DNA of 64,000 nucleotides from NCBI GenBank assembly GCA_038245785.1, contig JBBRSB010000003.1, forward strand, positions 128,001-192,000. The letters run 5' to 3'. Below the pieces are notes generated by a model, which was not told the DNA's origin, did not search any database, and was given only the letters and a program-made list of their open reading frames with translations. Positions 1-64,000 of the stretch are shown in pieces. The position numbers were made by a program, and so were the translations under genes. Source of the stretch: Gloeobacterales cyanobacterium. Its GTDB lineage: Bacteria > Cyanobacteriota > Cyanobacteriia > Gloeobacterales > PMM-0068. Position 1 is the first letter of the stretch. Each line of letters begins with the position of its first letter.

Positions 1-612
1 AGCGACCTTTTAGACCAAAAATTTGTTGCGCGGATCGGTATAGAGGAACGCCACCAGGCTTGGAAAAAAGTTCAAGGCCACTTAGGTTTGGACGAAAGAG
101 AGCGCCACTATCGGAATATTGCGACCCAAGGCTTACCTCAATTTGCAGCCGAGACGATGGACAAGTCTATGGCAGCCTTTTCTCTTGAACCCCGTTATCC
201 TTTTTGGGATAAGCGGTTGGTCGAGTTCTGCCTTGCTTTGCCCCCGGAACAAAAGCTGCACCTCGGATGGGACCGAGTCGTAATGCGCCGTGCGATGACC
301 GATATTCTGCCTGTAGAAGTACAGTGGCGCAGAGGCAAAACAGACTTTTCATCGAATCTTGCTCATGGATTGCTGTTCTTTGAGAAAGAGTCTTTAGACC
401 AGTTAATCCCGCATGGGTTAGGGAATCTTAAACAGTATCTAAATATCCCTGTCCTAGAGAAGATCTATCAACGATTTTTATCCTCAAAATCTCAGGAAGC
501 AGGTATAGACGGGCGCAATATCTGGATAGTTGTTTCCCTTGCTTTGTGGCTGCAGCATAGAGCCCAAAGGAGACCTGAAAAAGTTAAGACAAAGGAGCTG
601 AATCCAATGTGA
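1..612 (+). CDS. Lasso peptide cyclase / asparagine synthetase-like isopeptide-bond-forming enzyme, C-terminal part (5' end outside window)
   Basis: Frame open from base 1. Motifs EPRYPFWDKRLVEFCLALP, RVVMRRAM, VQWRRGKTDF are typical of the Asn-synthetase C-terminus. Directly followed by lasso precursors. Confidence 0.85.
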   Translation, partial: SDLLDQKFVARIGIEERHQAWKKVQGHLGLDERERHYRNIATQGLPQFAAETMDKSMAAFSLEPRYPFWDKRLVEFCLALPPEQKLHLGWDRVVMRRAMTDILPVEVQWRRGKTDFSSNLAHGLLFFEKESLDQLIPHGLGNLKQYLNIPVLEKIYQRFLSSKSQEAGIDGRNIWIVVSLALWLQHRAQRRPEKVKTKELNPM

Positions 613-783
613 TAAGAAACTGAATACTTTTTCTGATAGTGAAGCTCATTGTCTTCTTGGCTGTTCTTTCAAGAGCATCTAAGAAAACAGCGAGCCTAGT
701 TGTCACCTATATTTAGGACCTTCTAGCTGGCTGTATCCCTGGCTCTCCACAGAGCTAATTAGCAAATCAATCAAGGAGAAACT

Positions 784-930
784 ATGGCTTTTCAAAAGAA
801 GTCTTACCTCAAACCTGAGCTAACCGTTCATGGTAATGTCGAAGTCCTAACCAAAGGAGGAAGTAGCGGTGGAAGCACAGACGCTTTCTTTCCGGTAGGC
901 ACTCCGAAGGGTGGGGTGACCTTCTCCTAG
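784..930 (+). CDS. Lasso peptide precursor A1, 48 aa: MAFQKKSYLKPELTVHGNVEVLTK-GGSSGGSTDAFFPVGTPKGGVTFS
   Basis: Translated by hand (below ORF-track cutoff). AAGGAG RBS, YxxPxL leader motif, HG, Thr at -2, core Gly1 with Asp9, C-terminal Ser. Confidence 0.9.
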   Translation: MAFQKKSYLKPELTVHGNVEVLTKGGSSGGSTDAFFPVGTPKGGVTFS

Positions 931-954
931 TGGAGTGAGCCAGACTAGATAAAT

Positions 955-991
955 CAAGGATATCTAGAAGATAACAGTCTAGGTATCCTTG
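955..991 (+). other. Stem-loop after precursor A1 (mRNA stabiliser or partial terminator)
   Basis: CAAGGATATCTAGA-9 nt-TCTAGGTATCCTTG, a 14-bp stem with one G-U pair; no poly-U tail. Confidence 0.5.
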
Positions 992-1133
992 CGAAATAGC
1001 TTGTCCTAATCATGAAGCTCCTTGTCTTCTTGGCTTGTTGCCGCTAAGAAAACAGCGAGCTTAGTTGCCCCCGTATCCTGTGGCTTCTAGTTAACTGTAT
1101 CCACCCCCATATCAAATCGATCAAGGAAAAACC

Positions 1134-1280
1134 ATGGCTTTTCAAAAAAAGTCTTATCTCAAGCCTGAGTTAACCGTTCATGGCAATGTTGAAGTCCTGA
1201 CCAAGGGCTCATCCATTGGCAACTTTACGGATAGAGACTTTCCCACAGGGACTCCTCGAGGAGAGATAAGTTTCTCGTGA
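1134..1280 (+). CDS. Lasso peptide precursor A2, 48 aa: MAFQKKSYLKPELTVHGNVEVLTK-GSSIGNFTDRDFPTGTPRGEISFS
   Basis: Translated by hand. Leader identical to A1 at protein level with synonymous nucleotide differences; core Gly1/Asp9; C-terminal Ser. Confidence 0.9.
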   Translation: MAFQKKSYLKPELTVHGNVEVLTKGSSIGNFTDRDFPTGTPRGEISFS

Positions 1281-1342
1281 TAACTTTCTCCCTCTACGAG
1301 CCTAGCAATCCAAGCTAGGGATATTCTGGGGGTTCTGAGCTC

Positions 1343-1373
1343 AAAGTCCCCCAAAGTTGGGGGATTAGGGGGC
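1343..1373. repeat. Small dispersed palindromic repeat (CCCCCAA..TGGGGG type)
   Basis: AAAGTCCCCCAAAGTTGGGGGATTAGGGGGC; related copies at 15611, 28161 and 28245. Confidence 0.6.
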
Positions 1374-1477
1374 GGTTCCAAGATCTGTATACCCCGTAGC
1401 CTTTTGAAGGGGGGAGCGGGGGGATCTTTGCAGGAAGTTTGGTCTAGTAAGTCTGGGTTTTAAGGAAAGTCGAAAGA

Positions 1478-2395
1478 ATGTACCACTACATCGCTTATGG
1501 TCTAAATATTTCCTCTGAGCTGTTGCTGCCAGAGTTAAAAATTTCATCAGTTGTGGAAGCAGATGTAGTTATCCAGTTGGGGAAAGTTAATTGGTTGCCA
1601 CCCGATCCTTGTCCCTCATGGAAGTACTTTCATTTTGACGGTGATACAGCTTACTTGTATTGGGATATTGTCGGCAAATTCCTAGTTCGTTCGGGTAGAG
1701 AGATTACTATCGAGCTGATTGAAGGAGTGGACGAAGGAGTCGTTCGTCTTCCCCTATTAGGGGCAGTCTTAGCGATGGTGCTTCATCAGCGCCAGTATTT
1801 GTTGCTCCATGGCAGTGCTGTTGCTATCAAAGAGCATGCCGTGATCTTTGCCGGAGCCTCAGGGCATGGTAAATCGACGATGGCCGCAACCCTCTATGGA
1901 CGGGGACATAGACTGATGGCTGATGATGTCTCTGCCATCAACCTTGAAAAGATAAGCAGACCGATGTTAATTCCAGGTTTTCCTCAAATTAAACTCTGGC
2001 CAGAAGCAGTCACGGCTGCCTTAGGGGATGATCCAGAAGCGCTTAAGAGAGTTCATCCAGACCTTGAAAAACGAGCCCGCCCCATGGCTAATGGTTTCTT
2101 GCAGGTACCGCTTCCCCTTGAGCGAATCTATCTACTCAGTGAAGGGCCAAGCGTGCATATCAAACCGTTGAAACCGCAAGAGGCGATCGCTAAACTAATT
2201 GGCAATTCTTTTATTCCAATGCTAGTGGGAGAAAAATTTATTCAAAGTAAGGGCACGGGTCTGCACATTTCCCAATGTGCGAATCTTGTCAAAAATGTTC
2301 CTATTTATACACTTGAGCGACCCTGTTCTCTTGAGCTGTTGTCAGATATAGCGCACTTGATAGAAGAAGATTTAGCGGCTCCCGTACAAATTTAA
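1478..2395 (+). CDS. HPr kinase-like lasso peptide kinase
   Basis: LLHGSAV, P-loop GASGHGKST, LMADD; position within a lasso cluster as in paeninodin-type loci. Confidence 0.85.
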   Translation: MYHYIAYGLNISSELLLPELKISSVVEADVVIQLGKVNWLPPDPCPSWKYFHFDGDTAYLYWDIVGKFLVRSGREITIELIEGVDEGVVRLPLLGAVLAMVLHQRQYLLLHGSAVAIKEHAVIFAGASGHGKSTMAATLYGRGHRLMADDVSAINLEKISRPMLIPGFPQIKLWPEAVTAALGDDPEALKRVHPDLEKRARPMANGFLQVPLPLERIYLLSEGPSVHIKPLKPQEAIAKLIGNSFIPMLVGEKFIQSKGTGLHISQCANLVKNVPIYTLERPCSLELLSDIAHLIEEDLAAPVQI

Positions 2396-2398
2396 ACT

Positions 2399-4216
2399 AT
2401 GCGCCTAGACCAATTCTTAAAAAGTAAAATTCAAAAAGCTTCACGCTTTCTGCCTGCGCTCCGCTTAGTTTGGCAAAGCAGCCCTGGCTGGACGATCGCA
2501 CGCGTCATAATTTTAATCATTCTGGGAATCTTGCCTCTAATTTCGATTTATCTGGCCAAACTTATCGTAGATACGGTAACTATGGGTCTGATGGCGACGG
2601 ACAAAGCAGCTACTTTTTCTGAAATTTTAAAGTTACTGCTGTTAGCAGGAGTTGTCACAGTTATTAATGGTCTCTGTACATCCCTAAGCGAATTTGTGAA
2701 TACAGCCCATTCCCTACGGGTGACTGACTACATGCAGGGCATTATGCATGCTAAGTCAATTGAAGCAGACCTCGAATACTATGAGAATGCTAAATACTTC
2801 GATGCCCTACAGCGAGCGCAACAAGAAGCTCCCTACCGCCCGCCCCAAATTCTGAATCGTTTGGCCCAGGTTGGCCAGAACGGTATTTCTCTAATCACGA
2901 TGGTGGGTTTATTAAGCTCACTCCATTGGGGCATTATCGGGGTGCTCATAGTTGCGGCCCTGCCTGCTGTTTTTGTGCGCGTACATCAGTCTCGGATTAT
3001 GTATCAGTGGCAGCGGAAAAGAACGGGGATGGATCGGCAATCCATGTATTTAGGTTTTATGCTGACCGGAGACCTGTTTGCCAAAGAAATTCGACTATTT
3101 GGTCTAGGCTCTTTCTTTAGTGCATGGTATCTCCGTATTCGCCAACAGCTCTACGAAGAAAGATTAGACATTTCTAAAAGAAAAGCACTCGCAAATTTTC
3201 TAGCTCAGGGCTTTGCGGGCATTTTAATCTTTGCTATCTATAGCTTCATCATCTATCAAACGCTGCAAGGGGTTCTCCGTTTAGGAGATCTTGTTCTTTA
3301 TTACCAGGCTTTGCAACGAGGCCAGCTCAATATCAATGGACTTCTGACGGGCGTATCAGGTCTTTATGAAGATAATCTGTTCCTGACAAATCTATACGAG
3401 TTTCTAGACCTCAAGCCCACTATTGTGGATCCTACAGTTTCCAAGCCATTTCCCGAAACTATAAAGACAGGTATTGTCTTTAATCAGGTTAGTTTTCAAT
3501 ATTCCAACAGCACTCGTCAAGCACTCAGCAATATCAATCTTTGCATTGAACCAGGAAAAACTATTGCTTTGGTGGGAGAAAATGGCTGTGGAAAAACAAC
3601 CTTAATTAAACTTCTTTGCCGTCTGTACGACCCAACTTCTGGCAGTATCACCATTGATGGAATTGATATCCGTGAGTTCAAAATAGCCGATTTGCGTCGT
3701 CAAGTGGGTGTGATTTTTCAAGACTATGCGAAGTATAACCTCACTGCTTTTGAGAATATCTGGCTAGGGAACGTTGAGGTTCCGCGAGAGGACGAAAAAA
3801 TCATAGCAGCGGCCTATCGTTCTGGAGCGAATGAAGTGATTCAGCAGTTACCGCAAGGTTATGACACCGTGTTGGGTAAGTTATTCGACCAGGGAGAAGA
3901 GCTCAGCATCGGTCAGTGGCAAAAAATAGCTTTGGCCAGGGCCTTTCTGCGCTCCTCACAGCTAATTATTTTAGATGAGCCAACCAGCGCCATGGATCCA
4001 AAGGCGGAATACGAAGTCTTCAACCAATTTCACCAGTTGATTAAAGACCAGGCGGCTATTCTGATTACCCATCGTTTATCAACAGTAAAAATGGCAGACT
4101 GCATTTATGTCATGGATCAAGGTTCCATCGTCGAATCGGGCACCCATGATCAACTGATGCAGCAAAGAGGCTCCTATGCCCATTTGTTTGAAACCCAAGC
4201 CCAAAACTATCGGTGA
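2399..4216 (+). CDS. ABC transporter ATP-binding/permease (lasso peptide exporter)
   Basis: N-terminal TM helices, Walker A GENGCGKTT, LSIGQWQK signature, ILDEPT. Confidence 0.9.
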   Translation: MRLDQFLKSKIQKASRFLPALRLVWQSSPGWTIARVIILIILGILPLISIYLAKLIVDTVTMGLMATDKAATFSEILKLLLLAGVVTVINGLCTSLSEFVNTAHSLRVTDYMQGIMHAKSIEADLEYYENAKYFDALQRAQQEAPYRPPQILNRLAQVGQNGISLITMVGLLSSLHWGIIGVLIVAALPAVFVRVHQSRIMYQWQRKRTGMDRQSMYLGFMLTGDLFAKEIRLFGLGSFFSAWYLRIRQQLYEERLDISKRKALANFLAQGFAGILIFAIYSFIIYQTLQGVLRLGDLVLYYQALQRGQLNINGLLTGVSGLYEDNLFLTNLYEFLDLKPTIVDPTVSKPFPETIKTGIVFNQVSFQYSNSTRQALSNINLCIEPGKTIALVGENGCGKTTLIKLLCRLYDPTSGSITIDGIDIREFKIADLRRQVGVIFQDYAKYNLTAFENIWLGNVEVPREDEKIIAAAYRSGANEVIQQLPQGYDTVLGKLFDQGEELSIGQWQKIALARAFLRSSQLIILDEPTSAMDPKAEYEVFNQFHQLIKDQAAILITHRLSTVKMADCIYVMDQGSIVESGTHDQLMQQRGSYAHLFETQAQNYR

Positions 4217-5418
4217 GTAGTCTGATGAGCTCCCTAACCCAGTCTCCGCCTAAAGTCTCCGCGACGGCTATGCGTCCAGAAATCGAGCTGTTGCTCTGCG
4301 CGGCCCGCACCTACCTCGATTCTGCAACCGCTCAATGTATGAGCACGCTGCTCCAGGAAGATATGGATTGGACCTATCTAATCCACCTTGCAACCTGTCA
4401 CAAAGTGATGCCGCTCCTGTACCAGAGTTTAAGCATCATCGGTCTAGAAGCTGTCCCTCCAGCTATTCTCGCTCAACTGCACGCCCACTTCCGTCGCAAT
4501 ACGATGCAGAACCTGTTCTTAACCCAAGAACTAATCAAGCTCTTGGATCAGTTCAAGGAAAAGGACATCCCTGTTATTCCCTACAAAGGCCCCGTTCTAG
4601 CAGCTTTTGCCTACGGCAAGCTGTCCCTTCGTCAGAGTGGGGACTTAGACCTCCTCGTTTCTGCCGAAAATTATCCGCAGGCGAAGGCATTGCTCCTCGA
4701 ACGCGGTTATCAAATGCTGCTCGACAGCAAACATGAGAAGGCTCATCTGCAAGCTCAGCTATGGAATGACAAGCTGAGGGTCAGCGTAGACCTGCATTAT
4801 GGAATTCCGCCCAAGGAACTTCGACTCAACCCGGAGCGATTCTGGGAAAGCCTGCAGACCTTTTCTTTGAATGACAAAAAAATAGAAGTGCTCTCTCCGG
4901 AAGCCCACCTGCTGCTCCTGTGCGTGGATGGACACAAGGAAAGTTGGAATCAGTTGTTTAAACTCTGCGGTGTGGCCGCCATCATTCACGCCTATCCCAC
5001 GATGGATTGGGAAAAGCTCATCGCTTGGGCTGAACAGTTGAGGATGAAGCACATTCTCTGTATGGCTCTATTGCTCGCGAACGACTTGTTAGGCACCACC
5101 CTCCCTGAAGAAGTCTTGCAAAACGCCAAAGCCAGCTCTGTGAGGAGATTCCTGGTCAAGCATTGGCGTGAATATCTCTTCTCTGAGCCAGAGAGTCAGA
5201 CGGATGTTGCTCAAAAGAAACTTTTCCACCCGCAGACCATAGCACCCCTCTACCGCCTGTCTATGGCTGACCTCAAGAATATGATGATGCCAACGGAGGT
5301 CGACCAAGCATGGCTTCCCCTCCCGCCTGCTATCTCTTTTCTCTACTATCTGCTGCGACCGATCCGCTTAGTTTGGAAGTATGGACCCGTGTTTATCGAC
5401 CGTTCGGCGGCATCTTAG
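4213..5418 (+). CDS. Nucleotidyltransferase family protein (NTP_transf_5-like, lasso tailoring)
   Basis: PYKGPVLA, LRQSGDLDLLV, VDLH motifs; overlaps ABC stop (GTGA), suggesting translational coupling. Confidence 0.8.
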   Translation: MSSLMSSLTQSPPKVSATAMRPEIELLLCAARTYLDSATAQCMSTLLQEDMDWTYLIHLATCHKVMPLLYQSLSIIGLEAVPPAILAQLHAHFRRNTMQNLFLTQELIKLLDQFKEKDIPVIPYKGPVLAAFAYGKLSLRQSGDLDLLVSAENYPQAKALLLERGYQMLLDSKHEKAHLQAQLWNDKLRVSVDLHYGIPPKELRLNPERFWESLQTFSLNDKKIEVLSPEAHLLLLCVDGHKESWNQLFKLCGVAAIIHAYPTMDWEKLIAWAEQLRMKHILCMALLLANDLLGTTLPEEVLQNAKASSVRRFLVKHWREYLFSEPESQTDVAQKKLFHPQTIAPLYRLSMADLKNMMMPTEVDQAWLPLPPAISFLYYLLRPIRLVWKYGPVFIDRSAAS

Positions 5419-5434
5419 CTCGGTAGCTTTGTTC

Positions 5435-6136
5435 CTATTTTCTGGGTGCGAACAGCTTTTTGAGGGTTTCTAGATTTTTCCCCTGGATGGTGTAGCCAAC
5501 AAAGGGAAACGCGCAATCTTTTACGTCCAGAACCCCTTGCGTATCGTCCTTACAATAATTCGAATTCGCAATCCGGTCCGTGCGCAGTTGGGCTTTCACG
5601 GCTACTTTTTTGCTTGCTCGCTGGATCAGGTCGGCCACTTCTGGCGTGAGGGTCAGGCGGGCGGTGTCACCCTTGGGACTGCGGGACACTTCTGCTTTGA
5701 CAACGGACGGCGGCAACGTATCCCCATCGACTTCCAGAAATACCGTGGGCAGGTTTTGGCTAAAGGTATGGGTGCCATCAGCTGTGCCTTCTAGCCCGAT
5801 ATTCACATAGTAGGCACTCACTTTATTAGCTGGGTTAAAAGACCGACGAGCGGTGACCAGCAGCTTAGTCGTGTAGTCTTTGCCATCCTGCTTCAGGTTG
5901 ATTTCTCCTAAGGAGGCCCCCCCTGAGGTGTAGTAGGGCGTGCCATCGGACCGCAGCAGGAAATAGTCTCCTGGGGCTCCCTTGGGCAAGGGGAACGTCT
6001 GTATATTCGGATCTTCCTTGAGTGGGGTAGAAGCTATAGGCTCTGGCTTTTCTAAAGACACTAGAGGCGGTTCGCTTTGACAGGACGCAATCAAAGTTAA
6101 AAGAATACAAGCCAGGACAGATCTGTAGGTAAACAT
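5435..6136 (-). CDS. Hypothetical lipoprotein
   Basis: Start moved to MFTYRSVLACILLTLIASC, which has a lipobox-like IASC; no recognised domain. Confidence 0.6.
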   Translation of the reverse strand: MFTYRSVLACILLTLIASCQSEPPLVSLEKPEPIASTPLKEDPNIQTFPLPKGAPGDYFLLRSDGTPYYTSGGASLGEINLKQDGKDYTTKLLVTARRSFNPANKVSAYYVNIGLEGTADGTHTFSQNLPTVFLEVDGDTLPPSVVKAEVSRSPKGDTARLTLTPEVADLIQRASKKVAVKAQLRTDRIANSNYCKDDTQGVLDVKDCAFPFVGYTIQGKNLETLKKLFAPRK

Positions 6137-6289
6137 AGTTCTAGCTTCCCATAGGAAAGGACACTCTAGTAAGCCTGTAAGCCAGATGCCGACCAAAATC
6201 CAGGCATTTCCGTAGTAGTTGTTACAGACAGAGCGGACCACACTGGTAGGAAAACGTAACCTTGTTTGCAGGGCTTCATGCCTATTTCT

Positions 6290-6332
6290 GTATCAAAAAA
6301 TACAAAACTGGGGTTCACAACTTCACTAGACT
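6290..6332 (+). promoter_or_regulatory. NtcA-activated promoter of glnA
   Basis: GTA-TCAAAAAA-TAC (GTAN8TAC) at 6290-6303 and TAGACT (TAN3T) -10 box 23 nt downstream. Confidence 0.8.
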
Positions 6333-6418
6333 GTTCCATCCTTGTTTCTGTTCACAGTGGGTCAAAGCCTATCTAGGGGCAAGGTTTTTAAATTTAGACT
6401 TCAAGGAGCACACGGAGT

Positions 6419-7840
6419 ATGTCGAAGACCCCCAAAGACGTCATGCAATTGATAAAAGACAAGGGCGTCAAAATTGTTGATCTGAAATTTATTGACCTGC
6501 CTGGAATTTGGCAACACTGTTCTTTTTACATTGACGAAATTAGTGAACAAACCATCACCGAAGGCTTAGCCTTTGATGGTTCCAGTATTCGCGGATGGAA
6601 AGCGATCAATGAATCCGACATGCTCATGGTCCCCGACCCCAATTCAGCCTTTATTGACCCGTTCATGGAAGGTCCAACCCTGAGCATGACCTGTAGCATC
6701 CGTGAGCCTCGGACGGGAGAACCCTACAGCCGTTGCCCTCGGGTCATTGCCAGCAAAGCCCTAGAGTACGTCAAAAATTCTGGAGTGGCAGACACCATCT
6801 ACGTCGGGCCTGAAGCTGAGTTCTTCATCTTTGATGATGTGCGCTTTGACCAGACCGTAAACTCTGGCTACTACTATGTGGATTCTGTAGAAGGTCGCTG
6901 GAATTCTGGTCGCAAAGAAGACGGCGGAAACCTAGGCTATAAGCCCCGCTACAAAGAAGGCTATTTCCCTGTGCCTCCCACCGACACGTTGCAGGATATC
7001 CGGACGGAAATGCTGCTGACCATGGGTGAATTGGGCGTTCCTATCGAAAAGCATCACCATGAAGTAGCAACGGGTGGACAGAATGAACTCGGTATCCGCT
7101 TCCTGCCTATTGTTCAGGCAGGGGATGCCCTGATGATCTACAAGTACGTCATTAAAAACGTGGCCCGCAAGCATGGCAAGACCGTTACCTTTATGCCCAA
7201 ACCCTTGTTTAACGACAATGGCAGTGGGATGCATACCCACCAGTCTCTATGGAAAGATGGTCAGCCTCTCTTTGCGGGTGATAAGTACGCAGGCTTAAGC
7301 CAAATGGCTCTCTGGTATATCGGCGGCATCCTCAAGCATGCTCCGGCTCTGTTGGCGATTACCAATCCATCCACCAATTCCTACAAGCGTTTGGTGCCTG
7401 GTTTCGAAGCTCCGGTCAACCTGGCCTACTCCCAGGGCAACCGTTCTGCCTCGGTCCGTATCCCTCTTTCTGGGGATAGTCCAAAAGCCAAGCGTTTGGA
7501 ATTCCGCTGCCCCGATGCCTCTAGCAATCCTTACTTGGCCTTCGCCGCGATGACAATGGCTGGGATGGATGGTATCAAGAACCAAATTGATCCTGGTGAG
7601 CCTCTGGATGTGGATATCTATGAACTCTCTCCAGAAGAATTGGCGAAGGTTCCCTCCACGCCTGGTTCTCTGGCAGAAGCCTTGGAAGCCCTGAAAGCCG
7701 ACCATGCGTTCTTAACTGCCGGTGAAGTGTTCAGCGAAGAACTGATTTCCACCTGGATTGAGTACAAGTTGAGCAATGAAGTGATCCCAATGAGTCTGCG
7801 TCCTCATCCCCATGAATTTGCTTTGTACTATGACTGTTAA
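6419..7840 (+). CDS. glnA: Glutamine synthetase type I
   Basis: [44 protein letters not shown]-terminal LYYDC. Confidence 0.98.
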
Positions 7841-7861
7841 TTCATCGATCTAATGAGCAGC

Positions 7862-7889
7862 AACCGCTTCCTTCGGGAGGCGGTTTTTT
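7862..7889 (+). terminator. Rho-independent terminator of glnA
   Basis: AACCGCTTCC-TTCG-GGAGGCGGTT followed by a T run. Confidence 0.85.
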
Positions 7890-7915
7890 GTGGCTTGGTG
7901 TTGGGGAATTTTCGA

Positions 7916-8036
7916 TGGTTATCCGAACATTATCTATATATGGATTTGGATGAATGGATGATTATGCCCAAACATGTGCACCGGATTTTGATATGAAACG
8001 AACATCCGGTAGGGGCGATTTGCAAATCGCCCCTAC
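7916..8036 (+). pseudogene. Fragment of REP-associated tyrosine transposase (RAYT / IS200-like) with a GTAG palindrome
   Basis: Reads WLSEHYLYMDLDEWMIMPKHVHRILI*, resembling the HUH motif DEWVIMPNHVHGI; followed by the perfect 28-bp palindrome GTAGGGGCGATTTGCAAATCGCCCCTAC (8009-8036). Confidence 0.7.
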
Positions 8037-8084
8037 GCACCCCAAAAATGCCACCACACAATCCGGAAACCCATTTTGGCGCAA

Positions 8085-9326
8085 TTATGATGAATGAATC
8101 ATCCGATCCGTAATCCGTTTCATCGCCTCATTCACATTTTCCCGACTATTAAAGGCAGAAATGCGGAAATACCCTTCGCCTGCAGCACCAAAACCAGAAC
8201 CGGGTGTACCGACAACATTGCAGGTGTGCAGCAACTTGTCGAAGAAATCCCAACTGGAAAGACCATTGGGGGTCTTCACCCAAACGTAGGGTGCATTGGT
8301 CCCACCATAGACCTGTAAGCCAGCAGCAGTTAATTGTTCACGGATGATTTTGGCATTGTCCATGTAGAAACTGACTAACTCCTTGATTTGGGTCTGTCCT
8401 TCTGGGGAATAAACCGCTTCGGCTCCGCGTTGGACGATGTAGGATACGCCATTGAATTTGGTGGATTGGCGGCGATTCCATAGCTTCCACAGTTCTACAT
8501 CGGAACCATCCGCAGCTTTGGCCGTGAGGCTTTTCGGCACCACGGTCAGTGCACAGCGTGTTCCGGTAAAGCCTGCATTTTTGGAGAACGAGCGAAATTC
8601 AATTGCACACTCCCGTGCTCCTTCAATCTCATAGATGGAATGAGGCAGGTTTGGATCGGTGATAAACGCTTCATAGGCGGCATCAAAGAAAATGATCGAA
8701 CCATGGGCTCTGGCATAGTCTACCCAAGCCTTTAGGTGTTCCTTGGTGGCGGTAGCGCCCGTAGGGTTATTTGGGAAGCAGAGATAAATTAAATCGACTT
8801 TCTGGGAAGGAATCTGAGCCGTAAAATTATTCTCAGCGGTAATTGGCAGGTAGACGAAACCCTCATATTCTCCTTTCTCATTGGCCGCTCCTGTATGCCC
8901 TGCCATCACATTGGTGTCTACATAGACAGGATAAACGGGGTCGGTGACGGCGATGGTGTTATCGTTCCCAAAGATATCTAAGATATTCCCAGAATCGCAC
9001 TTCGAGCCATCGGAGACAAAGATTTCAGAAGCGTCAATCTGACAACCACGTGCTTGGAAGTCATAGGCCGCAATTTTTTCCCGTAACCAAGCGTAGCCCT
9101 GCTCTGGACCATACCCTTTAAAGGAACTACGGTCTCCCATATCTTCCACTGCTTGGATCATCGCATCGCGGCAGGCTTGGGGCAGCGGTTCGGTCACATC
9201 CCCAATGCCCAGCCGAATAATTTTTGCATCAGGATGAGCCTCTGCAAAGGCCGTGACCCTGCGGGCAATTTCAGGAAATAGGTAGCCTGCTTTGAGCTTG
9301 AGGTAATTGTCGTTAATGGTTGCCAT
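8085..9326 (-). CDS. dapL: LL-diaminopimelate aminotransferase
   Basis: [49 protein letters not shown]. Confidence 0.95.
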
Positions 9327-9388
9327 AATCAATCGCTACGAAACAAACGCCGTACGCCAGTTTACTGCTTAGCATTGCCCTATGACAC

Positions 9389-10384
9389 CTATACCAATGC
9401 CGGTCCCGCAATGTATTGCTCCGCCAAGGCTACTTCGTGGGGGCTACCCATAATCACAGGTACCCTTTGGTGCAGCTGGGTTGGGACGATATCTAGAATG
9501 CGCTCTGTGCCTGTAGTTGCTTTCCCGCCCGCCTTCTCAAGGATAAAAGCCAGAGGATTGGCTTCGTAGAGGAGACGGAGCTTACCTTCCGGATTTTTTT
9601 CCGTTCCTGGATAGAGGAACACGCCGCCATGAAGGAGCGTACGGTGGATATCTGCCACGAGGGAGCCGACATAGCGGCCACTGTAGCCCTTGGTGTTTTT
9701 AATTTGGTCTACGTAGGCTTGAATTTGGGGAGACCAGCTCTGGTAGTTGGCCTCATTTACGCTGTAATACTTGCCCTTTTCTGGGATGCGCATATGAGGA
9801 TGAGAAAGCAAAAATTCGCCAATCCCCGCATCCAGAGTGAAGCCATTCACTTCCTCTCCGGTGCTATAGACCATCATTGTGCTCGGTCCATAGAGGATAT
9901 AGCCCGCCGCCACTTGCTGGACTCCTGGCTGCAGTAAACTTTCTTCTGGTGAATTGGCACTGCGTTGCCGAAGCACCGCAAAACTAGAGCCTACGGTAAC
10001 GTCGCAGTCCAGATTGGAAGATCCATCTAAGGGGTCAATTAAAAGCGAATAGCCGCCGATGGGACAGGTTTGGATCAGATGTTCTGGACCTTCTAGCTCT
10101 TCAGAAACCAAGACGCAGACTAAACCGGTGTCTCGGAAAGCCCGAATAAACGTTTCGTTGGCATACTCATCCAACTTGCGCACTTCTTCGCCCTGGACAT
10201 TAATCTCACCCGTAAAGCCAAGGGCTTCTTCAATCAATCCTGCCCGGCTCAGTTCACGACTGATCACCCGTGCGGCCAGACTAATTTGAATCAGCAAGGC
10301 ACTAAACTCTCCGGTTGCCCCTTTTTGTTTGCGTTGGTTTTGGAGAATGAAATTGTGTAGGGTAATTCCTCGGGTGGGCTCCAT
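9389..10384 (-). CDS. fbp: Fructose-1,6-bisphosphatase class 1
   Basis: [39 protein letters not shown]. Confidence 0.95.
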
Positions 10385-10413
10385 GACGTTCTCCTCACTA
10401 GTTTTCTAGTGAA

Positions 10414-12396
10414 TTACATAACCTCTGCAGGAACGGCCTGAACATCTAGGCTCGTGCCTCGGAGACACGCCCCTTCCAGGTCTGTGCCCGTCAACATCGT
10501 TGATTCCAGATTGGCACAGAGTAAATTGCTATTGCGCAGACTGGCACCCACCAAACAGGCTCCAGTCAGATTGGCTCCTTCCAAATTGGCTCCTTCCAGA
10601 TTGGCCCCTGTTAAATTAGCCCCGCTGAGGTCGGCCCCTTCCAAATTACTCCCAGATAGGTCACTGCCTCTGAGGTCACTGCCGCGCAGGTCCGTCTCCA
10701 GCATAGACATGCCGCTGAGATTGGCTCCTCCAAGGAACGACCCTGCCAGTGAAGCCTGGTCTAGCTGAGCGCCTACTAAAACAGCGCCCCGCAAATCGGC
10801 ATTGCGTAGGTCGGCCTTATTCATGTGTGCGCCCGTGAGGTCTGCCCCGCGTAGCGAAGCCCGCAAATTAGCTTGGAAGGCACGAATACCTGTTAAATCG
10901 GCTCCTGCCAGCTGTGCCTGTTCTAAATTGGCTCCCGTAAAGTCGGCCCCGCTCAGATCTTTGCCTTCCAGACGACTTTCGCGCAAATCGGCACCCTGAA
11001 ATTGCTTGGTGCTTGCTGTTTCTGTATATCCAGACAGCCAGCTAGAAGGGATGGCTTGCGGACGGGTGGGCATATTCAAAAATCCCATTTCCGCCAGACG
11101 AACTACATGGCCCAGGGTCTCTACTAATTTGGGGTCCCAAAGACGGCCTGCGTCTTCTTGACAACGGGCAAAAGCCTCTCCCAGAGAAAGAGCCGGACGT
11201 GTGCCCCGAGGGTGTGTCATCTTTTGGAAGCGAATCACAAGGCGCAGAATTCTAGACCCCAGAGGAATTTCCTCCCCCTTCAGTCCGTCCGGCTTGCCAG
11301 AGCCATCCCAAGCTTCTTTTTCACGGGCAATAATCTGCGTGACTGCATTTAGCTCCGGCATAGCGCCCAGGAGTTTCACGCCGTGCATCGGATGATTATC
11401 TAGGATCTCTTGTTCCTGTTCCGTGCGGTCTTCCTCTGCTTTGAGGAATATAGTCTGAGAAGCCTGGGCTAGTCCTACGCGATGGAGGAGCGCTGCTAAG
11501 CGCAAGCGACGGATAGCTAGGGGAGGCAGTTGGAGCATTTGTCCTAAGGTTTCCGCCAAAGCTGCCACCTGCAAGGAAGCCATTGGGTTATAGGGGTCTT
11601 TCGCATCTACCTGCTGGGCAATACGCAAGAACGCCTGCAGCTTATTGGCTGTCAGGTTGCGTCCTGCAGGCGTCGGCTGCAGTAAACGCTCGGTCTCTGC
11701 ACTGTAGGCAAATAATTTGTCTTCAGTCTCTTGGAGATTGGCGACTATTTGGGCAATGACGCTGCTTAAGTCTTCTTGCTTTGTGGTATCTATCTTGTGG
11801 ATCGCTTCGATCCTCTCCCGCATAGATTTTTCGAGCTGTGGATCATAAACGCCAATCCGGTCCAAAGCGATATGCGCCGATTGATAGACCAAGGCTTCAT
11901 CAAAGGTCCAAAGACCATAGAATTTGCGTTCTAAGTCTTCCTCTGGACGTCCTTCTGGGCCATAGTCTTCATCGGTTAATTCTTGACAGAGGCAAGCGGC
12001 AGCATAGTCTGGAGCCAGAATGATCAAATTCCATTCTTCAGCTACTGGGTCATCGGTAGCGAGGCGGAGCAGGTGAACGTTTTCGAGACTGCCTGTGGGA
12101 TGCTGGGCAAAACCACTGTCTTCCACCGCCATAATCACGATATCTTGAGCGTGCTGAGCCAGTTCTTGATAGCGCTCAGCCTCTTCGAGATACCACTTAC
12201 CCTTTTGGAAGGTCGTAATCAGCAAGGGCAGGTCTTTTGCTTTGGCCCCCGTACGCAGTATGTGGTCTTCCATCGCATGGCAGATAGCTACCAGCGTGTT
12301 TTTGAAATATACGCGGAAGGTCTCGGGCAGGTTGCCGCCGACAGAATCCTGCTCAAGCTTTTCTCTCAAATTATAAAGAATCGAGTTTTTACGCAC
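10414..12396 (-). CDS. DICT sensor + degenerate HD-GYP + pentapeptide-repeat protein
   Basis: N-terminal DICT (FQKGKWYLEEAERY, EEWNLIIL, FYGLWTFD); HD-GYP-like WDGSGKPDGLKGEEIP; about 180 aa of A(D/N)LxG repeats. Confidence 0.8.
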   Translation of the reverse strand: MRKNSILYNLREKLEQDSVGGNLPETFRVYFKNTLVAICHAMEDHILRTGAKAKDLPLLITTFQKGKWYLEEAERYQELAQHAQDIVIMAVEDSGFAQHPTGSLENVHLLRLATDDPVAEEWNLIILAPDYAAACLCQELTDEDYGPEGRPEEDLERKFYGLWTFDEALVYQSAHIALDRIGVYDPQLEKSMRERIEAIHKIDTTKQEDLSSVIAQIVANLQETEDKLFAYSAETERLLQPTPAGRNLTANKLQAFLRIAQQVDAKDPYNPMASLQVAALAETLGQMLQLPPLAIRRLRLAALLHRVGLAQASQTIFLKAEEDRTEQEQEILDNHPMHGVKLLGAMPELNAVTQIIAREKEAWDGSGKPDGLKGEEIPLGSRILRLVIRFQKMTHPRGTRPALSLGEAFARCQEDAGRLWDPKLVETLGHVVRLAEMGFLNMPTRPQAIPSSWLSGYTETASTKQFQGADLRESRLEGKDLSGADFTGANLEQAQLAGADLTGIRAFQANLRASLRGADLTGAHMNKADLRNADLRGAVLVGAQLDQASLAGSFLGGANLSGMSMLETDLRGSDLRGSDLSGSNLEGADLSGANLTGANLEGANLEGANLTGACLVGASLRNSNLLCANLESTMLTGTDLEGACLRGTSLDVQAVPAEVM

Positions 12397-13155
12397 CTAC
12401 GCCCCCATTCCCGGAAAATGACGAATCTTGGCAGAACCATCCATTGTGAGTTGTCCTCGACGGATATCACAGCGATGCATTCGCAATGCAACCCCGTCTA
12501 ACTTGAATTTATCGAGGTCCATCAGGCTATTGATGTGATCCAAGATAGCTCTTGCTACTGCCTGGGATCGCTCACTGCCTTCTATTATGGGGTCGCTGAA
12601 CAAAATGCGACGGTCTTCTTCCAAAGTAATCTTGGTACACAGGCGAACATCCAGCGGTTCAGTCTCTTTTCCGACGGAAATTTGGCTATAGAGCAGCAAA
12701 ATTCCTCCATCCTGGAGTTCTACGCCCGTATTGGAAAAATTCAAGGATTGTCCTTCAAAAGTCAGCAGCTGGAGTTTCTCGACAATGAAGGGTGTGTTGA
12801 AAGAACGGCTGAGGTCTTTTTCACTGAGCACCACACTCAAGGTGCCACTGGTTGACTGACGGAGCTTGATTTTTCCGCCCATCAGACTACTCAAATCGAT
12901 GGCCACCGCCTGCACCCGGAGGTCCATGCGGGCCACCCGCAATCCATTGCGCATTTCCAAGCCGCGACCAACCAAATCAAAACCATCCAGACTCCCCTGG
13001 AGGATCTTGCTGACAGGATTGGCCCGGACTTTAGCATTCAGGCTGTCGGTGGTTTTGAATAGAGCGGCAATAGCTGCAGTAGCTACCGACCCGACCCATT
13101 CATCCCCCCCTTTATTCTGGAATGGAGAGAATATTGAACTGAGCATGTACAGCAT
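12397..13155 (-). CDS. DUF2993 / LmeA-like protein
   Basis: ILQGSLDGF, GRGLEMRNGLRV, VVLSEKDLSRSFN resemble cyanobacterial DUF2993 proteins. Confidence 0.65.
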   Translation of the reverse strand: MLYMLSSIFSPFQNKGGDEWVGSVATAAIAALFKTTDSLNAKVRANPVSKILQGSLDGFDLVGRGLEMRNGLRVARMDLRVQAVAIDLSSLMGGKIKLRQSTSGTLSVVLSEKDLSRSFNTPFIVEKLQLLTFEGQSLNFSNTGVELQDGGILLLYSQISVGKETEPLDVRLCTKITLEEDRRILFSDPIIEGSERSQAVARAILDHINSLMDLDKFKLDGVALRMHRCDIRRGQLTMDGSAKIRHFPGMGA

Positions 13156-13259
13156 CCCAAACGCAGCAGTAGTAAAGAGCCGCAGAAGGACCCGGCGCTT
13201 TCTTCATCCTATAGGAGGTTTCCGAATTTTAGAGAGCAAAGTGTAGGCTGCTGAAAGAT

Positions 13260-13490
13260 TTAAGCTTGCTTGTCGGCTATAGAAGAATCCTTAGACTCCA
13301 GAGGTTTAGCCTCTTGATTTTTTTCATCCCCGCCTCTTTTCAATTCTTCTTCAAACTCGGTAGTAGCTTTTCTAAAACTCTTCGTTGCTTGCCCTAAGGT
13401 TTTTCCCAGCTCTGGAATTTTCTTAGGGCCAAAAACCAGTAGAGCGACTACTGCAATTGCGCCTAATTCTAAAGGACCCAAGCCAAACAT
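13260..13490 (-). CDS. tatA: Twin-arginine translocase TatA/E
   Basis: MFGLGPLE, LVFGPKKIPELGKTLG. Confidence 0.92.
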   Translation of the reverse strand: MFGLGPLELGAIAVVALLVFGPKKIPELGKTLGQATKSFRKATTEFEEELKRGGDEKNQEAKPLESKDSSIADKQA

Positions 13491-13567
13491 ATGGATACCA
13501 AGACTTCAGTAGCCTCAGTATAGCGAAAGGCTGTGTAGAGCCAATGCAATCACCACTATTCTGCGCT

Positions 13568-13894
13568 TTAAGATACGGGGAACAAGAGACGATAGAAGCA
13601 GAGGCCATTGAGGGCAAGCAAGGTCAAGCTGGCAGAGTGGATTTGCCAGCTCAGGGGAGAGGGAGCTACTTTTTCACTCACCATCGCCAGAAGTGCGGCA
13701 TTGATCGAATAGGCCAGGGCAAGCGTCTGGAATGCCCACCAGTCATAGCCAAAACCGATAGCCCCGCAGCAAAAAGCCAGTCCGAATATCACGAGGGCTA
13801 TGGCCCGAGGCGGATCTACTTCGGTCCAGTGGCGTATCCTCTCGATACGGCAGATCCAGGCAGAACGAAGATTTTGCGGAAAAAACGCGCGCAT
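13568..13894 (-). CDS. Hypothetical membrane protein
   Basis: About three hydrophobic segments; co-oriented between the glycosyltransferase and tatA; start uncertain. Confidence 0.45.
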   Translation of the reverse strand: MRAFFPQNLRSAWICRIERIRHWTEVDPPRAIALVIFGLAFCCGAIGFGYDWWAFQTLALAYSINAALLAMVSEKVAPSPLSWQIHSASLTLLALNGLCFYRLLFPVS

Positions 13895-13923
13895 AACCAA
13901 GATATGGATATTGTTCCGAAAGA

Positions 13924-15105
13924 TTAGCAAACTCTTGCCTGTTGTTGCCACCATTGCACCGTCTGTTCGGTGATGATCTCCCAGGCAAACCTCTGCTGGA
14001 CAGCTTGTTGGGCATTGTTGGCCAGTTTTTGGGCTAGGTCCTGATGAGTCAAAAGACGCAGAATCGCCCAGGCCAGATGGGCGCCACTCTTGGCCGGGAC
14101 TTTCAGCCCACTGTATTCGTCGGCAACAATTTCAGCCAGCCCGCCCACATCCGACACAACCACAGGCACGCCAGACGCCATCGCTTCTAAGGCGACAATG
14201 CCGAACGGCTCGTAGAGACTGGGAAAGGCACCTATATCTGCAACTCGAATCAGGTCCTGAAGTTCTTCCTCGGGAAGATAGCCTGTAAAGTGCACGTGCT
14301 GATCTACTCTTAATTTCTGGCTACGACGCTGGACCTCTTCTAGATAAGGGCCACGACCGACGAGTACGGCCTTGGCATTGGGCATATTGCCCAGTAGATG
14401 GGGCATGGCCTCTACTAGGTAGCGCGCCCCTTTTTCATGGACCATCCGCCCGACAAAAAGGATCAGTTTCTGGTCTTCGGTGACATAGCGCTTGCGCACT
14501 TGGGCTCTTTCTTCTGGGCTCAAGGGAGGACGGGTATCTGGCTGGATACCATTTGGGAAAATGCCGATTTTGGAGTCAGGAACTTGAAATAGCGTCTGGA
14601 GTTCTGCTTTCATCGCTTTCGAACAAACGATAACGTTATCGGCTTTATGGACCAACCATTCTTCCATCTTGTGAATATGACGTTGGAGAGCATGGTGTAT
14701 CCCATCCATCCGGCCAGATTCTGTGGCATGCAGGGTAGCGCTCAGAGGAATCTTCCACTTTTCCTGGAGGGCAATGCCTGCTTCTGCCGTAAGCCAATCG
14801 TGACAGTGGATCAGGTCAAAGGGTTGTTCTTGATGGAAGACCGGCGCTATTTCCCGCAGCTGCTGGTTAAATCTACGGACCCATCCCAGGAAATCTTCCG
14901 TAGGGACGGGTGGGTGCAAAACATAATCGACTTGGACGCCCTTTAGGATTTGGGTCTTGCCTTTGCTTTCTTCCTCAGGCGCAACGGTCAGGACATGGAC
15001 TTGATGACCTTGCGCGACGAAGGATTCACAGAGTCCTTCGCAGTGTCGTGCCAACCCACCCACAATCCGTGGAGGATATTCCCAAGTAAGTTCAAGAATC
15101 CGCAT
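13924..15105 (-). CDS. Glycosyltransferase family 4
   Basis: WEYPPRIVGGL, HCHDW, FVGRMVHEKG, PSLYEPFGIVALEAMA. Confidence 0.92.
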   Translation of the reverse strand: MRILELTWEYPPRIVGGLARHCEGLCESFVAQGHQVHVLTVAPEEESKGKTQILKGVQVDYVLHPPVPTEDFLGWVRRFNQQLREIAPVFHQEQPFDLIHCHDWLTAEAGIALQEKWKIPLSATLHATESGRMDGIHHALQRHIHKMEEWLVHKADNVIVCSKAMKAELQTLFQVPDSKIGIFPNGIQPDTRPPLSPEERAQVRKRYVTEDQKLILFVGRMVHEKGARYLVEAMPHLLGNMPNAKAVLVGRGPYLEEVQRRSQKLRVDQHVHFTGYLPEEELQDLIRVADIGAFPSLYEPFGIVALEAMASGVPVVVSDVGGLAEIVADEYSGLKVPAKSGAHLAWAILRLLTHQDLAQKLANNAQQAVQQRFAWEIITEQTVQWWQQQARVC

Positions 15106-15407
15106 ATCCCAGGCGCAAAAAGTATCTTATTGTGCCATGAGCGTTGTGTTAAAAAATGTATCGTCATGCTTTTGGGACCCATCGGTTCGGATCTAGTTCT
15201 GGCAGGCCCGAGCAGCAAGAACTCAAAATTTATCCAAGTTGACCGCAAAATTAGTGCTTGAAAATCATAATCGTACTGAGTATGCTTTAGGCACGGATTT
15301 GTAATGGCTTCTGAGAATTCTTTGGTTTATATCCGTTAGTAGGTGGTGGAGAGAAGTGAAGTTAGTGGACACCTAGGAACTCAAAATTATTGGAGGAAAT
15401 GCACATC

Positions 15408-15598
15408 ATGACTGACGAGAAAATATTGACCACGGCCGATGATTGCCCGTGAACAAGCCCCGTTGGCCGGTAATGAACTATCAGCGCGATAGTTCAATGT
15501 CGTTTGGGCAAGGGGATGATATGCCTAACTATGAGCCGAATAGCTACGATACAGCTCCCAAAGAAGCTCCGGAATATGCTGAGCCCCCGTTCGGCTGA
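15408..15598 (+). pseudogene. Monofunctional heme catalase remnant (internally deleted)
   Basis: GGAGG RBS then MTDEKILTTADDCP (catalase N-terminus-like), joined out of frame to LPVNKPRWPVMNYQRDSSM...PNYEPNSY...PEYAEPP (catalase wrapping-loop region). Confidence 0.75.
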
Positions 15599-15610
15599 CG
15601 CTCAGGGAAG

Positions 15611-15640
15611 CCAAAATTCCCCAATTCTGGGGAATTTTGG
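15611..15640. repeat. Small dispersed palindromic repeat
   Basis: CCAAAATTCCCCA-ATTC-TGGGGAATTTTGG, a 13-bp stem. Confidence 0.65.
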
Positions 15641-15750
15641 GCTAGAACCGCGCTTAGCTTGCTTCCCATTGGCGTTCGCGTAGCGTCTCTGCAAGAGACA
15701 GCTTGCCGGAGGCATAGGCACAGGGTGAGTTGGAGGGCAGGGGGGAGGAC

Positions 15751-17907
15751 TTAAGGATGCTCTTCTTCTCTGTCTCCCTCACGCTGACGCAAGGCGGCAT
15801 TCTTGACCTTCAGGACTTGAATGCGACTGTTGAAGAAATCGCCGACGTACAGCTTACCTTTGTAGTAGTGAGCACCAGCGGTCCAGTTGAAGAGTCCCGG
15901 TTCAGGCAGAGGTTGTCCTGGTTGGAGAATGTTCTGGGGACCCGCATTGGGGACGGGTTTACCAAAGCTCGTCAGGAATTTTCCCTCCTTATTGAAGACT
16001 TGGATGCGGCTGTTGATCGAGTCTGCTACATAAACATTGTCGAACTCATCCACCTCCACCCCGATCGGCTGATTGAGCTGTCCAGGTCCAACACCCGGCT
16101 CCCCAAACGCAAACAGGGGCTGACCTACAGGACTAAGCACTTGGATGCGGTTGTTTAATTGGTCTCCTACATAAATTTTGCCTGTTGTTGGGGAAACGGA
16201 AATCCCAGAGGGTCCTTGAAACTGTCCAAGTTCTTTACCCGGTGAGCCGATCTTATTGATCAGGTCGCCATTGCGATTAAAGACCTGGATAAAGTCGCTG
16301 CTAAAATCGGTCACGTACAGTTTGCCGCTCTTGTCGAAGGTTAAACCCCCTGGACCAGAGAAAGCCCGCCCTTCAACCGGAGCTCCAAAACTCCCAAAAG
16401 ACTTGATCGGGTTACCCTCACGGTCATAAACATTAATCCGGTTGTTAAAGACATCGCCTACATAGAGGTTGCCTGTTTCGTCGTCGAATTTCAGATCGGC
16501 GGGTTCATTGAGCTGTCCTAGACCCGTTCCACTGCTACCCACCGTTTTGACAAAGTTGCCGCGCTCATCGAAGACTTGCAGTCGGTCCCCTTCACCATCG
16601 CTTACCCAGACCTGTCCGGTGCTGGGCTGCACGGTAATACCCTGAGGAAGGAAAATATTCGCAGGTCCAAAGCCGGGGCTGCTAATCGTCGATTCGTACT
16701 TCAATTTGACCGATTCACTCTTTTTCACCTTGTCAATCTTCACCTGTAGCACCTGTCCAAGACCGGGACTGGCTCCTTTGTTGGTGATGTAGATGGTGTC
16801 ATCGGCCGCAATCGCCAGGGCTGTCGGAGCATCCAGTCCATTGCCACTCAGCAACACCGTTCGCTTACCGTTCGGGGCGATTTTGATCAGCGAACCTTCC
16901 ATCGCTCCTGGCGTCATTTTCCAGGAAGCTTCGTTATAGATCTGAAGCACGTACAGATTGCCCTTGCTGTCGAACTCTAAGTCGCCAAGCTGAGTAAAAC
17001 CGGTTGCAAAGACTTCCGACTTCCCATCTCTGCCAACGCGGAGGATTCTGGCTGCACCTTCGGGATAAGGGAATCCTGTAAATTCGCTGGTGTAAACTGC
17101 GCCATCAGGGCCGACGGCAACCCCCGTGGGTACTGATTGCACTTCCTTGGGACCAGGAGGAGGAGCACCGCCGGGAGGAGCTGGTTGGTTAGGGTCAGGT
17201 GGGGGGAAAACAGGGTTATCAATGAACTGCGTGGGGAGCCCAAATCCTTCTGCCTTACCGTCTGTCAAGCGCACCGAGTAAAGCGAGTTACCCCCTGCAT
17301 CCACAATGTACGCCTCACGGCCCTTGATCGCCACCGCATAGGGATTGGTGATTTTGCAGCCTAGAAAGTCAACTGCAGTGCACTTATCGGGATCATTATC
17401 TAGCTCGTATTGAGCGATGTCCAACAGACTTGTCAACTGGCCTGAACCTAAGTCGAATTTGTAAAACTGTCCAAAGGTCGGTTCTTGAAAAACGGCTTCG
17501 CGGTTTGCTGGGTCTCCTGCAAATCCATAAACTAGGTAGGCATTCCCTTCGGCATCAAACTGTATGTCCTGGGGACCCGCTCCTTCATTACCACTGGGCT
17601 GCAAGGCAAGAGAGGGCAGATTAGAAAAAATCCGCTCTTGCTTACCGTCTTTAATGCGGGTAATCGCCCCTGTATTGCCTACACAGAGAGGCAAACCTTG
17701 GACGCTTGGGGAAGGAATACAAGCGCCGCCGCCGCCAATGCCTGCTTCCGTTACATAGACGCTGCCGTCGGGACCGATGCCCAAGCCACGAGCGTTGTCT
17801 AGCTTGTCAGCAATGACTTTGTAGGTTGCGACTTCCTGCGCCGCGACAGGATAGGTCGTTGCTAAGCCGAGAGCAAGCAGGGCAACGATTGAGTTCTTGA
17901 ATTTCAT
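15751..17907 (-). CDS. Fused ScyD/ScyE-family + ScyF-like NHL-repeat secreted protein
   Basis: Signal peptide; ScyD/E-like N-half (LDNARGL, YVTEAGIGG, TNPY, QSVPT, EFTGFPYPEG); NHL-repeat C-half (PQGI, NNRINVY, NSRIQVF); follows scyC. Confidence 0.8.
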   Translation of the reverse strand: MKFKNSIVALLALGLATTYPVAAQEVATYKVIADKLDNARGLGIGPDGSVYVTEAGIGGGGACIPSPSVQGLPLCVGNTGAITRIKDGKQERIFSNLPSLALQPSGNEGAGPQDIQFDAEGNAYLVYGFAGDPANREAVFQEPTFGQFYKFDLGSGQLTSLLDIAQYELDNDPDKCTAVDFLGCKITNPYAVAIKGREAYIVDAGGNSLYSVRLTDGKAEGFGLPTQFIDNPVFPPPDPNQPAPPGGAPPPGPKEVQSVPTGVAVGPDGAVYTSEFTGFPYPEGAARILRVGRDGKSEVFATGFTQLGDLEFDSKGNLYVLQIYNEASWKMTPGAMEGSLIKIAPNGKRTVLLSGNGLDAPTALAIAADDTIYITNKGASPGLGQVLQVKIDKVKKSESVKLKYESTISSPGFGPANIFLPQGITVQPSTGQVWVSDGEGDRLQVFDERGNFVKTVGSSGTGLGQLNEPADLKFDDETGNLYVGDVFNNRINVYDREGNPIKSFGSFGAPVEGRAFSGPGGLTFDKSGKLYVTDFSSDFIQVFNRNGDLINKIGSPGKELGQFQGPSGISVSPTTGKIYVGDQLNNRIQVLSPVGQPLFAFGEPGVGPGQLNQPIGVEVDEFDNVYVADSINSRIQVFNKEGKFLTSFGKPVPNAGPQNILQPGQPLPEPGLFNWTAGAHYYKGKLYVGDFFNSRIQVLKVKNAALRQREGDREEEHP

Positions 17908-18053
17908 AATTCTCCATAATTGACACTACATGAACGTGTTGGTTGATTGAGGCCATGGGCAATCCAGTACTCCAGCAACACCACGGGAGTACTCGTTGCG
18001 GGAGAGAAGACGATCCCGCCGATCCAAACGGAACGAGCAAACACTGCTGCTCT

Positions 18054-19013
18054 TTAGGCAACGGGGAGATAGCTCATTCCCCGTTCAAACGTGGCAAGAT
18101 TGCCCGCTTTTGCTTCCAGCAAGCGCTTGATATTCATACTTTCAGCGCCGTAGTCCTCGATTTGAAGTCTGCCGTGGGGCATAGGCTTCTGGAGGTCCCA
18201 AAAGGTAATACGGTGCTGAATAAGACCCTGCGCAGCATCATCCCCAAAGGCATAGGAGCAGGGTACGAGCAGCGTTGGGCAGCGCTGCATAAATTGATAG
18301 TCAGGATAGAAATAGTCCTGTTCGATCAGGGAGTACTTACCGAGCGAGTGGACTCGGAATGTCACCTGCACGGTGCGATTGTACTCGTCCAAAAACTCGC
18401 CCGACTGAGCGTTTTTCTCTGAGGTCACATCACCTTGTGGCCGAAGCAAGTGACACCACTCTTTGTGATTATCTAGATTGCCGATATAGTCGACGGCAAG
18501 GTCTAAGGGAGCATCCACGTAGATTGAATCTGTGTCAATCTTGTAGCGGCCGACGGCAGCAGCGGTATTCCCCTGCTTGCGCTCTAAAATTGCTTTCAGG
18601 GAGCGACATTCGGCGGTATGCACCGTGTGCACACCCTCCATAATCATCGGCGTGCGGCGGCGCGGATCGATAAAGCTGAGCCAATGGAAGTAAACGCCCG
18701 CCTCGTCTAGTCCTGGGTGGACATAGCCCGGCGGAAACAGCAGTACGGGATAAACCTGAAAGTATTTGTTGTATTCGAAGCCGCAGTGCCACTCGATTCC
18801 ATAAAAGAGTGGATTTTCAATTTTGCGAACGTGGTAGTAAAGATCGTTTTGGTAGCCGGAAGCTGTGCCCCGCCAGGTCTGCTCATCAATCTGTTCAATC
18901 ATGTTGCTGAACAGCGTCCACTCATCCAGGTTCTGCAGTTCGTACAGATAGTCGAAGGCTGTTTTGGGATCTGTGGCAATGTAGGCAGAGGTAGCAAATG
19001 TATTTTTTTCCAT
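18054..19013 (-). CDS. scyC: Scytonemin biosynthesis cyclase/decarboxylase ScyC
   Basis: MEKNTFATSAYIAT, GIEWHCG, ECRSLK, AESMNIKR; position after scyB. Confidence 0.9.
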   Translation of the reverse strand: MEKNTFATSAYIATDPKTAFDYLYELQNLDEWTLFSNMIEQIDEQTWRGTASGYQNDLYYHVRKIENPLFYGIEWHCGFEYNKYFQVYPVLLFPPGYVHPGLDEAGVYFHWLSFIDPRRRTPMIMEGVHTVHTAECRSLKAILERKQGNTAAAVGRYKIDTDSIYVDAPLDLAVDYIGNLDNHKEWCHLLRPQGDVTSEKNAQSGEFLDEYNRTVQVTFRVHSLGKYSLIEQDYFYPDYQFMQRCPTLLVPCSYAFGDDAAQGLIQHRITFWDLQKPMPHGRLQIEDYGAESMNIKRLLEAKAGNLATFERGMSYLPVA

Positions 19014-19027
19014 CGGTTACTTCTTGG

Positions 19028-20137
19028 TTACTCCTGCACAAGTTGTCTACGTTCAAGGTTGGGAAGGGCATACGAGGGCAGCAGATGCCGTCCAATTCCT
19101 TCGCTTTTTGATTTTTCAATCAGCTTTTTAGCCAAGTGTTGTGCAGCCTCCTGGGTAGTTATTTCAGCTTGTTCGGCGTGCTCAAAGATCTCTAGCAAGG
19201 TGCCGTAGATATTGCTTAGCTGCGTTTGGACGCGCCCTTCGTGGTAGCCAATCATTTCGTTGTAGACATTGATCAAACCGCCCGCATTAATCACATAGTC
19301 TGGGCAGTAGAGAATATTCCTAGCCGTGAGCAGCCGACTGTGTTTTTGCTCATCATCCAGTTGGTTGTTGGCAGCACCGGCGACGATAGAAGCTTGCAGG
19401 CGCGGAATTGTCGTATCGTTCAGCACCCCTCCCATTGCACAAGGAGAGAAGACATCAACAGATAGGTCATAGATGGCATCAGGATCGATGATGGTGGCTC
19501 CATAGAGGTCAGCCATTTCCTGCGCTCGTTCCTGTCGCACATCGCTGACAAAAAGCTCGGCTCCCCGCTCTGAGAGAAGTTGGCACAGGACTTGACCGAC
19601 ATTGCCCAACCCCTGCACCGCCACTTTTAACCCTTCAAAGCTTTGCCGCTGCAGACGGAATTCGACAGCGGCCTGCATGCCGAGCAGCACTCCTGCCGCC
19701 GTTAAGGGAACAGGACCGCCAGATTCTGCCTTCACGCCCATTACATAACTGGTTTCACGGTGAATTTGATGGACGTCACGCAGCGAAATATTGACATCCT
19801 GGCCCGTAATAAACTGCCCTTTGAGCCGCTCTATAAATCGGCCATAGGCTCTAAGTAGGCGGTCATTTTTTTGTTTTGGATCGGCAATGATCACGCCTTT
19901 GCCACCGCCCACCGGAATACGGGCACAGGCCGCTTTGTAGGTCATACCCCGACTAAGGCGCAGGGCATCACGCAGGGCAGCATCCTCGCTGGCATAGGGG
20001 AAAAGGCGCGTGGCGCCCATCGCTGAACCGAAGTCTGTGTTGTGCAGCGCAATGATCGCTTTGAGACCAGTCGCTGGGTCGTGGCAAAAGAGAACCTGCT
20101 GATGCTCTGTTTCTCTGGTCGTTTCAAACAGTTTCAC
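19028..20137 (-). CDS. scyB: Tryptophan dehydrogenase (Leu/Phe/Val dehydrogenase family) ScyB
   Basis: LSRGMTYK, GGGKGVI, QGLGNVG, PDYVINAGG; lies between scyA and scyC. Confidence 0.9.
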   Translation of the reverse strand: MKLFETTRETEHQQVLFCHDPATGLKAIIALHNTDFGSAMGATRLFPYASEDAALRDALRLSRGMTYKAACARIPVGGGKGVIIADPKQKNDRLLRAYGRFIERLKGQFITGQDVNISLRDVHQIHRETSYVMGVKAESGGPVPLTAAGVLLGMQAAVEFRLQRQSFEGLKVAVQGLGNVGQVLCQLLSERGAELFVSDVRQERAQEMADLYGATIIDPDAIYDLSVDVFSPCAMGGVLNDTTIPRLQASIVAGAANNQLDDEQKHSRLLTARNILYCPDYVINAGGLINVYNEMIGYHEGRVQTQLSNIYGTLLEIFEHAEQAEITTQEAAQHLAKKLIEKSKSEGIGRHLLPSYALPNLERRQLVQE

Positions 20138-20222
20138 GTGTACGATCTCCTCTTTGTTTTGCTGCTGGTTGTGACTTAAGCCCTTATTTAGCAGGGGGTT
20201 TAGCGTTTACTGCTGCCTGAAA

Positions 20223-22121
20223 TTATTCTGTAAGCGGAAAAGAAACCTGTTTAGCCGAACTTGTAGGTTCTCTAAGCTGGATGAGGCTATCGTTCCGGCC
20301 TCGGGACGGGGCAGGTCGATCGGGGTCGATCAGCACATCTATAACAAAGGGTCCCGTCGCTGACATGGCCTGCGTGAGCGCCTGCTCCAAGTCACTTTCC
20401 TGATGAACCCGAATACCGTTCGCGCCCATACCTTGGGCAATCGCCACAAAATCAGTGTCTGGAATCATCGCATCAGCACCCTTGAGTCCAAGCATGGCCA
20501 TCCCTTGAACGCACATGTTGTAGCGAGCATCATTGAGAACAATCCAAACGGCTGGGACTTGATGCTTGACAGCGGTGCTAATTTCGTTGTTCATCAGCAT
20601 TGAGCCATCCCCTGTAATCACTACTGCCTTACGTTTAGCAGCTTGAGCGAGACCGACCACGCCTGTAACCATATGACCCATGGCGCCGAGCCCGGTACTG
20701 ACGCGATAGCGCCGTGGGTGAGAGAAGCGGAGTCGATGGGTCGCCCAAGTAAAGGAGTTGCCCGACTCCGCTAGCACAATCGCATTACTGCGGTCGATAA
20801 CGAGTCGCTGGATCACATCCATCAATACTTCTGGGCGGACTAAGGAGCTATGGGAGCCATTGCTGCTGGGCAGGGTGGCGACATGAGGACGGGGAAATGT
20901 CGGTGCTGGTTGGCTCGCTGGATCAGGGAAATGCTGCAGCAGCTCTGTCATAAACAAATTAATCTCAGCCTGGATTGGCAGGGTCGGGGCCAGCGGATAG
21001 GCCACCCCTGGCACATTGGGGTCAATATCGACATGCAGAAAGCCGCCCGACGGAACCATGGCGGCACTCCAAAAAGAGGTGGGCTCACCCAAGCGGGTAC
21101 CAAGAACAAGAATGTGCGCTGGAGGCTGTTCGCGCATGTAGGTCAGAACGGACTCATGCCCTCCCACTCCAGTCACGCCAACAAACTGAGGATGGTCTTC
21201 TGGGAAAATGCCTTTGCCACGCGGAGAACACATGACCGCCGCCCCAGTCCGTGCTGCCAGCTGGCGAATTGGTTCTGCGGCTAGCCGTGCACCAAAGCCG
21301 AGCCAGATAGCAAAGGGGGCAGAGGCTAAAATCTGCGCACAGTGGGCGATGGTTGACGCACTGGGTATGATTTGAAACTGATGAGGCTGAGCAGTCTCAA
21401 GGGTTGGGAAGGTTGGGACGTGAGCAGGGGAAACCAGACTCGACTGCACCCCGGTTGGAATGCTGATGTGCGCGACAAAACTTCCTGGTTGAGCCAGACC
21501 CAGTGCCAACCGGCGGGCAACTTGGGGCAACTCTTCTGGCGATTCTAAGGTCATGGCATAGTCAAAAAGCGCACCAGCGGTGAAGATGCCGCTATGAGGC
21601 ATGCTGTGAATACTGGTTTCCTGGATCGCACCTCGTCCTCGTTGAGCGGCTGAAGTACAGGCCGACAGGAGAATTACTTTTGCGCCTTCCCCCCGCGCCG
21701 CTAGCAATCCCGTAAGCGCATTGGTAATTCCTGGACCGGCTGTGGTGAATACGACCGTAGGTAAATCGCTGGCAAAATGGGCTTCGGTGGCAGCAAAGGC
21801 CGCACCCCCTTCATGGCGACAGTGAATGACAGAAATCTTTTGACTGTGAGAGAGGGAAAGCCAGAGAGAGGCGACGGCTCCCCCAGCGACCCCAAAGGCC
21901 GACTGAACACCCAAGTTCTCCAGCACGTTTACCAGTGCATTAGTGACTGTTAAAGGAGCAGCTAGCGGTGTGAAGCCAACTGCCATTTCGTCGGATTGAG
22001 ACTGATGACTGTTATCTCTTTCGGAAATAATGCGATCGGCCACTACGGATGGGACGGGCGCAGCAGCAATGTCAAGTCTGGGAACAGCTTCAGCGAATTT
22101 GTGAGATTTTTGAGTACTCAT
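20223..22121 (-). CDS. scyA: ThDP-dependent acyloin synthase ScyA
   Basis: CRHEGGAAF, TAGPGITN, ThDP motif GDGSMLMNNE...NDARYN; start set at MSTQK. Confidence 0.9.
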   Translation of the reverse strand: MSTQKSHKFAEAVPRLDIAAAPVPSVVADRIISERDNSHQSQSDEMAVGFTPLAAPLTVTNALVNVLENLGVQSAFGVAGGAVASLWLSLSHSQKISVIHCRHEGGAAFAATEAHFASDLPTVVFTTAGPGITNALTGLLAARGEGAKVILLSACTSAAQRGRGAIQETSIHSMPHSGIFTAGALFDYAMTLESPEELPQVARRLALGLAQPGSFVAHISIPTGVQSSLVSPAHVPTFPTLETAQPHQFQIIPSASTIAHCAQILASAPFAIWLGFGARLAAEPIRQLAARTGAAVMCSPRGKGIFPEDHPQFVGVTGVGGHESVLTYMREQPPAHILVLGTRLGEPTSFWSAAMVPSGGFLHVDIDPNVPGVAYPLAPTLPIQAEINLFMTELLQHFPDPASQPAPTFPRPHVATLPSSNGSHSSLVRPEVLMDVIQRLVIDRSNAIVLAESGNSFTWATHRLRFSHPRRYRVSTGLGAMGHMVTGVVGLAQAAKRKAVVITGDGSMLMNNEISTAVKHQVPAVWIVLNDARYNMCVQGMAMLGLKGADAMIPDTDFVAIAQGMGANGIRVHQESDLEQALTQAMSATGPFVIDVLIDPDRPAPSRGRNDSLIQLREPTSSAKQVSFPLTE

Positions 22122-22357
22122 CCTTGCTTTTCTCCTGATGAAATCTGGACTGCAATAAACTTTGAGAGGCACTAAAACAGCCAGTCTTTTAAACTTGATG
22201 AGTCAACAAAAATAGTCATCAAATACCGATAGAAATCAGTTTAAAACACATAAATAATGCATTGAGATTCACAGAGTGACTATGCAAAGCAAAACATTCT
22301 GTATCATCTTTTTTCATCTGTAGAGCTCAATCACAACTCAGTAACAGTAGCAATTGA

Positions 22358-22434
22358 AGTTTAATCAGACTTACAAAGCAGCACAAGGACATTTTTTTTG
22401 ACATCTCTAAAAAAATGTCCATTCTTTCGATAAG
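22358..22434 (-). promoter_or_regulatory. Putative scyA promoter with shared direct-repeat operator
   Basis: Minus strand: CTTATCGAAAGAATGGAC...ATGTCAAAAAAAATGTCC-TTGTGC-17 nt-TAAACT; near-identical architecture upstream of eboB. Confidence 0.6.
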
Positions 22435-22604
22435 GTCGCGCGTTATACAAGAGTTCCACGACACGAAAATCACCATCAATTTATATACTAAGATCTTGGC
22501 ATCAAAGCTTTTATACCCAAAGAGTGAAGACAATTTTTTCTCATGCTGAAGTAATTCACAAGCTAAGCTACTGCTCTACCATTGCGAATGAGAACCAACT
22601 GGAG

Positions 22605-22667
22605 ATACTAAAGAATAGACACTTACCCTATCGAGTTGGAAAAGCATCAAAAAATTTGTCCTTGCCC
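22605..22667 (+). promoter_or_regulatory. Putative trpE-operon operator / -35 with the same motif
   Basis: ATACTAAAGAATAGAC...GCATCAAAAAATTTGTCC-TTGCCC; -10 box unclear. Confidence 0.45.
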
Positions 22668-22845
22668 ATCAATAATTGCAAGTGCCAGTATTGAGACTCG
22701 TAAAGGCAATTGCTAGTAGCAACCCAAACGAACTGTTTACTTTATCGACTGGTTGCAGTGAAGCTTGAGCTGATGCACAACTTCCAGTTATTCACTCTAT
22801 CTAGCTAGCGACTCGATCACGAGAACAACCCCAAGGGAATTCTTA

Positions 22846-25086
22846 ATGAATTTTGACTTCCATCGCTATAAGACTTACGGAGGGATCCGCATATCGCGCT
22901 CCGTTTCCAAGGTCGATCAAGACACGGCAATTGACCACGTGCGGTCGCAGCTCAATGTCCAGCGGGGAGCCTTGCTGTCTAGCAGCTATGAGTATCCAGG
23001 ACGGTATAAGCGCTGGGCAATCGGTTTTATCAACCCGCCTCTGGAGCTGTCTACGCGCGGAAACACCTTTAAGCTGACGGCCCACAACGAGCGCGGGGCA
23101 TTACTGCTCCCTTTGTTGGCAGAGCGACTACAGGCGCAGGCGCAAATCCAGCACGTGCAGAGGGCGCAGTACACGATTGAAGGCGCGATTGTCCCTGTCA
23201 CAGAACCCTTTGCCGAAGAGGAACGCAGTCAGCAGCCATCCGCGTTCAGCGTCATTCGCGCGCTGCTGGATTTGTTCGCCAGTCCGGAAGATGAACACTT
23301 GGGGCTCTATGGTGCCTTTGGCTATGATTTGGTCTTTCAATTTGAACCGATTCAACAAGCGCTGCAACGTCCAGCGGATCAGCGCGACTTGGTACTGTAC
23401 CTACCCGATGAGCTAATCGTTGTCGACTACTACCTGCAGCAGACTTTACGCTACACCTATGATTTTGAGACTGCCCATGGCAGCACCTCTGGTTTGGCGC
23501 GCACGGGCGAGGTGATCGACTACCGAGGCACCAGTGTTATCGATCAGCAAAGCGTGCCCTCGACACCTTCGACACCCGTATCTGGAGCCTATGCTGCCCA
23601 AGTTGAAGAAGCCAAGAAGTATTTCTGTCGGGGCGACCTCTTCGAAGTCGTGCTCAGTCAACAATTCTCCACTGCTTGTCAAGCATCCCCCGTCCAACTC
23701 TTCCAGACGCTTCAGCAAATCAACCCCAGCCCCTATGGTTTTCTACTCAACCTCGGCGGTGAGTATCTGATTGGAGCCTCGCCTGAGATGTTTGTGCGCG
23801 TGGAAGGCAAGCGCGTGGAGACCTGCCCGATTAGCGGCACGATTCTGCGCGGGCAAGACGCCATGGGAGATGCCGAGCAAATTCGTCAGCTGCTCAACTC
23901 CTATAAGGACGAGACGGAACTAACGATGTGTACGGATGTCGACCGCAACGACAAATCGCGCGTCTGTATTCCTGGCAGCGTGAAGGTGATTGGTCGTCGT
24001 CAAATTGAGCTATACAGCCATGTGATTCACACGGTCGATCATGTGGAAGGCATTCTGCGACCGGAATTTGATGCCCTGGATGCTTTTTTGTCCCATACCT
24101 GGGCCGTCACGGTCACAGGTGCTCCGAAGCGGGCGGCGATGCAGTTTATCGAACGTCATGAAGACAGTGCGCGGCGATGGTATGGCGGTGCCGTCGGACG
24201 CCTTACGTTTAATGGCGATATGAATACGGGCTTAACGCTGCGCACCATCCGCTTTCAGAATGCGGTCGCAGAAGTTCGGGTCGGTGCTACTCTACTCTAC
24301 GATTCCGTTCCCGAGGATGAAGCGCAAGAGACCTTGACCAAGGCAGCAGCTTTATTTGAGACCTTGAATAAAGCTGCCACCGGGGCTTTCGTTCCGCCAA
24401 AAGTCCGTCGAGGCGTTCCCATCGCAAGCAGTGAGGCGCAAGCCAGAGCCAGTTCAGGCAAGCGCGTTCTTTTGATTGACTACGAGGATTCTTTTGTCCA
24501 TACCCTGGCGAATTACATCCGCCAAACCGGGGCGACGGTCACTACTTTACGTCATGGTTTCTCCGTAGAGACCTTTGAGCGTGAACGTCCCGATCTAGTT
24601 GTGCTCTCTCCAGGACCGGGCAGACCGAACGACTTTCATGTTCCGCAAACGGTCCGAGATTGCATCCAGCGGCAAATCCCTCTATTTGGCGTGTGCCTAG
24701 GTCTGCAGGGAATTGTCGAAGCCTTGGGTGGAACGCTGGGCGTTCTGAACCCACCGCAGCACGGCAAGTCCTCTGAATTAAGGGTTACGGACCAAGAGTC
24801 TGCCCTGTTCCAAGGATTGCCTGAAGTATTTCCAATCGGGCGCTACCACTCGCTCTATGCCCTGCCTGAGCGGCTCCCTGGGGATCTTAAGGTCACGGCG
24901 CTATCTCAGGACAACGTAATCATGGCCGTTGAGCATCGTCATCTACCAATTGCGGCAGTGCAGTTCCATCCTGAATCGATCATGACTTTAGCCGGAGATG
25001 TGGGTTTGGCCATTATCCAGAACGTGCTCCAGACCTATGCCACAGCGTCTACGACCATAGAGGCAAGGCCAACTCCTGTGCGCTGA
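22846..25086 (+). CDS. trpE: Anthranilate synthase, fused TrpE-TrpG
   Basis: SSYEYPGRY, PISGT, MCTDVDRNDK, TGAPK; GATase SPGPGRP, GVCLG, QFHPES. Confidence 0.93.
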   Translation: MNFDFHRYKTYGGIRISRSVSKVDQDTAIDHVRSQLNVQRGALLSSSYEYPGRYKRWAIGFINPPLELSTRGNTFKLTAHNERGALLLPLLAERLQAQAQIQHVQRAQYTIEGAIVPVTEPFAEEERSQQPSAFSVIRALLDLFASPEDEHLGLYGAFGYDLVFQFEPIQQALQRPADQRDLVLYLPDELIVVDYYLQQTLRYTYDFETAHGSTSGLARTGEVIDYRGTSVIDQQSVPSTPSTPVSGAYAAQVEEAKKYFCRGDLFEVVLSQQFSTACQASPVQLFQTLQQINPSPYGFLLNLGGEYLIGASPEMFVRVEGKRVETCPISGTILRGQDAMGDAEQIRQLLNSYKDETELTMCTDVDRNDKSRVCIPGSVKVIGRRQIELYSHVIHTVDHVEGILRPEFDALDAFLSHTWAVTVTGAPKRAAMQFIERHEDSARRWYGGAVGRLTFNGDMNTGLTLRTIRFQNAVAEVRVGATLLYDSVPEDEAQETLTKAAALFETLNKAATGAFVPPKVRRGVPIASSEAQARASSGKRVLLIDYEDSFVHTLANYIRQTGATVTTLRHGFSVETFERERPDLVVLSPGPGRPNDFHVPQTVRDCIQRQIPLFGVCLGLQGIVEALGGTLGVLNPPQHGKSSELRVTDQESALFQGLPEVFPIGRYHSLYALPERLPGDLKVTALSQDNVIMAVEHRHLPIAAVQFHPESIMTLAGDVGLAIIQNVLQTYATASTTIEARPTPVR

Positions 25087-25174
25087 GTTTAATAAGTCCT
25101 CTGTCTCTGAAAGAAAGAGCGCTCTAATCTTCTTCCCGTCATCCTCCTTCCTCTCTCCTTGCTGAGGTGCAGCC

Positions 25175-26026
25175 ATGCCCATTCCTTCCATGCCTACAAC
25201 CAGCGCAGCGCCCCAGATCCTGAAAACCATCGTGCGCCATAAACGAGAGGAGGTTCAGCAACAGCAGGCTCAACTTCCTCTCGTTCAGCTGCAGCAAGTA
25301 AGCAGTACGCCCAGAGGCAAAATCAGCTTTCTCAACGCGCTGCAAAACAGCCAGCGTTCGCCCAGCTTGATTGCTGAGGTTAAAAAAGCATCCCCTAGTA
25401 AAGGCTTAATTCGTGACGATTTTGATCCCGTAGCCATCGCTCAGGCCTATGAGCGCGCCGGGGCTGCCTGCATTTCGGTCCTGACCGATCAGCAGTTCTT
25501 TCAGGGTAGCTTTGACGATTTGCAGGCGGTGCGTCAGCAGGTGTCTCTGCCGCTGCTATGCAAAGAGTTTGTAGTGGATGCTTATCAGATTTACAAAGCG
25601 CGAGCAGCAGGAGCCGATGCGGTGCTGCTGATTGCAGCCGTCTTGTCGGACCAAGAACTGCGAGACTTCCTGCGGCTGGCTCATGACTTGGGTATGGAAG
25701 CGTTGGTGGAGGTACATACCCTGGCAGAGCTTGAGCGGGTTATTCCCCTGCCAGAAATAGCTTTAATCGGTATCAACAACCGCAATCTGAACGATTTTAC
25801 GGTTGACCTGGGTACCACCCGGCAGTTGATGACTGCCTACCGCCAGCAATTCAGCGATCTGGGGATCGTCACGGTCAGCGAGTCGGGATTGCATACGGTT
25901 GCCGACCTCGCCTTCGTCACGGCTATGGGTGTCCGGGCCGTGCTCATCGGTGAAGCGCTGCTCAAACAACCCGACGTAGAGCGAGCTATCCGCAACTTGT
26001 TCTATACCCAACTTGATAACGGTTAA
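25175..26026 (+). CDS. trpC: Indole-3-glycerol phosphate synthase
   Basis: [29 protein letters not shown]. Confidence 0.95.
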
Positions 26027-26045
26027 CCCTTACGGTCTCACTTCT

Positions 26046-26891
26046 ATGACAACCACCACAGCGCACTCCCTAACCATTACTCAAGGATTCCAGGCACTCC
26101 GTGAGCGCCAGCACTGCGCCCTGATTCCGTTTATTACGGCAGGAGATCCTGATCTGGCAACAACGGCGGCGGCTCTGCAAATCCTCGATCGCAACGGGGC
26201 TGACTTTATTGAACTAGGGGTCCCTTATTCTGATCCTTTGGCCGACGGTCCCGTGATTCAAGCGGCGGCTACGCGGGCGCTACAGCGAGGCACCCGTCTA
26301 GAGTCTGTGCTCGGGATGCTCAAGTCCATTGGCCCCCGGTTAAAAGCGCCGATTATTCTCTTCACCTACTACAACCCAATCTTGAATTGCGGTGTTGCAA
26401 CATTTCTGCAGAGAATCGCTGAGGTAGGCGTGAAAGGATTGGTGGTGCCTGATTTACCGATTGAGGAGGCCGCCGAACTGCTGAGGCTGGCAACTGATTT
26501 GGGTATTGAAGTCATTCTGCTTGTGGCACCCAACAGCTCAAAAGAGCGCATTACTACGATTGCGCAGCAGTCTCAGGGCTTTATCTATCTCGTCAGCGTG
26601 ACGGGGGTGACGGGAACACGCTCAAGCATCGAATCTCGTGTAGAAACGCTACTGCAAAATCTGCGGAGCATTACCGATAAGCCGATTGGGGTAGGCTTTG
26701 GAATTTCCAGCCCAGACCAGGCACGTCAGGCGCGCGTCTGGGGAGCAGATGCCGTGATTGTGGGCAGTGCCTTCGTCAAGCACCTGGCGTCAGACTCTCC
26801 AACGGAAGGATTGCAGGCTATAGCCACGCTCTGTCGTGATTTGAAAGCGGCCATCGGTAATGAGAGCGCCAAGAGTCTATCGAAAACATAA
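26046..26891 (+). CDS. trpA: Tryptophan synthase alpha subunit
   Basis: [28 protein letters not shown]. Confidence 0.95.
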
Positions 26892-26917
26892 ATGACCCAA
26901 TTCGGGAGGATCTTACC

Positions 26918-28159
26918 TTGACCAGTATTCTAACTAACAGTACGCACCCAACCGCTCAGACTCAACGTCCTGATGCCCTCGGTCGATTCGGACCGTTTGG
27001 CGGCAAATACGTCCCAGAGACGCTGATGCCTGCCCTGGCCGAACTTGAAGACGCCGTTCAGCAATGCCGCGCCGACGCTACTTTTCAAGCAGAACTGCAT
27101 CAGCTTCTACATGACTATGTGGGCCGACCCAGCCCGCTCTATTTTGCCGAACGCCTAACGGCGCACTACGCCCGCCCTGATGGCACAGGCCCGCAAATCT
27201 ATCTCAAACGAGAGGACCTAAATCATACGGGGGCGCACAAAATTAATAACGCCGTCGCCCAAGCGCTGCTGGCAAAGCGGATGGGAAAACAGCGCGTCAT
27301 TGCTGAAACGGGAGCAGGCCAACATGGGGTTGCAACGGCAACCGCCTGTGCTCGTTTTGGACTCAGCTGCGTGATTTACATGGGCATCCACGACATGAAG
27401 CGACAGGAGCTGAACGTGTTTCGGATGCGCTTGCTCGGGGCGGAAGTACGACCTGTTGAGGCCGGTACCGGTACGCTCAAGGATGCAACCTCCGAAGCGA
27501 TCCGCGATTGGGTCACAAACGTGGAAACGACTCACTATATCCTCGGGTCGGTAGCAGGGCCTCATCCTTACCCGATGATTGTGCGTGACTTTCATGCCGT
27601 GATTGGGAAAGAAACCCGTGTTCAATGCCAGGAGCATTGGGGAGGACTGCCGGATATTCTGCTGGCCTGCGTCGGCGGCGGCTCAAATGCGATCGGCCTG
27701 TTTCATGAGTTCATCGACGAACCGACCGTGCGGCTGATCGGGGTAGAAGCAGCGGGAGAGGGCATCGACACGCAGAAGCACGCTGCCACCTTGACCCTGG
27801 GACGCGTCGGCGTACTGCACGGAGCGATGAGCTACCTGCTGCAAGATGAAGACGGTCAAATCATCGAACCCCATTCAATTAGCGCTGGACTCGACTATCC
27901 CGGTGTCGGGCCAGAGCATAGCTATCTCAAGGACGCACGCCGCGCCGAATATTACAGCGTTACGGATACTCAGGCACTCGCTGCTTTCCAGCAGCTTGCG
28001 CAACTTGAAGGCATCATTCCAGCGTTAGAAACTGCCCATGCCGTCGCCTATTTGGAAACGCTCTGCCCTCAGATGAGAGACAGTCCTCGGATTGTGCTCA
28101 ACTGCTCTGGGCGAGGCGATAAGGATGTGCAAACCGTGATTAACACGCTGGATCTCTAA
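26918..28159 (+). CDS. trpB: Tryptophan synthase beta subunit
   Basis: [38 protein letters not shown]. Confidence 0.97.
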
Positions 28160-28160
28160 A

Positions 28161-28276
28161 GCCCCCCGGCCCCCCAATTCTGGGGGGAGAAGCATCCTTC
28201 GCTTCAGACCCTATTTTCAATTCTTCGAACGGCCAACGGCATACAAAGCCCCCCAATTCTGGGGGATTTGGGGGGC
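28161..28276. repeat. Pair of small dispersed palindromic repeats between trpB and aroG
   Basis: CCCCCCAATTCTGGGGGG near 28170 and AAAGCCCCCCAATTCTGGGGGATTTGGGGGGC at 28245-28276. Confidence 0.7.
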
Positions 28277-28326
28277 AAGCATCTCCATATGCTCCAAAAT
28301 CAACAACCTAACAGAGGATAAAAGTC

Positions 28327-29391
28327 ATGATCATAGTCGTAAAGACAGGGGCACCAGAGGCTGAAATTACCCGTATTGGAAAAGACCTGTACCGTGAGTA
28401 TGGCGTTACTTCTGAAAAGCTCGCTGGACAGAGCAAGGTCGTCATTGGCCTGATTGGTGAAACAGCTACGCTCAATCGTCAGCAAATACAGGCCATCAGT
28501 CCCTGGATTGAGCAAGTTTTACGGATCGAGCAACCATTCAAGCGCGTAAGCCGAGAATATCGACAGGGCATAGCGAGTGAAGTCGTGGTTTCTACGCCAA
28601 ATGGCCCCGTTGCTTTCGGAGAGCAGCATCCACTGGTGCTAACCGCTGGCCCTTGCTCCGTTGAAAACGAGGCGATGATTGTAGAAACGGCAAAGCGTGT
28701 CAAAGCGGCAGGGGCACAATTTTTGCGTGGTGGAGCCTTTAAGCCTCGCTCATCACCCTACGCCTTCCAAGGCCATGGCGAAAGTGCTTTAGAATTGCTG
28801 GCGGCAGCCCGTAGCGCTACCGGGCTGGGAATTATCACCGAACTGATGGACGCTGCGGATCTGGAACAGGTGGCAGCCGTGGCTGATGTGATCCAAATCG
28901 GTGCCCGCAATATGCAAAATTTCTCGCTGCTCAAGAAGGTGGGTGCTCAAGATAAGCCTGTGCTGCTCAAGCGTGGTCCATCGGCCAACATTGATGAGTG
29001 GCTCCTAGCAGCGGAGTATCTGCTCGCTGCCGGAAATCCGAATGTGATTCTCTGTGAGCGCGGCATTCGCACGTTTGATTCTAAATACGCACGCAATACT
29101 TTAGATTTATCAGTTATTCCCGTGCTCAGGCTGTTGACCCATCTGCCGATCATGATTGATCCGAGTCATGGCACAGGGCGCTCCCAGTATGTCCCGGCGA
29201 TGGCGATGGCAGCCATCGCTGCTGGTACCGATGCTTTGATGATCGAAGTCCATCCCGACCCCGCAAAAGCGCTCTCCGATGGCCCACAGTCGCTGACTCC
29301 TCAGCAATTTGATGAGCTCACCGTACAAATGGCGGTGATTAGCAAAGCTGTGGGGCGCTGGTCACAGCCTGCTGTTGCCGCAATCGCCTAA
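28327..29391 (+). CDS. aroG: DAHP synthase (class I-beta with N-terminal regulatory domain)
   Basis: AGPCSVE, RGGAFKPRSSPY, IGARNMQN, DPSHGTG, EVHP. Confidence 0.92.
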   Translation: MIIVVKTGAPEAEITRIGKDLYREYGVTSEKLAGQSKVVIGLIGETATLNRQQIQAISPWIEQVLRIEQPFKRVSREYRQGIASEVVVSTPNGPVAFGEQHPLVLTAGPCSVENEAMIVETAKRVKAAGAQFLRGGAFKPRSSPYAFQGHGESALELLAAARSATGLGIITELMDAADLEQVAAVADVIQIGARNMQNFSLLKKVGAQDKPVLLKRGPSANIDEWLLAAEYLLAAGNPNVILCERGIRTFDSKYARNTLDLSVIPVLRLLTHLPIMIDPSHGTGRSQYVPAMAMAAIAAGTDALMIEVHPDPAKALSDGPQSLTPQQFDELTVQMAVISKAVGRWSQPAVAAIA

Positions 29392-29422
29392 TCTGCCATC
29401 TGTTTCACAGGAGCGCACAAGG

Positions 29423-30526
29423 ATGAAGACCCTGCAACAGCTTGACCATGACTTGATTCAATTACTGAATCAGCGAGCTGCCCTTCTAGGAAAAGCGTAT
29501 GATTCCAGTTTGCCTGCTGAAACCTCTCAACACTTGGCCCAGACGGGTTTACCGGAGTTTGTCTGGGAAAGTCTCGCCACCTGTTGCGCAGCAGCAACAA
29601 CAGTGGCCCCAGCCGCATTGAGTTCTCCTAAGCAGATCACTATCATTGGCGGTGCGGGACAGATGGGCCGCTTTTTTACTCGGCAGTTTGCTGCCGCTGG
29701 TCATAGCGTCCGGCAACTAAGGCGACATGACTGGGAGAAGGCCGATCAGTACTTGAGTGATGCAGACTTAGTCCTTGTCTCTGTGCCGATGCAACAAACA
29801 GTAGAAGTAATTCAGCGGGCGTCACCCTACCTATCGCCAACATCGGCCATTGCAGATGTCAACAGCCTCAAAGCGCCCGTTGTCAAAGCGATGTTAGAAC
29901 ATCACCCTGGCCCGGTGCTCGGAATGCATCCAATGTTTGGGCCAGGGCTATCATCGTTCCTCGCGCAGAATGTGGTGGTTTGCCCAGGGCGGGACCTGAG
30001 AGCCTTCAAATGGCTACTGGATTTAATCCGCAGTCAAGGAGGAAAACTGCTGGTCTGCGCGCCAGAAGAACACGACCGGATGATGGTGACGGTTCAGGCT
30101 ATCCGCCATTTCTCTGCCTTTGGCCTGGGAGTCTTCCTCGCAGAAGCGGGCATCGACCTTGACCGGAGCTTGGACTTTTCCAGTGCTCCCTATCGCCTAC
30201 AGCTCAATTTAGTCAGTCGGTTATTCGCTCAGGATGCCGCGTTGCCTCTAGATCTGATGCTGAGTTCACCAGATCATCGTCAAGCTATTTGCACCTTAGC
30301 AGACACCTACAGCCGCCTCGCCCAGTTGATTGTACAAGAGGATCAAGCCACCCTGGAGCAAGCGTTTGAGTCCACTAAACAGGTTTTTCAAATGCACGTT
30401 CCTCAAGCCCACCAGGAAAGCCAACATATCGTTCAAAGCCTAAGCGTACACTTGGCAGCCAACAGCAAAATGCCCCTTGCATTGCCTAAAGCGGGTGAAG
30501 GGCCGAGGGCTAAGCTTCTCAGATAA
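29423..30526 (+). CDS. tyrA: Prephenate dehydrogenase TyrA with chorismate-mutase-like N-terminus
   Basis: LQQLDHDLIQLLNQRA, IIGGAGQMG, MHPMFGP, EHDRMM..VQAIRHF. Confidence 0.88.
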   Translation: MKTLQQLDHDLIQLLNQRAALLGKAYDSSLPAETSQHLAQTGLPEFVWESLATCCAAATTVAPAALSSPKQITIIGGAGQMGRFFTRQFAAAGHSVRQLRRHDWEKADQYLSDADLVLVSVPMQQTVEVIQRASPYLSPTSAIADVNSLKAPVVKAMLEHHPGPVLGMHPMFGPGLSSFLAQNVVVCPGRDLRAFKWLLDLIRSQGGKLLVCAPEEHDRMMVTVQAIRHFSAFGLGVFLAEAGIDLDRSLDFSSAPYRLQLNLVSRLFAQDAALPLDLMLSSPDHRQAICTLADTYSRLAQLIVQEDQATLEQAFESTKQVFQMHVPQAHQESQHIVQSLSVHLAANSKMPLALPKAGEGPRAKLLR

Positions 30527-30532
30527 ACAGGC

Positions 30533-30661
30533 ATGGGCAGCACTTTTGGACATTTGTTTCGGGTATCTACCTTTGGAAAGTCTCACGGCGACGAGGTGGG
30601 GGCGATTGTCGAAGGCTGTCCACCCTGTAGACGAACTCTTCAATTTGCGACCAAGAGCTGA
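30533..30661 (+). pseudogene. aroC: Chorismate synthase 5' stub
   Basis: [31 protein letters not shown] matches the AroC N-terminus (TFGESHG...GCPP); similarity ends near 30625 where it meets the convergent regulator gene. Confidence 0.85.
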
Positions 30662-31437
30662 TGTTCCTTGCGCCAAACTTGAGGAGGAATGCCATGGTAC
30701 TGGAGGAACTGCCGGAAGAAGTGGCGGGAATTGACGTACCCGACCGTTCGTGCTACTTGTTCGACGGACTGATCACTATTCTCAAGGATTTGGCGTGCCT
30801 CGGCCATGCGTCGCTCAATAATCCAACGAGCAACCGTGCGTCCTGTTTGCCTGCCTACCAGTGTTGTCAGATAAGCAGGCGAATAGCCAGCAGCCTGAGC
30901 CACATCAGATAGCGTAATGGGCAAATGGTAATTTGCCTCAATAAAGTCGAAGACTGCCTGGAGTTGCGTACTCGTGGGAAAGAGTGACTTGGAAGTTCCT
31001 GACGCTGTAAGGACGCTCACAGCCTGTTTTCCTAAGCCCATTTCACTAACTTGAATATCTTGACGAGCGACTTGTTTTTTCAATTGAGCCGAGATTGCTT
31101 CCAGCAATTGAGCGACGGTTAAGGGTTTGATTAGATAGCTGTCTTTGTCCACATCCATGTCTGGCAGAAACTTTGGACCAATTACACCACTGGTGATGAA
31201 TATAAATGGAATAGTGGCTGTCGCCGGAAGCTTGCGCAGCCTAGTCAATACATCATGCCCATCTAGCTCTGGCATCCAGGTATTGCAGATGATTACATCG
31301 GGTAAACGCCGTTGCGCTTGATGGATACCGATAGCACCATTTTCCGCCCCAATCGCGTGAAAACCCTCGGTCTTTAAACAGACGGTGAAAAGATTTCGCG
31401 TACATTCATCGGCTTCTATGACTAAAACTTTTTTCAT
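30640..31437 (-). CDS. AraC-family response regulator (atypical receiver), scytonemin-cluster type
   Basis: Receiver fold (KKVLVIE, PDVIICN, MPELDG, YLIKP) plus AraC HTH ([25 protein letters not shown]). Confidence 0.88.
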
Positions 31438-31539
31438 ATGCTTCCTGTTGCGAGGATTAAAAATTCACTACAAGCATTTGAAATGTTGGGCATGATTGGC
31501 AGCAGCTAACATGCCAATCCCGTTGTCTAAAATCCAATT

Positions 31540-32772
31540 TCAGTTGATCGCTAGTCGGATAGTCACTACCGTTCCAACACCAATCTGACTAACCCAATCA
31601 ATTTCCCCACCGTGCATATCTACAAGATTTTTAGCAATGGACAGTCCCAGCCCAAGTCCTGGAACTTTTTCAATGTTGCTACCCCGAAAAAAAGGCTCAA
31701 ATAGATGTTCCTGATCGACTTCTGACATTCCAATGCCAAAATCCTGAATTTGGATACTGACCAACTGATTATGGCAAGCAAGATTAAAGTAAATAGTGCT
31801 GCCCATGGGTGAATACTTGATTGCATTATCAAGTACATTCTCCAGCGCTATATAAAACAGCTCTGGGTCGAAGTTGAACATCAACCTGTCTTCTAGCAAG
31901 CCATTGGATTGGCATTCAAACTCAATTGTCTGTTGACTATCAGCAATCGCTGCCTGCTTCTCAGCGATTAAATCACGGCAGAAGCCAACTATGTCTAGAG
32001 ATTTTGTATTTGGTTCCAGTTTCCGAGCAGCTGATTCGCTAAGGAGTGAAATTTTATCTAAAAGTTGAACAATTTGATCGACCGCAGATTGAATATGCAT
32101 CAGATAGGGCTGAGTTTGTGCTGCTGTCCATTGATTTAGATTGCGGTCTAGTAAGCTGTTTGAGAAGGAAATAACATTGAGTAAGGAACGGAATTGGTGG
32201 CAGATAGCAGTATTCGGGTCGTTGATCTGCTCTGGCTCTCCGAGCGCTTGTCCCTCTGTACTGTCTAGCGGTAGCACTTTTTGTAAGTGTTTAAACTTCG
32301 TGATGTCCCACACATTCCAGACCCGACCAATGACTTTACGGCCCAACCGTTGCGGAGAAGCACTGTGCATAAAGAGCCTGCCATCCTGCAACTCTAGGAC
32401 ATCAGAGCTATCTGTCTCCAATTGGGTGGAAGCTTCCCAGATGGCGTTGCGGAAGACTTCTGGATTTTTGACTTGGTTCTCAAAAAAAGCTCTCGCTCGA
32501 TCGCAGTCCCGTGACAACTCTACTGAATCTGGAAGCTGCCACATTTCTGCAAATTGGTGATTGAAGTAGAAAGCTTTAGCATCACTGTCCATCGCAAGAA
32601 TGCCAATATCAGTGGATGCAACCCTTGCCCGTAGTAAGGCTAAAGTTCTCTCCAGGTCCGCTTCAGTCCTATCCACCCTGGGAGTTTCTTGAGATAAAAC
32701 CATCACGGTGGCCACTGAATCAGATTGAGAACGCTCTTGTTCAAAGCGCTTGTGGTCGCGGTGAGAAGACAT
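31540..32772 (-). CDS. PAS-like sensor histidine kinase
   Basis: FNHQFAEMW PAS-like segment, H-box CHQFRSLL, N-box NVLDNAIKYS, DFGIG, LFEPF, GLGLGL. Confidence 0.88.
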   Translation of the reverse strand: MSSHRDHKRFEQERSQSDSVATVMVLSQETPRVDRTEADLERTLALLRARVASTDIGILAMDSDAKAFYFNHQFAEMWQLPDSVELSRDCDRARAFFENQVKNPEVFRNAIWEASTQLETDSSDVLELQDGRLFMHSASPQRLGRKVIGRVWNVWDITKFKHLQKVLPLDSTEGQALGEPEQINDPNTAICHQFRSLLNVISFSNSLLDRNLNQWTAAQTQPYLMHIQSAVDQIVQLLDKISLLSESAARKLEPNTKSLDIVGFCRDLIAEKQAAIADSQQTIEFECQSNGLLEDRLMFNFDPELFYIALENVLDNAIKYSPMGSTIYFNLACHNQLVSIQIQDFGIGMSEVDQEHLFEPFFRGSNIEKVPGLGLGLSIAKNLVDMHGGEIDWVSQIGVGTVVTIRLAIN

Positions 32773-33588
32773 AGTTCATCCTTTCTGGTTTTGTTGAGAG
32801 GAGGCTATAAACACAGGAATTCTTCGCGTCCTGTGTCCATGCCGCTAAAGCCAATAGATTAACTACTAATGCCGACAGGGCATGTGACACATCCAATGAA
32901 GTACGTGTCACCTTAAATTTATATTTGTTTTCAATAGTTAACACACGATTTCAGTTTCGCTAGGTATCGCCTGCCACATCTTAGAAAATTTTATATTTTG
33001 TTTAGGACTAGAAAGTTTGAGCATTCCATGGGAATCCATTAGACTATTTCTTAATGCTGTCCATCAAATAATTTTATTATTCGAGGCTTGATTATTGAGC
33101 CTTATAGTGGTACACGTAAAAATGTTCAGTGGGCAAACCAGGAAAGAAACAGCATGTGTTAGTGAATACAGCGCCAAGAAATCATATCTGAGTGGAATTT
33201 GGGCTGCAAGACTACTGAGGCCATGTGTGAGTTTTATCGCATTTATTTCCTATTTAATCAGCTATATATTCCTATATGCCTATAGAATAGGGTCGCCTTA
33301 AAAGATTTTCTGTCATAGGATTAATGGATTGCTAGAAAAGTTATAATCTTAAAAAAGCGCAGGATTAATATCAACAATCTGTTGATCCTACTAGATAGGA
33401 TAGGGTATCCATATGTGATGTCGTATCATTAGACAAAACCTAACTATTGTTTGATATGTTGTTGAGATAGGGCCGAAAGATGAGGATACGACACCTTCTC
33501 AGCCGCTAGCAAATTAGGGTTAAAGAGGGCTGGGGGCTGATAGCCTCTGTAATTATAATTATTGCTTTCATATTTTTAAGGGGAGATT

Positions 33589-34515
33589 ATGCTTATTTTT
33601 TCTACTGAGGTCCATGAGGATACCCGTGGGATTCGGGATTTGCTGCAACACTGGTTATCTTCACAACTCTCGCCTGAGGCCCTTGTCTGGCTGAAGACTG
33701 CCATCTCGCAATCGTGCCAAGCATTTTCAGAGCAGACTTTTTTCACTGCTTTCAGCACCCTGCCACGCCGAGTGGGAAAACACGATCTGGCGCTTACTAG
33801 TGCTGAATTAGCGCAGGCCGATAACCTGTGTCCAGGCTGGTATCCCAAGGCATGGAGCGTTGACCAGGCGGCGCGTGCGCTGCTCTTGCTCAGTCTGCCC
33901 CAGGCAGAGACGGGCTCGATGAACGAGCTCTTTGAGAAACTGTACGCTACTGCTGGCATGGCAGAAGCGGTGGCACTGCACCAGACTTTGCCCCTGCTAG
34001 GTCATGGTGAACGCTATGAATACTGGGCCTTAGAGGGAGTTCGGAGTCACATCACGGCTGTCTTTAATGCGGTTGCACTCTGGAACCCCTATCCGGCTCG
34101 TCAATTTGATCAGGCAACCTGGAATCAACTGGTGTTGAAGGCCATTTTTGTAGGTAGTCCCTTGTACCCCATCTGGGGACTGGATGCTCGAGCGAATCCT
34201 GAACTAGCGCGGATGCTGATCGACTATGTTCATGAGCGATGGGCAGCCCATCGGGAAGTGACGCCGGAACTATGGCGCTTGCTAGCCCCGTTTATTGATC
34301 AGATCGACCAGGCGGTGCTACTCGATTTAGCACGAGCCCTAAAGTCAGCGAACGAGACTCAACGCCAAGCGGTGGGTTTGGCCTGTGTTCAATCGGCGCT
34401 TCCGAGCGCTCTAGACTTACTTCAAGTGCATCCCGACTTGAACAGATTAATTCAGGCAGGAACGCTAACTTGGGAGAGCATTTACCGTAACCAGCTGCAA
34501 ATCAGTGCAAGCTGA
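33589..34515 (+). CDS. eboA: EboA domain protein
   Basis: WSVDQAARALLL, NPYPA..F..TWNQLVLKAIF, DYVHERWAAHR. Confidence 0.88.
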   Translation: MLIFSTEVHEDTRGIRDLLQHWLSSQLSPEALVWLKTAISQSCQAFSEQTFFTAFSTLPRRVGKHDLALTSAELAQADNLCPGWYPKAWSVDQAARALLLLSLPQAETGSMNELFEKLYATAGMAEAVALHQTLPLLGHGERYEYWALEGVRSHITAVFNAVALWNPYPARQFDQATWNQLVLKAIFVGSPLYPIWGLDARANPELARMLIDYVHERWAAHREVTPELWRLLAPFIDQIDQAVLLDLARALKSANETQRQAVGLACVQSALPSALDLLQVHPDLNRLIQAGTLTWESIYRNQLQISAS

Positions 34516-34523
34516 CGGTCCTG

Positions 34524-34602
34524 CTTATCGAAAAAATGGACGCTTTGTCGAAAACATGTCGAAAAAATGGTCCTTGCACTGTCTTTGAAGTCTTATTAAG
34601 CT
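34524..34602 (+). promoter_or_regulatory. Putative eboB-F promoter with shared direct-repeat operator
   Basis: CTTATCGAAAAAATGGAC...ATGTCGAAAAAATGGTCC-TTGCAC-17 nt-TAAGCT. Confidence 0.6.
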
Positions 34603-34745
34603 CTGGCTTAGGGAAATAAGGCAAAAGCTCAACAGCTCTGACCCTATACACAGGTTCTTAGGAGCTTGCAGGTGACAAAGGCTGGTTTTGCCTGTTCTTT
34701 TCCCAATTTAGGCGCATAGTTCCTCGCACTTATTCAGGTCATCCC

Positions 34746-35684
34746 ATGCCAGATAGCGCTCCTCCCATCTCCCGGCCCAAGATCTGGATTGATCCACACA
34801 TCCATATGACGTCCCGTACGACCTATGACTACCGTTTGATGAGGCAGCAAGGAATCGTGGCTGTTATTGAGCCGTCCTTTTGGCTGGGGCAGCCTCGCAC
34901 CAACGTCGGGACATTTCAGGACTACTTCAGCAGTCTGGTGGGCTGGGAACGCTTCCGAGCCGGACAGTTTGGCATTCGCCACTACTGCACCATCTGCCTC
35001 AACCCAAAGGAAGCGAATAATCCTGCGATTGCCGATGAGGTAATGGCCATGCTTCCTCTCTATCTATGCAAGGAGGGCGTTGTGGCCGTTGGTGAAATTG
35101 GCTACGACTCGATGACAGCGGCAGAGGACAAGTATTTCAGACTGCACTTAGAGATGGCAAAGGAATTCAAAAAGCCTGTCCTGGTCCACACGCCCCATCG
35201 GAACAAGAAGGAAGGAACCTTGCGCAGCTTAGAAGTCTGCCTGGAGCATGGCATCGATCCAAAGCTGGTAGTGATAGACCATGCCAACGAAGAGACTGTC
35301 CAGGCCATTCTCGATCGAGGCTTTTGGGCAGCGTTTTCGATCTATCCAAAGACCAAGATGGGCAATGAACGAATGACTGAAATTGTTCGGCAGTATGGTT
35401 CCGAGCGAATCATCGTCAATAGTGCAGCCGACTGGGGAATCAGCGACCCTCTGGCTGTACCGAAAACGGCTCAACTGATGCTGGAGCGAGGGATTCCTGA
35501 GGCCGATGTGACGGCAGTCTGCTATGGCAACGCGCTGGCAGCCTATAGCCAAAGCGGTGAAATGAGCGAAGCGGACTGGCTCAGTCCAGAACCCGTGGAC
35601 CAACGGCAGCTTTTCGATGGCAACTCAGTGCTTCGGGGCCAGGAACCGATAACACAAGAAGCAGAGTCGCTCGTTATTGTCTAA
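34746..35684 (+). CDS. eboB: TatD-family metallo-hydrolase EboB
   Basis: IDPHIHMTSRT, GEIGYD, VHTPH, IDHANE, NSAADWG. Confidence 0.88.
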   Translation: MPDSAPPISRPKIWIDPHIHMTSRTTYDYRLMRQQGIVAVIEPSFWLGQPRTNVGTFQDYFSSLVGWERFRAGQFGIRHYCTICLNPKEANNPAIADEVMAMLPLYLCKEGVVAVGEIGYDSMTAAEDKYFRLHLEMAKEFKKPVLVHTPHRNKKEGTLRSLEVCLEHGIDPKLVVIDHANEETVQAILDRGFWAAFSIYPKTKMGNERMTEIVRQYGSERIIVNSAADWGISDPLAVPKTAQLMLERGIPEADVTAVCYGNALAAYSQSGEMSEADWLSPEPVDQRQLFDGNSVLRGQEPITQEAESLVIV

Positions 35685-35762
35685 GGTTGGTGTTTTGAAC
35701 TTCTGAGCTAGAAAGAGGTGCTATGACCGCGCCCAATTCCGAATTGCATCAGAGGGAAGCAG

Positions 35763-36674
35763 ATGATTTCAGCGCAGAGTACGACAAACCGCTTGGTGGC
35801 CTATCTTCAGATGATGCGTCCTGCCAATATTGTGACGGCGTGGGCAGATATTCTGGCAGGCTATGCGGCAGCGGGTTTAGGAGCTATTACTCCTGACCCT
35901 ACGGCTATCTACCCCTTGCTCTGGCTGCTGTTAGCCACAACCGGGCTGTACGGAGGCGGGGTTGTATTCAACGACGTGTTCGACGCCAAGCTGGATGCCC
36001 AAGAGCGTCCCGAGCGTCCGATTCCCAGTGGCCGCAGTTCGGTGCAAGAAGGCATCGTTCTGGGCATCGGTTTACTGACCCTTGGCATTGTGGCAGCGGC
36101 CCAGGTATCAGCGATCAGTGCGGGGATAGCAGTCGCGATTGCCCTGGCAGCGCTGCTATACGATTCCGTGGGTAAACACCACGCTCTGATAGGCCCCCTG
36201 AATATGGGGCTGTGTCGGGGTGGAAACCTGTTGCTGGGCGTGAGCGCCGTGCCTGTAATGCTCCAAGAGCGCTGGTTTTTGGCAGCGATTCCGGTCTTAT
36301 ACATTGCGGCGATTACGCTGATCAGTCGCGGTGAAGTGCATGGTGGAAATCGAATGGCTGGACAAGTTTCTCTGGTGGCCTTGGCCCTGGTGTGCGCCGG
36401 GTTAATTGGGCTAAGCCTGTTGCCCAGCTATGGACTACTGCCGATGCTGCCCTTCGGGGTGTTTTGGGGAATATCGGTGATTCCAGCCTTTGTCAAAGCT
36501 AGCCGTGAACCCAGTGCTGCCCTAATTCGCCATGCAGTCCGCTCGGGAGTAATCTCCCTGATCGTCCTCAATAGTGCCCTTGCAGCAGGCTTCAGCCACT
36601 GGCTTTATGGTTTAGCGGTTTTAAGCTTGTTGCCCCTATCTCGATTTTTAGCTAAACAATTTGCGGTGACCTAG
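35763..36674 (+). CDS. eboC: UbiA-like prenyltransferase EboC
   Basis: RPANIVTAWAD, NDVFDAKLDAQERPERPIPSG, MGLCRG. Confidence 0.9.
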   Translation: MISAQSTTNRLVAYLQMMRPANIVTAWADILAGYAAAGLGAITPDPTAIYPLLWLLLATTGLYGGGVVFNDVFDAKLDAQERPERPIPSGRSSVQEGIVLGIGLLTLGIVAAAQVSAISAGIAVAIALAALLYDSVGKHHALIGPLNMGLCRGGNLLLGVSAVPVMLQERWFLAAIPVLYIAAITLISRGEVHGGNRMAGQVSLVALALVCAGLIGLSLLPSYGLLPMLPFGVFWGISVIPAFVKASREPSAALIRHAVRSGVISLIVLNSALAAGFSHWLYGLAVLSLLPLSRFLAKQFAVT

Positions 36675-37883
36675 ATGTATCTCAGCCTGAGCAGTCCGCC
36701 CCAGTTCCTAGAATCAACATTGAAACCGCTGCAGCAGTCTATAACGGTTCGGTTTGACTATTCAGTGCACTTCACCCATGGCCTGTTTCAGTTACACAAT
36801 CCCCTGCTGGCAGAGATATTAGCGGCTGAGCAGACAACGCAACCAGCTGCCGTACTGGTCATTATCGACGGCGGTCTCCTATCATCCCAACCGCAACTAC
36901 TAGAGAAAGTAACAGCCTACGCTGAGCATTACCAACAGGCGATTTGCCTCAAAGCCGTGCCCTTGGTCGTAGTCGGGGGAGAGGCAGCCAAGAACGATCC
37001 AGCCTGTGTGGAGCAGATTCAGCGACTGATCAGTGAGGCCCGCTTATGCCGGCATTCCTATGTCGTGGTGATTGGGGGTGGAGCTGTTTTAGATATGGTC
37101 GGTTATGCTGCAGCCACTGCCCATCGCGGAGTGCGTCTTATCCGAGTGCCAACGACAGTACTGGCCCAAGATGACTCTGGAATCGGCGTAAAAAATGGGG
37201 TTAATGCCTTTGGCAAGAAGAATTTCCTAGGTACGTTTGCTCCACCCTATGCCGTTATTAATGACGCGGACTTTCTGCGAACGCTGGGTCAGCGGGATTG
37301 GATAGCCGGAGTAATAGAAGCGCTTAAAGTAGCGTTGATTAAAGATGCGGACTTTTTTCAGTACATCGAGGCCAACACAAACGCCTTGGTCAAGCGTGAA
37401 CTGTCGGTCATGCAACAGGTCATCTATCGCTCTTGCCAACATCACTTGCATCATATCGGCAGCTATGGCGACCCGTTTGAAATGGGTTCATCGCGCCCCC
37501 TCGACTTTGGGCACTGGGCCGCCCATCGCCTGGAGCATTTGACGAACTATCGTCTCCGACATGGCGAAGCAGTAGCGATCGGTATTGCCCTCGATAGCAC
37601 CTATGCCTGCTTTGCCGGACTGCTGCCAGCAGAAGACTGGACCCGGATCTTAAATGCATTGCAGGCACTGGGATTTGCACTTTATGCGCCGGAATTGGGC
37701 GCATTTTCAGAACAACCAGAGCATCCGCAGTCGATTTTTCAGGGGCTGACTGAATTTCGAGAACATCTAGGCGGAGCGTTAACCCTAATGCTATTGGCTG
37801 GTATAGGCACTGGGGTGGAAGTGCATCAAATCAACCTGGAACTATATCAACAGGCGATTACCTATTTGAAAGCACTGAAATGA
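36675..37883 (+). CDS. eboD: 3-dehydroquinate synthase-like sugar phosphate cyclase EboD
   Basis: GGGAVLD, PTTVLAQDDSGIGVKNG, RPLDFGHWAAH, RHGEAVAIG. Confidence 0.88.
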   Translation: MYLSLSSPPQFLESTLKPLQQSITVRFDYSVHFTHGLFQLHNPLLAEILAAEQTTQPAAVLVIIDGGLLSSQPQLLEKVTAYAEHYQQAICLKAVPLVVVGGEAAKNDPACVEQIQRLISEARLCRHSYVVVIGGGAVLDMVGYAAATAHRGVRLIRVPTTVLAQDDSGIGVKNGVNAFGKKNFLGTFAPPYAVINDADFLRTLGQRDWIAGVIEALKVALIKDADFFQYIEANTNALVKRELSVMQQVIYRSCQHHLHHIGSYGDPFEMGSSRPLDFGHWAAHRLEHLTNYRLRHGEAVAIGIALDSTYACFAGLLPAEDWTRILNALQALGFALYAPELGAFSEQPEHPQSIFQGLTEFREHLGGALTLMLLAGIGTGVEVHQINLELYQQAITYLKALK

Positions 37884-37908
37884 AGACCTAGCACAGGCAG
37901 GAGACCTC

Positions 37909-38739
37909 ATGAGCGCTAACGACCGATTTCATCTCACTTACTGCACAAACACCGATTCCGGCGAGACGTGGCAAGCGGTTTGGACCAATCTGCAGCGACC
38001 TATGCCCGGGCTAAAGCAATCACCATCACCGGACCAACCCTTTGGCATTGGCTTGCGCTTAGCGAATCTGGCCAGTCAAGAACTTCTGGTCAATAGACGG
38101 CTTACTGACCTCAAAGCGCGGCTGGCGGCAGAAAAGATCTATGCTTTCACCCTGAATAGTTCTCCCTATGGCAGCTCCCATCATCACGTGAGAAGAGATC
38201 AGGTCTATAAACCGGATTGGAGCACAGTAGGACGGCTCTTACACACGAGGCGATTGGCACGGATTCGAGCAAAGCTGCTACTGGACGGAACGGAGAGCCA
38301 TATTTCCAACCTACCGCATTCCTGCAAGCCCTGGTTTTTCGGCATCCCAGAAGCGCGGGCTCTGGTATTTCAGTCGAGTACTGTGGCCCTCACGACCTTA
38401 GTCATGAATCTGGTCAATTTTGCTGGACTGCTGCCAGTGGAAGACTGGGTGCGGATCTTGAAAGCATTGCAGGCACTGGGATTTACGCTACACGTGCCAA
38501 AATTGGGCGCATTTTCAGAAGAACCAGAGCGTCTGCAGTCGGTTTTCCAAGGGCTGACTGAATTTCGAGAACATCGAGGGGGAAAGTTAGCCCTAAGGCT
38601 ATTGGCCGGTATCAGCGCTGGGGTGGAAGTGCATCAAATCAACCTGGCCCTGTATCAGCAGACGATTGCCTGTTTGCAAGTACTGGACCAGAGACCTCTA
38701 GAGTTTCCAGCACAGCGCAGGAGATCTCATGCGTATTAA
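37909..38739 (+). CDS. Chimeric EboE(N-terminal)-EboD(C-terminal) ORF from a tandem duplication; possibly decaying
   Basis: Residues 1-170 align with the EboE N-terminus; from FAGLLP (38419) it aligns with the EboD C-terminus. Confidence 0.75.
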   Translation: MSANDRFHLTYCTNTDSGETWQAVWTNLQRPMPGLKQSPSPDQPFGIGLRLANLASQELLVNRRLTDLKARLAAEKIYAFTLNSSPYGSSHHHVRRDQVYKPDWSTVGRLLHTRRLARIRAKLLLDGTESHISNLPHSCKPWFFGIPEARALVFQSSTVALTTLVMNLVNFAGLLPVEDWVRILKALQALGFTLHVPKLGAFSEEPERLQSVFQGLTEFREHRGGKLALRLLAGISAGVEVHQINLALYQQTIACLQVLDQRPLEFPAQRRRSHAY

Positions 38740-39976
38740 CGACCGATTTCATCTTACCTACTGCACAAACACTCATCCTGGCGAGACGTGGCAAGCGGTT
38801 TGGACCAATCTTCAGCAATATTTGCCTGGGCTGAAGCAGTCGCTATCACCGGATCAACCGTTTGGTATTGGCTTGCGCTTAGCAGATCTGGCCAGTCGAG
38901 AACTTTTGGTGGGCGACCGACTGGCGAAGCTTAAAGCGTGGCTGGAGACAGAGAATCTCTATGTCTTTACCCTGAATGGTTTTCCCTACGGCAGTTTCCA
39001 TCACCAAGTCATAAAAGACCAGGTCTATGCTCCAGATTGGACCACGGTCGAGCGGCTAGAGTACACAAGGCGATTGGTAAAAGTTCTAGCAGAGCTGCTG
39101 CCGGAAGGGATGGAAGGCAGTATTTCCACCCTACCGCTCTCCTACAAGCCTTGGTTTTTCGGTACGCCAGAAGCGCTGGATCCCGTATTTCAGTCGAGTG
39201 CCGTTGCCCTCGCGGCCTTAGTGATAGATCTGGTCAATCTCCAGGCGAAAACAGGCAAACTAATTCATCTGGGCCTCGAACCGGAGCCAGATGGACTTTT
39301 GGAAAACACGCAGGAAGTGGTGACCTTTTTCGATCGCTGGCTTTTGCCCTGCGGGAGCACAGAACTTATGCAGCACTTCGGGATCTCTAACGACAAGGCT
39401 CTAGCGTGTCTGCGCAACCACCTCCGAGTCTGCTACGACACCTGTCACTTTGCCGTGGAATATGAAGAGCCTGAAATCGCCCTACGCCAGTTGCAAGAGG
39501 AAGGAATTGGAGTCAGCAAAATTCAACTCAGTTCAGCGGTGCGCATTCCAATTCCGGCTGAGCTAGCAGAACGTCAAGCGATTTTACAGCGACTACAGCC
39601 CTTTGCCGAATCGACCTATCTGCACCAGGTGATCGCCAGACAGCCAGACGGCAGGCTGAAAACAGACGGCAGGCTGAAACGGTACCGTGATTTAGAGCAA
39701 GCGCTACCAGAATTCCTGACAACAGACGCAGCGGAGTGGCGTACCCATTTCCATGTCCCCATTTTTCTCCAAGACTATTCGCTGCTGCAATCAACGCAGG
39801 AACATCTTGTAAAAACCTTGTCTTATCTGCAGGCATTTCCCCTCTCTAGCCATCTCGAAATCGAAACCTATACCTGGGACGTATTGCCCGCCGACATCAA
39901 GTTTAATCTCGCCCACTCGATTCAACGCGAGTATGACTGGGTGCTGCAGCAATTGCGGATTCCAATCGTGGTTTAG
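38729..39976 (+). CDS. eboE: Metabolite traffic protein EboE (xylose isomerase-like TIM barrel)
   Basis: HLTYCTNTHPGE, NGFPYG, LEPEPD, CYDTCH, STYLHQV, HFHVP, EIETYTW. Confidence 0.9.
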   Translation: MRINDRFHLTYCTNTHPGETWQAVWTNLQQYLPGLKQSLSPDQPFGIGLRLADLASRELLVGDRLAKLKAWLETENLYVFTLNGFPYGSFHHQVIKDQVYAPDWTTVERLEYTRRLVKVLAELLPEGMEGSISTLPLSYKPWFFGTPEALDPVFQSSAVALAALVIDLVNLQAKTGKLIHLGLEPEPDGLLENTQEVVTFFDRWLLPCGSTELMQHFGISNDKALACLRNHLRVCYDTCHFAVEYEEPEIALRQLQEEGIGVSKIQLSSAVRIPIPAELAERQAILQRLQPFAESTYLHQVIARQPDGRLKTDGRLKRYRDLEQALPEFLTTDAAEWRTHFHVPIFLQDYSLLQSTQEHLVKTLSYLQAFPLSSHLEIETYTWDVLPADIKFNLAHSIQREYDWVLQQLRIPIVV

Positions 39977-40025
39977 TCCGTCACAGCCAATCTACACCTA
40001 ACCTTTTCACCCAAGCTCCTAACCG

Positions 40026-41399
40026 ATGATGCAAAGAACCGCTGTCCTGAATGTTGTTGGACTGACTCCCGCTTGCCTCGGTGCTCATATGCCGAAGCTG
40101 ACAGCTTGGGCAGTACGGGGGCAACAAGCGAACATCACACCGATGCTGCCAGCGGTGACCTGTAGCGTTCAAGCGACCTATCTCACCGGCAAATATCCCA
40201 ATGAGCACGGCATTGTCGCCAATGGTTGGTACTTTCGAGATGAGTGTGAGGTGAAATTTTGGAGACAGTCTAATGCTCTGGTACAGGCTCCAAAAATCTG
40301 GGAGATTGCCCGAGAAAGGGATCTCACCTTCACCTGCGCCAACTTGTTCTGGTGGTACAACATGTACTCCTCCGTCGACTACGCCGTCACACCACGCCCT
40401 ATGTATCCAGCAGATGGGCGTAAGCTACCGGATATCCATACCCACCCAGCCGCTATCCGTCCTAAGCTTCAAGAGGAACTTGGGCCATTTCCTTTATTCA
40501 AGTTCTGGGGGCCGGCAACGACGATTGAATCCAGTCAGTGGATTGCGAATTCAGCAAAGTGGATTGAAACAAACGCCAGTCCGACGCTCTCGCTGGTATA
40601 CCTACCCCATCTGGACTATTGCACCCAGAAAGTGGGCTCTACTCCAGCGCAGGACCTCCAGGAAATCGATGCCGTAGTCGGAGATCTGATTGAGTTCTAC
40701 GAGGCAAGAGGGGTACAGCCTGTCGTCCTCTCTGAATATGGCATTACGCCCGTTTCTCAGCCAGTGCACCTGAACCGAATGCTGCGCTCAGCGGGATTCC
40801 TCCAAGTTCGGACAGAGTTGGGCTTAGAACTACTGGATGCAGGGGCTAGTCAAGCGTTTGCTGTTGCTGACCATCAGCTAGCCCATGTCTACATCAATGA
40901 CCCCACCATTTTGGAGCAGGTGAAGGCACTTTTAGAGAAAACGCCAGGCGTAGCAAGGGTATTAGATGAGGCTGGCAAGCAGGAACAGTATCTAAACCAC
41001 GAACGTTCAGGTGAACTAGTGGTCATCGCCGAACCGCAAGCCTGGTTCACCTACTACTACTGGCTTGACGACACCAAGGCTCCCGACTTCGCCCGAACCG
41101 TCGATATTCACCGAAAACCAGGATATGACCCTGTGGAACTGTTTTTCGATCCCCAAATTCGTTTCCCCAAGCTAAAGGTTGCGAAAACGTTGCTCAAGCG
41201 CAGATTAGGAATGCGATCGCTGATGGACCTGACTCCGCTGAATGCCGATTTGGTGCGCGGATCTCACGGCCATCTACCAGGTTCATCAAGAGACTGGCCA
41301 ATGGTGATTACACAGAGGTCAGAGCTCTTACAAAGTGCCTCTATCTCTGCTGTCGATGTCTGTTCCCTGATTCTGAATCATTTGAACTTGAGCCCCTAA
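40026..41399 (+). CDS. eboF: Alkaline phosphatase / nucleotide pyrophosphatase family EboF
   Basis: PAVTCSVQ, YLPHLDY, SEYG, VADHQ, DIHRKPGYDP, GSHG. Confidence 0.88.
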   Translation: MMQRTAVLNVVGLTPACLGAHMPKLTAWAVRGQQANITPMLPAVTCSVQATYLTGKYPNEHGIVANGWYFRDECEVKFWRQSNALVQAPKIWEIARERDLTFTCANLFWWYNMYSSVDYAVTPRPMYPADGRKLPDIHTHPAAIRPKLQEELGPFPLFKFWGPATTIESSQWIANSAKWIETNASPTLSLVYLPHLDYCTQKVGSTPAQDLQEIDAVVGDLIEFYEARGVQPVVLSEYGITPVSQPVHLNRMLRSAGFLQVRTELGLELLDAGASQAFAVADHQLAHVYINDPTILEQVKALLEKTPGVARVLDEAGKQEQYLNHERSGELVVIAEPQAWFTYYYWLDDTKAPDFARTVDIHRKPGYDPVELFFDPQIRFPKLKVAKTLLKRRLGMRSLMDLTPLNADLVRGSHGHLPGSSRDWPMVITQRSELLQSASISAVDVCSLILNHLNLSP

Positions 41400-41612
41400 T
41401 CCCTCATGTGATAGCTCCCTGAGCGGAGTCGTGTCTGGCACAAGGTACCTGCTGCCGTAGGCAGATTGAACAGGTAGGCGAAGCCGAGAAGGGAGCTTGT
41501 TCCGGAAACAGAAGGATTGATTGGATTTGGCTACATCTTGCTACAGCCCAACCACAGCCCGGAATTGTTTATCCTCTGTCTCAGCTATCGCATCGCAAGC
41601 TTAGCGATCACT

Positions 41613-41858
41613 CTACACTTCACTGCGAGCCAGATTCAACAGTTTACCCTGAACAGATTCCATTTTGGAATCTCGGATGTACGTACTGGCATTGATGCTT
41701 TCCACGCCAATTAACTCTCCGGATGCATTCAGTTCAGCAGTGATATTCGGGCTAATTTCAACACTTGCTGATTCTGGCTCTTCGGAGATGAGCAGATGAA
41801 GAATATCCTCTTCTCTGAAGTAATTCATTTGTGGCAATGTTTGCTTATTGTCAGACAT
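41613..41858 (-). CDS. DUF2283 domain protein (antitoxin-like)
   Basis: YFREEDILH, VEISPNITAELN..GELIGVE. Confidence 0.7.
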   Translation of the reverse strand: MSDNKQTLPQMNYFREEDILHLLISEEPESASVEISPNITAELNASGELIGVESINASTYIRDSKMESVQGKLLNLARSEV

Positions 41859-42025
41859 TTGGGATAAACCGTCCAGTTTTTAGACGAAATCGAATTTGTT
41901 GTCGAGTTGTGGCGTGAGTTGTAATCGGTGTAATTATATTTTTATAGAGATATTAGTCATGGATTTTTCTCTCTTTTTCTTACTTTGCCAGTAAGTAATT
42001 AGCTTCTGCATGAACCAGGATAGAA

Positions 42026-42592
42026 CTAGCTGTGCCCCATGTTTAACCAACCAAACACTTGATTGACCGTGAGGGTTAGATCTAGTTCGGGCAAGGCCGG
42101 AAGAACTTGATTCCCCTGACACAGGATGGGCTGTTGCCGAGGCAGTAAAACTAAAATACTGAGATCATCCGGGTCAACAAACCAACCCATACGGCTGCCA
42201 TGCTCTAGACAATGAAGCAGATTCCCCAGCACTTTGTTTGGCCCCTGTTGGGGGGAAAGAATTTCAATCGTCCAATCTGGTGGAAGGTCAAAGTTGTCCG
42301 GAACATCACCCTCGGGGGTGAAAGGGATACGATCCCACCGAAAGATAGCCACATCGGGAACGATCGATCGCCCTGCAAAGCTACATCTCAATTCTGGGAA
42401 TGCATAGGCAATCTTTGGCTCCTCAGCAACTTGATTGATCGCTGCACAGAGCTTTGCCTGCAAACGGCTATGTCTTCCTTTTGGCATGGGCTTCTGAATC
42501 ACCTGTCCGTCGATGTATTCACGCGCAGGTTTGGTTTCTGGCAGTTCCAGAAATTCCTGCAATGTCAACGGTTTGGAGCGTGCTTGTGTCAT
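42026..42592 (-). CDS. Uma2 family endonuclease
   Basis: LPETKPAREY, IVPDVA, PDWTIEILSP. Confidence 0.88.
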   Translation of the reverse strand: MTQARSKPLTLQEFLELPETKPAREYIDGQVIQKPMPKGRHSRLQAKLCAAINQVAEEPKIAYAFPELRCSFAGRSIVPDVAIFRWDRIPFTPEGDVPDNFDLPPDWTIEILSPQQGPNKVLGNLLHCLEHGSRMGWFVDPDDLSILVLLPRQQPILCQGNQVLPALPELDLTLTVNQVFGWLNMGHS

Positions 42593-42710
42593 TCGGATCG
42601 CCTGCAACACAACAAGGCTAATTCCACAATTTATTGTATGCGATTCTCACGATGCGAGGTTTGATTTAGCTGTCTGGTTCGCTTTGAGGATAAGGAAAAC
42701 ACCGAGCGAT

Positions 42711-43988
42711 TTACAGCCCAACCAAAGCCCGGAACTGTTTATCCTCCCGAATGTTATCAAAGTCGGAATCTGTTTTTGCTACCTCTCGAGACTTTGCATA
42801 TAAATCAATTGCCCGTCGCAAATTCTCGATCGCTGCTTTGAATTCTTTCTTTAAGCTATAGGCACAAGCTTTTTTGTAGTAAGCCTCAGCATAATCAGGC
42901 TTGAGCTTAAGGGCTTGGTTGTAGTCTACGATTGCTTGAGTATAGTTGCCCTGCGTAGAGTAAACACTCCCCCTAGTGTAATAGCCCTCAGCATGGTTCG
43001 GCTCGAGCTTAAGAGCTTGGTTGAAGTCTACAATCGCATTCTTATAATCGCTTTTGGAGTAGTAGGAGATTCCACGAAAAAAGTAAACTGCCTCCTGCCC
43101 CAGGGTTGTCACTGGCTCCTTCACCTGCTCCAGCGCAGACGTGAATCGAACAATTGCCCCTTCTCAATCCGATTTTGCATATTGCACCATTCCCAGACTG
43201 AAAAGCGTAAGGTAGCTCATCTCTTTGAAGAGCCGAGTTTGCAGGTTAAAGCTATTCAGTTCAGCAATCGCTGAAGTTTGGGCTTTTCCTTTGGCTGTTT
43301 CTTCTAGCTCAGGAAAATAATCTGGAGGTTTCATCACCTCAAAGTGAACGCTGACTTGTACATTTATTGGAGTGACACCATAATCACCCCAAATCACGAT
43401 CGATGCTTTCTGCTGATCGCCTATGGCACGGGCGCTTTGCTTTTCAGTGATGGTTTGGTTCAGCTCTTTCACCTCGACATCCGTATAGTGTTTAGTAGCT
43501 TCTTCCAGGTTTTTCCGAATGTTTTTTGCTACCCGATACCTCTTCGGCTCAACGCCATCAAAATCAGCAACCAGAACAATAATGTCTTTGGGAGGAAGGT
43601 TCTGGACATAAAACCAGTCTGCAACACCAGAAAGACTAAGAATTGGGATCATAATTAGTCCAGTATTGGCCAATCGACGAATCCATTTCCGATTTTGTTT
43701 TTCTTTTGCCTGGGCTTTCACTTGCGCATCTGACAGCGACAAAAATCCCGATTGCCCCTTATCCTGTTGTTCTGGCTTACATAAGCGGGCGTAGTAAAGG
43801 CAGATACTCAGTAATAGTAAAATTCCAACAGTCAGCGAAATCAGCGCAAGCAATCCAGCATCTTTATCGGCGAAAAGCTTGAAAAGTCCATAAACAACAA
43901 GAATAAACGAGATAACTGACGAGACGGGGGTACTAAGATTCTTTAGAAACGTCCCCAAGCTAGGGTTGGAGTCATTGCCACTGCCCAT
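42711..43988 (-). pseudogene. Membrane-anchored TPR protein split by an in-frame stop codon
   Basis: The two ORFs 43164-43988 and 42711-43124 share a frame; KSD-TGA-EGAIVRF at 43164-43166; C-terminal TPR repeats. Confidence 0.75.
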
Positions 43989-44130
43989 GTAACGGTTCTC
44001 ACTTAACTATTTCGGTGGTATCGAGCAGTAACCGAGCTGAGAAAGAAGTGCACGTAGTCGGTCTTACGGGCTGCTCCACTGAGAAAGCAGCATAACATGG
44101 GTCGCGTAGGGGCAAGTCTAAAATGAAAAA

Positions 44131-44226
44131 ATAGGGAGTACTAGCAAAGGACGAATTATCTTCGTAGTCCTCACTCGACGAGAGGGAATGATTCGGGTTG
44201 TCACAGCCAGGAATGCAACAAACGCC
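44131..44226 (+). pseudogene. BrnT-family toxin fragment
   Basis: IGSTSKGRIIFVVLTRREGMIRVVTARNA resembles the BrnT C-terminal motif; no in-frame start. Confidence 0.6.
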
Positions 44227-44309
44227 TGGGCGATGGGCGATCTGCTTGCAGCAGCGCTTCGCTATCGCACTAAGATAAACTAGAAGAGGCCTATTCACTC
44301 TATCTGATA

Positions 44310-44534
44310 ATGGACGTTGTAAAACTGACCACCAAAATTGATGAATATGGTTGTTTGAATCTTAGTATTCCAACGCAATTAGCGGGAGCTGAGGTAAATG
44401 TTGTTGTGGTGGTGAATCCAGTTTCATCAGTCGAGAAGCCGCAATGCAAGTATGATTTCTCTGATTTAGTAGGTCGATTAACCTGGCAGGGAGATGCCGT
44501 CGCAATGCAGAGGAATCTCCGGGATGAGTGGTGA
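44310..44534 (+). CDS. Small putative antitoxin
   Basis: 74 aa ending QRNLRDEW; overlaps the start of the PIN gene. Confidence 0.7.
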   Translation: MDVVKLTTKIDEYGCLNLSIPTQLAGAEVNVVVVVNPVSSVEKPQCKYDFSDLVGRLTWQGDAVAMQRNLRDEW

Positions 44535-44901
44535 TCGCTAACTGCTGGATACAAATGCAATCGTAGCGCTGCTCCAGGGAAATTCTCAACTCGTTCAATT
44601 ATCGAAAAATGCTGATTGGATAGGGATTTCAGTCATTAGCCAAATTGAGTTTTTGGCGTTTTCTGGGTTAACTCAAGCCGATCGTCAACTTTTTCAAGAG
44701 TTTCTTCAACGAATAGAGGTTGTTGATTTAACGTCAACTGACGCTGAGTTGGTTGAGAAAATCATTGAAGTTCGCCAACAGTTTCGATTGAAATTACCGG
44801 ACGCGATCGTGGCTGCTATGGCGATCCAAAATTCAGCAGGTGTAGTAACAGCCGATCGAGAATTTGCGAAGGTCAACGTTTTAACGGTAATTAATTGGTA
44901 G
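44524..44901 (+). pseudogene. VapC/PIN toxin with nonsense codon 6
   Basis: MSGDR*LLDTNAIV...SVISQIEFL...LKLPDAIVAA...TADREF; TAA at 44539-44541 precedes the catalytic DTN motif. Confidence 0.82.
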
Positions 44902-45153
44902 CGATCGTCCACAGCCCTGTTCTAACCCACTATCCGAATAGAATCGGTGCATTACGCTCCCTATGGCTGTTAACGTGCAGTGCCACGAAAAGACCGCATC
45001 CTCCTTGCGGTAGGGCAGTAGATCACCTGTGAAATGTTTGAAAGAATTTTGGTTTTGGGGTTCACCGGGTGCATTATAGTGATGCTCCCCTGACGATCCT
45101 ACCCCTCCCGTCATGAAGTGTGGTCTAGCAGGGGACTCTCGGAGAATATAAAG

Positions 45154-45768
45154 ATGATTCAAGCCGTACCAAAACTGACCACCTTCGATGAGTTCATGGA
45201 TTGGTACCCAGAGAACTCTGAATATCGCTATGAACTGCACGATGGGGTGATTGTTCAAATGCCCAAACCGACAGGTCCACATACCAAAGTTGCTAGCTTC
45301 ATCCGAAGCAAGCTAGATCGTGAGATTGAACGCCTTAATCATCCCTACTTCATCCCTAGAGAATGCATTGTGAAGCCTAACGACCAATCGGGCTATGAAC
45401 CTGATGTAATTGTGTTGAATGAGGAATTGCTACAAAATGATCCGAGATGGGAGAAAGAGTCCACGATTACCAAAAGGGCATCGGCGGTTCTAATCATTGA
45501 AGTGGTTTCTACAAACTGGCGAGACGACTACTACAAAAAATTTGCAGACTATGAAGCGATGGGCATCGGCGAGTATTGGGTCGCGGATTACTTAGCCTTG
45601 GGGGGACGAAAATATATTGGTTCTCCAAAGCAACCCACTATTTCAGTTTATGAGTTGATCGAAGGGGAATACGAGCTGAAGCAGTTTAGAGGAAACGATC
45701 GCATCCTCTCACCCAATTTCCCTAAATTGGAATTGACCGCAGAACAAGTGTTTGCAAAAGGAAGGTGA
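45154..45768 (+). CDS. Uma2 family endonuclease
   Basis: RYELHDG, YEPDVIV, IEVVSTNWRDDY, GIGEYW. Confidence 0.88.
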   Translation: MIQAVPKLTTFDEFMDWYPENSEYRYELHDGVIVQMPKPTGPHTKVASFIRSKLDREIERLNHPYFIPRECIVKPNDQSGYEPDVIVLNEELLQNDPRWEKESTITKRASAVLIIEVVSTNWRDDYYKKFADYEAMGIGEYWVADYLALGGRKYIGSPKQPTISVYELIEGEYELKQFRGNDRILSPNFPKLELTAEQVFAKGR

Positions 45769-45794
45769 CCGTTATAGAACAGGGAACACTTCTG

Positions 45795-45889
45795 TAGCAG
45801 CAGATCTGCCCTGCGCGGCGTCCACTGCATCGACTGCTTCTTGACCATCCGTTTGGAAATCAACCCACCCCCTGAAAATTGGTGGCCTC
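45795..45889 (-). mobile_element. IS remnant, probably ISKra4 family
   Basis: Minus strand LISKRMVKKQSMQWTPRRADLLLQ resembles the ISKra4 transposase C-terminus; preceded by a GAG-initiated end-like sequence GAGGCCACCAATTTTCAGGGGGTGG. Confidence 0.55.
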
Positions 45890-46039
45890 GCACGCACGGG
45901 GACCAGCCTGAAATGAACAAAAAAAGCCCATGCGTGCGGTTGTGGGCTTCATATCGGTTCGGAAAACGAGATTGCAGCAACGGCTAGCGGGTTTCTCTTA
46001 CTGAGGATAGGATGGCCAAGTACCTGCGGAGTAACGCTT

Positions 46040-46741
46040 ATGACTCCTGAGCAGATAGAAGAAATAGCACGATTGCGCAGCTTAAACCTTTCTTCTAAAC
46101 AGATTGCTCGTCAATTGGGACTACGCCCTGCGGAGGTAAGCACCGTCATTCGAGAGCAGGCAGAAGAGGTGACCCTTGCCAGGATAGAGAGGGGTGAGTT
46201 GGCCCCCATTGAAAGCTGTCTGATCAATGAGAGTGCAGCAAAGCATCTCCTGGAATCGGCAGAAGAGAACGCTTTACGGTTGGCCTATGGGGGAGACAAT
46301 GGTTTAGCCCAGATCTTTGTGACGAGGGTTGAGCGTAATCGATATCTGTTGGGCAGCTATCTGGTGGACTACTGGTGTTTGGGAGTTAAAGATACTTTTG
46401 GTCCTCGCAAGCTTGATCGGACAAAATATGAAATAACAGTTGAAGCAGCCTATCTAGCTTTCGATGAAAACTACCGAGAAATCACCCTGAAACAAGCTCA
46501 AGCTATCATCTTTGGAGCTGTGGACTATGCTGCCAAGCTGGGTTTTAATCCTCATCCCGATTTTGAATCAGTCAAAGCTCATCTGGGTCAGCCCCTAGAC
46601 GATCTACCCGCTCTTGAGTTCGGGCGAGAGGGGAAACCGTTCTACATGAACGGTCCCTATGATCGTCCGAGTGAAATCCTTGCCACACTGCAAGAAACTG
46701 TTGGAGAGGGAAACTTTGATTATGTACTAGAGGTCGGATGA
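46040..46741 (+). CDS. Hypothetical protein with N-terminal HTH
   Basis: KQIARQLGLRPAEV; YLVDYWCLGVKD; FGREGKPFYMNGPYD. Confidence 0.7.
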   Translation: MTPEQIEEIARLRSLNLSSKQIARQLGLRPAEVSTVIREQAEEVTLARIERGELAPIESCLINESAAKHLLESAEENALRLAYGGDNGLAQIFVTRVERNRYLLGSYLVDYWCLGVKDTFGPRKLDRTKYEITVEAAYLAFDENYREITLKQAQAIIFGAVDYAAKLGFNPHPDFESVKAHLGQPLDDLPALEFGREGKPFYMNGPYDRPSEILATLQETVGEGNFDYVLEVG

Positions 46742-46813
46742 CCTTGACCAGTGAATCAAGTGAACCACCCTAGTCACTGAAATTTATAGCGTCCGCTCAT
46801 CTACACGACAAAA

Positions 46814-47098
46814 CTACTTGTGGACAACTTCGCTGAGGGACTCATGAATGACTTCATCACTCACCCCATGACGTTTCAGACTAGCAACCAACGCAGAAAC
46901 AGTATCTCCATCTGGTCGCTCAAGATCCACCCGTAGCCCTTGACCGATATAAGCGCGAATTAGCGGCTGATATCCCGAAAAGCCGAGCAGTGGAGCTAGT
47001 CGTTTTAGATCCTCAATCACATCTTCAGGTATCCAAATCGTGACGGTGGTCATAAGACGGTTTTTATCCAATCGTTTTTTCAAGGCTTCAGCTTTCAT
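46814..47098 (-). CDS. Orphan RHH/BrnA-like antitoxin
   Basis: MTTVTIWIPEDVIEDLKRLA...GYQPLIRAYI; overlapping upstream KEREYYES* resembles a toxin tail. Confidence 0.65.
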   Translation of the reverse strand: MKAEALKKRLDKNRLMTTVTIWIPEDVIEDLKRLAPLLGFSGYQPLIRAYIGQGLRVDLERPDGDTVSALVASLKRHGVSDEVIHESLSEVVHK

Positions 47099-47219
47099 AG
47101 TACTCACGCTCCTTATTAGGTTGCCGAACTGGAATAGAAACTCCCCCAGGGAAGAATATAGCCATCTAGAAGCATCGTTGAGTACGATGTTTACGGAAGT
47201 CCTGCAAACAAAGAGTGTA

Positions 47220-47993
47220 ATGACCCTTCTCACCGTTCAAAAACTCACCAAAACCTTTGGTGGCCTCACTGCTGTCAAGGATATCTCTTTTGAACTGGAA
47301 AAGAATGACATTTTGAGCGTAATTGGTCCTAACGGAGCCGGGAAAACCACCCTCTTTAATATGCTGACAGGGATTTATCAGCCAACTGAAGGCCAGATTA
47401 TGCTCAAGAAGAATGAGGATGACAAAGAACGGACTTTGCAAGGTTTGAAATCCCATCAAATCAATCAAGCAGGGCTTGCCCGCACCTTCCAAAATATCCG
47501 CCTGTTCAATAAGATGACCGTGCTCGAAAATGTGATGGTAGGGCGGCATGTGCGAACCAGCAATGGCCTTTGGGCGATCCTGATTCCCAATAAAAAAGCT
47601 CGGATTGAAGAAGAAGAAACGATTGAGCAGTCCATGGAAAAGCTGGAATTTGTCGGCTTAGGCGATAAGGCTTTCATTCAAGCGGATAGCCTGTCCTACG
47701 GAGACCAGCGCCGCCTGGAAATCGCCCGAGCTTTAGCCACCGATCCGACCATTCTACTTTTAGATGAACCAGCTGCTGGGATGAATCCTCAGGAAAAAAA
47801 GCAATTAATTGGCCTCATCCGCAGAATTCAGGAAAAAGGGGTAACCGTCATTTTGATTGAACATGATATGGGTTTGGTGATGAACATCTCAGACCATATT
47901 GTCGTCATGAACTTTGGACAGAAAATCTGTGAAGGCACCCCAGAGGTCGTTCGAGAGAACCCCGAAGTAATCAAAGCGTACTTAGGCGCATAA
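47220..47993 (+). CDS. Branched-chain amino acid ABC transporter ATP-binding protein (LivG-like)
   Basis: FGGLTAV, GPNGAGKTT, RTFQNIRLF, LSYGDQRRLEIARAL, VIKAYLG. Confidence 0.9.
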   Translation: MTLLTVQKLTKTFGGLTAVKDISFELEKNDILSVIGPNGAGKTTLFNMLTGIYQPTEGQIMLKKNEDDKERTLQGLKSHQINQAGLARTFQNIRLFNKMTVLENVMVGRHVRTSNGLWAILIPNKKARIEEEETIEQSMEKLEFVGLGDKAFIQADSLSYGDQRRLEIARALATDPTILLLDEPAAGMNPQEKKQLIGLIRRIQEKGVTVILIEHDMGLVMNISDHIVVMNFGQKICEGTPEVVRENPEVIKAYLGA

Positions 47994-48055
47994 AACTTAC
48001 AGGGGAGCCTAAACTAGATAGAGTGTTTGCTAAGTACCCCCATTCAGGGATATTC

Positions 48056-48571
48056 ATGACTGAAGAACTTACCCAAATTCTGACCCTGTCTTGTTCTGTT
48101 CAAACAGTGTTAGGCTCAGACCTTCCTATCTCCGAGCAAGACCGGCAGAGCTTAGACCAGCTCTTGGCGATGACAGAAGAACAACTGGGCCAGATGCCCA
48201 AAGACCTGATAGACCAAACTCGTCCCACCGTGGAAGATAGAGTCCGGGCCCGCGATCCTCAGGATTTATTTGCTTCCATCGTTCAGTTTGTACAGACCTT
48301 GAATAATGAACAGGTTGAAACGTTAGAAATCCCAGCCGCACTCGTCTTCGATGTTTTAGCCCACAAATTGCTGGCCATTCCAGACTTACCGGAGGATGTC
48401 ACCACGCAACTGCACCAGGGTCTTCAAAGCATTAGCCCAGAAGTCGCCACCATTCCTCCAGAACTGCAAGCTCAGATGAGAGACGTACTGGAGCAAGAAT
48501 TCGGTCAGCGCTCTCCTCAAGACCTGTTTGATCTCATGGTCCAGATGTTTGGGCAACAGCAGCAGCAGTAA
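48056..48571 (+). CDS. Hypothetical acidic protein with an internal repeat
   Basis: Two similar halves (RDPQDLF / RSPQDLF); no recognised family. Confidence 0.6.
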   Translation: MTEELTQILTLSCSVQTVLGSDLPISEQDRQSLDQLLAMTEEQLGQMPKDLIDQTRPTVEDRVRARDPQDLFASIVQFVQTLNNEQVETLEIPAALVFDVLAHKLLAIPDLPEDVTTQLHQGLQSISPEVATIPPELQAQMRDVLEQEFGQRSPQDLFDLMVQMFGQQQQQ

Positions 48572-48615
48572 CCTCACCCCGCCCTACGGGCACCCCTCTC
48601 CTATAGGAGAGGGGG
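48572..48615. repeat. REP-like double hairpin between convergent genes
   Basis: CCTCACCCCCGCCCTACGGGCACCCCTCTCCTATAGGAGAGGGGG. Confidence 0.6.
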
Positions 48616-48622
48616 AACGATC

Positions 48623-51070
48623 TTAACTCCGTAGCTCCACTCGATAGCGTTCTGTCAACGTCTCTCGAATATTTTGCTGCACAGGTTCTACGTCCTGGTC
48701 TGTGAGGGTGCGGTCCGTGGCGCGGTAGACCAGGCGGAAAGCAAGGGAGCGTTGGCCTTCCGGAACGTTTTTTCCTCGGTATTCATCAAAGAGTTCCACT
48801 GACTCTAGTAAGGGCCCGCCCGTGTGTTGAATGGTCTGCGCAAGCTGACTAGCGGGAACCTCAATGCTACAGAAAAAAGCTAGGTCCCGGTCTACGGCAG
48901 GATAGCTAGAAAAAGGCTCGTAGCGGATTTCCTGGTCTAAGATCTGGCCAAGCACTTCATCTAGATCTAGCTCAAAACCAAAGCTTTGGGGAGGAAGGTC
49001 TTCTTTCGACGCTAAACGCGGATGAATTTGACCAAATATTCCCAAACGCCTTCCAGAAAGCCAAAGAGAGGCTGTTCGTCCAGGATGGAAGCGTTCATCC
49101 CTCTGGTCGGGTTGGTATTCTGCGTGGACTCCTAAACCTGTAAGCACCTGCTCTAGAAGTCCTTTCGCTCCAAAGAAATCCCAGGGTTGGCTCGTTTTTT
49201 GCCAGGTTCCTACTGTAGGAGCACCGCAGAGAATCCCTGCCAGATGGTCTATTTCCTCAATGCCATCTTCTGTACGGGTAAAGACCCGTCCGATTTCAAA
49301 AGCCTGGAGCGGTGGATTGCCTTGCTCTAGGTTGTATTTCAAAGAAGCGAGCAGTCCTGGCAAGAGCTCTGTTCGTAGCGCGGCATAGTCTGCTGTTAGA
49401 GGATTGGTAATCGTCACAGCATCGCGGTCAGAAGCAATGAAGCGGGACAAGGTTTGGGCCTGTTTTGTGGAAAGTTCTCCTGTGGCCTGACTAGAAGGCA
49501 CGAAGCTATTGTGCAGCACTTCTGTGAGCCCTGCCCCTCGAAAACCAGCACGCAGTTTCCGCAGGGCGGTTTCATCTAACGTAAGAGCGCCTCCGAGATC
49601 GGCCAGGCTCGGCAGCGTCAGAGAGAAGTAGTCATAGCCCACGGTCCGGGCAATTTCTTCAATCAGGTCAATTTCCCTTTCCACATCCCGCTGACGGAAC
49701 CCTGGGACCCCGACCAAATAGGCTGGTTGTTCATCGGGACTGGGCGCAGATTGAACATCGAAGCCGAGGTTCTTCAGCTGTTGCTCCATCCGTTCCAGCG
49801 GCAGGGCATCCCCCATCACCTGAGCAAAGCGGCTAGAGCGGAAAAGAATGGTTTTTACGTCGTTAGACCGATGGTCCAAGCGCGTTTGAGAGACCACGGT
49901 TCCTCCTGCCAAGTCTACAATCAAGGCCAACGCTCGGTTCAGGGCATAGTCCAGAGCTGAGGCATCCACGCCCCGTTCATAGCGGGCAGAAGCTTCCGAA
50001 CGCAGGCCATGAGCACGGGCAGACCTACGGGTTGTCGCGGGATCGAAGAGGGCTGCTTCCAGAAGGATATGCCGACTGCTAGTCCGCACTTCCGTTGCTT
50101 CTCCGCCCATGACTCCGGCTAAAGCCACCGGTTGGTCATCACTGGTAATTACATGGCTTTGCGTCACGAGCCTGCGTTCATTGCCATCTAAGGTTTTCAG
50201 TACTTCCCCGGCATGGGCAAAACGTACCCCGAGAGCCAGGCTGTGAATATCCGAGCCTAAAGTTTCTGCATCGAAGGCATGCAGAGGTTGGCCCCATTCC
50301 AGAAGAATATAGTTGGTAATATCTACTAGATTATTGATCGATCGCTGTCCAGCACTTTCGAGTCTGCGCTGTAGCCACTGAGGGGAAGGTTGGATATTCA
50401 CCCCTTCAATTAAGGTGGCAAAGTAGGCTGGACAGGCATGGTTATCTTCTACGCGGACGGTAAGCGCGCCCTCTGGCACTAAGGGGACCTGTGTAACAGG
50501 CAATTTTAGAGGGGCTCCGGTGAGGGCCGCCACTTCTCGCGCAATACCGACCATCGAAAGGGCATCCGCCCGGTTAGCCGTAGAGGTCACATCGAGAATG
50601 GTGTCATCCAAACCCAGGATCGGGCGCACGTCCTGACCAAGGGCGTATTCCTGGTCAAAAATGTGAATGCCAGAAGATTCTTTCTCCAGACCCAATTCAT
50701 ACAAAGAACAAATCATGCCATGGGAATAAACACCCCGCAGTTTTGCCCTCCGTAGCTTCAGGTCAATGGTTGGCAAATAAACGCCCACAGGAGCGACAGC
50801 CACATAAATATCAGCCTTGGCGTTAGAAGCACCACACACAATAGTCAATGGCTCTCCTGCGCCAATATCTACCGTGCAGACCCCCAGTTTTTCTGCATCA
50901 GGATGACGCTGGTAGTCCAAAATTTTGCCAACGACTACACCATCTGCCCAACTCCTGCGGTCAATAATCTCTTCCACTTCAAAACCAGCCATCGTCAGGC
51001 GGTCCGCCAATGCTTGAGGGGCTAGATCATGGGCAACTAATTCTTTAAGCCAGTTGTAGGAAACGTACAT
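48623..51070 (-). CDS. pheT: Phenylalanine-tRNA ligase beta subunit
   Basis: MYVSYNWLKE, IVCGA, NRADALS, REIDLIEE, FDX-ACB C-terminus. Confidence 0.97.
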   Translation of the reverse strand: MYVSYNWLKELVAHDLAPQALADRLTMAGFEVEEIIDRRSWADGVVVGKILDYQRHPDAEKLGVCTVDIGAGEPLTIVCGASNAKADIYVAVAPVGVYLPTIDLKLRRAKLRGVYSHGMICSLYELGLEKESSGIHIFDQEYALGQDVRPILGLDDTILDVTSTANRADALSMVGIAREVAALTGAPLKLPVTQVPLVPEGALTVRVEDNHACPAYFATLIEGVNIQPSPQWLQRRLESAGQRSINNLVDITNYILLEWGQPLHAFDAETLGSDIHSLALGVRFAHAGEVLKTLDGNERRLVTQSHVITSDDQPVALAGVMGGEATEVRTSSRHILLEAALFDPATTRRSARAHGLRSEASARYERGVDASALDYALNRALALIVDLAGGTVVSQTRLDHRSNDVKTILFRSSRFAQVMGDALPLERMEQQLKNLGFDVQSAPSPDEQPAYLVGVPGFRQRDVEREIDLIEEIARTVGYDYFSLTLPSLADLGGALTLDETALRKLRAGFRGAGLTEVLHNSFVPSSQATGELSTKQAQTLSRFIASDRDAVTITNPLTADYAALRTELLPGLLASLKYNLEQGNPPLQAFEIGRVFTRTEDGIEEIDHLAGILCGAPTVGTWQKTSQPWDFFGAKGLLEQVLTGLGVHAEYQPDQRDERFHPGRTASLWLSGRRLGIFGQIHPRLASKEDLPPQSFGFELDLDEVLGQILDQEIRYEPFSSYPAVDRDLAFFCSIEVPASQLAQTIQHTGGPLLESVELFDEYRGKNVPEGQRSLAFRLVYRATDRTLTDQDVEPVQQNIRETLTERYRVELRS

Positions 51071-51148
51071 GGAGCAAGGCCGATGAAGACGATTAAGTCC
51101 ATCCTACGATGCAAGGTGCTTCGAGAAGCTATAGTCTCGATTCCTCCC

Positions 51149-51414
51149 ACCCCTCAGTCCCTCCGGGACAGCTCCCCACCCTTCGGGAAGGCTTCGCCTA
51201 GGGAGGGGAGCCTATTTTGGGAGCAGAAGGATGGATTGGATTTGGCTACAGGCATTGCTAAAGCTATGGCTCAATTCCTCATGTGTGGGATGGACTCGGG
51301 CCTCTTCTGTCAAGGTGTTCTCGCATCCTATCAGTTCCTAACTCTGTACCCTCAGCTTTGTCTTCCAGAAAGGGCTCCCCTCTAAGGGGAGCTGTCCCGG
51401 AGGGACTGAGGGGT
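51149..51414. repeat. Element bounded by perfect 29-bp inverted repeats (REP doublet / MITE-like)
   Basis: ACCCCTCAGTCCCTCCGGGACAGCTCCCC (51149-51177) and its exact reverse complement (51386-51414). Confidence 0.75.
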
Positions 51415-51665
51415 TAGAGACTGTCTTCTGGCTTAGTCGGGGCAAACATACTCTGCTTAGAAGCCTTGAGCTGTTTCCAAAGTGCTTTGATCTCTTTGTA
51501 GGCTTGTGTAGGAGGAAGCTTTCCACCATTCTCCAAGGCACAGATAATGGCCACCCGCTGAGAAAACTCTTGAAGGTTGGCATCAAAAACCATATTGGGT
51601 AAGGTTTCTTTGCCGTGATAGGTACGGTAGGGATAGACGAATTGTTTTTTTTCAACCTCGGACAT
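51414..51665 (-). CDS. Conserved small cyanobacterial protein (DUF7219-like)
   Basis: FVYP..YHG, FDANLQEFSQRV, GGKL...AY.EIK.LWKQLK.SK. Confidence 0.8.
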   Translation of the reverse strand: MSEVEKKQFVYPYRTYHGKETLPNMVFDANLQEFSQRVAIICALENGGKLPPTQAYKEIKALWKQLKASKQSMFAPTKPEDSL

Positions 51666-51808
51666 GAGCTTTACCACCCCTCCCCAAGAATATCAATCGG
51701 TACTTTATATCTGCTAAGTTTCCCAACTCTTCAGAAGATCTCACTACCTCCAATGTAGCGAATTCCCCCTCTAAATATACGGGCTTAGAAAGAGGGGAAC
51801 CCACTCAG

Positions 51809-54355
51809 CTATTCCGAGGCGGCTTCCTCTTCGAGAAGGCCCGTCTCATCGGTTTCAGGAACGACCGTGATCGCTTTGATGAAATCATCTTCGTCCAGCC
51901 GCTGAACCCTTACTCCGGTAGCAGCACGAGATTGAACAGAGATTTCATCGGCACTCTGACGAATGACAACACCGCGAGCGGTGACAATCATCAACTCATC
52001 CCCAGGCTGTACCACTCTGAGCGCAGCTAATCTATCTTCTTTGTTGCGGAAGTTGATTGCTTTGACGCCCATACCGCCTCGGTTTTGAGCCCGGAAGGCT
52101 GTGGCCGGAATTCTCTTGCCTAGGCCCTTAGAAGTAACCGCCAAGACCCACGGTCCAGGTGCTGTCGTTAGCTCTTCTTCTGAGACATCCGCTTCTACAT
52201 CCTCTGGAGCTTCTTCCCCGTGAGGAAGCATATCCATCGCAATCAGCTGGTCTCCGCTCTTTAAGGTCATGGAGCGGACTCCACGGGCCGTACGCCCTGT
52301 CGCTCTCAGCTGTTGCTCATCACAATGGAAGCGAACGGCCCGGCCTAAAGAACTGCCGACAATCAGATCATCTTGAGCAGAGACTTTACGTACCCAGCGC
52401 AGTTCATCGCCTTCTTCTAGAGAAATCGCAATCAAGCCATTCGCTCGAATGTGAGAAAAAGCATTGAGGGTCGTCTTTTTAATGAAGCCGCCTTGGGTGA
52501 GCATCACTAGGTATTCATCTTCAGAAAACTCAGAAACTGGGACTAGAGAGGTAATTTTCTCTTCAATCGGAATCGGCAGTAGTTGCACAATCGCAGCCCC
52601 TTTAGCGGCACGAGAGCCTTCCGGGATCTGATAGCCTTTCAGGGCATAGACCGTTCCCTTATTTGTAAAGAAGAGAATAGTGTCGTGGTTGCAACAGGCA
52701 AAGAAGTGCTCGATGCCATCATCTTCTTTCATGCGGGTCCCGGCTTTCCCTCTCGTGGCCCGACGCTGAACGCCAAAGGTATCGATGGACACCCGTTTTA
52801 CATAGCCTTGCTCAGTGACAAAAACCACCATCTCTTTGTTGGCAATTAGGTCTTGGTCTTCAAGATCTCCCTCACCCTGCATCAGTTGGGTGCGACGGGG
52901 TTGAGCAAACTTGACTTTCAGAGCCAATAGATTGGTGCGAATCAGGTCCAGAATCAGTTCACGGCTAGCCAGTAAGCGATTCAGTTCTTCAATGCGGCGG
53001 GTGAGCTCATCGTGTTCTGCTTCAATTTTTCCCGACTCCAAAGAAGTAAGACGACGCAGCTGCATGCTCAAGATTTCATTGGCTTGGATCTCGGAGAATT
53101 GGAACTGCTCGACCAACTGGGCACGAGCCGCTGCCGTATCTTCCGCTCCCCGAATCAAAGCAATCACTCGGTCAATGCGGCTAAGGGCGATCAGATAGCC
53201 CTGGAGAATATGGTCTCGTTCCTGGCACTTGCGCAGTTCATAGCGAGAACGACGGGTAATCACTTCTACCCGGAATTCCAGGAAGGTGGTCAGGGCATCA
53301 CGGAGTGTCAACAGCTTCGGTTCACCATTCACCAGCGCCAACAAATTCACGCCAAAATTGCTCTGGAGCTGAGTCTGCTTATAGAGATTATTTAGGACTA
53401 CTCTTGGGTAGGCATCGCGCTTTAGTTCAATGACAATCCGCATCCCATCTCGGTCTGATTCATCACGGATGTCAGAAATACCATCAATTTTTTCGTCATT
53501 GACCAGCTCGGCAATTTTTTCAATCATGCCCGCCTTATTTACCTGATAAGGCAACTCAGTGACAATGATCGCGTTCTTGTCCTGACGGCCCCGCTGCTCA
53601 ATCACTTCGATTTCACAAATGCCTCTTAGGGGAATTGAACCACGGCCCGTCAGATAAGCTTCTCGGATGCCTGAACGTCCTAAGACAATCCCCCCTGTCG
53701 GGAAATCGGGACCAGGAATATACTGCATCAACTCAGTGCTGGTCAGCTCTGGGTTGGCAATCAGGGCAACCAAGCCATCAATCAGTTCCCCTGGATTGTG
53801 AGAAGGAATATTGGTCGCCATACCCACAGCGATCCCTGTAGAACCATTCAGGAGCAGCTGCGGGAGTTGGGCAGGCAAAACGGACGGTTCTTGCTGTGAA
53901 CCATCAAAAGTGTCTGTAAAGTCTACGGTTTCTGCTTCAATATCGGCGAGTAACGTGTCTCTGGATAGGGGAGTCAGACGAGACTCGGTATAACGCATAG
54001 CCGCTGGCGGATCGTTGTCGACCGACCCGAAGTTGCCGTGTCCATCGATCAGGGGCACACGCATCGAAAAATCTTGCGCCATCCGCACCAAGGCGTCATA
54101 GACGGCGGAGTCACCGTGGGGGTGGTATTTACCCAGCACTTCCCCAACGACCCTAGCGCACTTACGGAAGGGACGGTCAGGAGACAAACCGAGTTCGTGC
54201 ATGGCATAGAGCACGCGGCGATGCACAGGCTTGAGGCCGTCACGGGCATCAGGGAGCGCTCGACCAACAATGACACTCATGGCGTATTCGAGATACGAAC
54301 GCTGCATCTCATTACGCAAATTGGTCGATACGACGCGGCTATCTTCGATCGTCAT
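51809..54355 (-). CDS. gyrA: DNA gyrase subunit A
   Basis: [28 protein letters not shown], GyrA-box-like QRRATRG. Confidence 0.97.
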
Positions 54356-54477
54356 AAGGTCGCTCCCTTAAAGTTTGGTCTTGTCAGGCTGCTAACGCCT
54401 AACATGCAAAAACCCCGGCCTTGGACAGAAATCCTGTGGCACGAGCCGGAGTTTGGATGAATGGTAATGGTACTCAT
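54352..54477 (-). other. Putative 41-codon leader ORF with terminator-like hairpin upstream of gyrA
   Basis: TGCTAGAAT extended -10, GAGGT RBS, ATG at 54477, stop overlapping the gyrA ATG (ATGA); internal stem AAACTCCGGC/GCCGGGGTTT ending in a T run. Confidence 0.35.
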
Positions 54478-54736
54478 TGCTACCTCTTATTCTAGCACGC
54501 CAGAGGTCTAGGCACTGCTTTGCTGGGGCGTGATTGAGGGCTCTACACCCCCTCGCCATATCTCTGTCCAAAGAAGTACGTACACGAATGAATTCTTTTT
54601 GTTAGGATGCTATCTGCTAAGGTTTTTTTGGGACGAATAGCACACAAGAACGCAGTTGGTACCTTAAGAGAGGGAGAATAAGCATTCTGGTTCTATTTTT
54701 CTATCACCTACTCCCCTACAAGGACAGGAGTCTAAC

Positions 54737-55189
54737 GTGAATATCCAGTTGAGCACAGACAAGTTCGCCATTCCTCTTGAGGACCTGCGTGACCTGTTTG
54801 ACCGAGCCACGTTTTGGGCTCGCGGCCGACAATTGGATGACCTTCAGAACATGATTTTGTTTAGTGACCCTGTGGTTTCTGCCTGGGACGGAGACAAGCT
54901 GGTTGGCGTTGCGCGCGCGACGACCGATGGCGTCTATCGAGCCATGCTTTGGGATGTAGTCGTAGACCCACACTATCAGGGCAATGGAGTTGGTCGAGAT
55001 CTAGTAGAAGGCGTTCTTGCCCATCCCTTAGTCGCCAAGGTGGAACGAATATTCCTAAGCACCACCTATCAGCAAGGTTTCTACGAGAAGCTGGGCTTTG
55101 TAGAGAATGCTGCGACCTGTATGGTCTTGGACCGATCCAAAACAGTCTCAGAGACTGTGGTTGAAATAGTCTCTGAGGCTGTCGTTTAG
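54737..55189 (+). CDS. GNAT N-acetyltransferase (Ycf52-like)
   Basis: ARATTDGVYRAMLWDVVVDPHYQGNGVG, FYEKLGF. Confidence 0.88.
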   Translation: MNIQLSTDKFAIPLEDLRDLFDRATFWARGRQLDDLQNMILFSDPVVSAWDGDKLVGVARATTDGVYRAMLWDVVVDPHYQGNGVGRDLVEGVLAHPLVAKVERIFLSTTYQQGFYEKLGFVENAATCMVLDRSKTVSETVVEIVSEAVV

Positions 55190-55234
55190 CTGTTCAATCA
55201 ATACGAACTCTACTAGATGAAAATCCACTCTCTA

Positions 55235-55711
55235 TCAGAAGGGAAGTTCATCATCTGCTAGAGAGGGCAGATTCGCTGGCGGTTTGGCCGGAGCGGTACG
55301 ACGTTCTGCAGCAGGCTTAGCAGCAGCTTTAGGGGACGGTGAGGCAGGTTCAGGCATCGAGAATCCTGTATCTAGACCAGCTCCAGCACTGACAGAGACT
55401 ACTTTACGGGCTTGAACTTCTGCCCGCTTCTCTTTGTAACCATCGCGCTCAATCGTATTCATGCGCAATTGCCCTTCCACGACGACCGTATCGCCTTGAT
55501 GGAACTGCTGGGCAACTTCTTGGGCCAGGTTGCGACCACTTTCTCCAGGACGAGCCACCCGACCGAAGACAACCACACTCACTTGATAAGGGGCTTCTTC
55601 AGGACGGGCAGCAGCAAAACGGAGGGGAAACTTGGCTATGGCCAATCCATCGGGAGTTTCTCGCAATTCTGGATCACCAACGACCTCTCCTAGGATGGCA
55701 ATAGCATTCAT
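55235..55711 (-). CDS. ssb: Single-stranded DNA-binding protein
   Basis: DPELRETPDG, VVVEGQL, C-terminal DDELPF. Confidence 0.9.
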   Translation of the reverse strand: MNAIAILGEVVGDPELRETPDGLAIAKFPLRFAAARPEEAPYQVSVVVFGRVARPGESGRNLAQEVAQQFHQGDTVVVEGQLRMNTIERDGYKEKRAEVQARKVVSVSAGAGLDTGFSMPEPASPSPKAAAKPAAERRTAPAKPPANLPSLADDELPF

Positions 55712-56043
55712 GCTTCCACAGGCTCCGTGACTACAGGGACAAACTCATTTTCGTCCAGCACTGTCAGGAACCGGAGAACTTTTTCGTCTAGTTTAAGAGT
55801 CCGCTCTAACTCCGCCTTGATTGCAGTCTCAGCATTGTAGTTGAGCTGTACATAAACGCCTTCTTTCAGGTTGTTGAGTTCGTAGGCTAAGCGGCGCTTG
55901 CCCCGAATATTGGTTACAACATCCGTAGCACCTTTCTCCGTTAAGAGATCGGTATAGGCAGCAACAGCGGTGGTAAGCGCTTCTTCTACGAGTTCTGAAT
56001 TCAGAATGAATAGGGTTTCGTAGCGACGGGCAACAATGGGCAT
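55708..56043 (-). CDS. rpsF: 30S ribosomal protein S6
   Basis: RRYETLFIL, GKRRLAYE, EGVY, VLRFL. Confidence 0.95.
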   Translation of the reverse strand: MPIVARRYETLFILNSELVEEALTTAVAAYTDLLTEKGATDVVTNIRGKRRLAYELNNLKEGVYVQLNYNAETAIKAELERTLKLDEKVLRFLTVLDENEFVPVVTEPVEA

Positions 56044-56088
56044 AGAGACTCCTTATGGTCTGCGGCCCTCCGTAGAGAGCAAGGATAA
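56044..56088 (-). promoter_or_regulatory. Putative S6:S18-binding ribosomal leader
   Basis: Minus strand TCCTTGCTCTCTACGGAGGGCCGCAGACCATAAGGAG: TCCTT pairs with the AAGGA RBS, with a CCG in the internal loop. Confidence 0.5.
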
Positions 56089-56121
56089 GTTTGTGATAAG
56101 CGACTTCCTATCTTAACAGAG

Positions 56122-56952
56122 CTAGACCTCTAGCTGACCAACAAAAACACGTTGGGCCGGACCGGTCATGAAAACATGATTATTGTCGTGCCACTGGATC
56201 TCCAACGGGCCTCCCGGAAGCTCTACCGTTGCTCGTTTCTCCGCTTTCTGATTTAGCACGGCTGCTACCAGAATTGCACAGGCTCCTGTACCACAGGCTA
56301 AGGTTGTCCCTGCTCCCCGTTCCCAGACTTTTACTTTTAGATGGGTGGGGTTGAGTACCTGGACGAAATGGACATTGATTCGCTCTGGGAAAGCCGGATG
56401 AGATTCAATGGCGGGCCCCCACTGAGCTAGCTCTACTGTGTTCAGGTCGTCCACAAAAATGACGGCATGAGGATTGCCCATACTTACCGTGGTTACTTTA
56501 AAACGGCTCCAGGGATCTGGCAGAGGGAGATTCAGAACTTTCTCCCCTTTGGGTACGAGGGTCGTCGGAATTTCTTCAGCACTGAGGCGAGGGCACCCCA
56601 TATCCACTGTTACTTGCTCACCCTCAAATCGAGGGACAATCAATCCCGCTTTCGTTTCGATAACGTAGCCACCCTCTTCGGTCGGGATGTCTAGCTCCCG
56701 CATGAACTTAGCGAGACAGCGGATACCATTGCCGCACATCTGAGCTTCGGAACCATCGTTATTAAATATCCGCATGGCATGAGGCTGGCTAGTGGAAGGC
56801 AAGAGGAAAATAACCCCATCCCCGCCTACCCCAAAGTTTCGGTCACAGACCTGACGGGCTTGCTCCGGGCTGAGCATCGGTTCGCTCTGGGCACGGTTAT
56901 CAATGAGAACAAAATCGTTGCCGAGGCCCTGATATTTGGTGAAGGGAATCAC
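56122..56952 (-). CDS. dapF: Diaminopimelate epimerase
   Basis: GLGNDF, MCGNGIRC, MGNPH, ERGAGTTLACGTGACA. Confidence 0.96.
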   Translation of the reverse strand: MIPFTKYQGLGNDFVLIDNRAQSEPMLSPEQARQVCDRNFGVGGDGVIFLLPSTSQPHAMRIFNNDGSEAQMCGNGIRCLAKFMRELDIPTEEGGYVIETKAGLIVPRFEGEQVTVDMGCPRLSAEEIPTTLVPKGEKVLNLPLPDPWSRFKVTTVSMGNPHAVIFVDDLNTVELAQWGPAIESHPAFPERINVHFVQVLNPTHLKVKVWERGAGTTLACGTGACAILVAAVLNQKAEKRATVELPGGPLEIQWHDNNHVFMTGPAQRVFVGQLEV

Positions 56953-57097
56953 AAGAAAACCTATGAAATTGATGTACTTTGGGACGTCATAGAGATCTTA
57001 CTAAATCCTGTGGGGCTATGACGCTTCGTTTATAAGAAAGCCCTCGATTGGATAACGCCCTGGAAAGAGCAGTTCTATGAAACCATTGCGGCAGAAT

Positions 57098-57892
57098 CTA
57101 CAGAAAGATCTTTTTGCGAATGGCGGACCAACCCCAGTAGGCGGCCATAAGCACCATACAGATCAGCCAGAGCAATTGCCACGGCCAATATTCCGGTAGT
57201 CCCAGAGGCCAGCGCAGAAAATCTACAATCGGAGACAGCGGTAGCGCTTCAGCTAGCCAACGGCTCGCACCGGGCAGATTGCCCCGAGGAAAGTAGGTAC
57301 CGCTAAGGGTGAACATTGGCAGAATAAAGAGGAAAGTCGGCAGGTTCACCTGGTCAAGGGTTTTGACCAATCCGGCAGAGACCAACCCACAAGCGCCAAA
57401 GAGCAGAGAGCCGAGGATCAAGATTGGAATCGAAAGCAGTAGGGCATACCAGGGATAAAGACCGAGTAGGACCACCACGAGTCCGGTAATGAATCCGCCT
57501 AGCGTTCCTTTCGTAGCAGCCCATAGCCAATCTCCCAAGAAGACCTCGGTATAGCTCAGAGGAGTAGTCAGCAAGGCATGCCATGTTTTTTGAAAGGTAA
57601 GCCGGATATAGCTGCTGTAGGCTCCTTCAAAGAAAGACTGGAAGAGAATGGCCACCGCCATCATGCCGGGACCAAGATATTGGGGATAGCTCACCGTCTG
57701 CCCCAGATAGTCAAAATTTTGGATCATCGGTCCTAAGCCTGCACCAAAGGCGAACAGATACAGCACAGGCTCCGACATCGGTGGCAACAAATTAGAGAGC
57801 CAGGTCACCCGATAGACATCCACATGTCTGCGCCAAACAGAGTAAACGCCCCAGAGAGAGACGGATTCGGTAAATGATTTCGTAAGGTTCAT
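57098..57892 (-). CDS. ABC-2 type permease (NodJ-like)
   Basis: Six hydrophobic segments, YLGPGMMA, LSGTYFP. Confidence 0.85.
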   Translation of the reverse strand: MNLTKSFTESVSLWGVYSVWRRHVDVYRVTWLSNLLPPMSEPVLYLFAFGAGLGPMIQNFDYLGQTVSYPQYLGPGMMAVAILFQSFFEGAYSSYIRLTFQKTWHALLTTPLSYTEVFLGDWLWAATKGTLGGFITGLVVVLLGLYPWYALLLSIPILILGSLLFGACGLVSAGLVKTLDQVNLPTFLFILPMFTLSGTYFPRGNLPGASRWLAEALPLSPIVDFLRWPLGLPEYWPWQLLWLICMVLMAAYWGWSAIRKKIFL

Positions 57893-58791
57893 AGACCAAC
57901 TCCCGTGAGCCGTAAGAAAACATCTTCCAAATTGGCCCGCCGACGCGTTAACCGTGATGGATGCAGCTCAACCAAGGCTTGCCAAAGCGGTTCTGCTTGA
58001 GCGGGCAAGACCACGAGCGTACTATTGCCGAAGGGATAGCTCCAGGTTCCTGCTTTAGCTGCTAAATCCTCTAGCATTCCCACTGCAACTCCTTCCACTT
58101 CTGCCACTTCTTGCCCAACTTCCTGCGCAATCACCTCTTGCGGTTTTCCACCGCCGACAATCATTCCATCCTTGAACAAGAGAATCCGGTCTGAAAGGCG
58201 TTCGGCTTCATCCATATAGTGAGTTGTTAGCAAAACCCCTCGGCCTTCCTCTTTGAGGCTACTGACAAAACGCCAAAATCCTTGACGGGCATCAGGGTCT
58301 AAGCCCGTCGTCGGTTCATCCAGAAAAACTAGCTTTGGATTGTTAATCAAGGCGCGGGCCAGGACCAAACGCCTCTTCATCCCCCCTGAAAGGTCTTCAG
58401 GAGAATCTTTAGCTCGGTCTTGGAGGTCCACTTGCTTCAGAAGCAGTTCGGCTCGTGCGCGGGCTTCGGCCACAGGCACTCGATAATAACGGGCAAAGGT
58501 CAGCAGATTATCAAGGACATTAAAGTCCGGGTCTATGTTGTTCTCTTGGGAAACTACCCCTATGTACTGACGAGCTTGCCGTCCCTGACGATGAACATCC
58601 CAGGTTCCCAAAGTAACTTGCCCCTTGGTTGGATTGACCAAGCCATAGAGCATGCCCACGGTCGTAGTTTTTCCGGCTCCATTCGGCCCCAATAAACCCA
58701 AGACTTCGCCGGGGAATAGTTCAAAACTAATCCCTCGGACTACTTCCCGGTCCCCATAGGTCTTGTAGAGATTTTGAGCGCTCAGATACAC
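57889..58791 (-). CDS. ABC transporter ATP-binding protein (NodI-like)
   Basis: GPNGAGKTT, LSGGMKRR, LDEPTTGLDP, TTHYMDEAE. Confidence 0.9.
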   Translation of the reverse strand: MYLSAQNLYKTYGDREVVRGISFELFPGEVLGLLGPNGAGKTTTVGMLYGLVNPTKGQVTLGTWDVHRQGRQARQYIGVVSQENNIDPDFNVLDNLLTFARYYRVPVAEARARAELLLKQVDLQDRAKDSPEDLSGGMKRRLVLARALINNPKLVFLDEPTTGLDPDARQGFWRFVSSLKEEGRGVLLTTHYMDEAERLSDRILLFKDGMIVGGGKPQEVIAQEVGQEVAEVEGVAVGMLEDLAAKAGTWSYPFGNSTLVVLPAQAEPLWQALVELHPSRLTRRRANLEDVFLRLTGVGL

Positions 58792-58856
58792 AAGTTAGAC
58801 ACAACCCAGCTTTCCCACGCTAACACTCAAAAATTAACCCATCCATGCCCCCAGCC

Positions 58857-59420
58857 TTATTCCATCAGCCAGCCGAACAACTCGCCCACACTTAGTCGTA
58901 ACTCATGAGCAAAGGAGGGTACAGGAAGAAGTTGCTCTGATTGCTCAAATACTTCTGTCTCTTGCTTCGGCAAGTAAACAAAAACAGTCTGCTCAGCGGG
59001 ATCAATTAGCCAACCCATCTGAGTTCCATATCTGAGGCAGTGCAGAATATTCTTGGTAACTTTTGTGTGGCTTTGGTCTGGAGACAAGATTTCAATAGTC
59101 CAATCAGGAGCTATTTGGAACACATTAGCAATTTCACCGTTTTCATCACGCGGAATTCTCTCAGAGATAAACACAGAGACATCTGGCACGGTCGACCGCT
59201 CACCAAACGTACAGCGCAGTTCTGAAAATGCTCGTGCAGTGCGTTTAAGTTTAAGAACAGCATTGATAGTACTAGCTAATTCAGTCTGAATAACGCTGTG
59301 TTTCCCTTTTGGCATTGGCTTTTGAATAATTTGACCGTCAACATACTCACTAGCAGGTTTAGTCTCTGGCATGTGCAGAAACTCTTCCAAGGTTAAGATT
59401 CTGGATGGGGTTTGTACCAT
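58857..59420 (-). CDS. Uma2 family endonuclease
   Basis: PETKPASEY, VPDVSV, PDWTIEILSP. Confidence 0.88.
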   Translation of the reverse strand: MVQTPSRILTLEEFLHMPETKPASEYVDGQIIQKPMPKGKHSVIQTELASTINAVLKLKRTARAFSELRCTFGERSTVPDVSVFISERIPRDENGEIANVFQIAPDWTIEILSPDQSHTKVTKNILHCLRYGTQMGWLIDPAEQTVFVYLPKQETEVFEQSEQLLPVPSFAHELRLSVGELFGWLME

Positions 59421-59449
59421 GTGTAATCGCCTTCGCTGTAACCTTTATT

Positions 59450-60103
59450 TTAAGGCTCAACTCCTAGATCCCGTAAACGCTGGGCTAGGGCTTCAGCCTT
59501 TTGTTCGGCAACTTTAGCTCTTTGCTCTGCCGTTTCAGCCCGTTGTGCCAAAGCCTGATAGCTTTCAAAGGACTGTCCGTCGGGTTGGATTAGGTTGAGA
59601 TCTCCGGTTTCTGTCAGCTCAAAGCGTATTCCTAATCGGGGGCTGACCCAACCCTCTATCGTTTCTAGGGCTTCCAACACTCCACCCTGACGGATAAAAC
59701 CATCCAAACTTAGACGGTCGGGGTCATAGAGATAATATTCATCCACACCATACCGTTCGTAAAACTGAAACTTGCGGTTCATCTCTGCAATCGTATTTCC
59801 TGGAGAAATAACCTCAAAAACTATTTGTGGAGCAATGTTATCCTCTAGCCACTGCCGATAGCTGCCTCTATCGCCCTTAGGACGACCAAGAACAACCATC
59901 GTATCGGGAGCCTGACGGAGCTTGTTATTTCCTTCGACTGGATACCACAGCAAATCTCCAGCCACAAAAACTTGGGGGTCATTTCTAAATACCCAATCTA
60001 AGCCTTCTTTGAGGTAGACAATCCAGCGGAACTGTTTGGTATTGTCTGCCATGGAAAAGCTATCAGACTCAGGGTAGGTAATCGGTGTAGCGGAAATAAC
60101 CAT
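59450..60103 (-). CDS. Uma2 family endonuclease with coiled-coil tail
   Basis: MADNTKQF, APD, FEVISP, GVDEYYLYDP, AEQRA repeats. Confidence 0.88.
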   Translation of the reverse strand: MVISATPITYPESDSFSMADNTKQFRWIVYLKEGLDWVFRNDPQVFVAGDLLWYPVEGNNKLRQAPDTMVVLGRPKGDRGSYRQWLEDNIAPQIVFEVISPGNTIAEMNRKFQFYERYGVDEYYLYDPDRLSLDGFIRQGGVLEALETIEGWVSPRLGIRFELTETGDLNLIQPDGQSFESYQALAQRAETAEQRAKVAEQKAEALAQRLRDLGVEP

Positions 60104-60298
60104 GAGATGAATACGTCAGGAGGTCATTGATTAGCCATATTTTAGCCCTTTGTATCGGCCGGCAGAAAGACTGTAAACGCCAAAGCGTCACCTCAGGAGT
60201 TACCCGAGATGCCATTGGTCAATAACCTTGCCGAAAAGAGCGCTCACAGGCCCAGTCGCTTGTGAATCCCCTTCTATACGGGCATGAGGTGTTGAAAA

Positions 60299-60544
60299 TT
60301 AGTAGGCGAGGCCCATGCTGCGGGTGGTTTCTGCCCCGAGGTAGACACGGATGCTCAAGAAATCCGTAGGGCAGGCGGTTTCGCAGCGCTTACAGCCCAC
60401 GCAGTCTTCCGTGCGGGGAGAAGCAGCAATCGTAGCAGCCCGGTTTCCGTCCCAAGGAACCATTTCCAGGACGTCTAGAGGACAAGCCCGGACACACTGG
60501 GTGCATCCAATACAGGTGTCGTAGATCTTTACGATGTGAGACAT
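60299..60544 (-). CDS. psaC: Photosystem I iron-sulfur centre PsaC
   Basis: [22 protein letters not shown]...[12 protein letters not shown]...RSMGLAY, 81 aa. Confidence 0.98.
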
Positions 60545-60659
60545 AGGAACCCTTTCGAATCGTGCCGTCTTGGTTATGGATTGCAGTGTATCGCGCCCAG
60601 AAAGGCTTTGCCGCAGATTTGCCACATTTCTTAAAAAAGCGTTACCTAAGCACTCATTT

Positions 60660-61670
60660 TCACTCTTGAGCTTGCACCATTTCCCGGACGAGGTTGGCTT
60701 CCCATTTGCGGGCTGGGGCCTGACGACGAATATCTCGCCAAATGCCCGTAGCCGCTTTGGTCCCATCAGCAACCGCAATCGAAATCTGATTGAGGCCCTG
60801 CTTCAAGTCCCCAATCGCAAAAATACGGGGATGGGAAGTCCGGCACATATCGTCGGTGACTAGATTTTCCCCATTCTTCTCTAGGGGAATACCGTTCAAG
60901 TATTGGCTGTAGTAGTGAGAGCCCATGGCGATCAGTCCTGTGTCTACCGCAATCCGGGAGCCATCAGTGAACTCAATGCCATCCATGGTGTGACTTTTCC
61001 CTAAGAAGCGCTGGATGGGCGTCTCAATCAAAGGATAGCCGTGGTCTGCCAGTTTTTGACGCATCTCAGGCCCCACCTCGAAAAGACCGTGGGTCAAGAC
61101 CGTGATGTAGGGCGTAAACCAGTTCAAGACAAACGCCGTGTTGATTTGCCCCTCCGAACCGCAGATCAAAGCACACCGCGTATCGTTTATCTCATAGCCA
61201 TCGCAAATCAGACAGACATGCAGGTTGTGTCCCGCGTACTGGTAGACATTCTGCATATCATCTAGCTTCGGAAGCTGGTCGATGATGCCGCTGGCTGCAA
61301 CGATATATTTTGCTTTAAACGTATGTTCTTGTTCGTGACGCATCGCTGTTTTCACGCGCACATCAAAGTATTCACCTTGGTCTGTGACTTCTTCAACATG
61401 GGCAAAGAGGTAATTGCCGCCGACATTATAAAGATGCTGTTCTCCTCGCTTTAGCAGCTCTCTGCCGCTAATGTGCTCAGGAAAACCGAGGTAATTGGTC
61501 AGATCTGTCATCCAGAAAGAACGACCTCGCCCTTTTTCAATTACTAAAACTTTGAGGTTATAGCGGGCTAAATACAGCCCTGCCGAGAGTCCTCCTGCTC
61601 CACCACCTACCACAATGGCGTCATAGAGAAGCTCAGCATGTTCATCCAGATGCTTACGGGATAGCCGCAC
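60660..61670 (-). CDS. Thioredoxin reductase-like flavoprotein (DDOR-like)
   Basis: [27 protein letters not shown]; lacks the canonical NADPH-binding GGG motif after the CxxC. Confidence 0.75.
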
Positions 61671-61776
61671 GTTTACAACCCTGACAGTATTCCTAGTCTA
61701 GCGGGTGACTTGGAGTTTTTGGAAATGCACCAGAGGCACGCTATAAATAAAGGGAAACGCGTCATCATCTGAAATC

Positions 61777-61866
61777 ATGTCAATCATCACACTCGGTTGG
61801 ACTGCCCTAATTTTGTTTTTTGTTGGCTCTATCGCACTTACGGTTTGGGGTCGAGGCGGCTTTTAA
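61777..61866 (+). CDS. petN: Cytochrome b6f subunit 8 PetN, 29 aa: MSIITLGWTALILFFVGSIALTVWGRGGF
   Basis: Translated by hand; LGW...SIAL.VWGR.G signature. Confidence 0.9.
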   Translation: MSIITLGWTALILFFVGSIALTVWGRGGF

Positions 61867-61894
61867 AGGAACTTCATTTGAGCTATAGGAATTC

Positions 61895-62017
61895 ATGATC
61901 CAGAACTACCTGGTCATTGCGGCCTTTTTGGGGCTCGTCGCCCTTACCTTGGGAGTAGCCTATCTCACCTGGGTGGATTTTCGTGACCGCCAACGCGCCA
62001 AGAAAAGCAAGCGTTAG
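61895..62017 (+). CDS. Small single-TM protein, 40 aa: MIQNYLVIAAFLGLVALTLGVAYLTWVDFRDRQRAKKSKR
   Basis: AGGA RBS, one hydrophobic helix and a basic tail; lies between petN and pilT. Confidence 0.65.
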   Translation: MIQNYLVIAAFLGLVALTLGVAYLTWVDFRDRQRAKKSKR

Positions 62018-62085
62018 CCTCCTGCTCAGATTGGGGAATGCTAGAGCATACATACGCACCCCCTAGTTTGCCGGAGAACTGTGTC

Positions 62086-63381
62086 ATGGTCCTCAACCCA
62101 CAGGACAACCTACCCAAGAATGGAACTTCCCATTCCCCGATGGTGATCAAAGCGCATGATGTAATTCGGCGAGAGCGTTTAACCGATGACCATGCCTACG
62201 ATGCTGTGGGTTTCAAGGATTTAGTAACCCGCGCCCTTAAACTGAGTGCTTCAGATATCCATCTGTGCGTCAATGAGTCTCCCCGCTTCCGTATTCGGGG
62301 TGAGATTGAAACGTTCAACCTACCTCTGATTAGTGAATTTGTTTTTTACCGCTGGCTGGAAGAAATTCTTTCTCCTCAGCAAATCGCCAAGTTTGAAGAG
62401 GAGCAGGAATACGATACCGCAGCTTATTTCCCCGATTTGATCCGCTGCCGGATTAACTTGTTTTTCTCTCTCTTAGGCTCTTCGATGGTGATTCGTTTGA
62501 TTCCCCTGGAAGCGAAGAGCATGGAGCAGCTCTACATGCCCGAAAAGCTCAAAGAACTGTGCGCTATGCCCAAGGGCTTGTTTCTGATTACCGGGCCGAC
62601 GGGGTCTGGTAAATCTACGACCGTAGCAGCCATGATTCGCTACATGAATGAGAACTTTAAAAAGAATATTGTTTCGATTGAAGACCCGATTGAATTCGTC
62701 CATACCTCAAAAAAATGTGCTATCCGTCAACGAGAAGTCGGTATCCATACCAAAGCTTTTGAGAATGCTTTGCGGGCCGTACTTCGGGAAGACCCCGATA
62801 TCATTTTGATTGGAGAAATGCGGGACCGAATGACGGTGGAAACAGCTTTGAAAGCAGCACAGACAGGGCACTTGGTCTTCGGCACACTACATACTAATAG
62901 TGCAGTTGCTACGATTAACCGGATCTTGAATATTTTCCAACCTTCTGAACAAGAACCCATTCGTCGCCAACTCGCAGAGTCTCTTGTCGCCATTGCAGCC
63001 CAGATGTTGGTGCCTTCCACAGACGGAGGCCGCCGAGCAGTCATGGAGCTTTATATCAATACGGTCACGGGTAAAGATTTTGTTGACCGAGGAGATTATG
63101 ACCAACTTAGTCAACTGATTAAAGAATGTGACTATGAAGGCATGCAAACTATGAATGATGTCATGTTTAATTTAGTTAAAGAAGGGATCATTACGCCAGA
63201 AACTGCCATCAAGTTTTCACCCTATTCCAATGAGATGAGTCAGCTTTTGCGCGGGAAAGAAGAGAACCTGATAGCGGCTAATCGGGAAGCTCAAGAGAGT
63301 AATCCCCGCAATTCTTTTGGTAGTGGCACTCAGTATTCAGGTTCCTACAAGCAAAATCCTAATCGCCCCACACAGCCCTAG
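62086..63381 (+). CDS. pilT: Type IV pilus retraction ATPase PilT/PilU family
   Basis: ASDIHL, TGPTGSGKSTT, EDPIE, LREDPDIILIGEMRD, TGHLVFGTLHT. Confidence 0.88.
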   Translation: MVLNPQDNLPKNGTSHSPMVIKAHDVIRRERLTDDHAYDAVGFKDLVTRALKLSASDIHLCVNESPRFRIRGEIETFNLPLISEFVFYRWLEEILSPQQIAKFEEEQEYDTAAYFPDLIRCRINLFFSLLGSSMVIRLIPLEAKSMEQLYMPEKLKELCAMPKGLFLITGPTGSGKSTTVAAMIRYMNENFKKNIVSIEDPIEFVHTSKKCAIRQREVGIHTKAFENALRAVLREDPDIILIGEMRDRMTVETALKAAQTGHLVFGTLHTNSAVATINRILNIFQPSEQEPIRRQLAESLVAIAAQMLVPSTDGGRRAVMELYINTVTGKDFVDRGDYDQLSQLIKECDYEGMQTMNDVMFNLVKEGIITPETAIKFSPYSNEMSQLLRGKEENLIAANREAQESNPRNSFGSGTQYSGSYKQNPNRPTQP

Positions 63382-63407
63382 GCCCCAAACTCCCGTAGCA
63401 TGAGAGC

Positions 63408-63887
63408 ATGCGAATTTTTGGGATAGATCCCGGTACAGCAATTGTGGGCTACGGTGTGGTAGACATTTCTCTTGAAGGAACATTCACCACGGTGGATTTT
63501 GGTGTGGTGTCTACACCTGCCCACACGCCCTATCACGAACGGCTAGCTCAAATTCATGAAGATGTGACTACGCTCTTACAGAAATGGCAGCCTGACCGAG
63601 CGGCAGTTGAAAAGCTTTTCTTCTATCAGATGGGCAATACTATTTCCATCGCCCAAGCGCGTGGGGTGATTCTTCTCTGCCTCGCCCAGCAAAGCGTTCC
63701 CTTCCATGAATTTAGCCCTCCCCAAATCAAATTAACGCTGGCAGGAGATGGAAGAGCCGATAAAAAGGCGATGCAAGAAGCGGTAAGACGAGAATTAGGA
63801 CTTGAGAAAATTCCAAAACCCGATGATGCTGCCGATGGCTTAGCGATTGCACTAACCTGTTGGTTTCTAGAACGTTCTTCTTGGTGA
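63408..63887 (+). CDS. ruvC: Holliday junction resolvase RuvC
   Basis: GIDPG, VEKLFF, QARG, GRADK, DDAADGLAIA. Confidence 0.95.
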   Translation: MRIFGIDPGTAIVGYGVVDISLEGTFTTVDFGVVSTPAHTPYHERLAQIHEDVTTLLQKWQPDRAAVEKLFFYQMGNTISIAQARGVILLCLAQQSVPFHEFSPPQIKLTLAGDGRADKKAMQEAVRRELGLEKIPKPDDAADGLAIALTCWFLERSSW

Positions 63888-64000
63888 CATAACTCTTCTT
63901 TTAACTTTCCTAATGTGTTTGCAACCAATGAGTAAGGTCTGTTTCACGATAAGCTAACCCAAATGACACGACTCCTTCTGCCTGGACTTTTTGCCTTCCG

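Follow-up and report, generated by a model that had tools for sequence, protein, structure and literature searches.

Scytonemin is held in published work to occur in one crown-cyanobacterial clade alone, and this restriction has been used for dating both the pigment and cyanobacterial evolution. The system of Nostoc punctiforme ATCC 29133 comprises NpR1276-NpR1259, NpF1277/1278 and a satellite ebo cluster, NpF5232-5236 (Soule 2009), and both scyE (Ferreira 2016) and the ebo genes (Klicki 2018) are essential in Nostoc. Gloeobacter and Ca. Sivonenia are stated to lack the scy cluster (Pessi 2023; Tamre and Fournier 2022), and Tamre and Fournier 2022 describe Gloeobacter as being without Scy proteins and know of no group that acquired the pathway through horizontal transfer. 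A full-text literature search turned up no paper describing scy clusters from Gloeobacterales, which agrees with the initial annotation of the DNA studied here, where scytonemin was not known to be described in this lineage.

Here, we report an apparently intact supercluster of scy, trp/aro, two-component and ebo genes at positions 15751-41399 of a 64,000-nt stretch of DNA (the window), which covers positions 128,001-192,000 of the forward strand of JBBRSB010000003.1 (GCA_038245785.1). The genome carrying the window (G000) is 98% complete at 5.0 Mb, and its host, judged by sequence, is a member of the Gloeobacterales, as had been proposed. By kinship assignment it falls in the same GTDB order as G004, whose GyrA matches a protein labelled Gloeobacter violaceus at 100% identity across 820 aa. 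The GyrA encoded on the contig of the window is 96% identical to those of both genus-mates (G001 and G002, sisters of each other) and 69-72% identical to those of six genomes of the same order, G004 among them. Placement by GyrA and PheT trees, which had been suggested as a check, separates the window and Gloeobacter from nine crown genomes in small, unrooted, fast-search trees without support values. The Gloeobacterales have a reduced gene set without the Kai clock and PsaK (Pessi 2023), and G000 matched it for the two markers searched, as neither KaiB nor PsaK was found in the 98% complete genome while the Synechococcus elongatus control was matched. The scarcity of HIP1 noted at first also holds for the genome, with 242 sites per 5.0 Mb. 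The features of the locus, in window coordinates, are these:

15156-15750, no strand: left junction, with a catalase remnant and two short dispersed repeats
15751-17907, minus: scyE-F fusion (NF033206 408 bits, cut-off 80; NF035926 456 bits, cut-off 350)
18054-19013, minus: scyC, cyclase/decarboxylase (NF035924 577 bits, cut-off 400, full length)
19028-20137, minus: scyB, tryptophan dehydrogenase with ELFV dehydrogenase domains (NF035922 573 bits, slightly below the cut-off of 600)
20223-22172, minus: scyA, ThDP-dependent acyloin-forming enzyme with three TPP-enzyme domains (NF035923 960 bits, slightly below the cut-off of 1020)
22173-22845, no strand: divergent intergenic promoter region between scyA and trpE-G, AT-rich (37% GC), with a perfect palindrome at 22387-22420
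22846-25086, plus: trpE-trpG fusion, anthranilate synthase, second dedicated copy (TIGR01815 1171 bits)
25175-26026, plus: trpC, dedicated copy (Pfam, NCBIfam)
26013-26891, plus: trpA, dedicated copy (Pfam, NCBIfam)
26918-28159, plus: trpB, dedicated copy (Pfam, NCBIfam)
28327-29391, plus: aroG, DAHP synthase (Pfam, NCBIfam)
29375-30526, plus: tyrA, prephenate dehydrogenase (Pfam, NCBIfam)
30640-31437, minus: response regulator, receiver and AraC-HTH domains (Pfam)
31540-32772, minus: short histidine kinase of scytonemin type (NF045595 400 bits, cut-off 865)
33589-34515, plus: eboA (EboA domain 164 bits, cut-off 50)
34746-35684, plus: eboB, TatD-like (Pfam, NCBIfam)
35763-36674, plus: eboC, UbiA-like (EboC 404 bits, cut-off 250)
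36675-37883, plus: eboD, DHQ-synthase-like (PRK06203 586 bits, cut-off 333)
37909-38739, plus: chimeric ORF, EboE N-terminus (profile 1-156) and EboD C-terminus (profile 307-398)
38729-39976, plus: eboE (EboE 491 bits, cut-off 250)
40026-41399, plus: eboF, phosphodiesterase (Phosphodiest 194 bits)
41400-47161, no strand: right segment, with DUF2283, two Uma2, a TPR protein and a PIN protein

The genes first read from this DNA, namely scyABC with scyE-F, the divergent trp/aro operon, the two-component pair and eboA-F, all proved present and intact at these coordinates in ORF, Pfam and NCBIfam searches. The reading frames of all 18 island genes are open; the kinase is nevertheless short, with 410 aa against a 637-position profile whose best stretch is 421-633, HK_scytonemin being the top family. 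The ScyA and ScyB families are by far the best matches for their proteins (the next-best family for ScyB scores only 78 bits), both below the equivalog cut-offs, and the scyA-B-C order is conserved with the comparator loci. The scyE-F product carries a ScyE-type domain (aa 30-389) fused in frame to a ScyF NHL domain (aa 394-704), with one hydrophobic, signal-peptide-like N-terminal leader and no PEP-CTERM tail as read from the sequence, and its N-domain groups with ScyE rather than ScyD at the split between the two (SH-aLRT 96). The ScyE-ScyF fusion is unique to the window among the loci compared (in frame in 0 of 78 comparators). Elsewhere in G000 there are second copies of trpE-G, trpC, trpA, trpB and aroG at 33-75% identity to the island genes: 33-40% for the trpE/trpG paralogues on contigs C40, C10 and C4, 53% for trpC (C9), 58% for trpA (C1) and 75% for trpB (C30). 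An approximately 810-bp tandem duplication across the eboD/eboE boundary, with copies at 37611-38409 and 38419-39229 that are 76-86% identical at a spacing of 808-820 bp, accounts for the chimeric ORF.

The window and N. punctiforme have in common the scyA-B-C order, ScyE-type and ScyF proteins with an export leader, the ebo genes, dedicated trpE/C/A/B, aroG and tyrA, a DHQ-synthase-like gene, and an AraC-type regulator with a sensor kinase; identity to Nostoc loci is 60-65% for ScyA, 60-65% for ScyB and 67-70% for ScyC. In the window the trp/aro operon diverges from scyA, tyrA and eboA flank the two-component pair, and ebo is contiguous with the cluster, whereas in N. punctiforme the operon is co-oriented, the pair lies upstream of scyA and ebo is separate. 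The initial annotation had counted ebo among the co-oriented genes of N. punctiforme, but ebo is a separate satellite cluster there (Soule 2009). Unlike N. punctiforme, the window is without scyD, trpD, tyrP, dsbA, an NpR1270-type glycosyltransferase and NpR1259, has ScyE and ScyF fused, and encodes the short kinase.

Neither the layout nor the single ScyD/E gene sets the island apart, as had been supposed. Of 95 crown comparator loci, 9 have a trpE-C-A operon running divergently from scyA, and a single ScyD/E copy was seen in 6 of the 24 loci inspected, for example in Chroococcidiopsis. Loci of the Oculatellaceae Prado106/Microseira/Lyngbya PCC 8106 type (L012, L016-17, L028, L033) share with the window the trpE-trpC-trpA(-trpB) operon divergent from scyA and, where the locus is long enough to show it, the linked ebo genes. 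The nearest relative, L012 from Oculatellaceae Prado106, is among them (ScyC 78%, concatenated ScyABC 70%). These loci differ in having 9-18 HIP1 sites each against 1 in the island, separate ScyE and ScyF genes and crown-cyanobacterial hosts; in Microseira the regulator is directly upstream of scyA and no kinase was found within the locus. The Chroococcidiopsis/Leptolyngbyaceae-type loci (L013-15, L020, L043, L100) resemble the window in their single ScyD/E gene of ScyE type, but have ScyE and ScyF separate and the regulator upstream of scyA, and the divergent trp operon was not seen in L013-15 or L020.

The absence of trpD, tyrosinase (tyrP), dsbA and a second ScyD/E gene from the island was borne out by ORF, Pfam and NCBIfam searches, and no NpR1270-type glycosyltransferase or NpR1259 was found in it either; none of 95 scy loci contains a homologue of the host glycosyltransferase that adjoins the island. 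The trpD of the host is a housekeeping copy only, on contig C30, and its housekeeping aroB is on contig C33, both outside the island. The claim that aroB is missing from the cluster has to be withdrawn. In the scy loci of Nostoc, the gene next after tyrA, where Soule 2009 places aroB, is DHQ-synthase-like and 61-65% identical to the eboD of the window, which shares only 34% identity with the true AroB of G000; the 'aroB' is therefore present and had been counted as eboD. The clusters of Anabaena and Lyngbya also lack tyrP and dsbA (Soule 2009 Table 1), and as tyrP, dsbA, NpR1270 and NpR1259 are missing in these too, such genes do not define the family.

To the left, window 9390-15155 is collinear with both G001 and G002, and synteny ends at 15155; the island is absent from both. 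The catalase remnant (about 15409-15598) matches PF00199 profile positions 346-382 of 383 at E 2.5e-4, below the Pfam cut-off, and the two repeats (15583-15622 and 15662-15710), which abut scyE-F, are of a host type with 10-15 genome copies each. To the right, 41400-47161 has no gene-length DNA counterpart in G001 or G002, only short, weak, scattered matches, and gene-length matches resume at 47162. The decayed DNA that had been described on both flanks thus amounts to one sub-cut-off catalase remnant with repeats on the left and to intact small accessory genes on the right; the flanks do not appear generally decayed, and decay is weak evidence for transfer. As to the hallmarks of mobile islands, a Pfam scan of 17 flank frames turned up neither an integrase nor a transposase domain, and there is no tRNA in the window that could serve as a target.

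We consider it rather probable that this is a genuine supercluster on a Gloeobacterales chromosome, with a scytonemin route assigned by Nostoc homology, that was gained horizontally from crown cyanobacteria, either long ago or from an unsampled HIP1-poor donor. The suggested comparison of host markers with ScyABC gave distances discordant with host divergence. The ScyABC/GyrA ML-distance ratio was 0.86-1.18 in 9 window-crown pairs against 1.55-2.39 in 36 crown-crown pairs, and the ScyABC/PheT ratio 0.64-0.77 against 0.81-1.80, for two housekeeping markers only and pairs that are not independent. The Scy proteins show roughly half the divergence from crown homologues that GyrA and PheT predict, with distances averaging about 0.67 where about 0.9-1.15 is expected, and the ratio ranges do not overlap; transfer is therefore favoured. 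The cluster would have entered the lineage from the crown scytonemin radiation, of which the Oculatellaceae cluster is the nearest sampled relative, and would now be retained by a single clade of species level within the genus. The ScyABC tree joins the window to Oculatellaceae Prado106 as its sister (SH-aLRT 97), a pairing recovered by both ML and PMSF; the island trp/aro copies resemble the scy-linked genes of crown loci more closely than they resemble the host paralogues, and for eboB, eboD and eboF the identity to scy-linked crown genes is 57-74% (eboF 64-67% to crown eboF). The GC3 of all 16 biosynthetic genes exceeds the genome 75th percentile and the tetranucleotide distance of the island lies at the 96th percentile, yet island GC3 overlaps that of flanking host core genes and the shift in composition is mild; the two-component pair, at GC3 0.44-0.47, is unlike the biosynthetic genes. 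With 1 HIP1 site in the 25.6-kb island against 8-31 per locus in 18 crown scy loci, it is unlikely that the cluster came recently from a typical crown donor. Horizontal acquisition, as put forward initially, is the better-supported reading by distance ratios, while tree topology is equivocal and permits a basal position.

Vertical descent from the ancestor that Gloeobacterales last shared with crown cyanobacteria, with loss in nearly all other Gloeobacterales and many crown lineages, appears unlikely. An AU test with 20 taxa did not reject a tree that places the window sister to the crown clusters as a whole (delta lnL 7.4, p 0.243), and in the LG+F+G4 tree the window and Oculatellaceae form the first branch beside the outgroup; within the ingroup these two branches are the longest, and the outgroup, a non-cyanobacterium of high GC, is distant, so that long-branch effects are possible. 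Descent would also suit the ScyE domain, which branches first within the ScyE clade with no ScyD duplicate, the equal scarcity of HIP1 in island and host, the lack of mobility genes in the scanned frames and the host-type repeats at the edge of scyE-F. It is opposed by the short Scy distances and by the specific union with Oculatellaceae in the ML and PMSF trees. Moreover, a search for the ScyC family gave a single positive, G000, among 41 genomes (0 of 13 order-mates, 0 of 27 same-class genomes), which demands several independent losses; within the genus, given the sister relation of G001 and G002, a gain in G000 is as parsimonious as a loss in the ancestor of those two. That scytonemin synthesis with a single ScyE and without ScyD predates the split between Gloeobacterales and other cyanobacteria, the cluster being a vertically inherited relic, is distinctly unlikely. 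The distance ratios indicate a scy coalescence younger than the host split without giving its direction, and the window-Oculatellaceae pair at the base of the Scy tree would also fit an origin in the Gloeobacterales lineage with passage to the ancestor of the crown scytonemin clade. This reversal is very improbable, as ScyC occurs in only 1 of 14 Gloeobacterales genomes, and of 273 species genomes with ScyC relatives, from which 80 loci were kept, no kept locus is labelled Gloeobacterales (the window's own genome was possibly left out of the scan). An artefact of assembly or binning, by which DNA of a crown cyanobacterium became part of a Gloeobacterales contig, is scarcely credible: the junction at about 15.6 kb does lie within short dispersed repeats, where assemblers can mis-join, but the island is in the middle of a 230-kb contig (C3) with host-lineage DNA on either side, and it lacks the HIP1 density of all 18 crown loci. 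Contigs from two other studies (X3, X4) cover flank and island pieces, those listed being about 91-97% identical. Mean depth in run X1 is 61.9, 62.3 and 61.5 for the contigs on the left of the island and inside it, evidence that is not independent because the assembly may derive from X1.

Scytonemin production is the proposed function of the horizontally gained cluster, and its mechanism is drawn by homology to Nostoc punctiforme. AroG, TrpE-G/C/A/B and TyrA would raise the supply of tryptophan and p-hydroxyphenylpyruvate, with TrpD and AroB borrowed from housekeeping genes elsewhere in the genome; ScyB, ScyA and ScyC would assemble the monomer in the cytoplasm, EboA-F would carry it into the periplasm, and the secreted ScyE-ScyF fusion may work there, the divergent operons being governed by the AraC-type regulator and the short kinase. 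A real cluster that makes no scytonemin, being silent, decaying or devoted to a related indole alkaloid, is quite improbable. It would accord with the missing tyrP, dsbA, NpR1270-type glycosyltransferase and NpR1259, with the three tyrP-less strains tested, none of which made scytonemin (Soule 2009), with the truncated kinase and the sub-cut-off ScyA and ScyB, with the duplication scar within ebo and with a related strain that has a 1-bp deletion at the ScyE/F junction. Yet all 18 genes were counted as open and full length, the genes essential in Nostoc (scyE and ebo, cited above) are all present, and the island pieces persist in related strains of other studies.

A complete cluster in the Gloeobacterales breaks the one-crown-clade picture of scytonemin in one of two ways. 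If transferred, it would be the first such case for a whole pathway of about 25 kb, crossing the deepest split in cyanobacteria; otherwise it would be evidence for a much older origin. Were it a vertical relic, the sunscreen would be far older than the published estimate of 2.0-2.2 Ga, and scytonemin phylogeny would no longer be usable as a marker post-dating the Great Oxidation Event. The cells are without thylakoids and have their photosystems in the cytoplasmic membrane, which raises the cell-biological question of how a periplasm-dependent sunscreen pathway would operate there. The locus may also offer a naturally trimmed set for heterologous production, lacking scyD, trpD, tyrP and dsbA and having ScyE fused to ScyF.

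Clusters of ebo genes exist in two other Gloeobacterales, G003 and G013, with EboC/D/E/F or EboD/A/B/E/F homologues; unlike in G000, ScyC was not found anywhere in these genomes. The homologues are 48-74% identical to those of the window, and the ebo tree of the window and Gloeobacterales copies is a star tree.

A contiguous scytonemin supercluster is present at window 15751–41399, as confirmed by ORF listing and by searching 19 ORFs against Pfam and NCBIfam, and the scy, trp-aro, two-component and ebo genes that the initial annotation had read there are accounted for as follows; the scytonemin function of the island is putative.

15751–17907, minus strand: scyE-F, 718 aa, with a ScyD/E-family domain at aa 30–389 (408 bits, cut-off 80) and, as the ScyF part of the same ORF, an NHL domain at aa 394–704 (456 bits, cut-off 350)
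minus strand: scyC (577 bits, cut-off 400)
minus strand: scyB (573 bits, against a cut-off of 600)
minus strand: scyA (960 bits, against a cut-off of 1020)
plus strand, divergent from scyA: fused trpE-G, then trpC, trpA, trpB, aroG and tyrA
30640–32772, after tyrA: a receiver and AraC regulator, then a 410-aa kinase, as a convergent pair
final block of the island, after the kinase pair: eboA to eboF

The 410-aa kinase matches the scytonemin sensor kinase family best, though at only 400 bits where the cut-off is 865, and its best-matching stretch corresponds to profile positions 421–633 of 637. A paralogous kinase-regulator pair is found on contig C24 of the same genome. The divergent spacer between scyA and trpE-G is 673 bp long with 37% GC and harbours a perfect palindrome (22387–22420) with 12-nt arms and a 10-nt spacer. 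This palindrome was rejected as a conserved operator, since only 8 of 91 loci have its half-site (GGACA plus A/T) in the 1.5 kb upstream of scyA, which is close to the background rate, and the exact matches in 11 Nostocales loci are located further upstream. No 11-mer was common to the two AT-rich intergenic regions.

As previously stated from the sequence, trpD, tyrosinase, dsbA and a second ScyD/E gene are absent from the island, while housekeeping trpD and aroB reside on contigs C30 and C33 of the genome. Separate copies of trpE, trpG, trpC, trpA, trpB and aroG elsewhere in the genome share 33–75% identity with the island genes, which therefore constitute a dedicated second trp/aro set. The reported lack of aroB requires correction: the DHQ-synthase-like gene following tyrA in Nostoc loci is 61–65% identical to the eboD of the window, and this eboD has only 34% identity with the genome's true AroB.

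On sequence grounds the host is confirmed as a Gloeobacterales genome (5.0 Mb in 255 contigs, 98% complete), in agreement with the initial annotation. This placement relies on GyrA identities, GyrA and PheT trees, the searches for KaiB and PsaK and the HIP1 count. The GyrA of the window is 96% identical to that of two genus-mates (G001 and G002), 69–72% to six genomes of the same order and 61–68% to other full-length matches; the top hits outside the genus in a protein search were Gloeobacter violaceus (71%) and G. kilaueensis (69%), and one of the same-order genomes (G004) encodes a GyrA 100% identical to the G. violaceus protein over 820 residues. In small GyrA and PheT trees, which had been proposed as a check, the window and Gloeobacter split from nine crown genomes. 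KaiB and PsaK were not found in the genome in a search that matched the Synechococcus elongatus control, which agrees with the reduced gene set described for Gloeobacterales in the accessible text of Pessi (2023). HIP1 is scarce as proposed, with 242 sites in 5.0 Mb.

The island is located in the middle of a 230-kb contig (C3), of which the window takes up 128001–192000. To its left, collinearity at 81–82% DNA identity extends over 9390–15155 with G002 and 11491–15154 with G001, and past 15155 both genus-mates run on into DNA that is found on contig C15 in the window's own genome. Queries with the left and right flanks, exclusive of the island DNA itself, gave no gene-length match to either genus-mate within 15156–47161; past 15155 the left query had only one 40-bp match, and before 47162 the right query had only short, weak and scattered ones. 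Neither G001 nor G002 gave a ScyC or EboE match. The glycosyltransferase immediately left of the island (13924–15105) is common to both genus-mates, has no homologue among 95 scy loci, and is a host gene.

In sequencing run X1, a possible source of the assembly, mean depths were 61.9, 62.3 and 61.5 on the contigs to the left of the island and within it. Contigs from X3 and X4, runs of two other studies, cover host flank as well as island genes, the listed pieces being about 91–97% identical, and related strains therefore also carry these genes. Host-type dispersed repeats adjoin scyE-F; two short ones (15583–15622 and 15662–15710) each recur about 10–15 times, spread over many contigs of the genome. 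The stretch between these two, 15611–15675, is covered by no X1 contig, the contigs ending on either side, and no listed contig of X2–X4 bridges 15105–15776, so that the left junction is without independent confirmation.

The flanks are accessory DNA and not, as initially annotated, generally decayed. On the left there is a catalase remnant (15409–15598), in which a few N-terminal codons are directly joined to the C-terminal 50 or so codons (Pfam Catalase, E 2.5e-4, below cut-off), and in the right segment the genes for DUF2283, TPR and PIN proteins and two for Uma2 are intact. The catalase remnant was ruled out as a mark of ancestral adjacency, having no counterpart beside the glycosyltransferase in G001 or G002. 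Among 17 scanned frames of the flanks, none had an integrase or transposase domain, and no tRNA was present in the window.

A scan of species-representative genomes gave 273 ScyC relatives, and none of the 80 loci kept belonged to a Gloeobacterales-titled genome, although the scan may leave out the window's own genome. Among 41 related genomes ScyC was found only in that of the window, and in 0 of 13 order-mates. The nearest named ScyC relative is Oculatellaceae Prado106 (78%), followed by Chroococcidiopsis, Leptolyngbyaceae and Microseira (72–74%) and Nostoc (67–70%). The closest metagenomic relatives were 97% (P0002), 85% (P0003, on a 173-kb contig) and 80% identical (P0004); their contigs are not among the 15 loci of the metagenome scan, where the top identity was 74%. 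The rearrangement and minimal gene set first thought special to this island are, except for the ScyE-F fusion, largely found in crown clusters as well. A divergent trpE-C-A operon is seen in 9 of the 95 comparator loci, Oculatellaceae, Microseira and Lyngbya among them, and a single ScyD/E gene in 6 of 24 inspected loci. The accessible text of Soule (2009) confirms the Nostoc gene list, gives tyrP and dsbA as lacking in Anabaena and Lyngbya, and describes ebo as a satellite cluster in N. punctiforme, whereas in the window ebo is contiguous with the scy and trp genes.

Some comparator loci were peculiar. Two from MAGs titled Legionellales (Tatlockia; L027) and Candidatus Gracilibacteria (L043) harboured typical cyanobacterial scyA-B-C clusters, L043 grouping with Hydrococcus, and these contigs are probably mis-binned. 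Two metagenome contigs (L104 and L105) encode homologues of ScyA (54%) and ScyC (59%) close to genes resembling trpE and trpC, and no ScyB in the vicinity; long ORFs are numerous in every frame, which was read as a sign of high GC (inspected in L105), and these contigs may represent a non-cyanobacterial relative of the pathway. A short contig (L103) contained ScyA (56%) and ScyC (61%) only.

The horizontal acquisition proposed initially is still favoured, on evidence other than the flank decay first cited. For concatenated ScyABC, the ratio of ML distance to that of GyrA was 0.86–1.18 in 9 window-crown pairs versus 1.55–2.39 in 36 crown-crown pairs, and relative to PheT 0.64–0.77 versus 0.81–1.80. 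A linear fit to crown pairs predicted Scy distances of 0.76–1.00, against 0.52–0.75 observed (residual SD 0.06), and the shortfall relative to the host split is twofold. In a PMSF tree of 37 rows the window paired with Oculatellaceae (SH-aLRT 97). All 16 biosynthetic genes have a GC3 of 0.52–0.61, above the 75th percentile of the genome, and the tetranucleotide distance of the island is in the 96th percentile; the regulator and kinase have the host average GC3 (0.44–0.47), and this pair may have a history different from the remaining island.

Several observations speak against a simple or recent transfer. In a 20-taxon LG+F+G4 fast search with AU test, a placement of the window outside all crown clusters, as their sister, was not rejected (p 0.243), which is compatible with vertical descent of the cluster from a basal position; this is a live minority possibility, opposed by Scy distances below those predicted from crown pairs. 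The longest in-group branches are those of the window and Oculatellaceae, and a distant organism of high GC served as outgroup. The Scy distance of 0.52 between the window and Oculatellaceae equals that between crown orders, the scanned flank frames gave no mobility genes, and host-type repeats lie at the island's edge. HIP1, counted as a donor signature, gave no crown signature: the island has 1 site in 25.6 kb, while all 18 crown loci have 4.3–14.8 per 10 kb. The shared gene adjacency of G001 and G002 is unable to polarise gain versus loss, because these are closer to each other (90–93% identical) than either is to the window's genome (82–85%). The favoured reading of the sequence data is a transfer that would either have taken place long ago or have come from an unsampled lineage poor in HIP1.

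Three of the 41 genomes had EboE, that of the window and two others of the order, in which the loci read eboC-D-E-F (L107, G003:C1:125000-144999) and eboD-A-B-E-F (L108, G013:C352). Neither of these two genomes gave a ScyC match at any place, and their ebo identities to the window are similar to those of crown copies. The suggested Ebo comparison, a 12-row tree built from joined EboB-F sequences, was a star with no resolved branching; it cannot tell native ebo from ebo arriving with scy and speaks neither for nor against a shared origin with scy.

Among the full texts searched, none describes a scy cluster in Gloeobacterales, though subscription journals and supplements could hold such a description; within the reach of these searches the cluster is new for the lineage. 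In the accessible portions of the sources, ScyC, ScyD and EboA-C are reported as not found in Ca. Sivonenia alaskensis (Pessi 2023), and G. violaceus is listed without Scy proteins, no case of horizontal acquisition of Scy is reported and the origin of scytonemin is dated to 2.18–2.03 Ga (Tamre and Fournier 2022). A gypsum-endolith paper naming both terms draws no link between scytonemin and Gloeobacterales in its accessible text.

Two structural features distinguish individual genes of the island. A tandem duplication of about 810 bp (37611–39229) takes in the 3′ end of eboD and the 5′ end of eboE in copies 76–86% identical, and its junction, between eboD and eboE, is an open chimeric ORF of 276 aa joining the EboE N-terminus to the EboD C-terminus, of a kind seen in none of the comparator loci. 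The in-frame ScyE-ScyF fusion was likewise found in 0 of 78 loci having both genes. In a D/E tree the window domain is the first branch on the ScyE side (SH-aLRT 96), and in Nostoc ScyE is described as essential, ScyD as dispensable and ScyF as adjuvant in the accessible text of Ferreira (2016). The X3 contigs, from a related strain, have a 1-bp deletion that removes one A from an A5 run at 16721, at the very point where the ScyE and ScyF domains meet. With this deletion the ScyE part would stop some ten codons further on and the ScyF part would have no leader, and the fusion may accordingly be split or broken in that strain.
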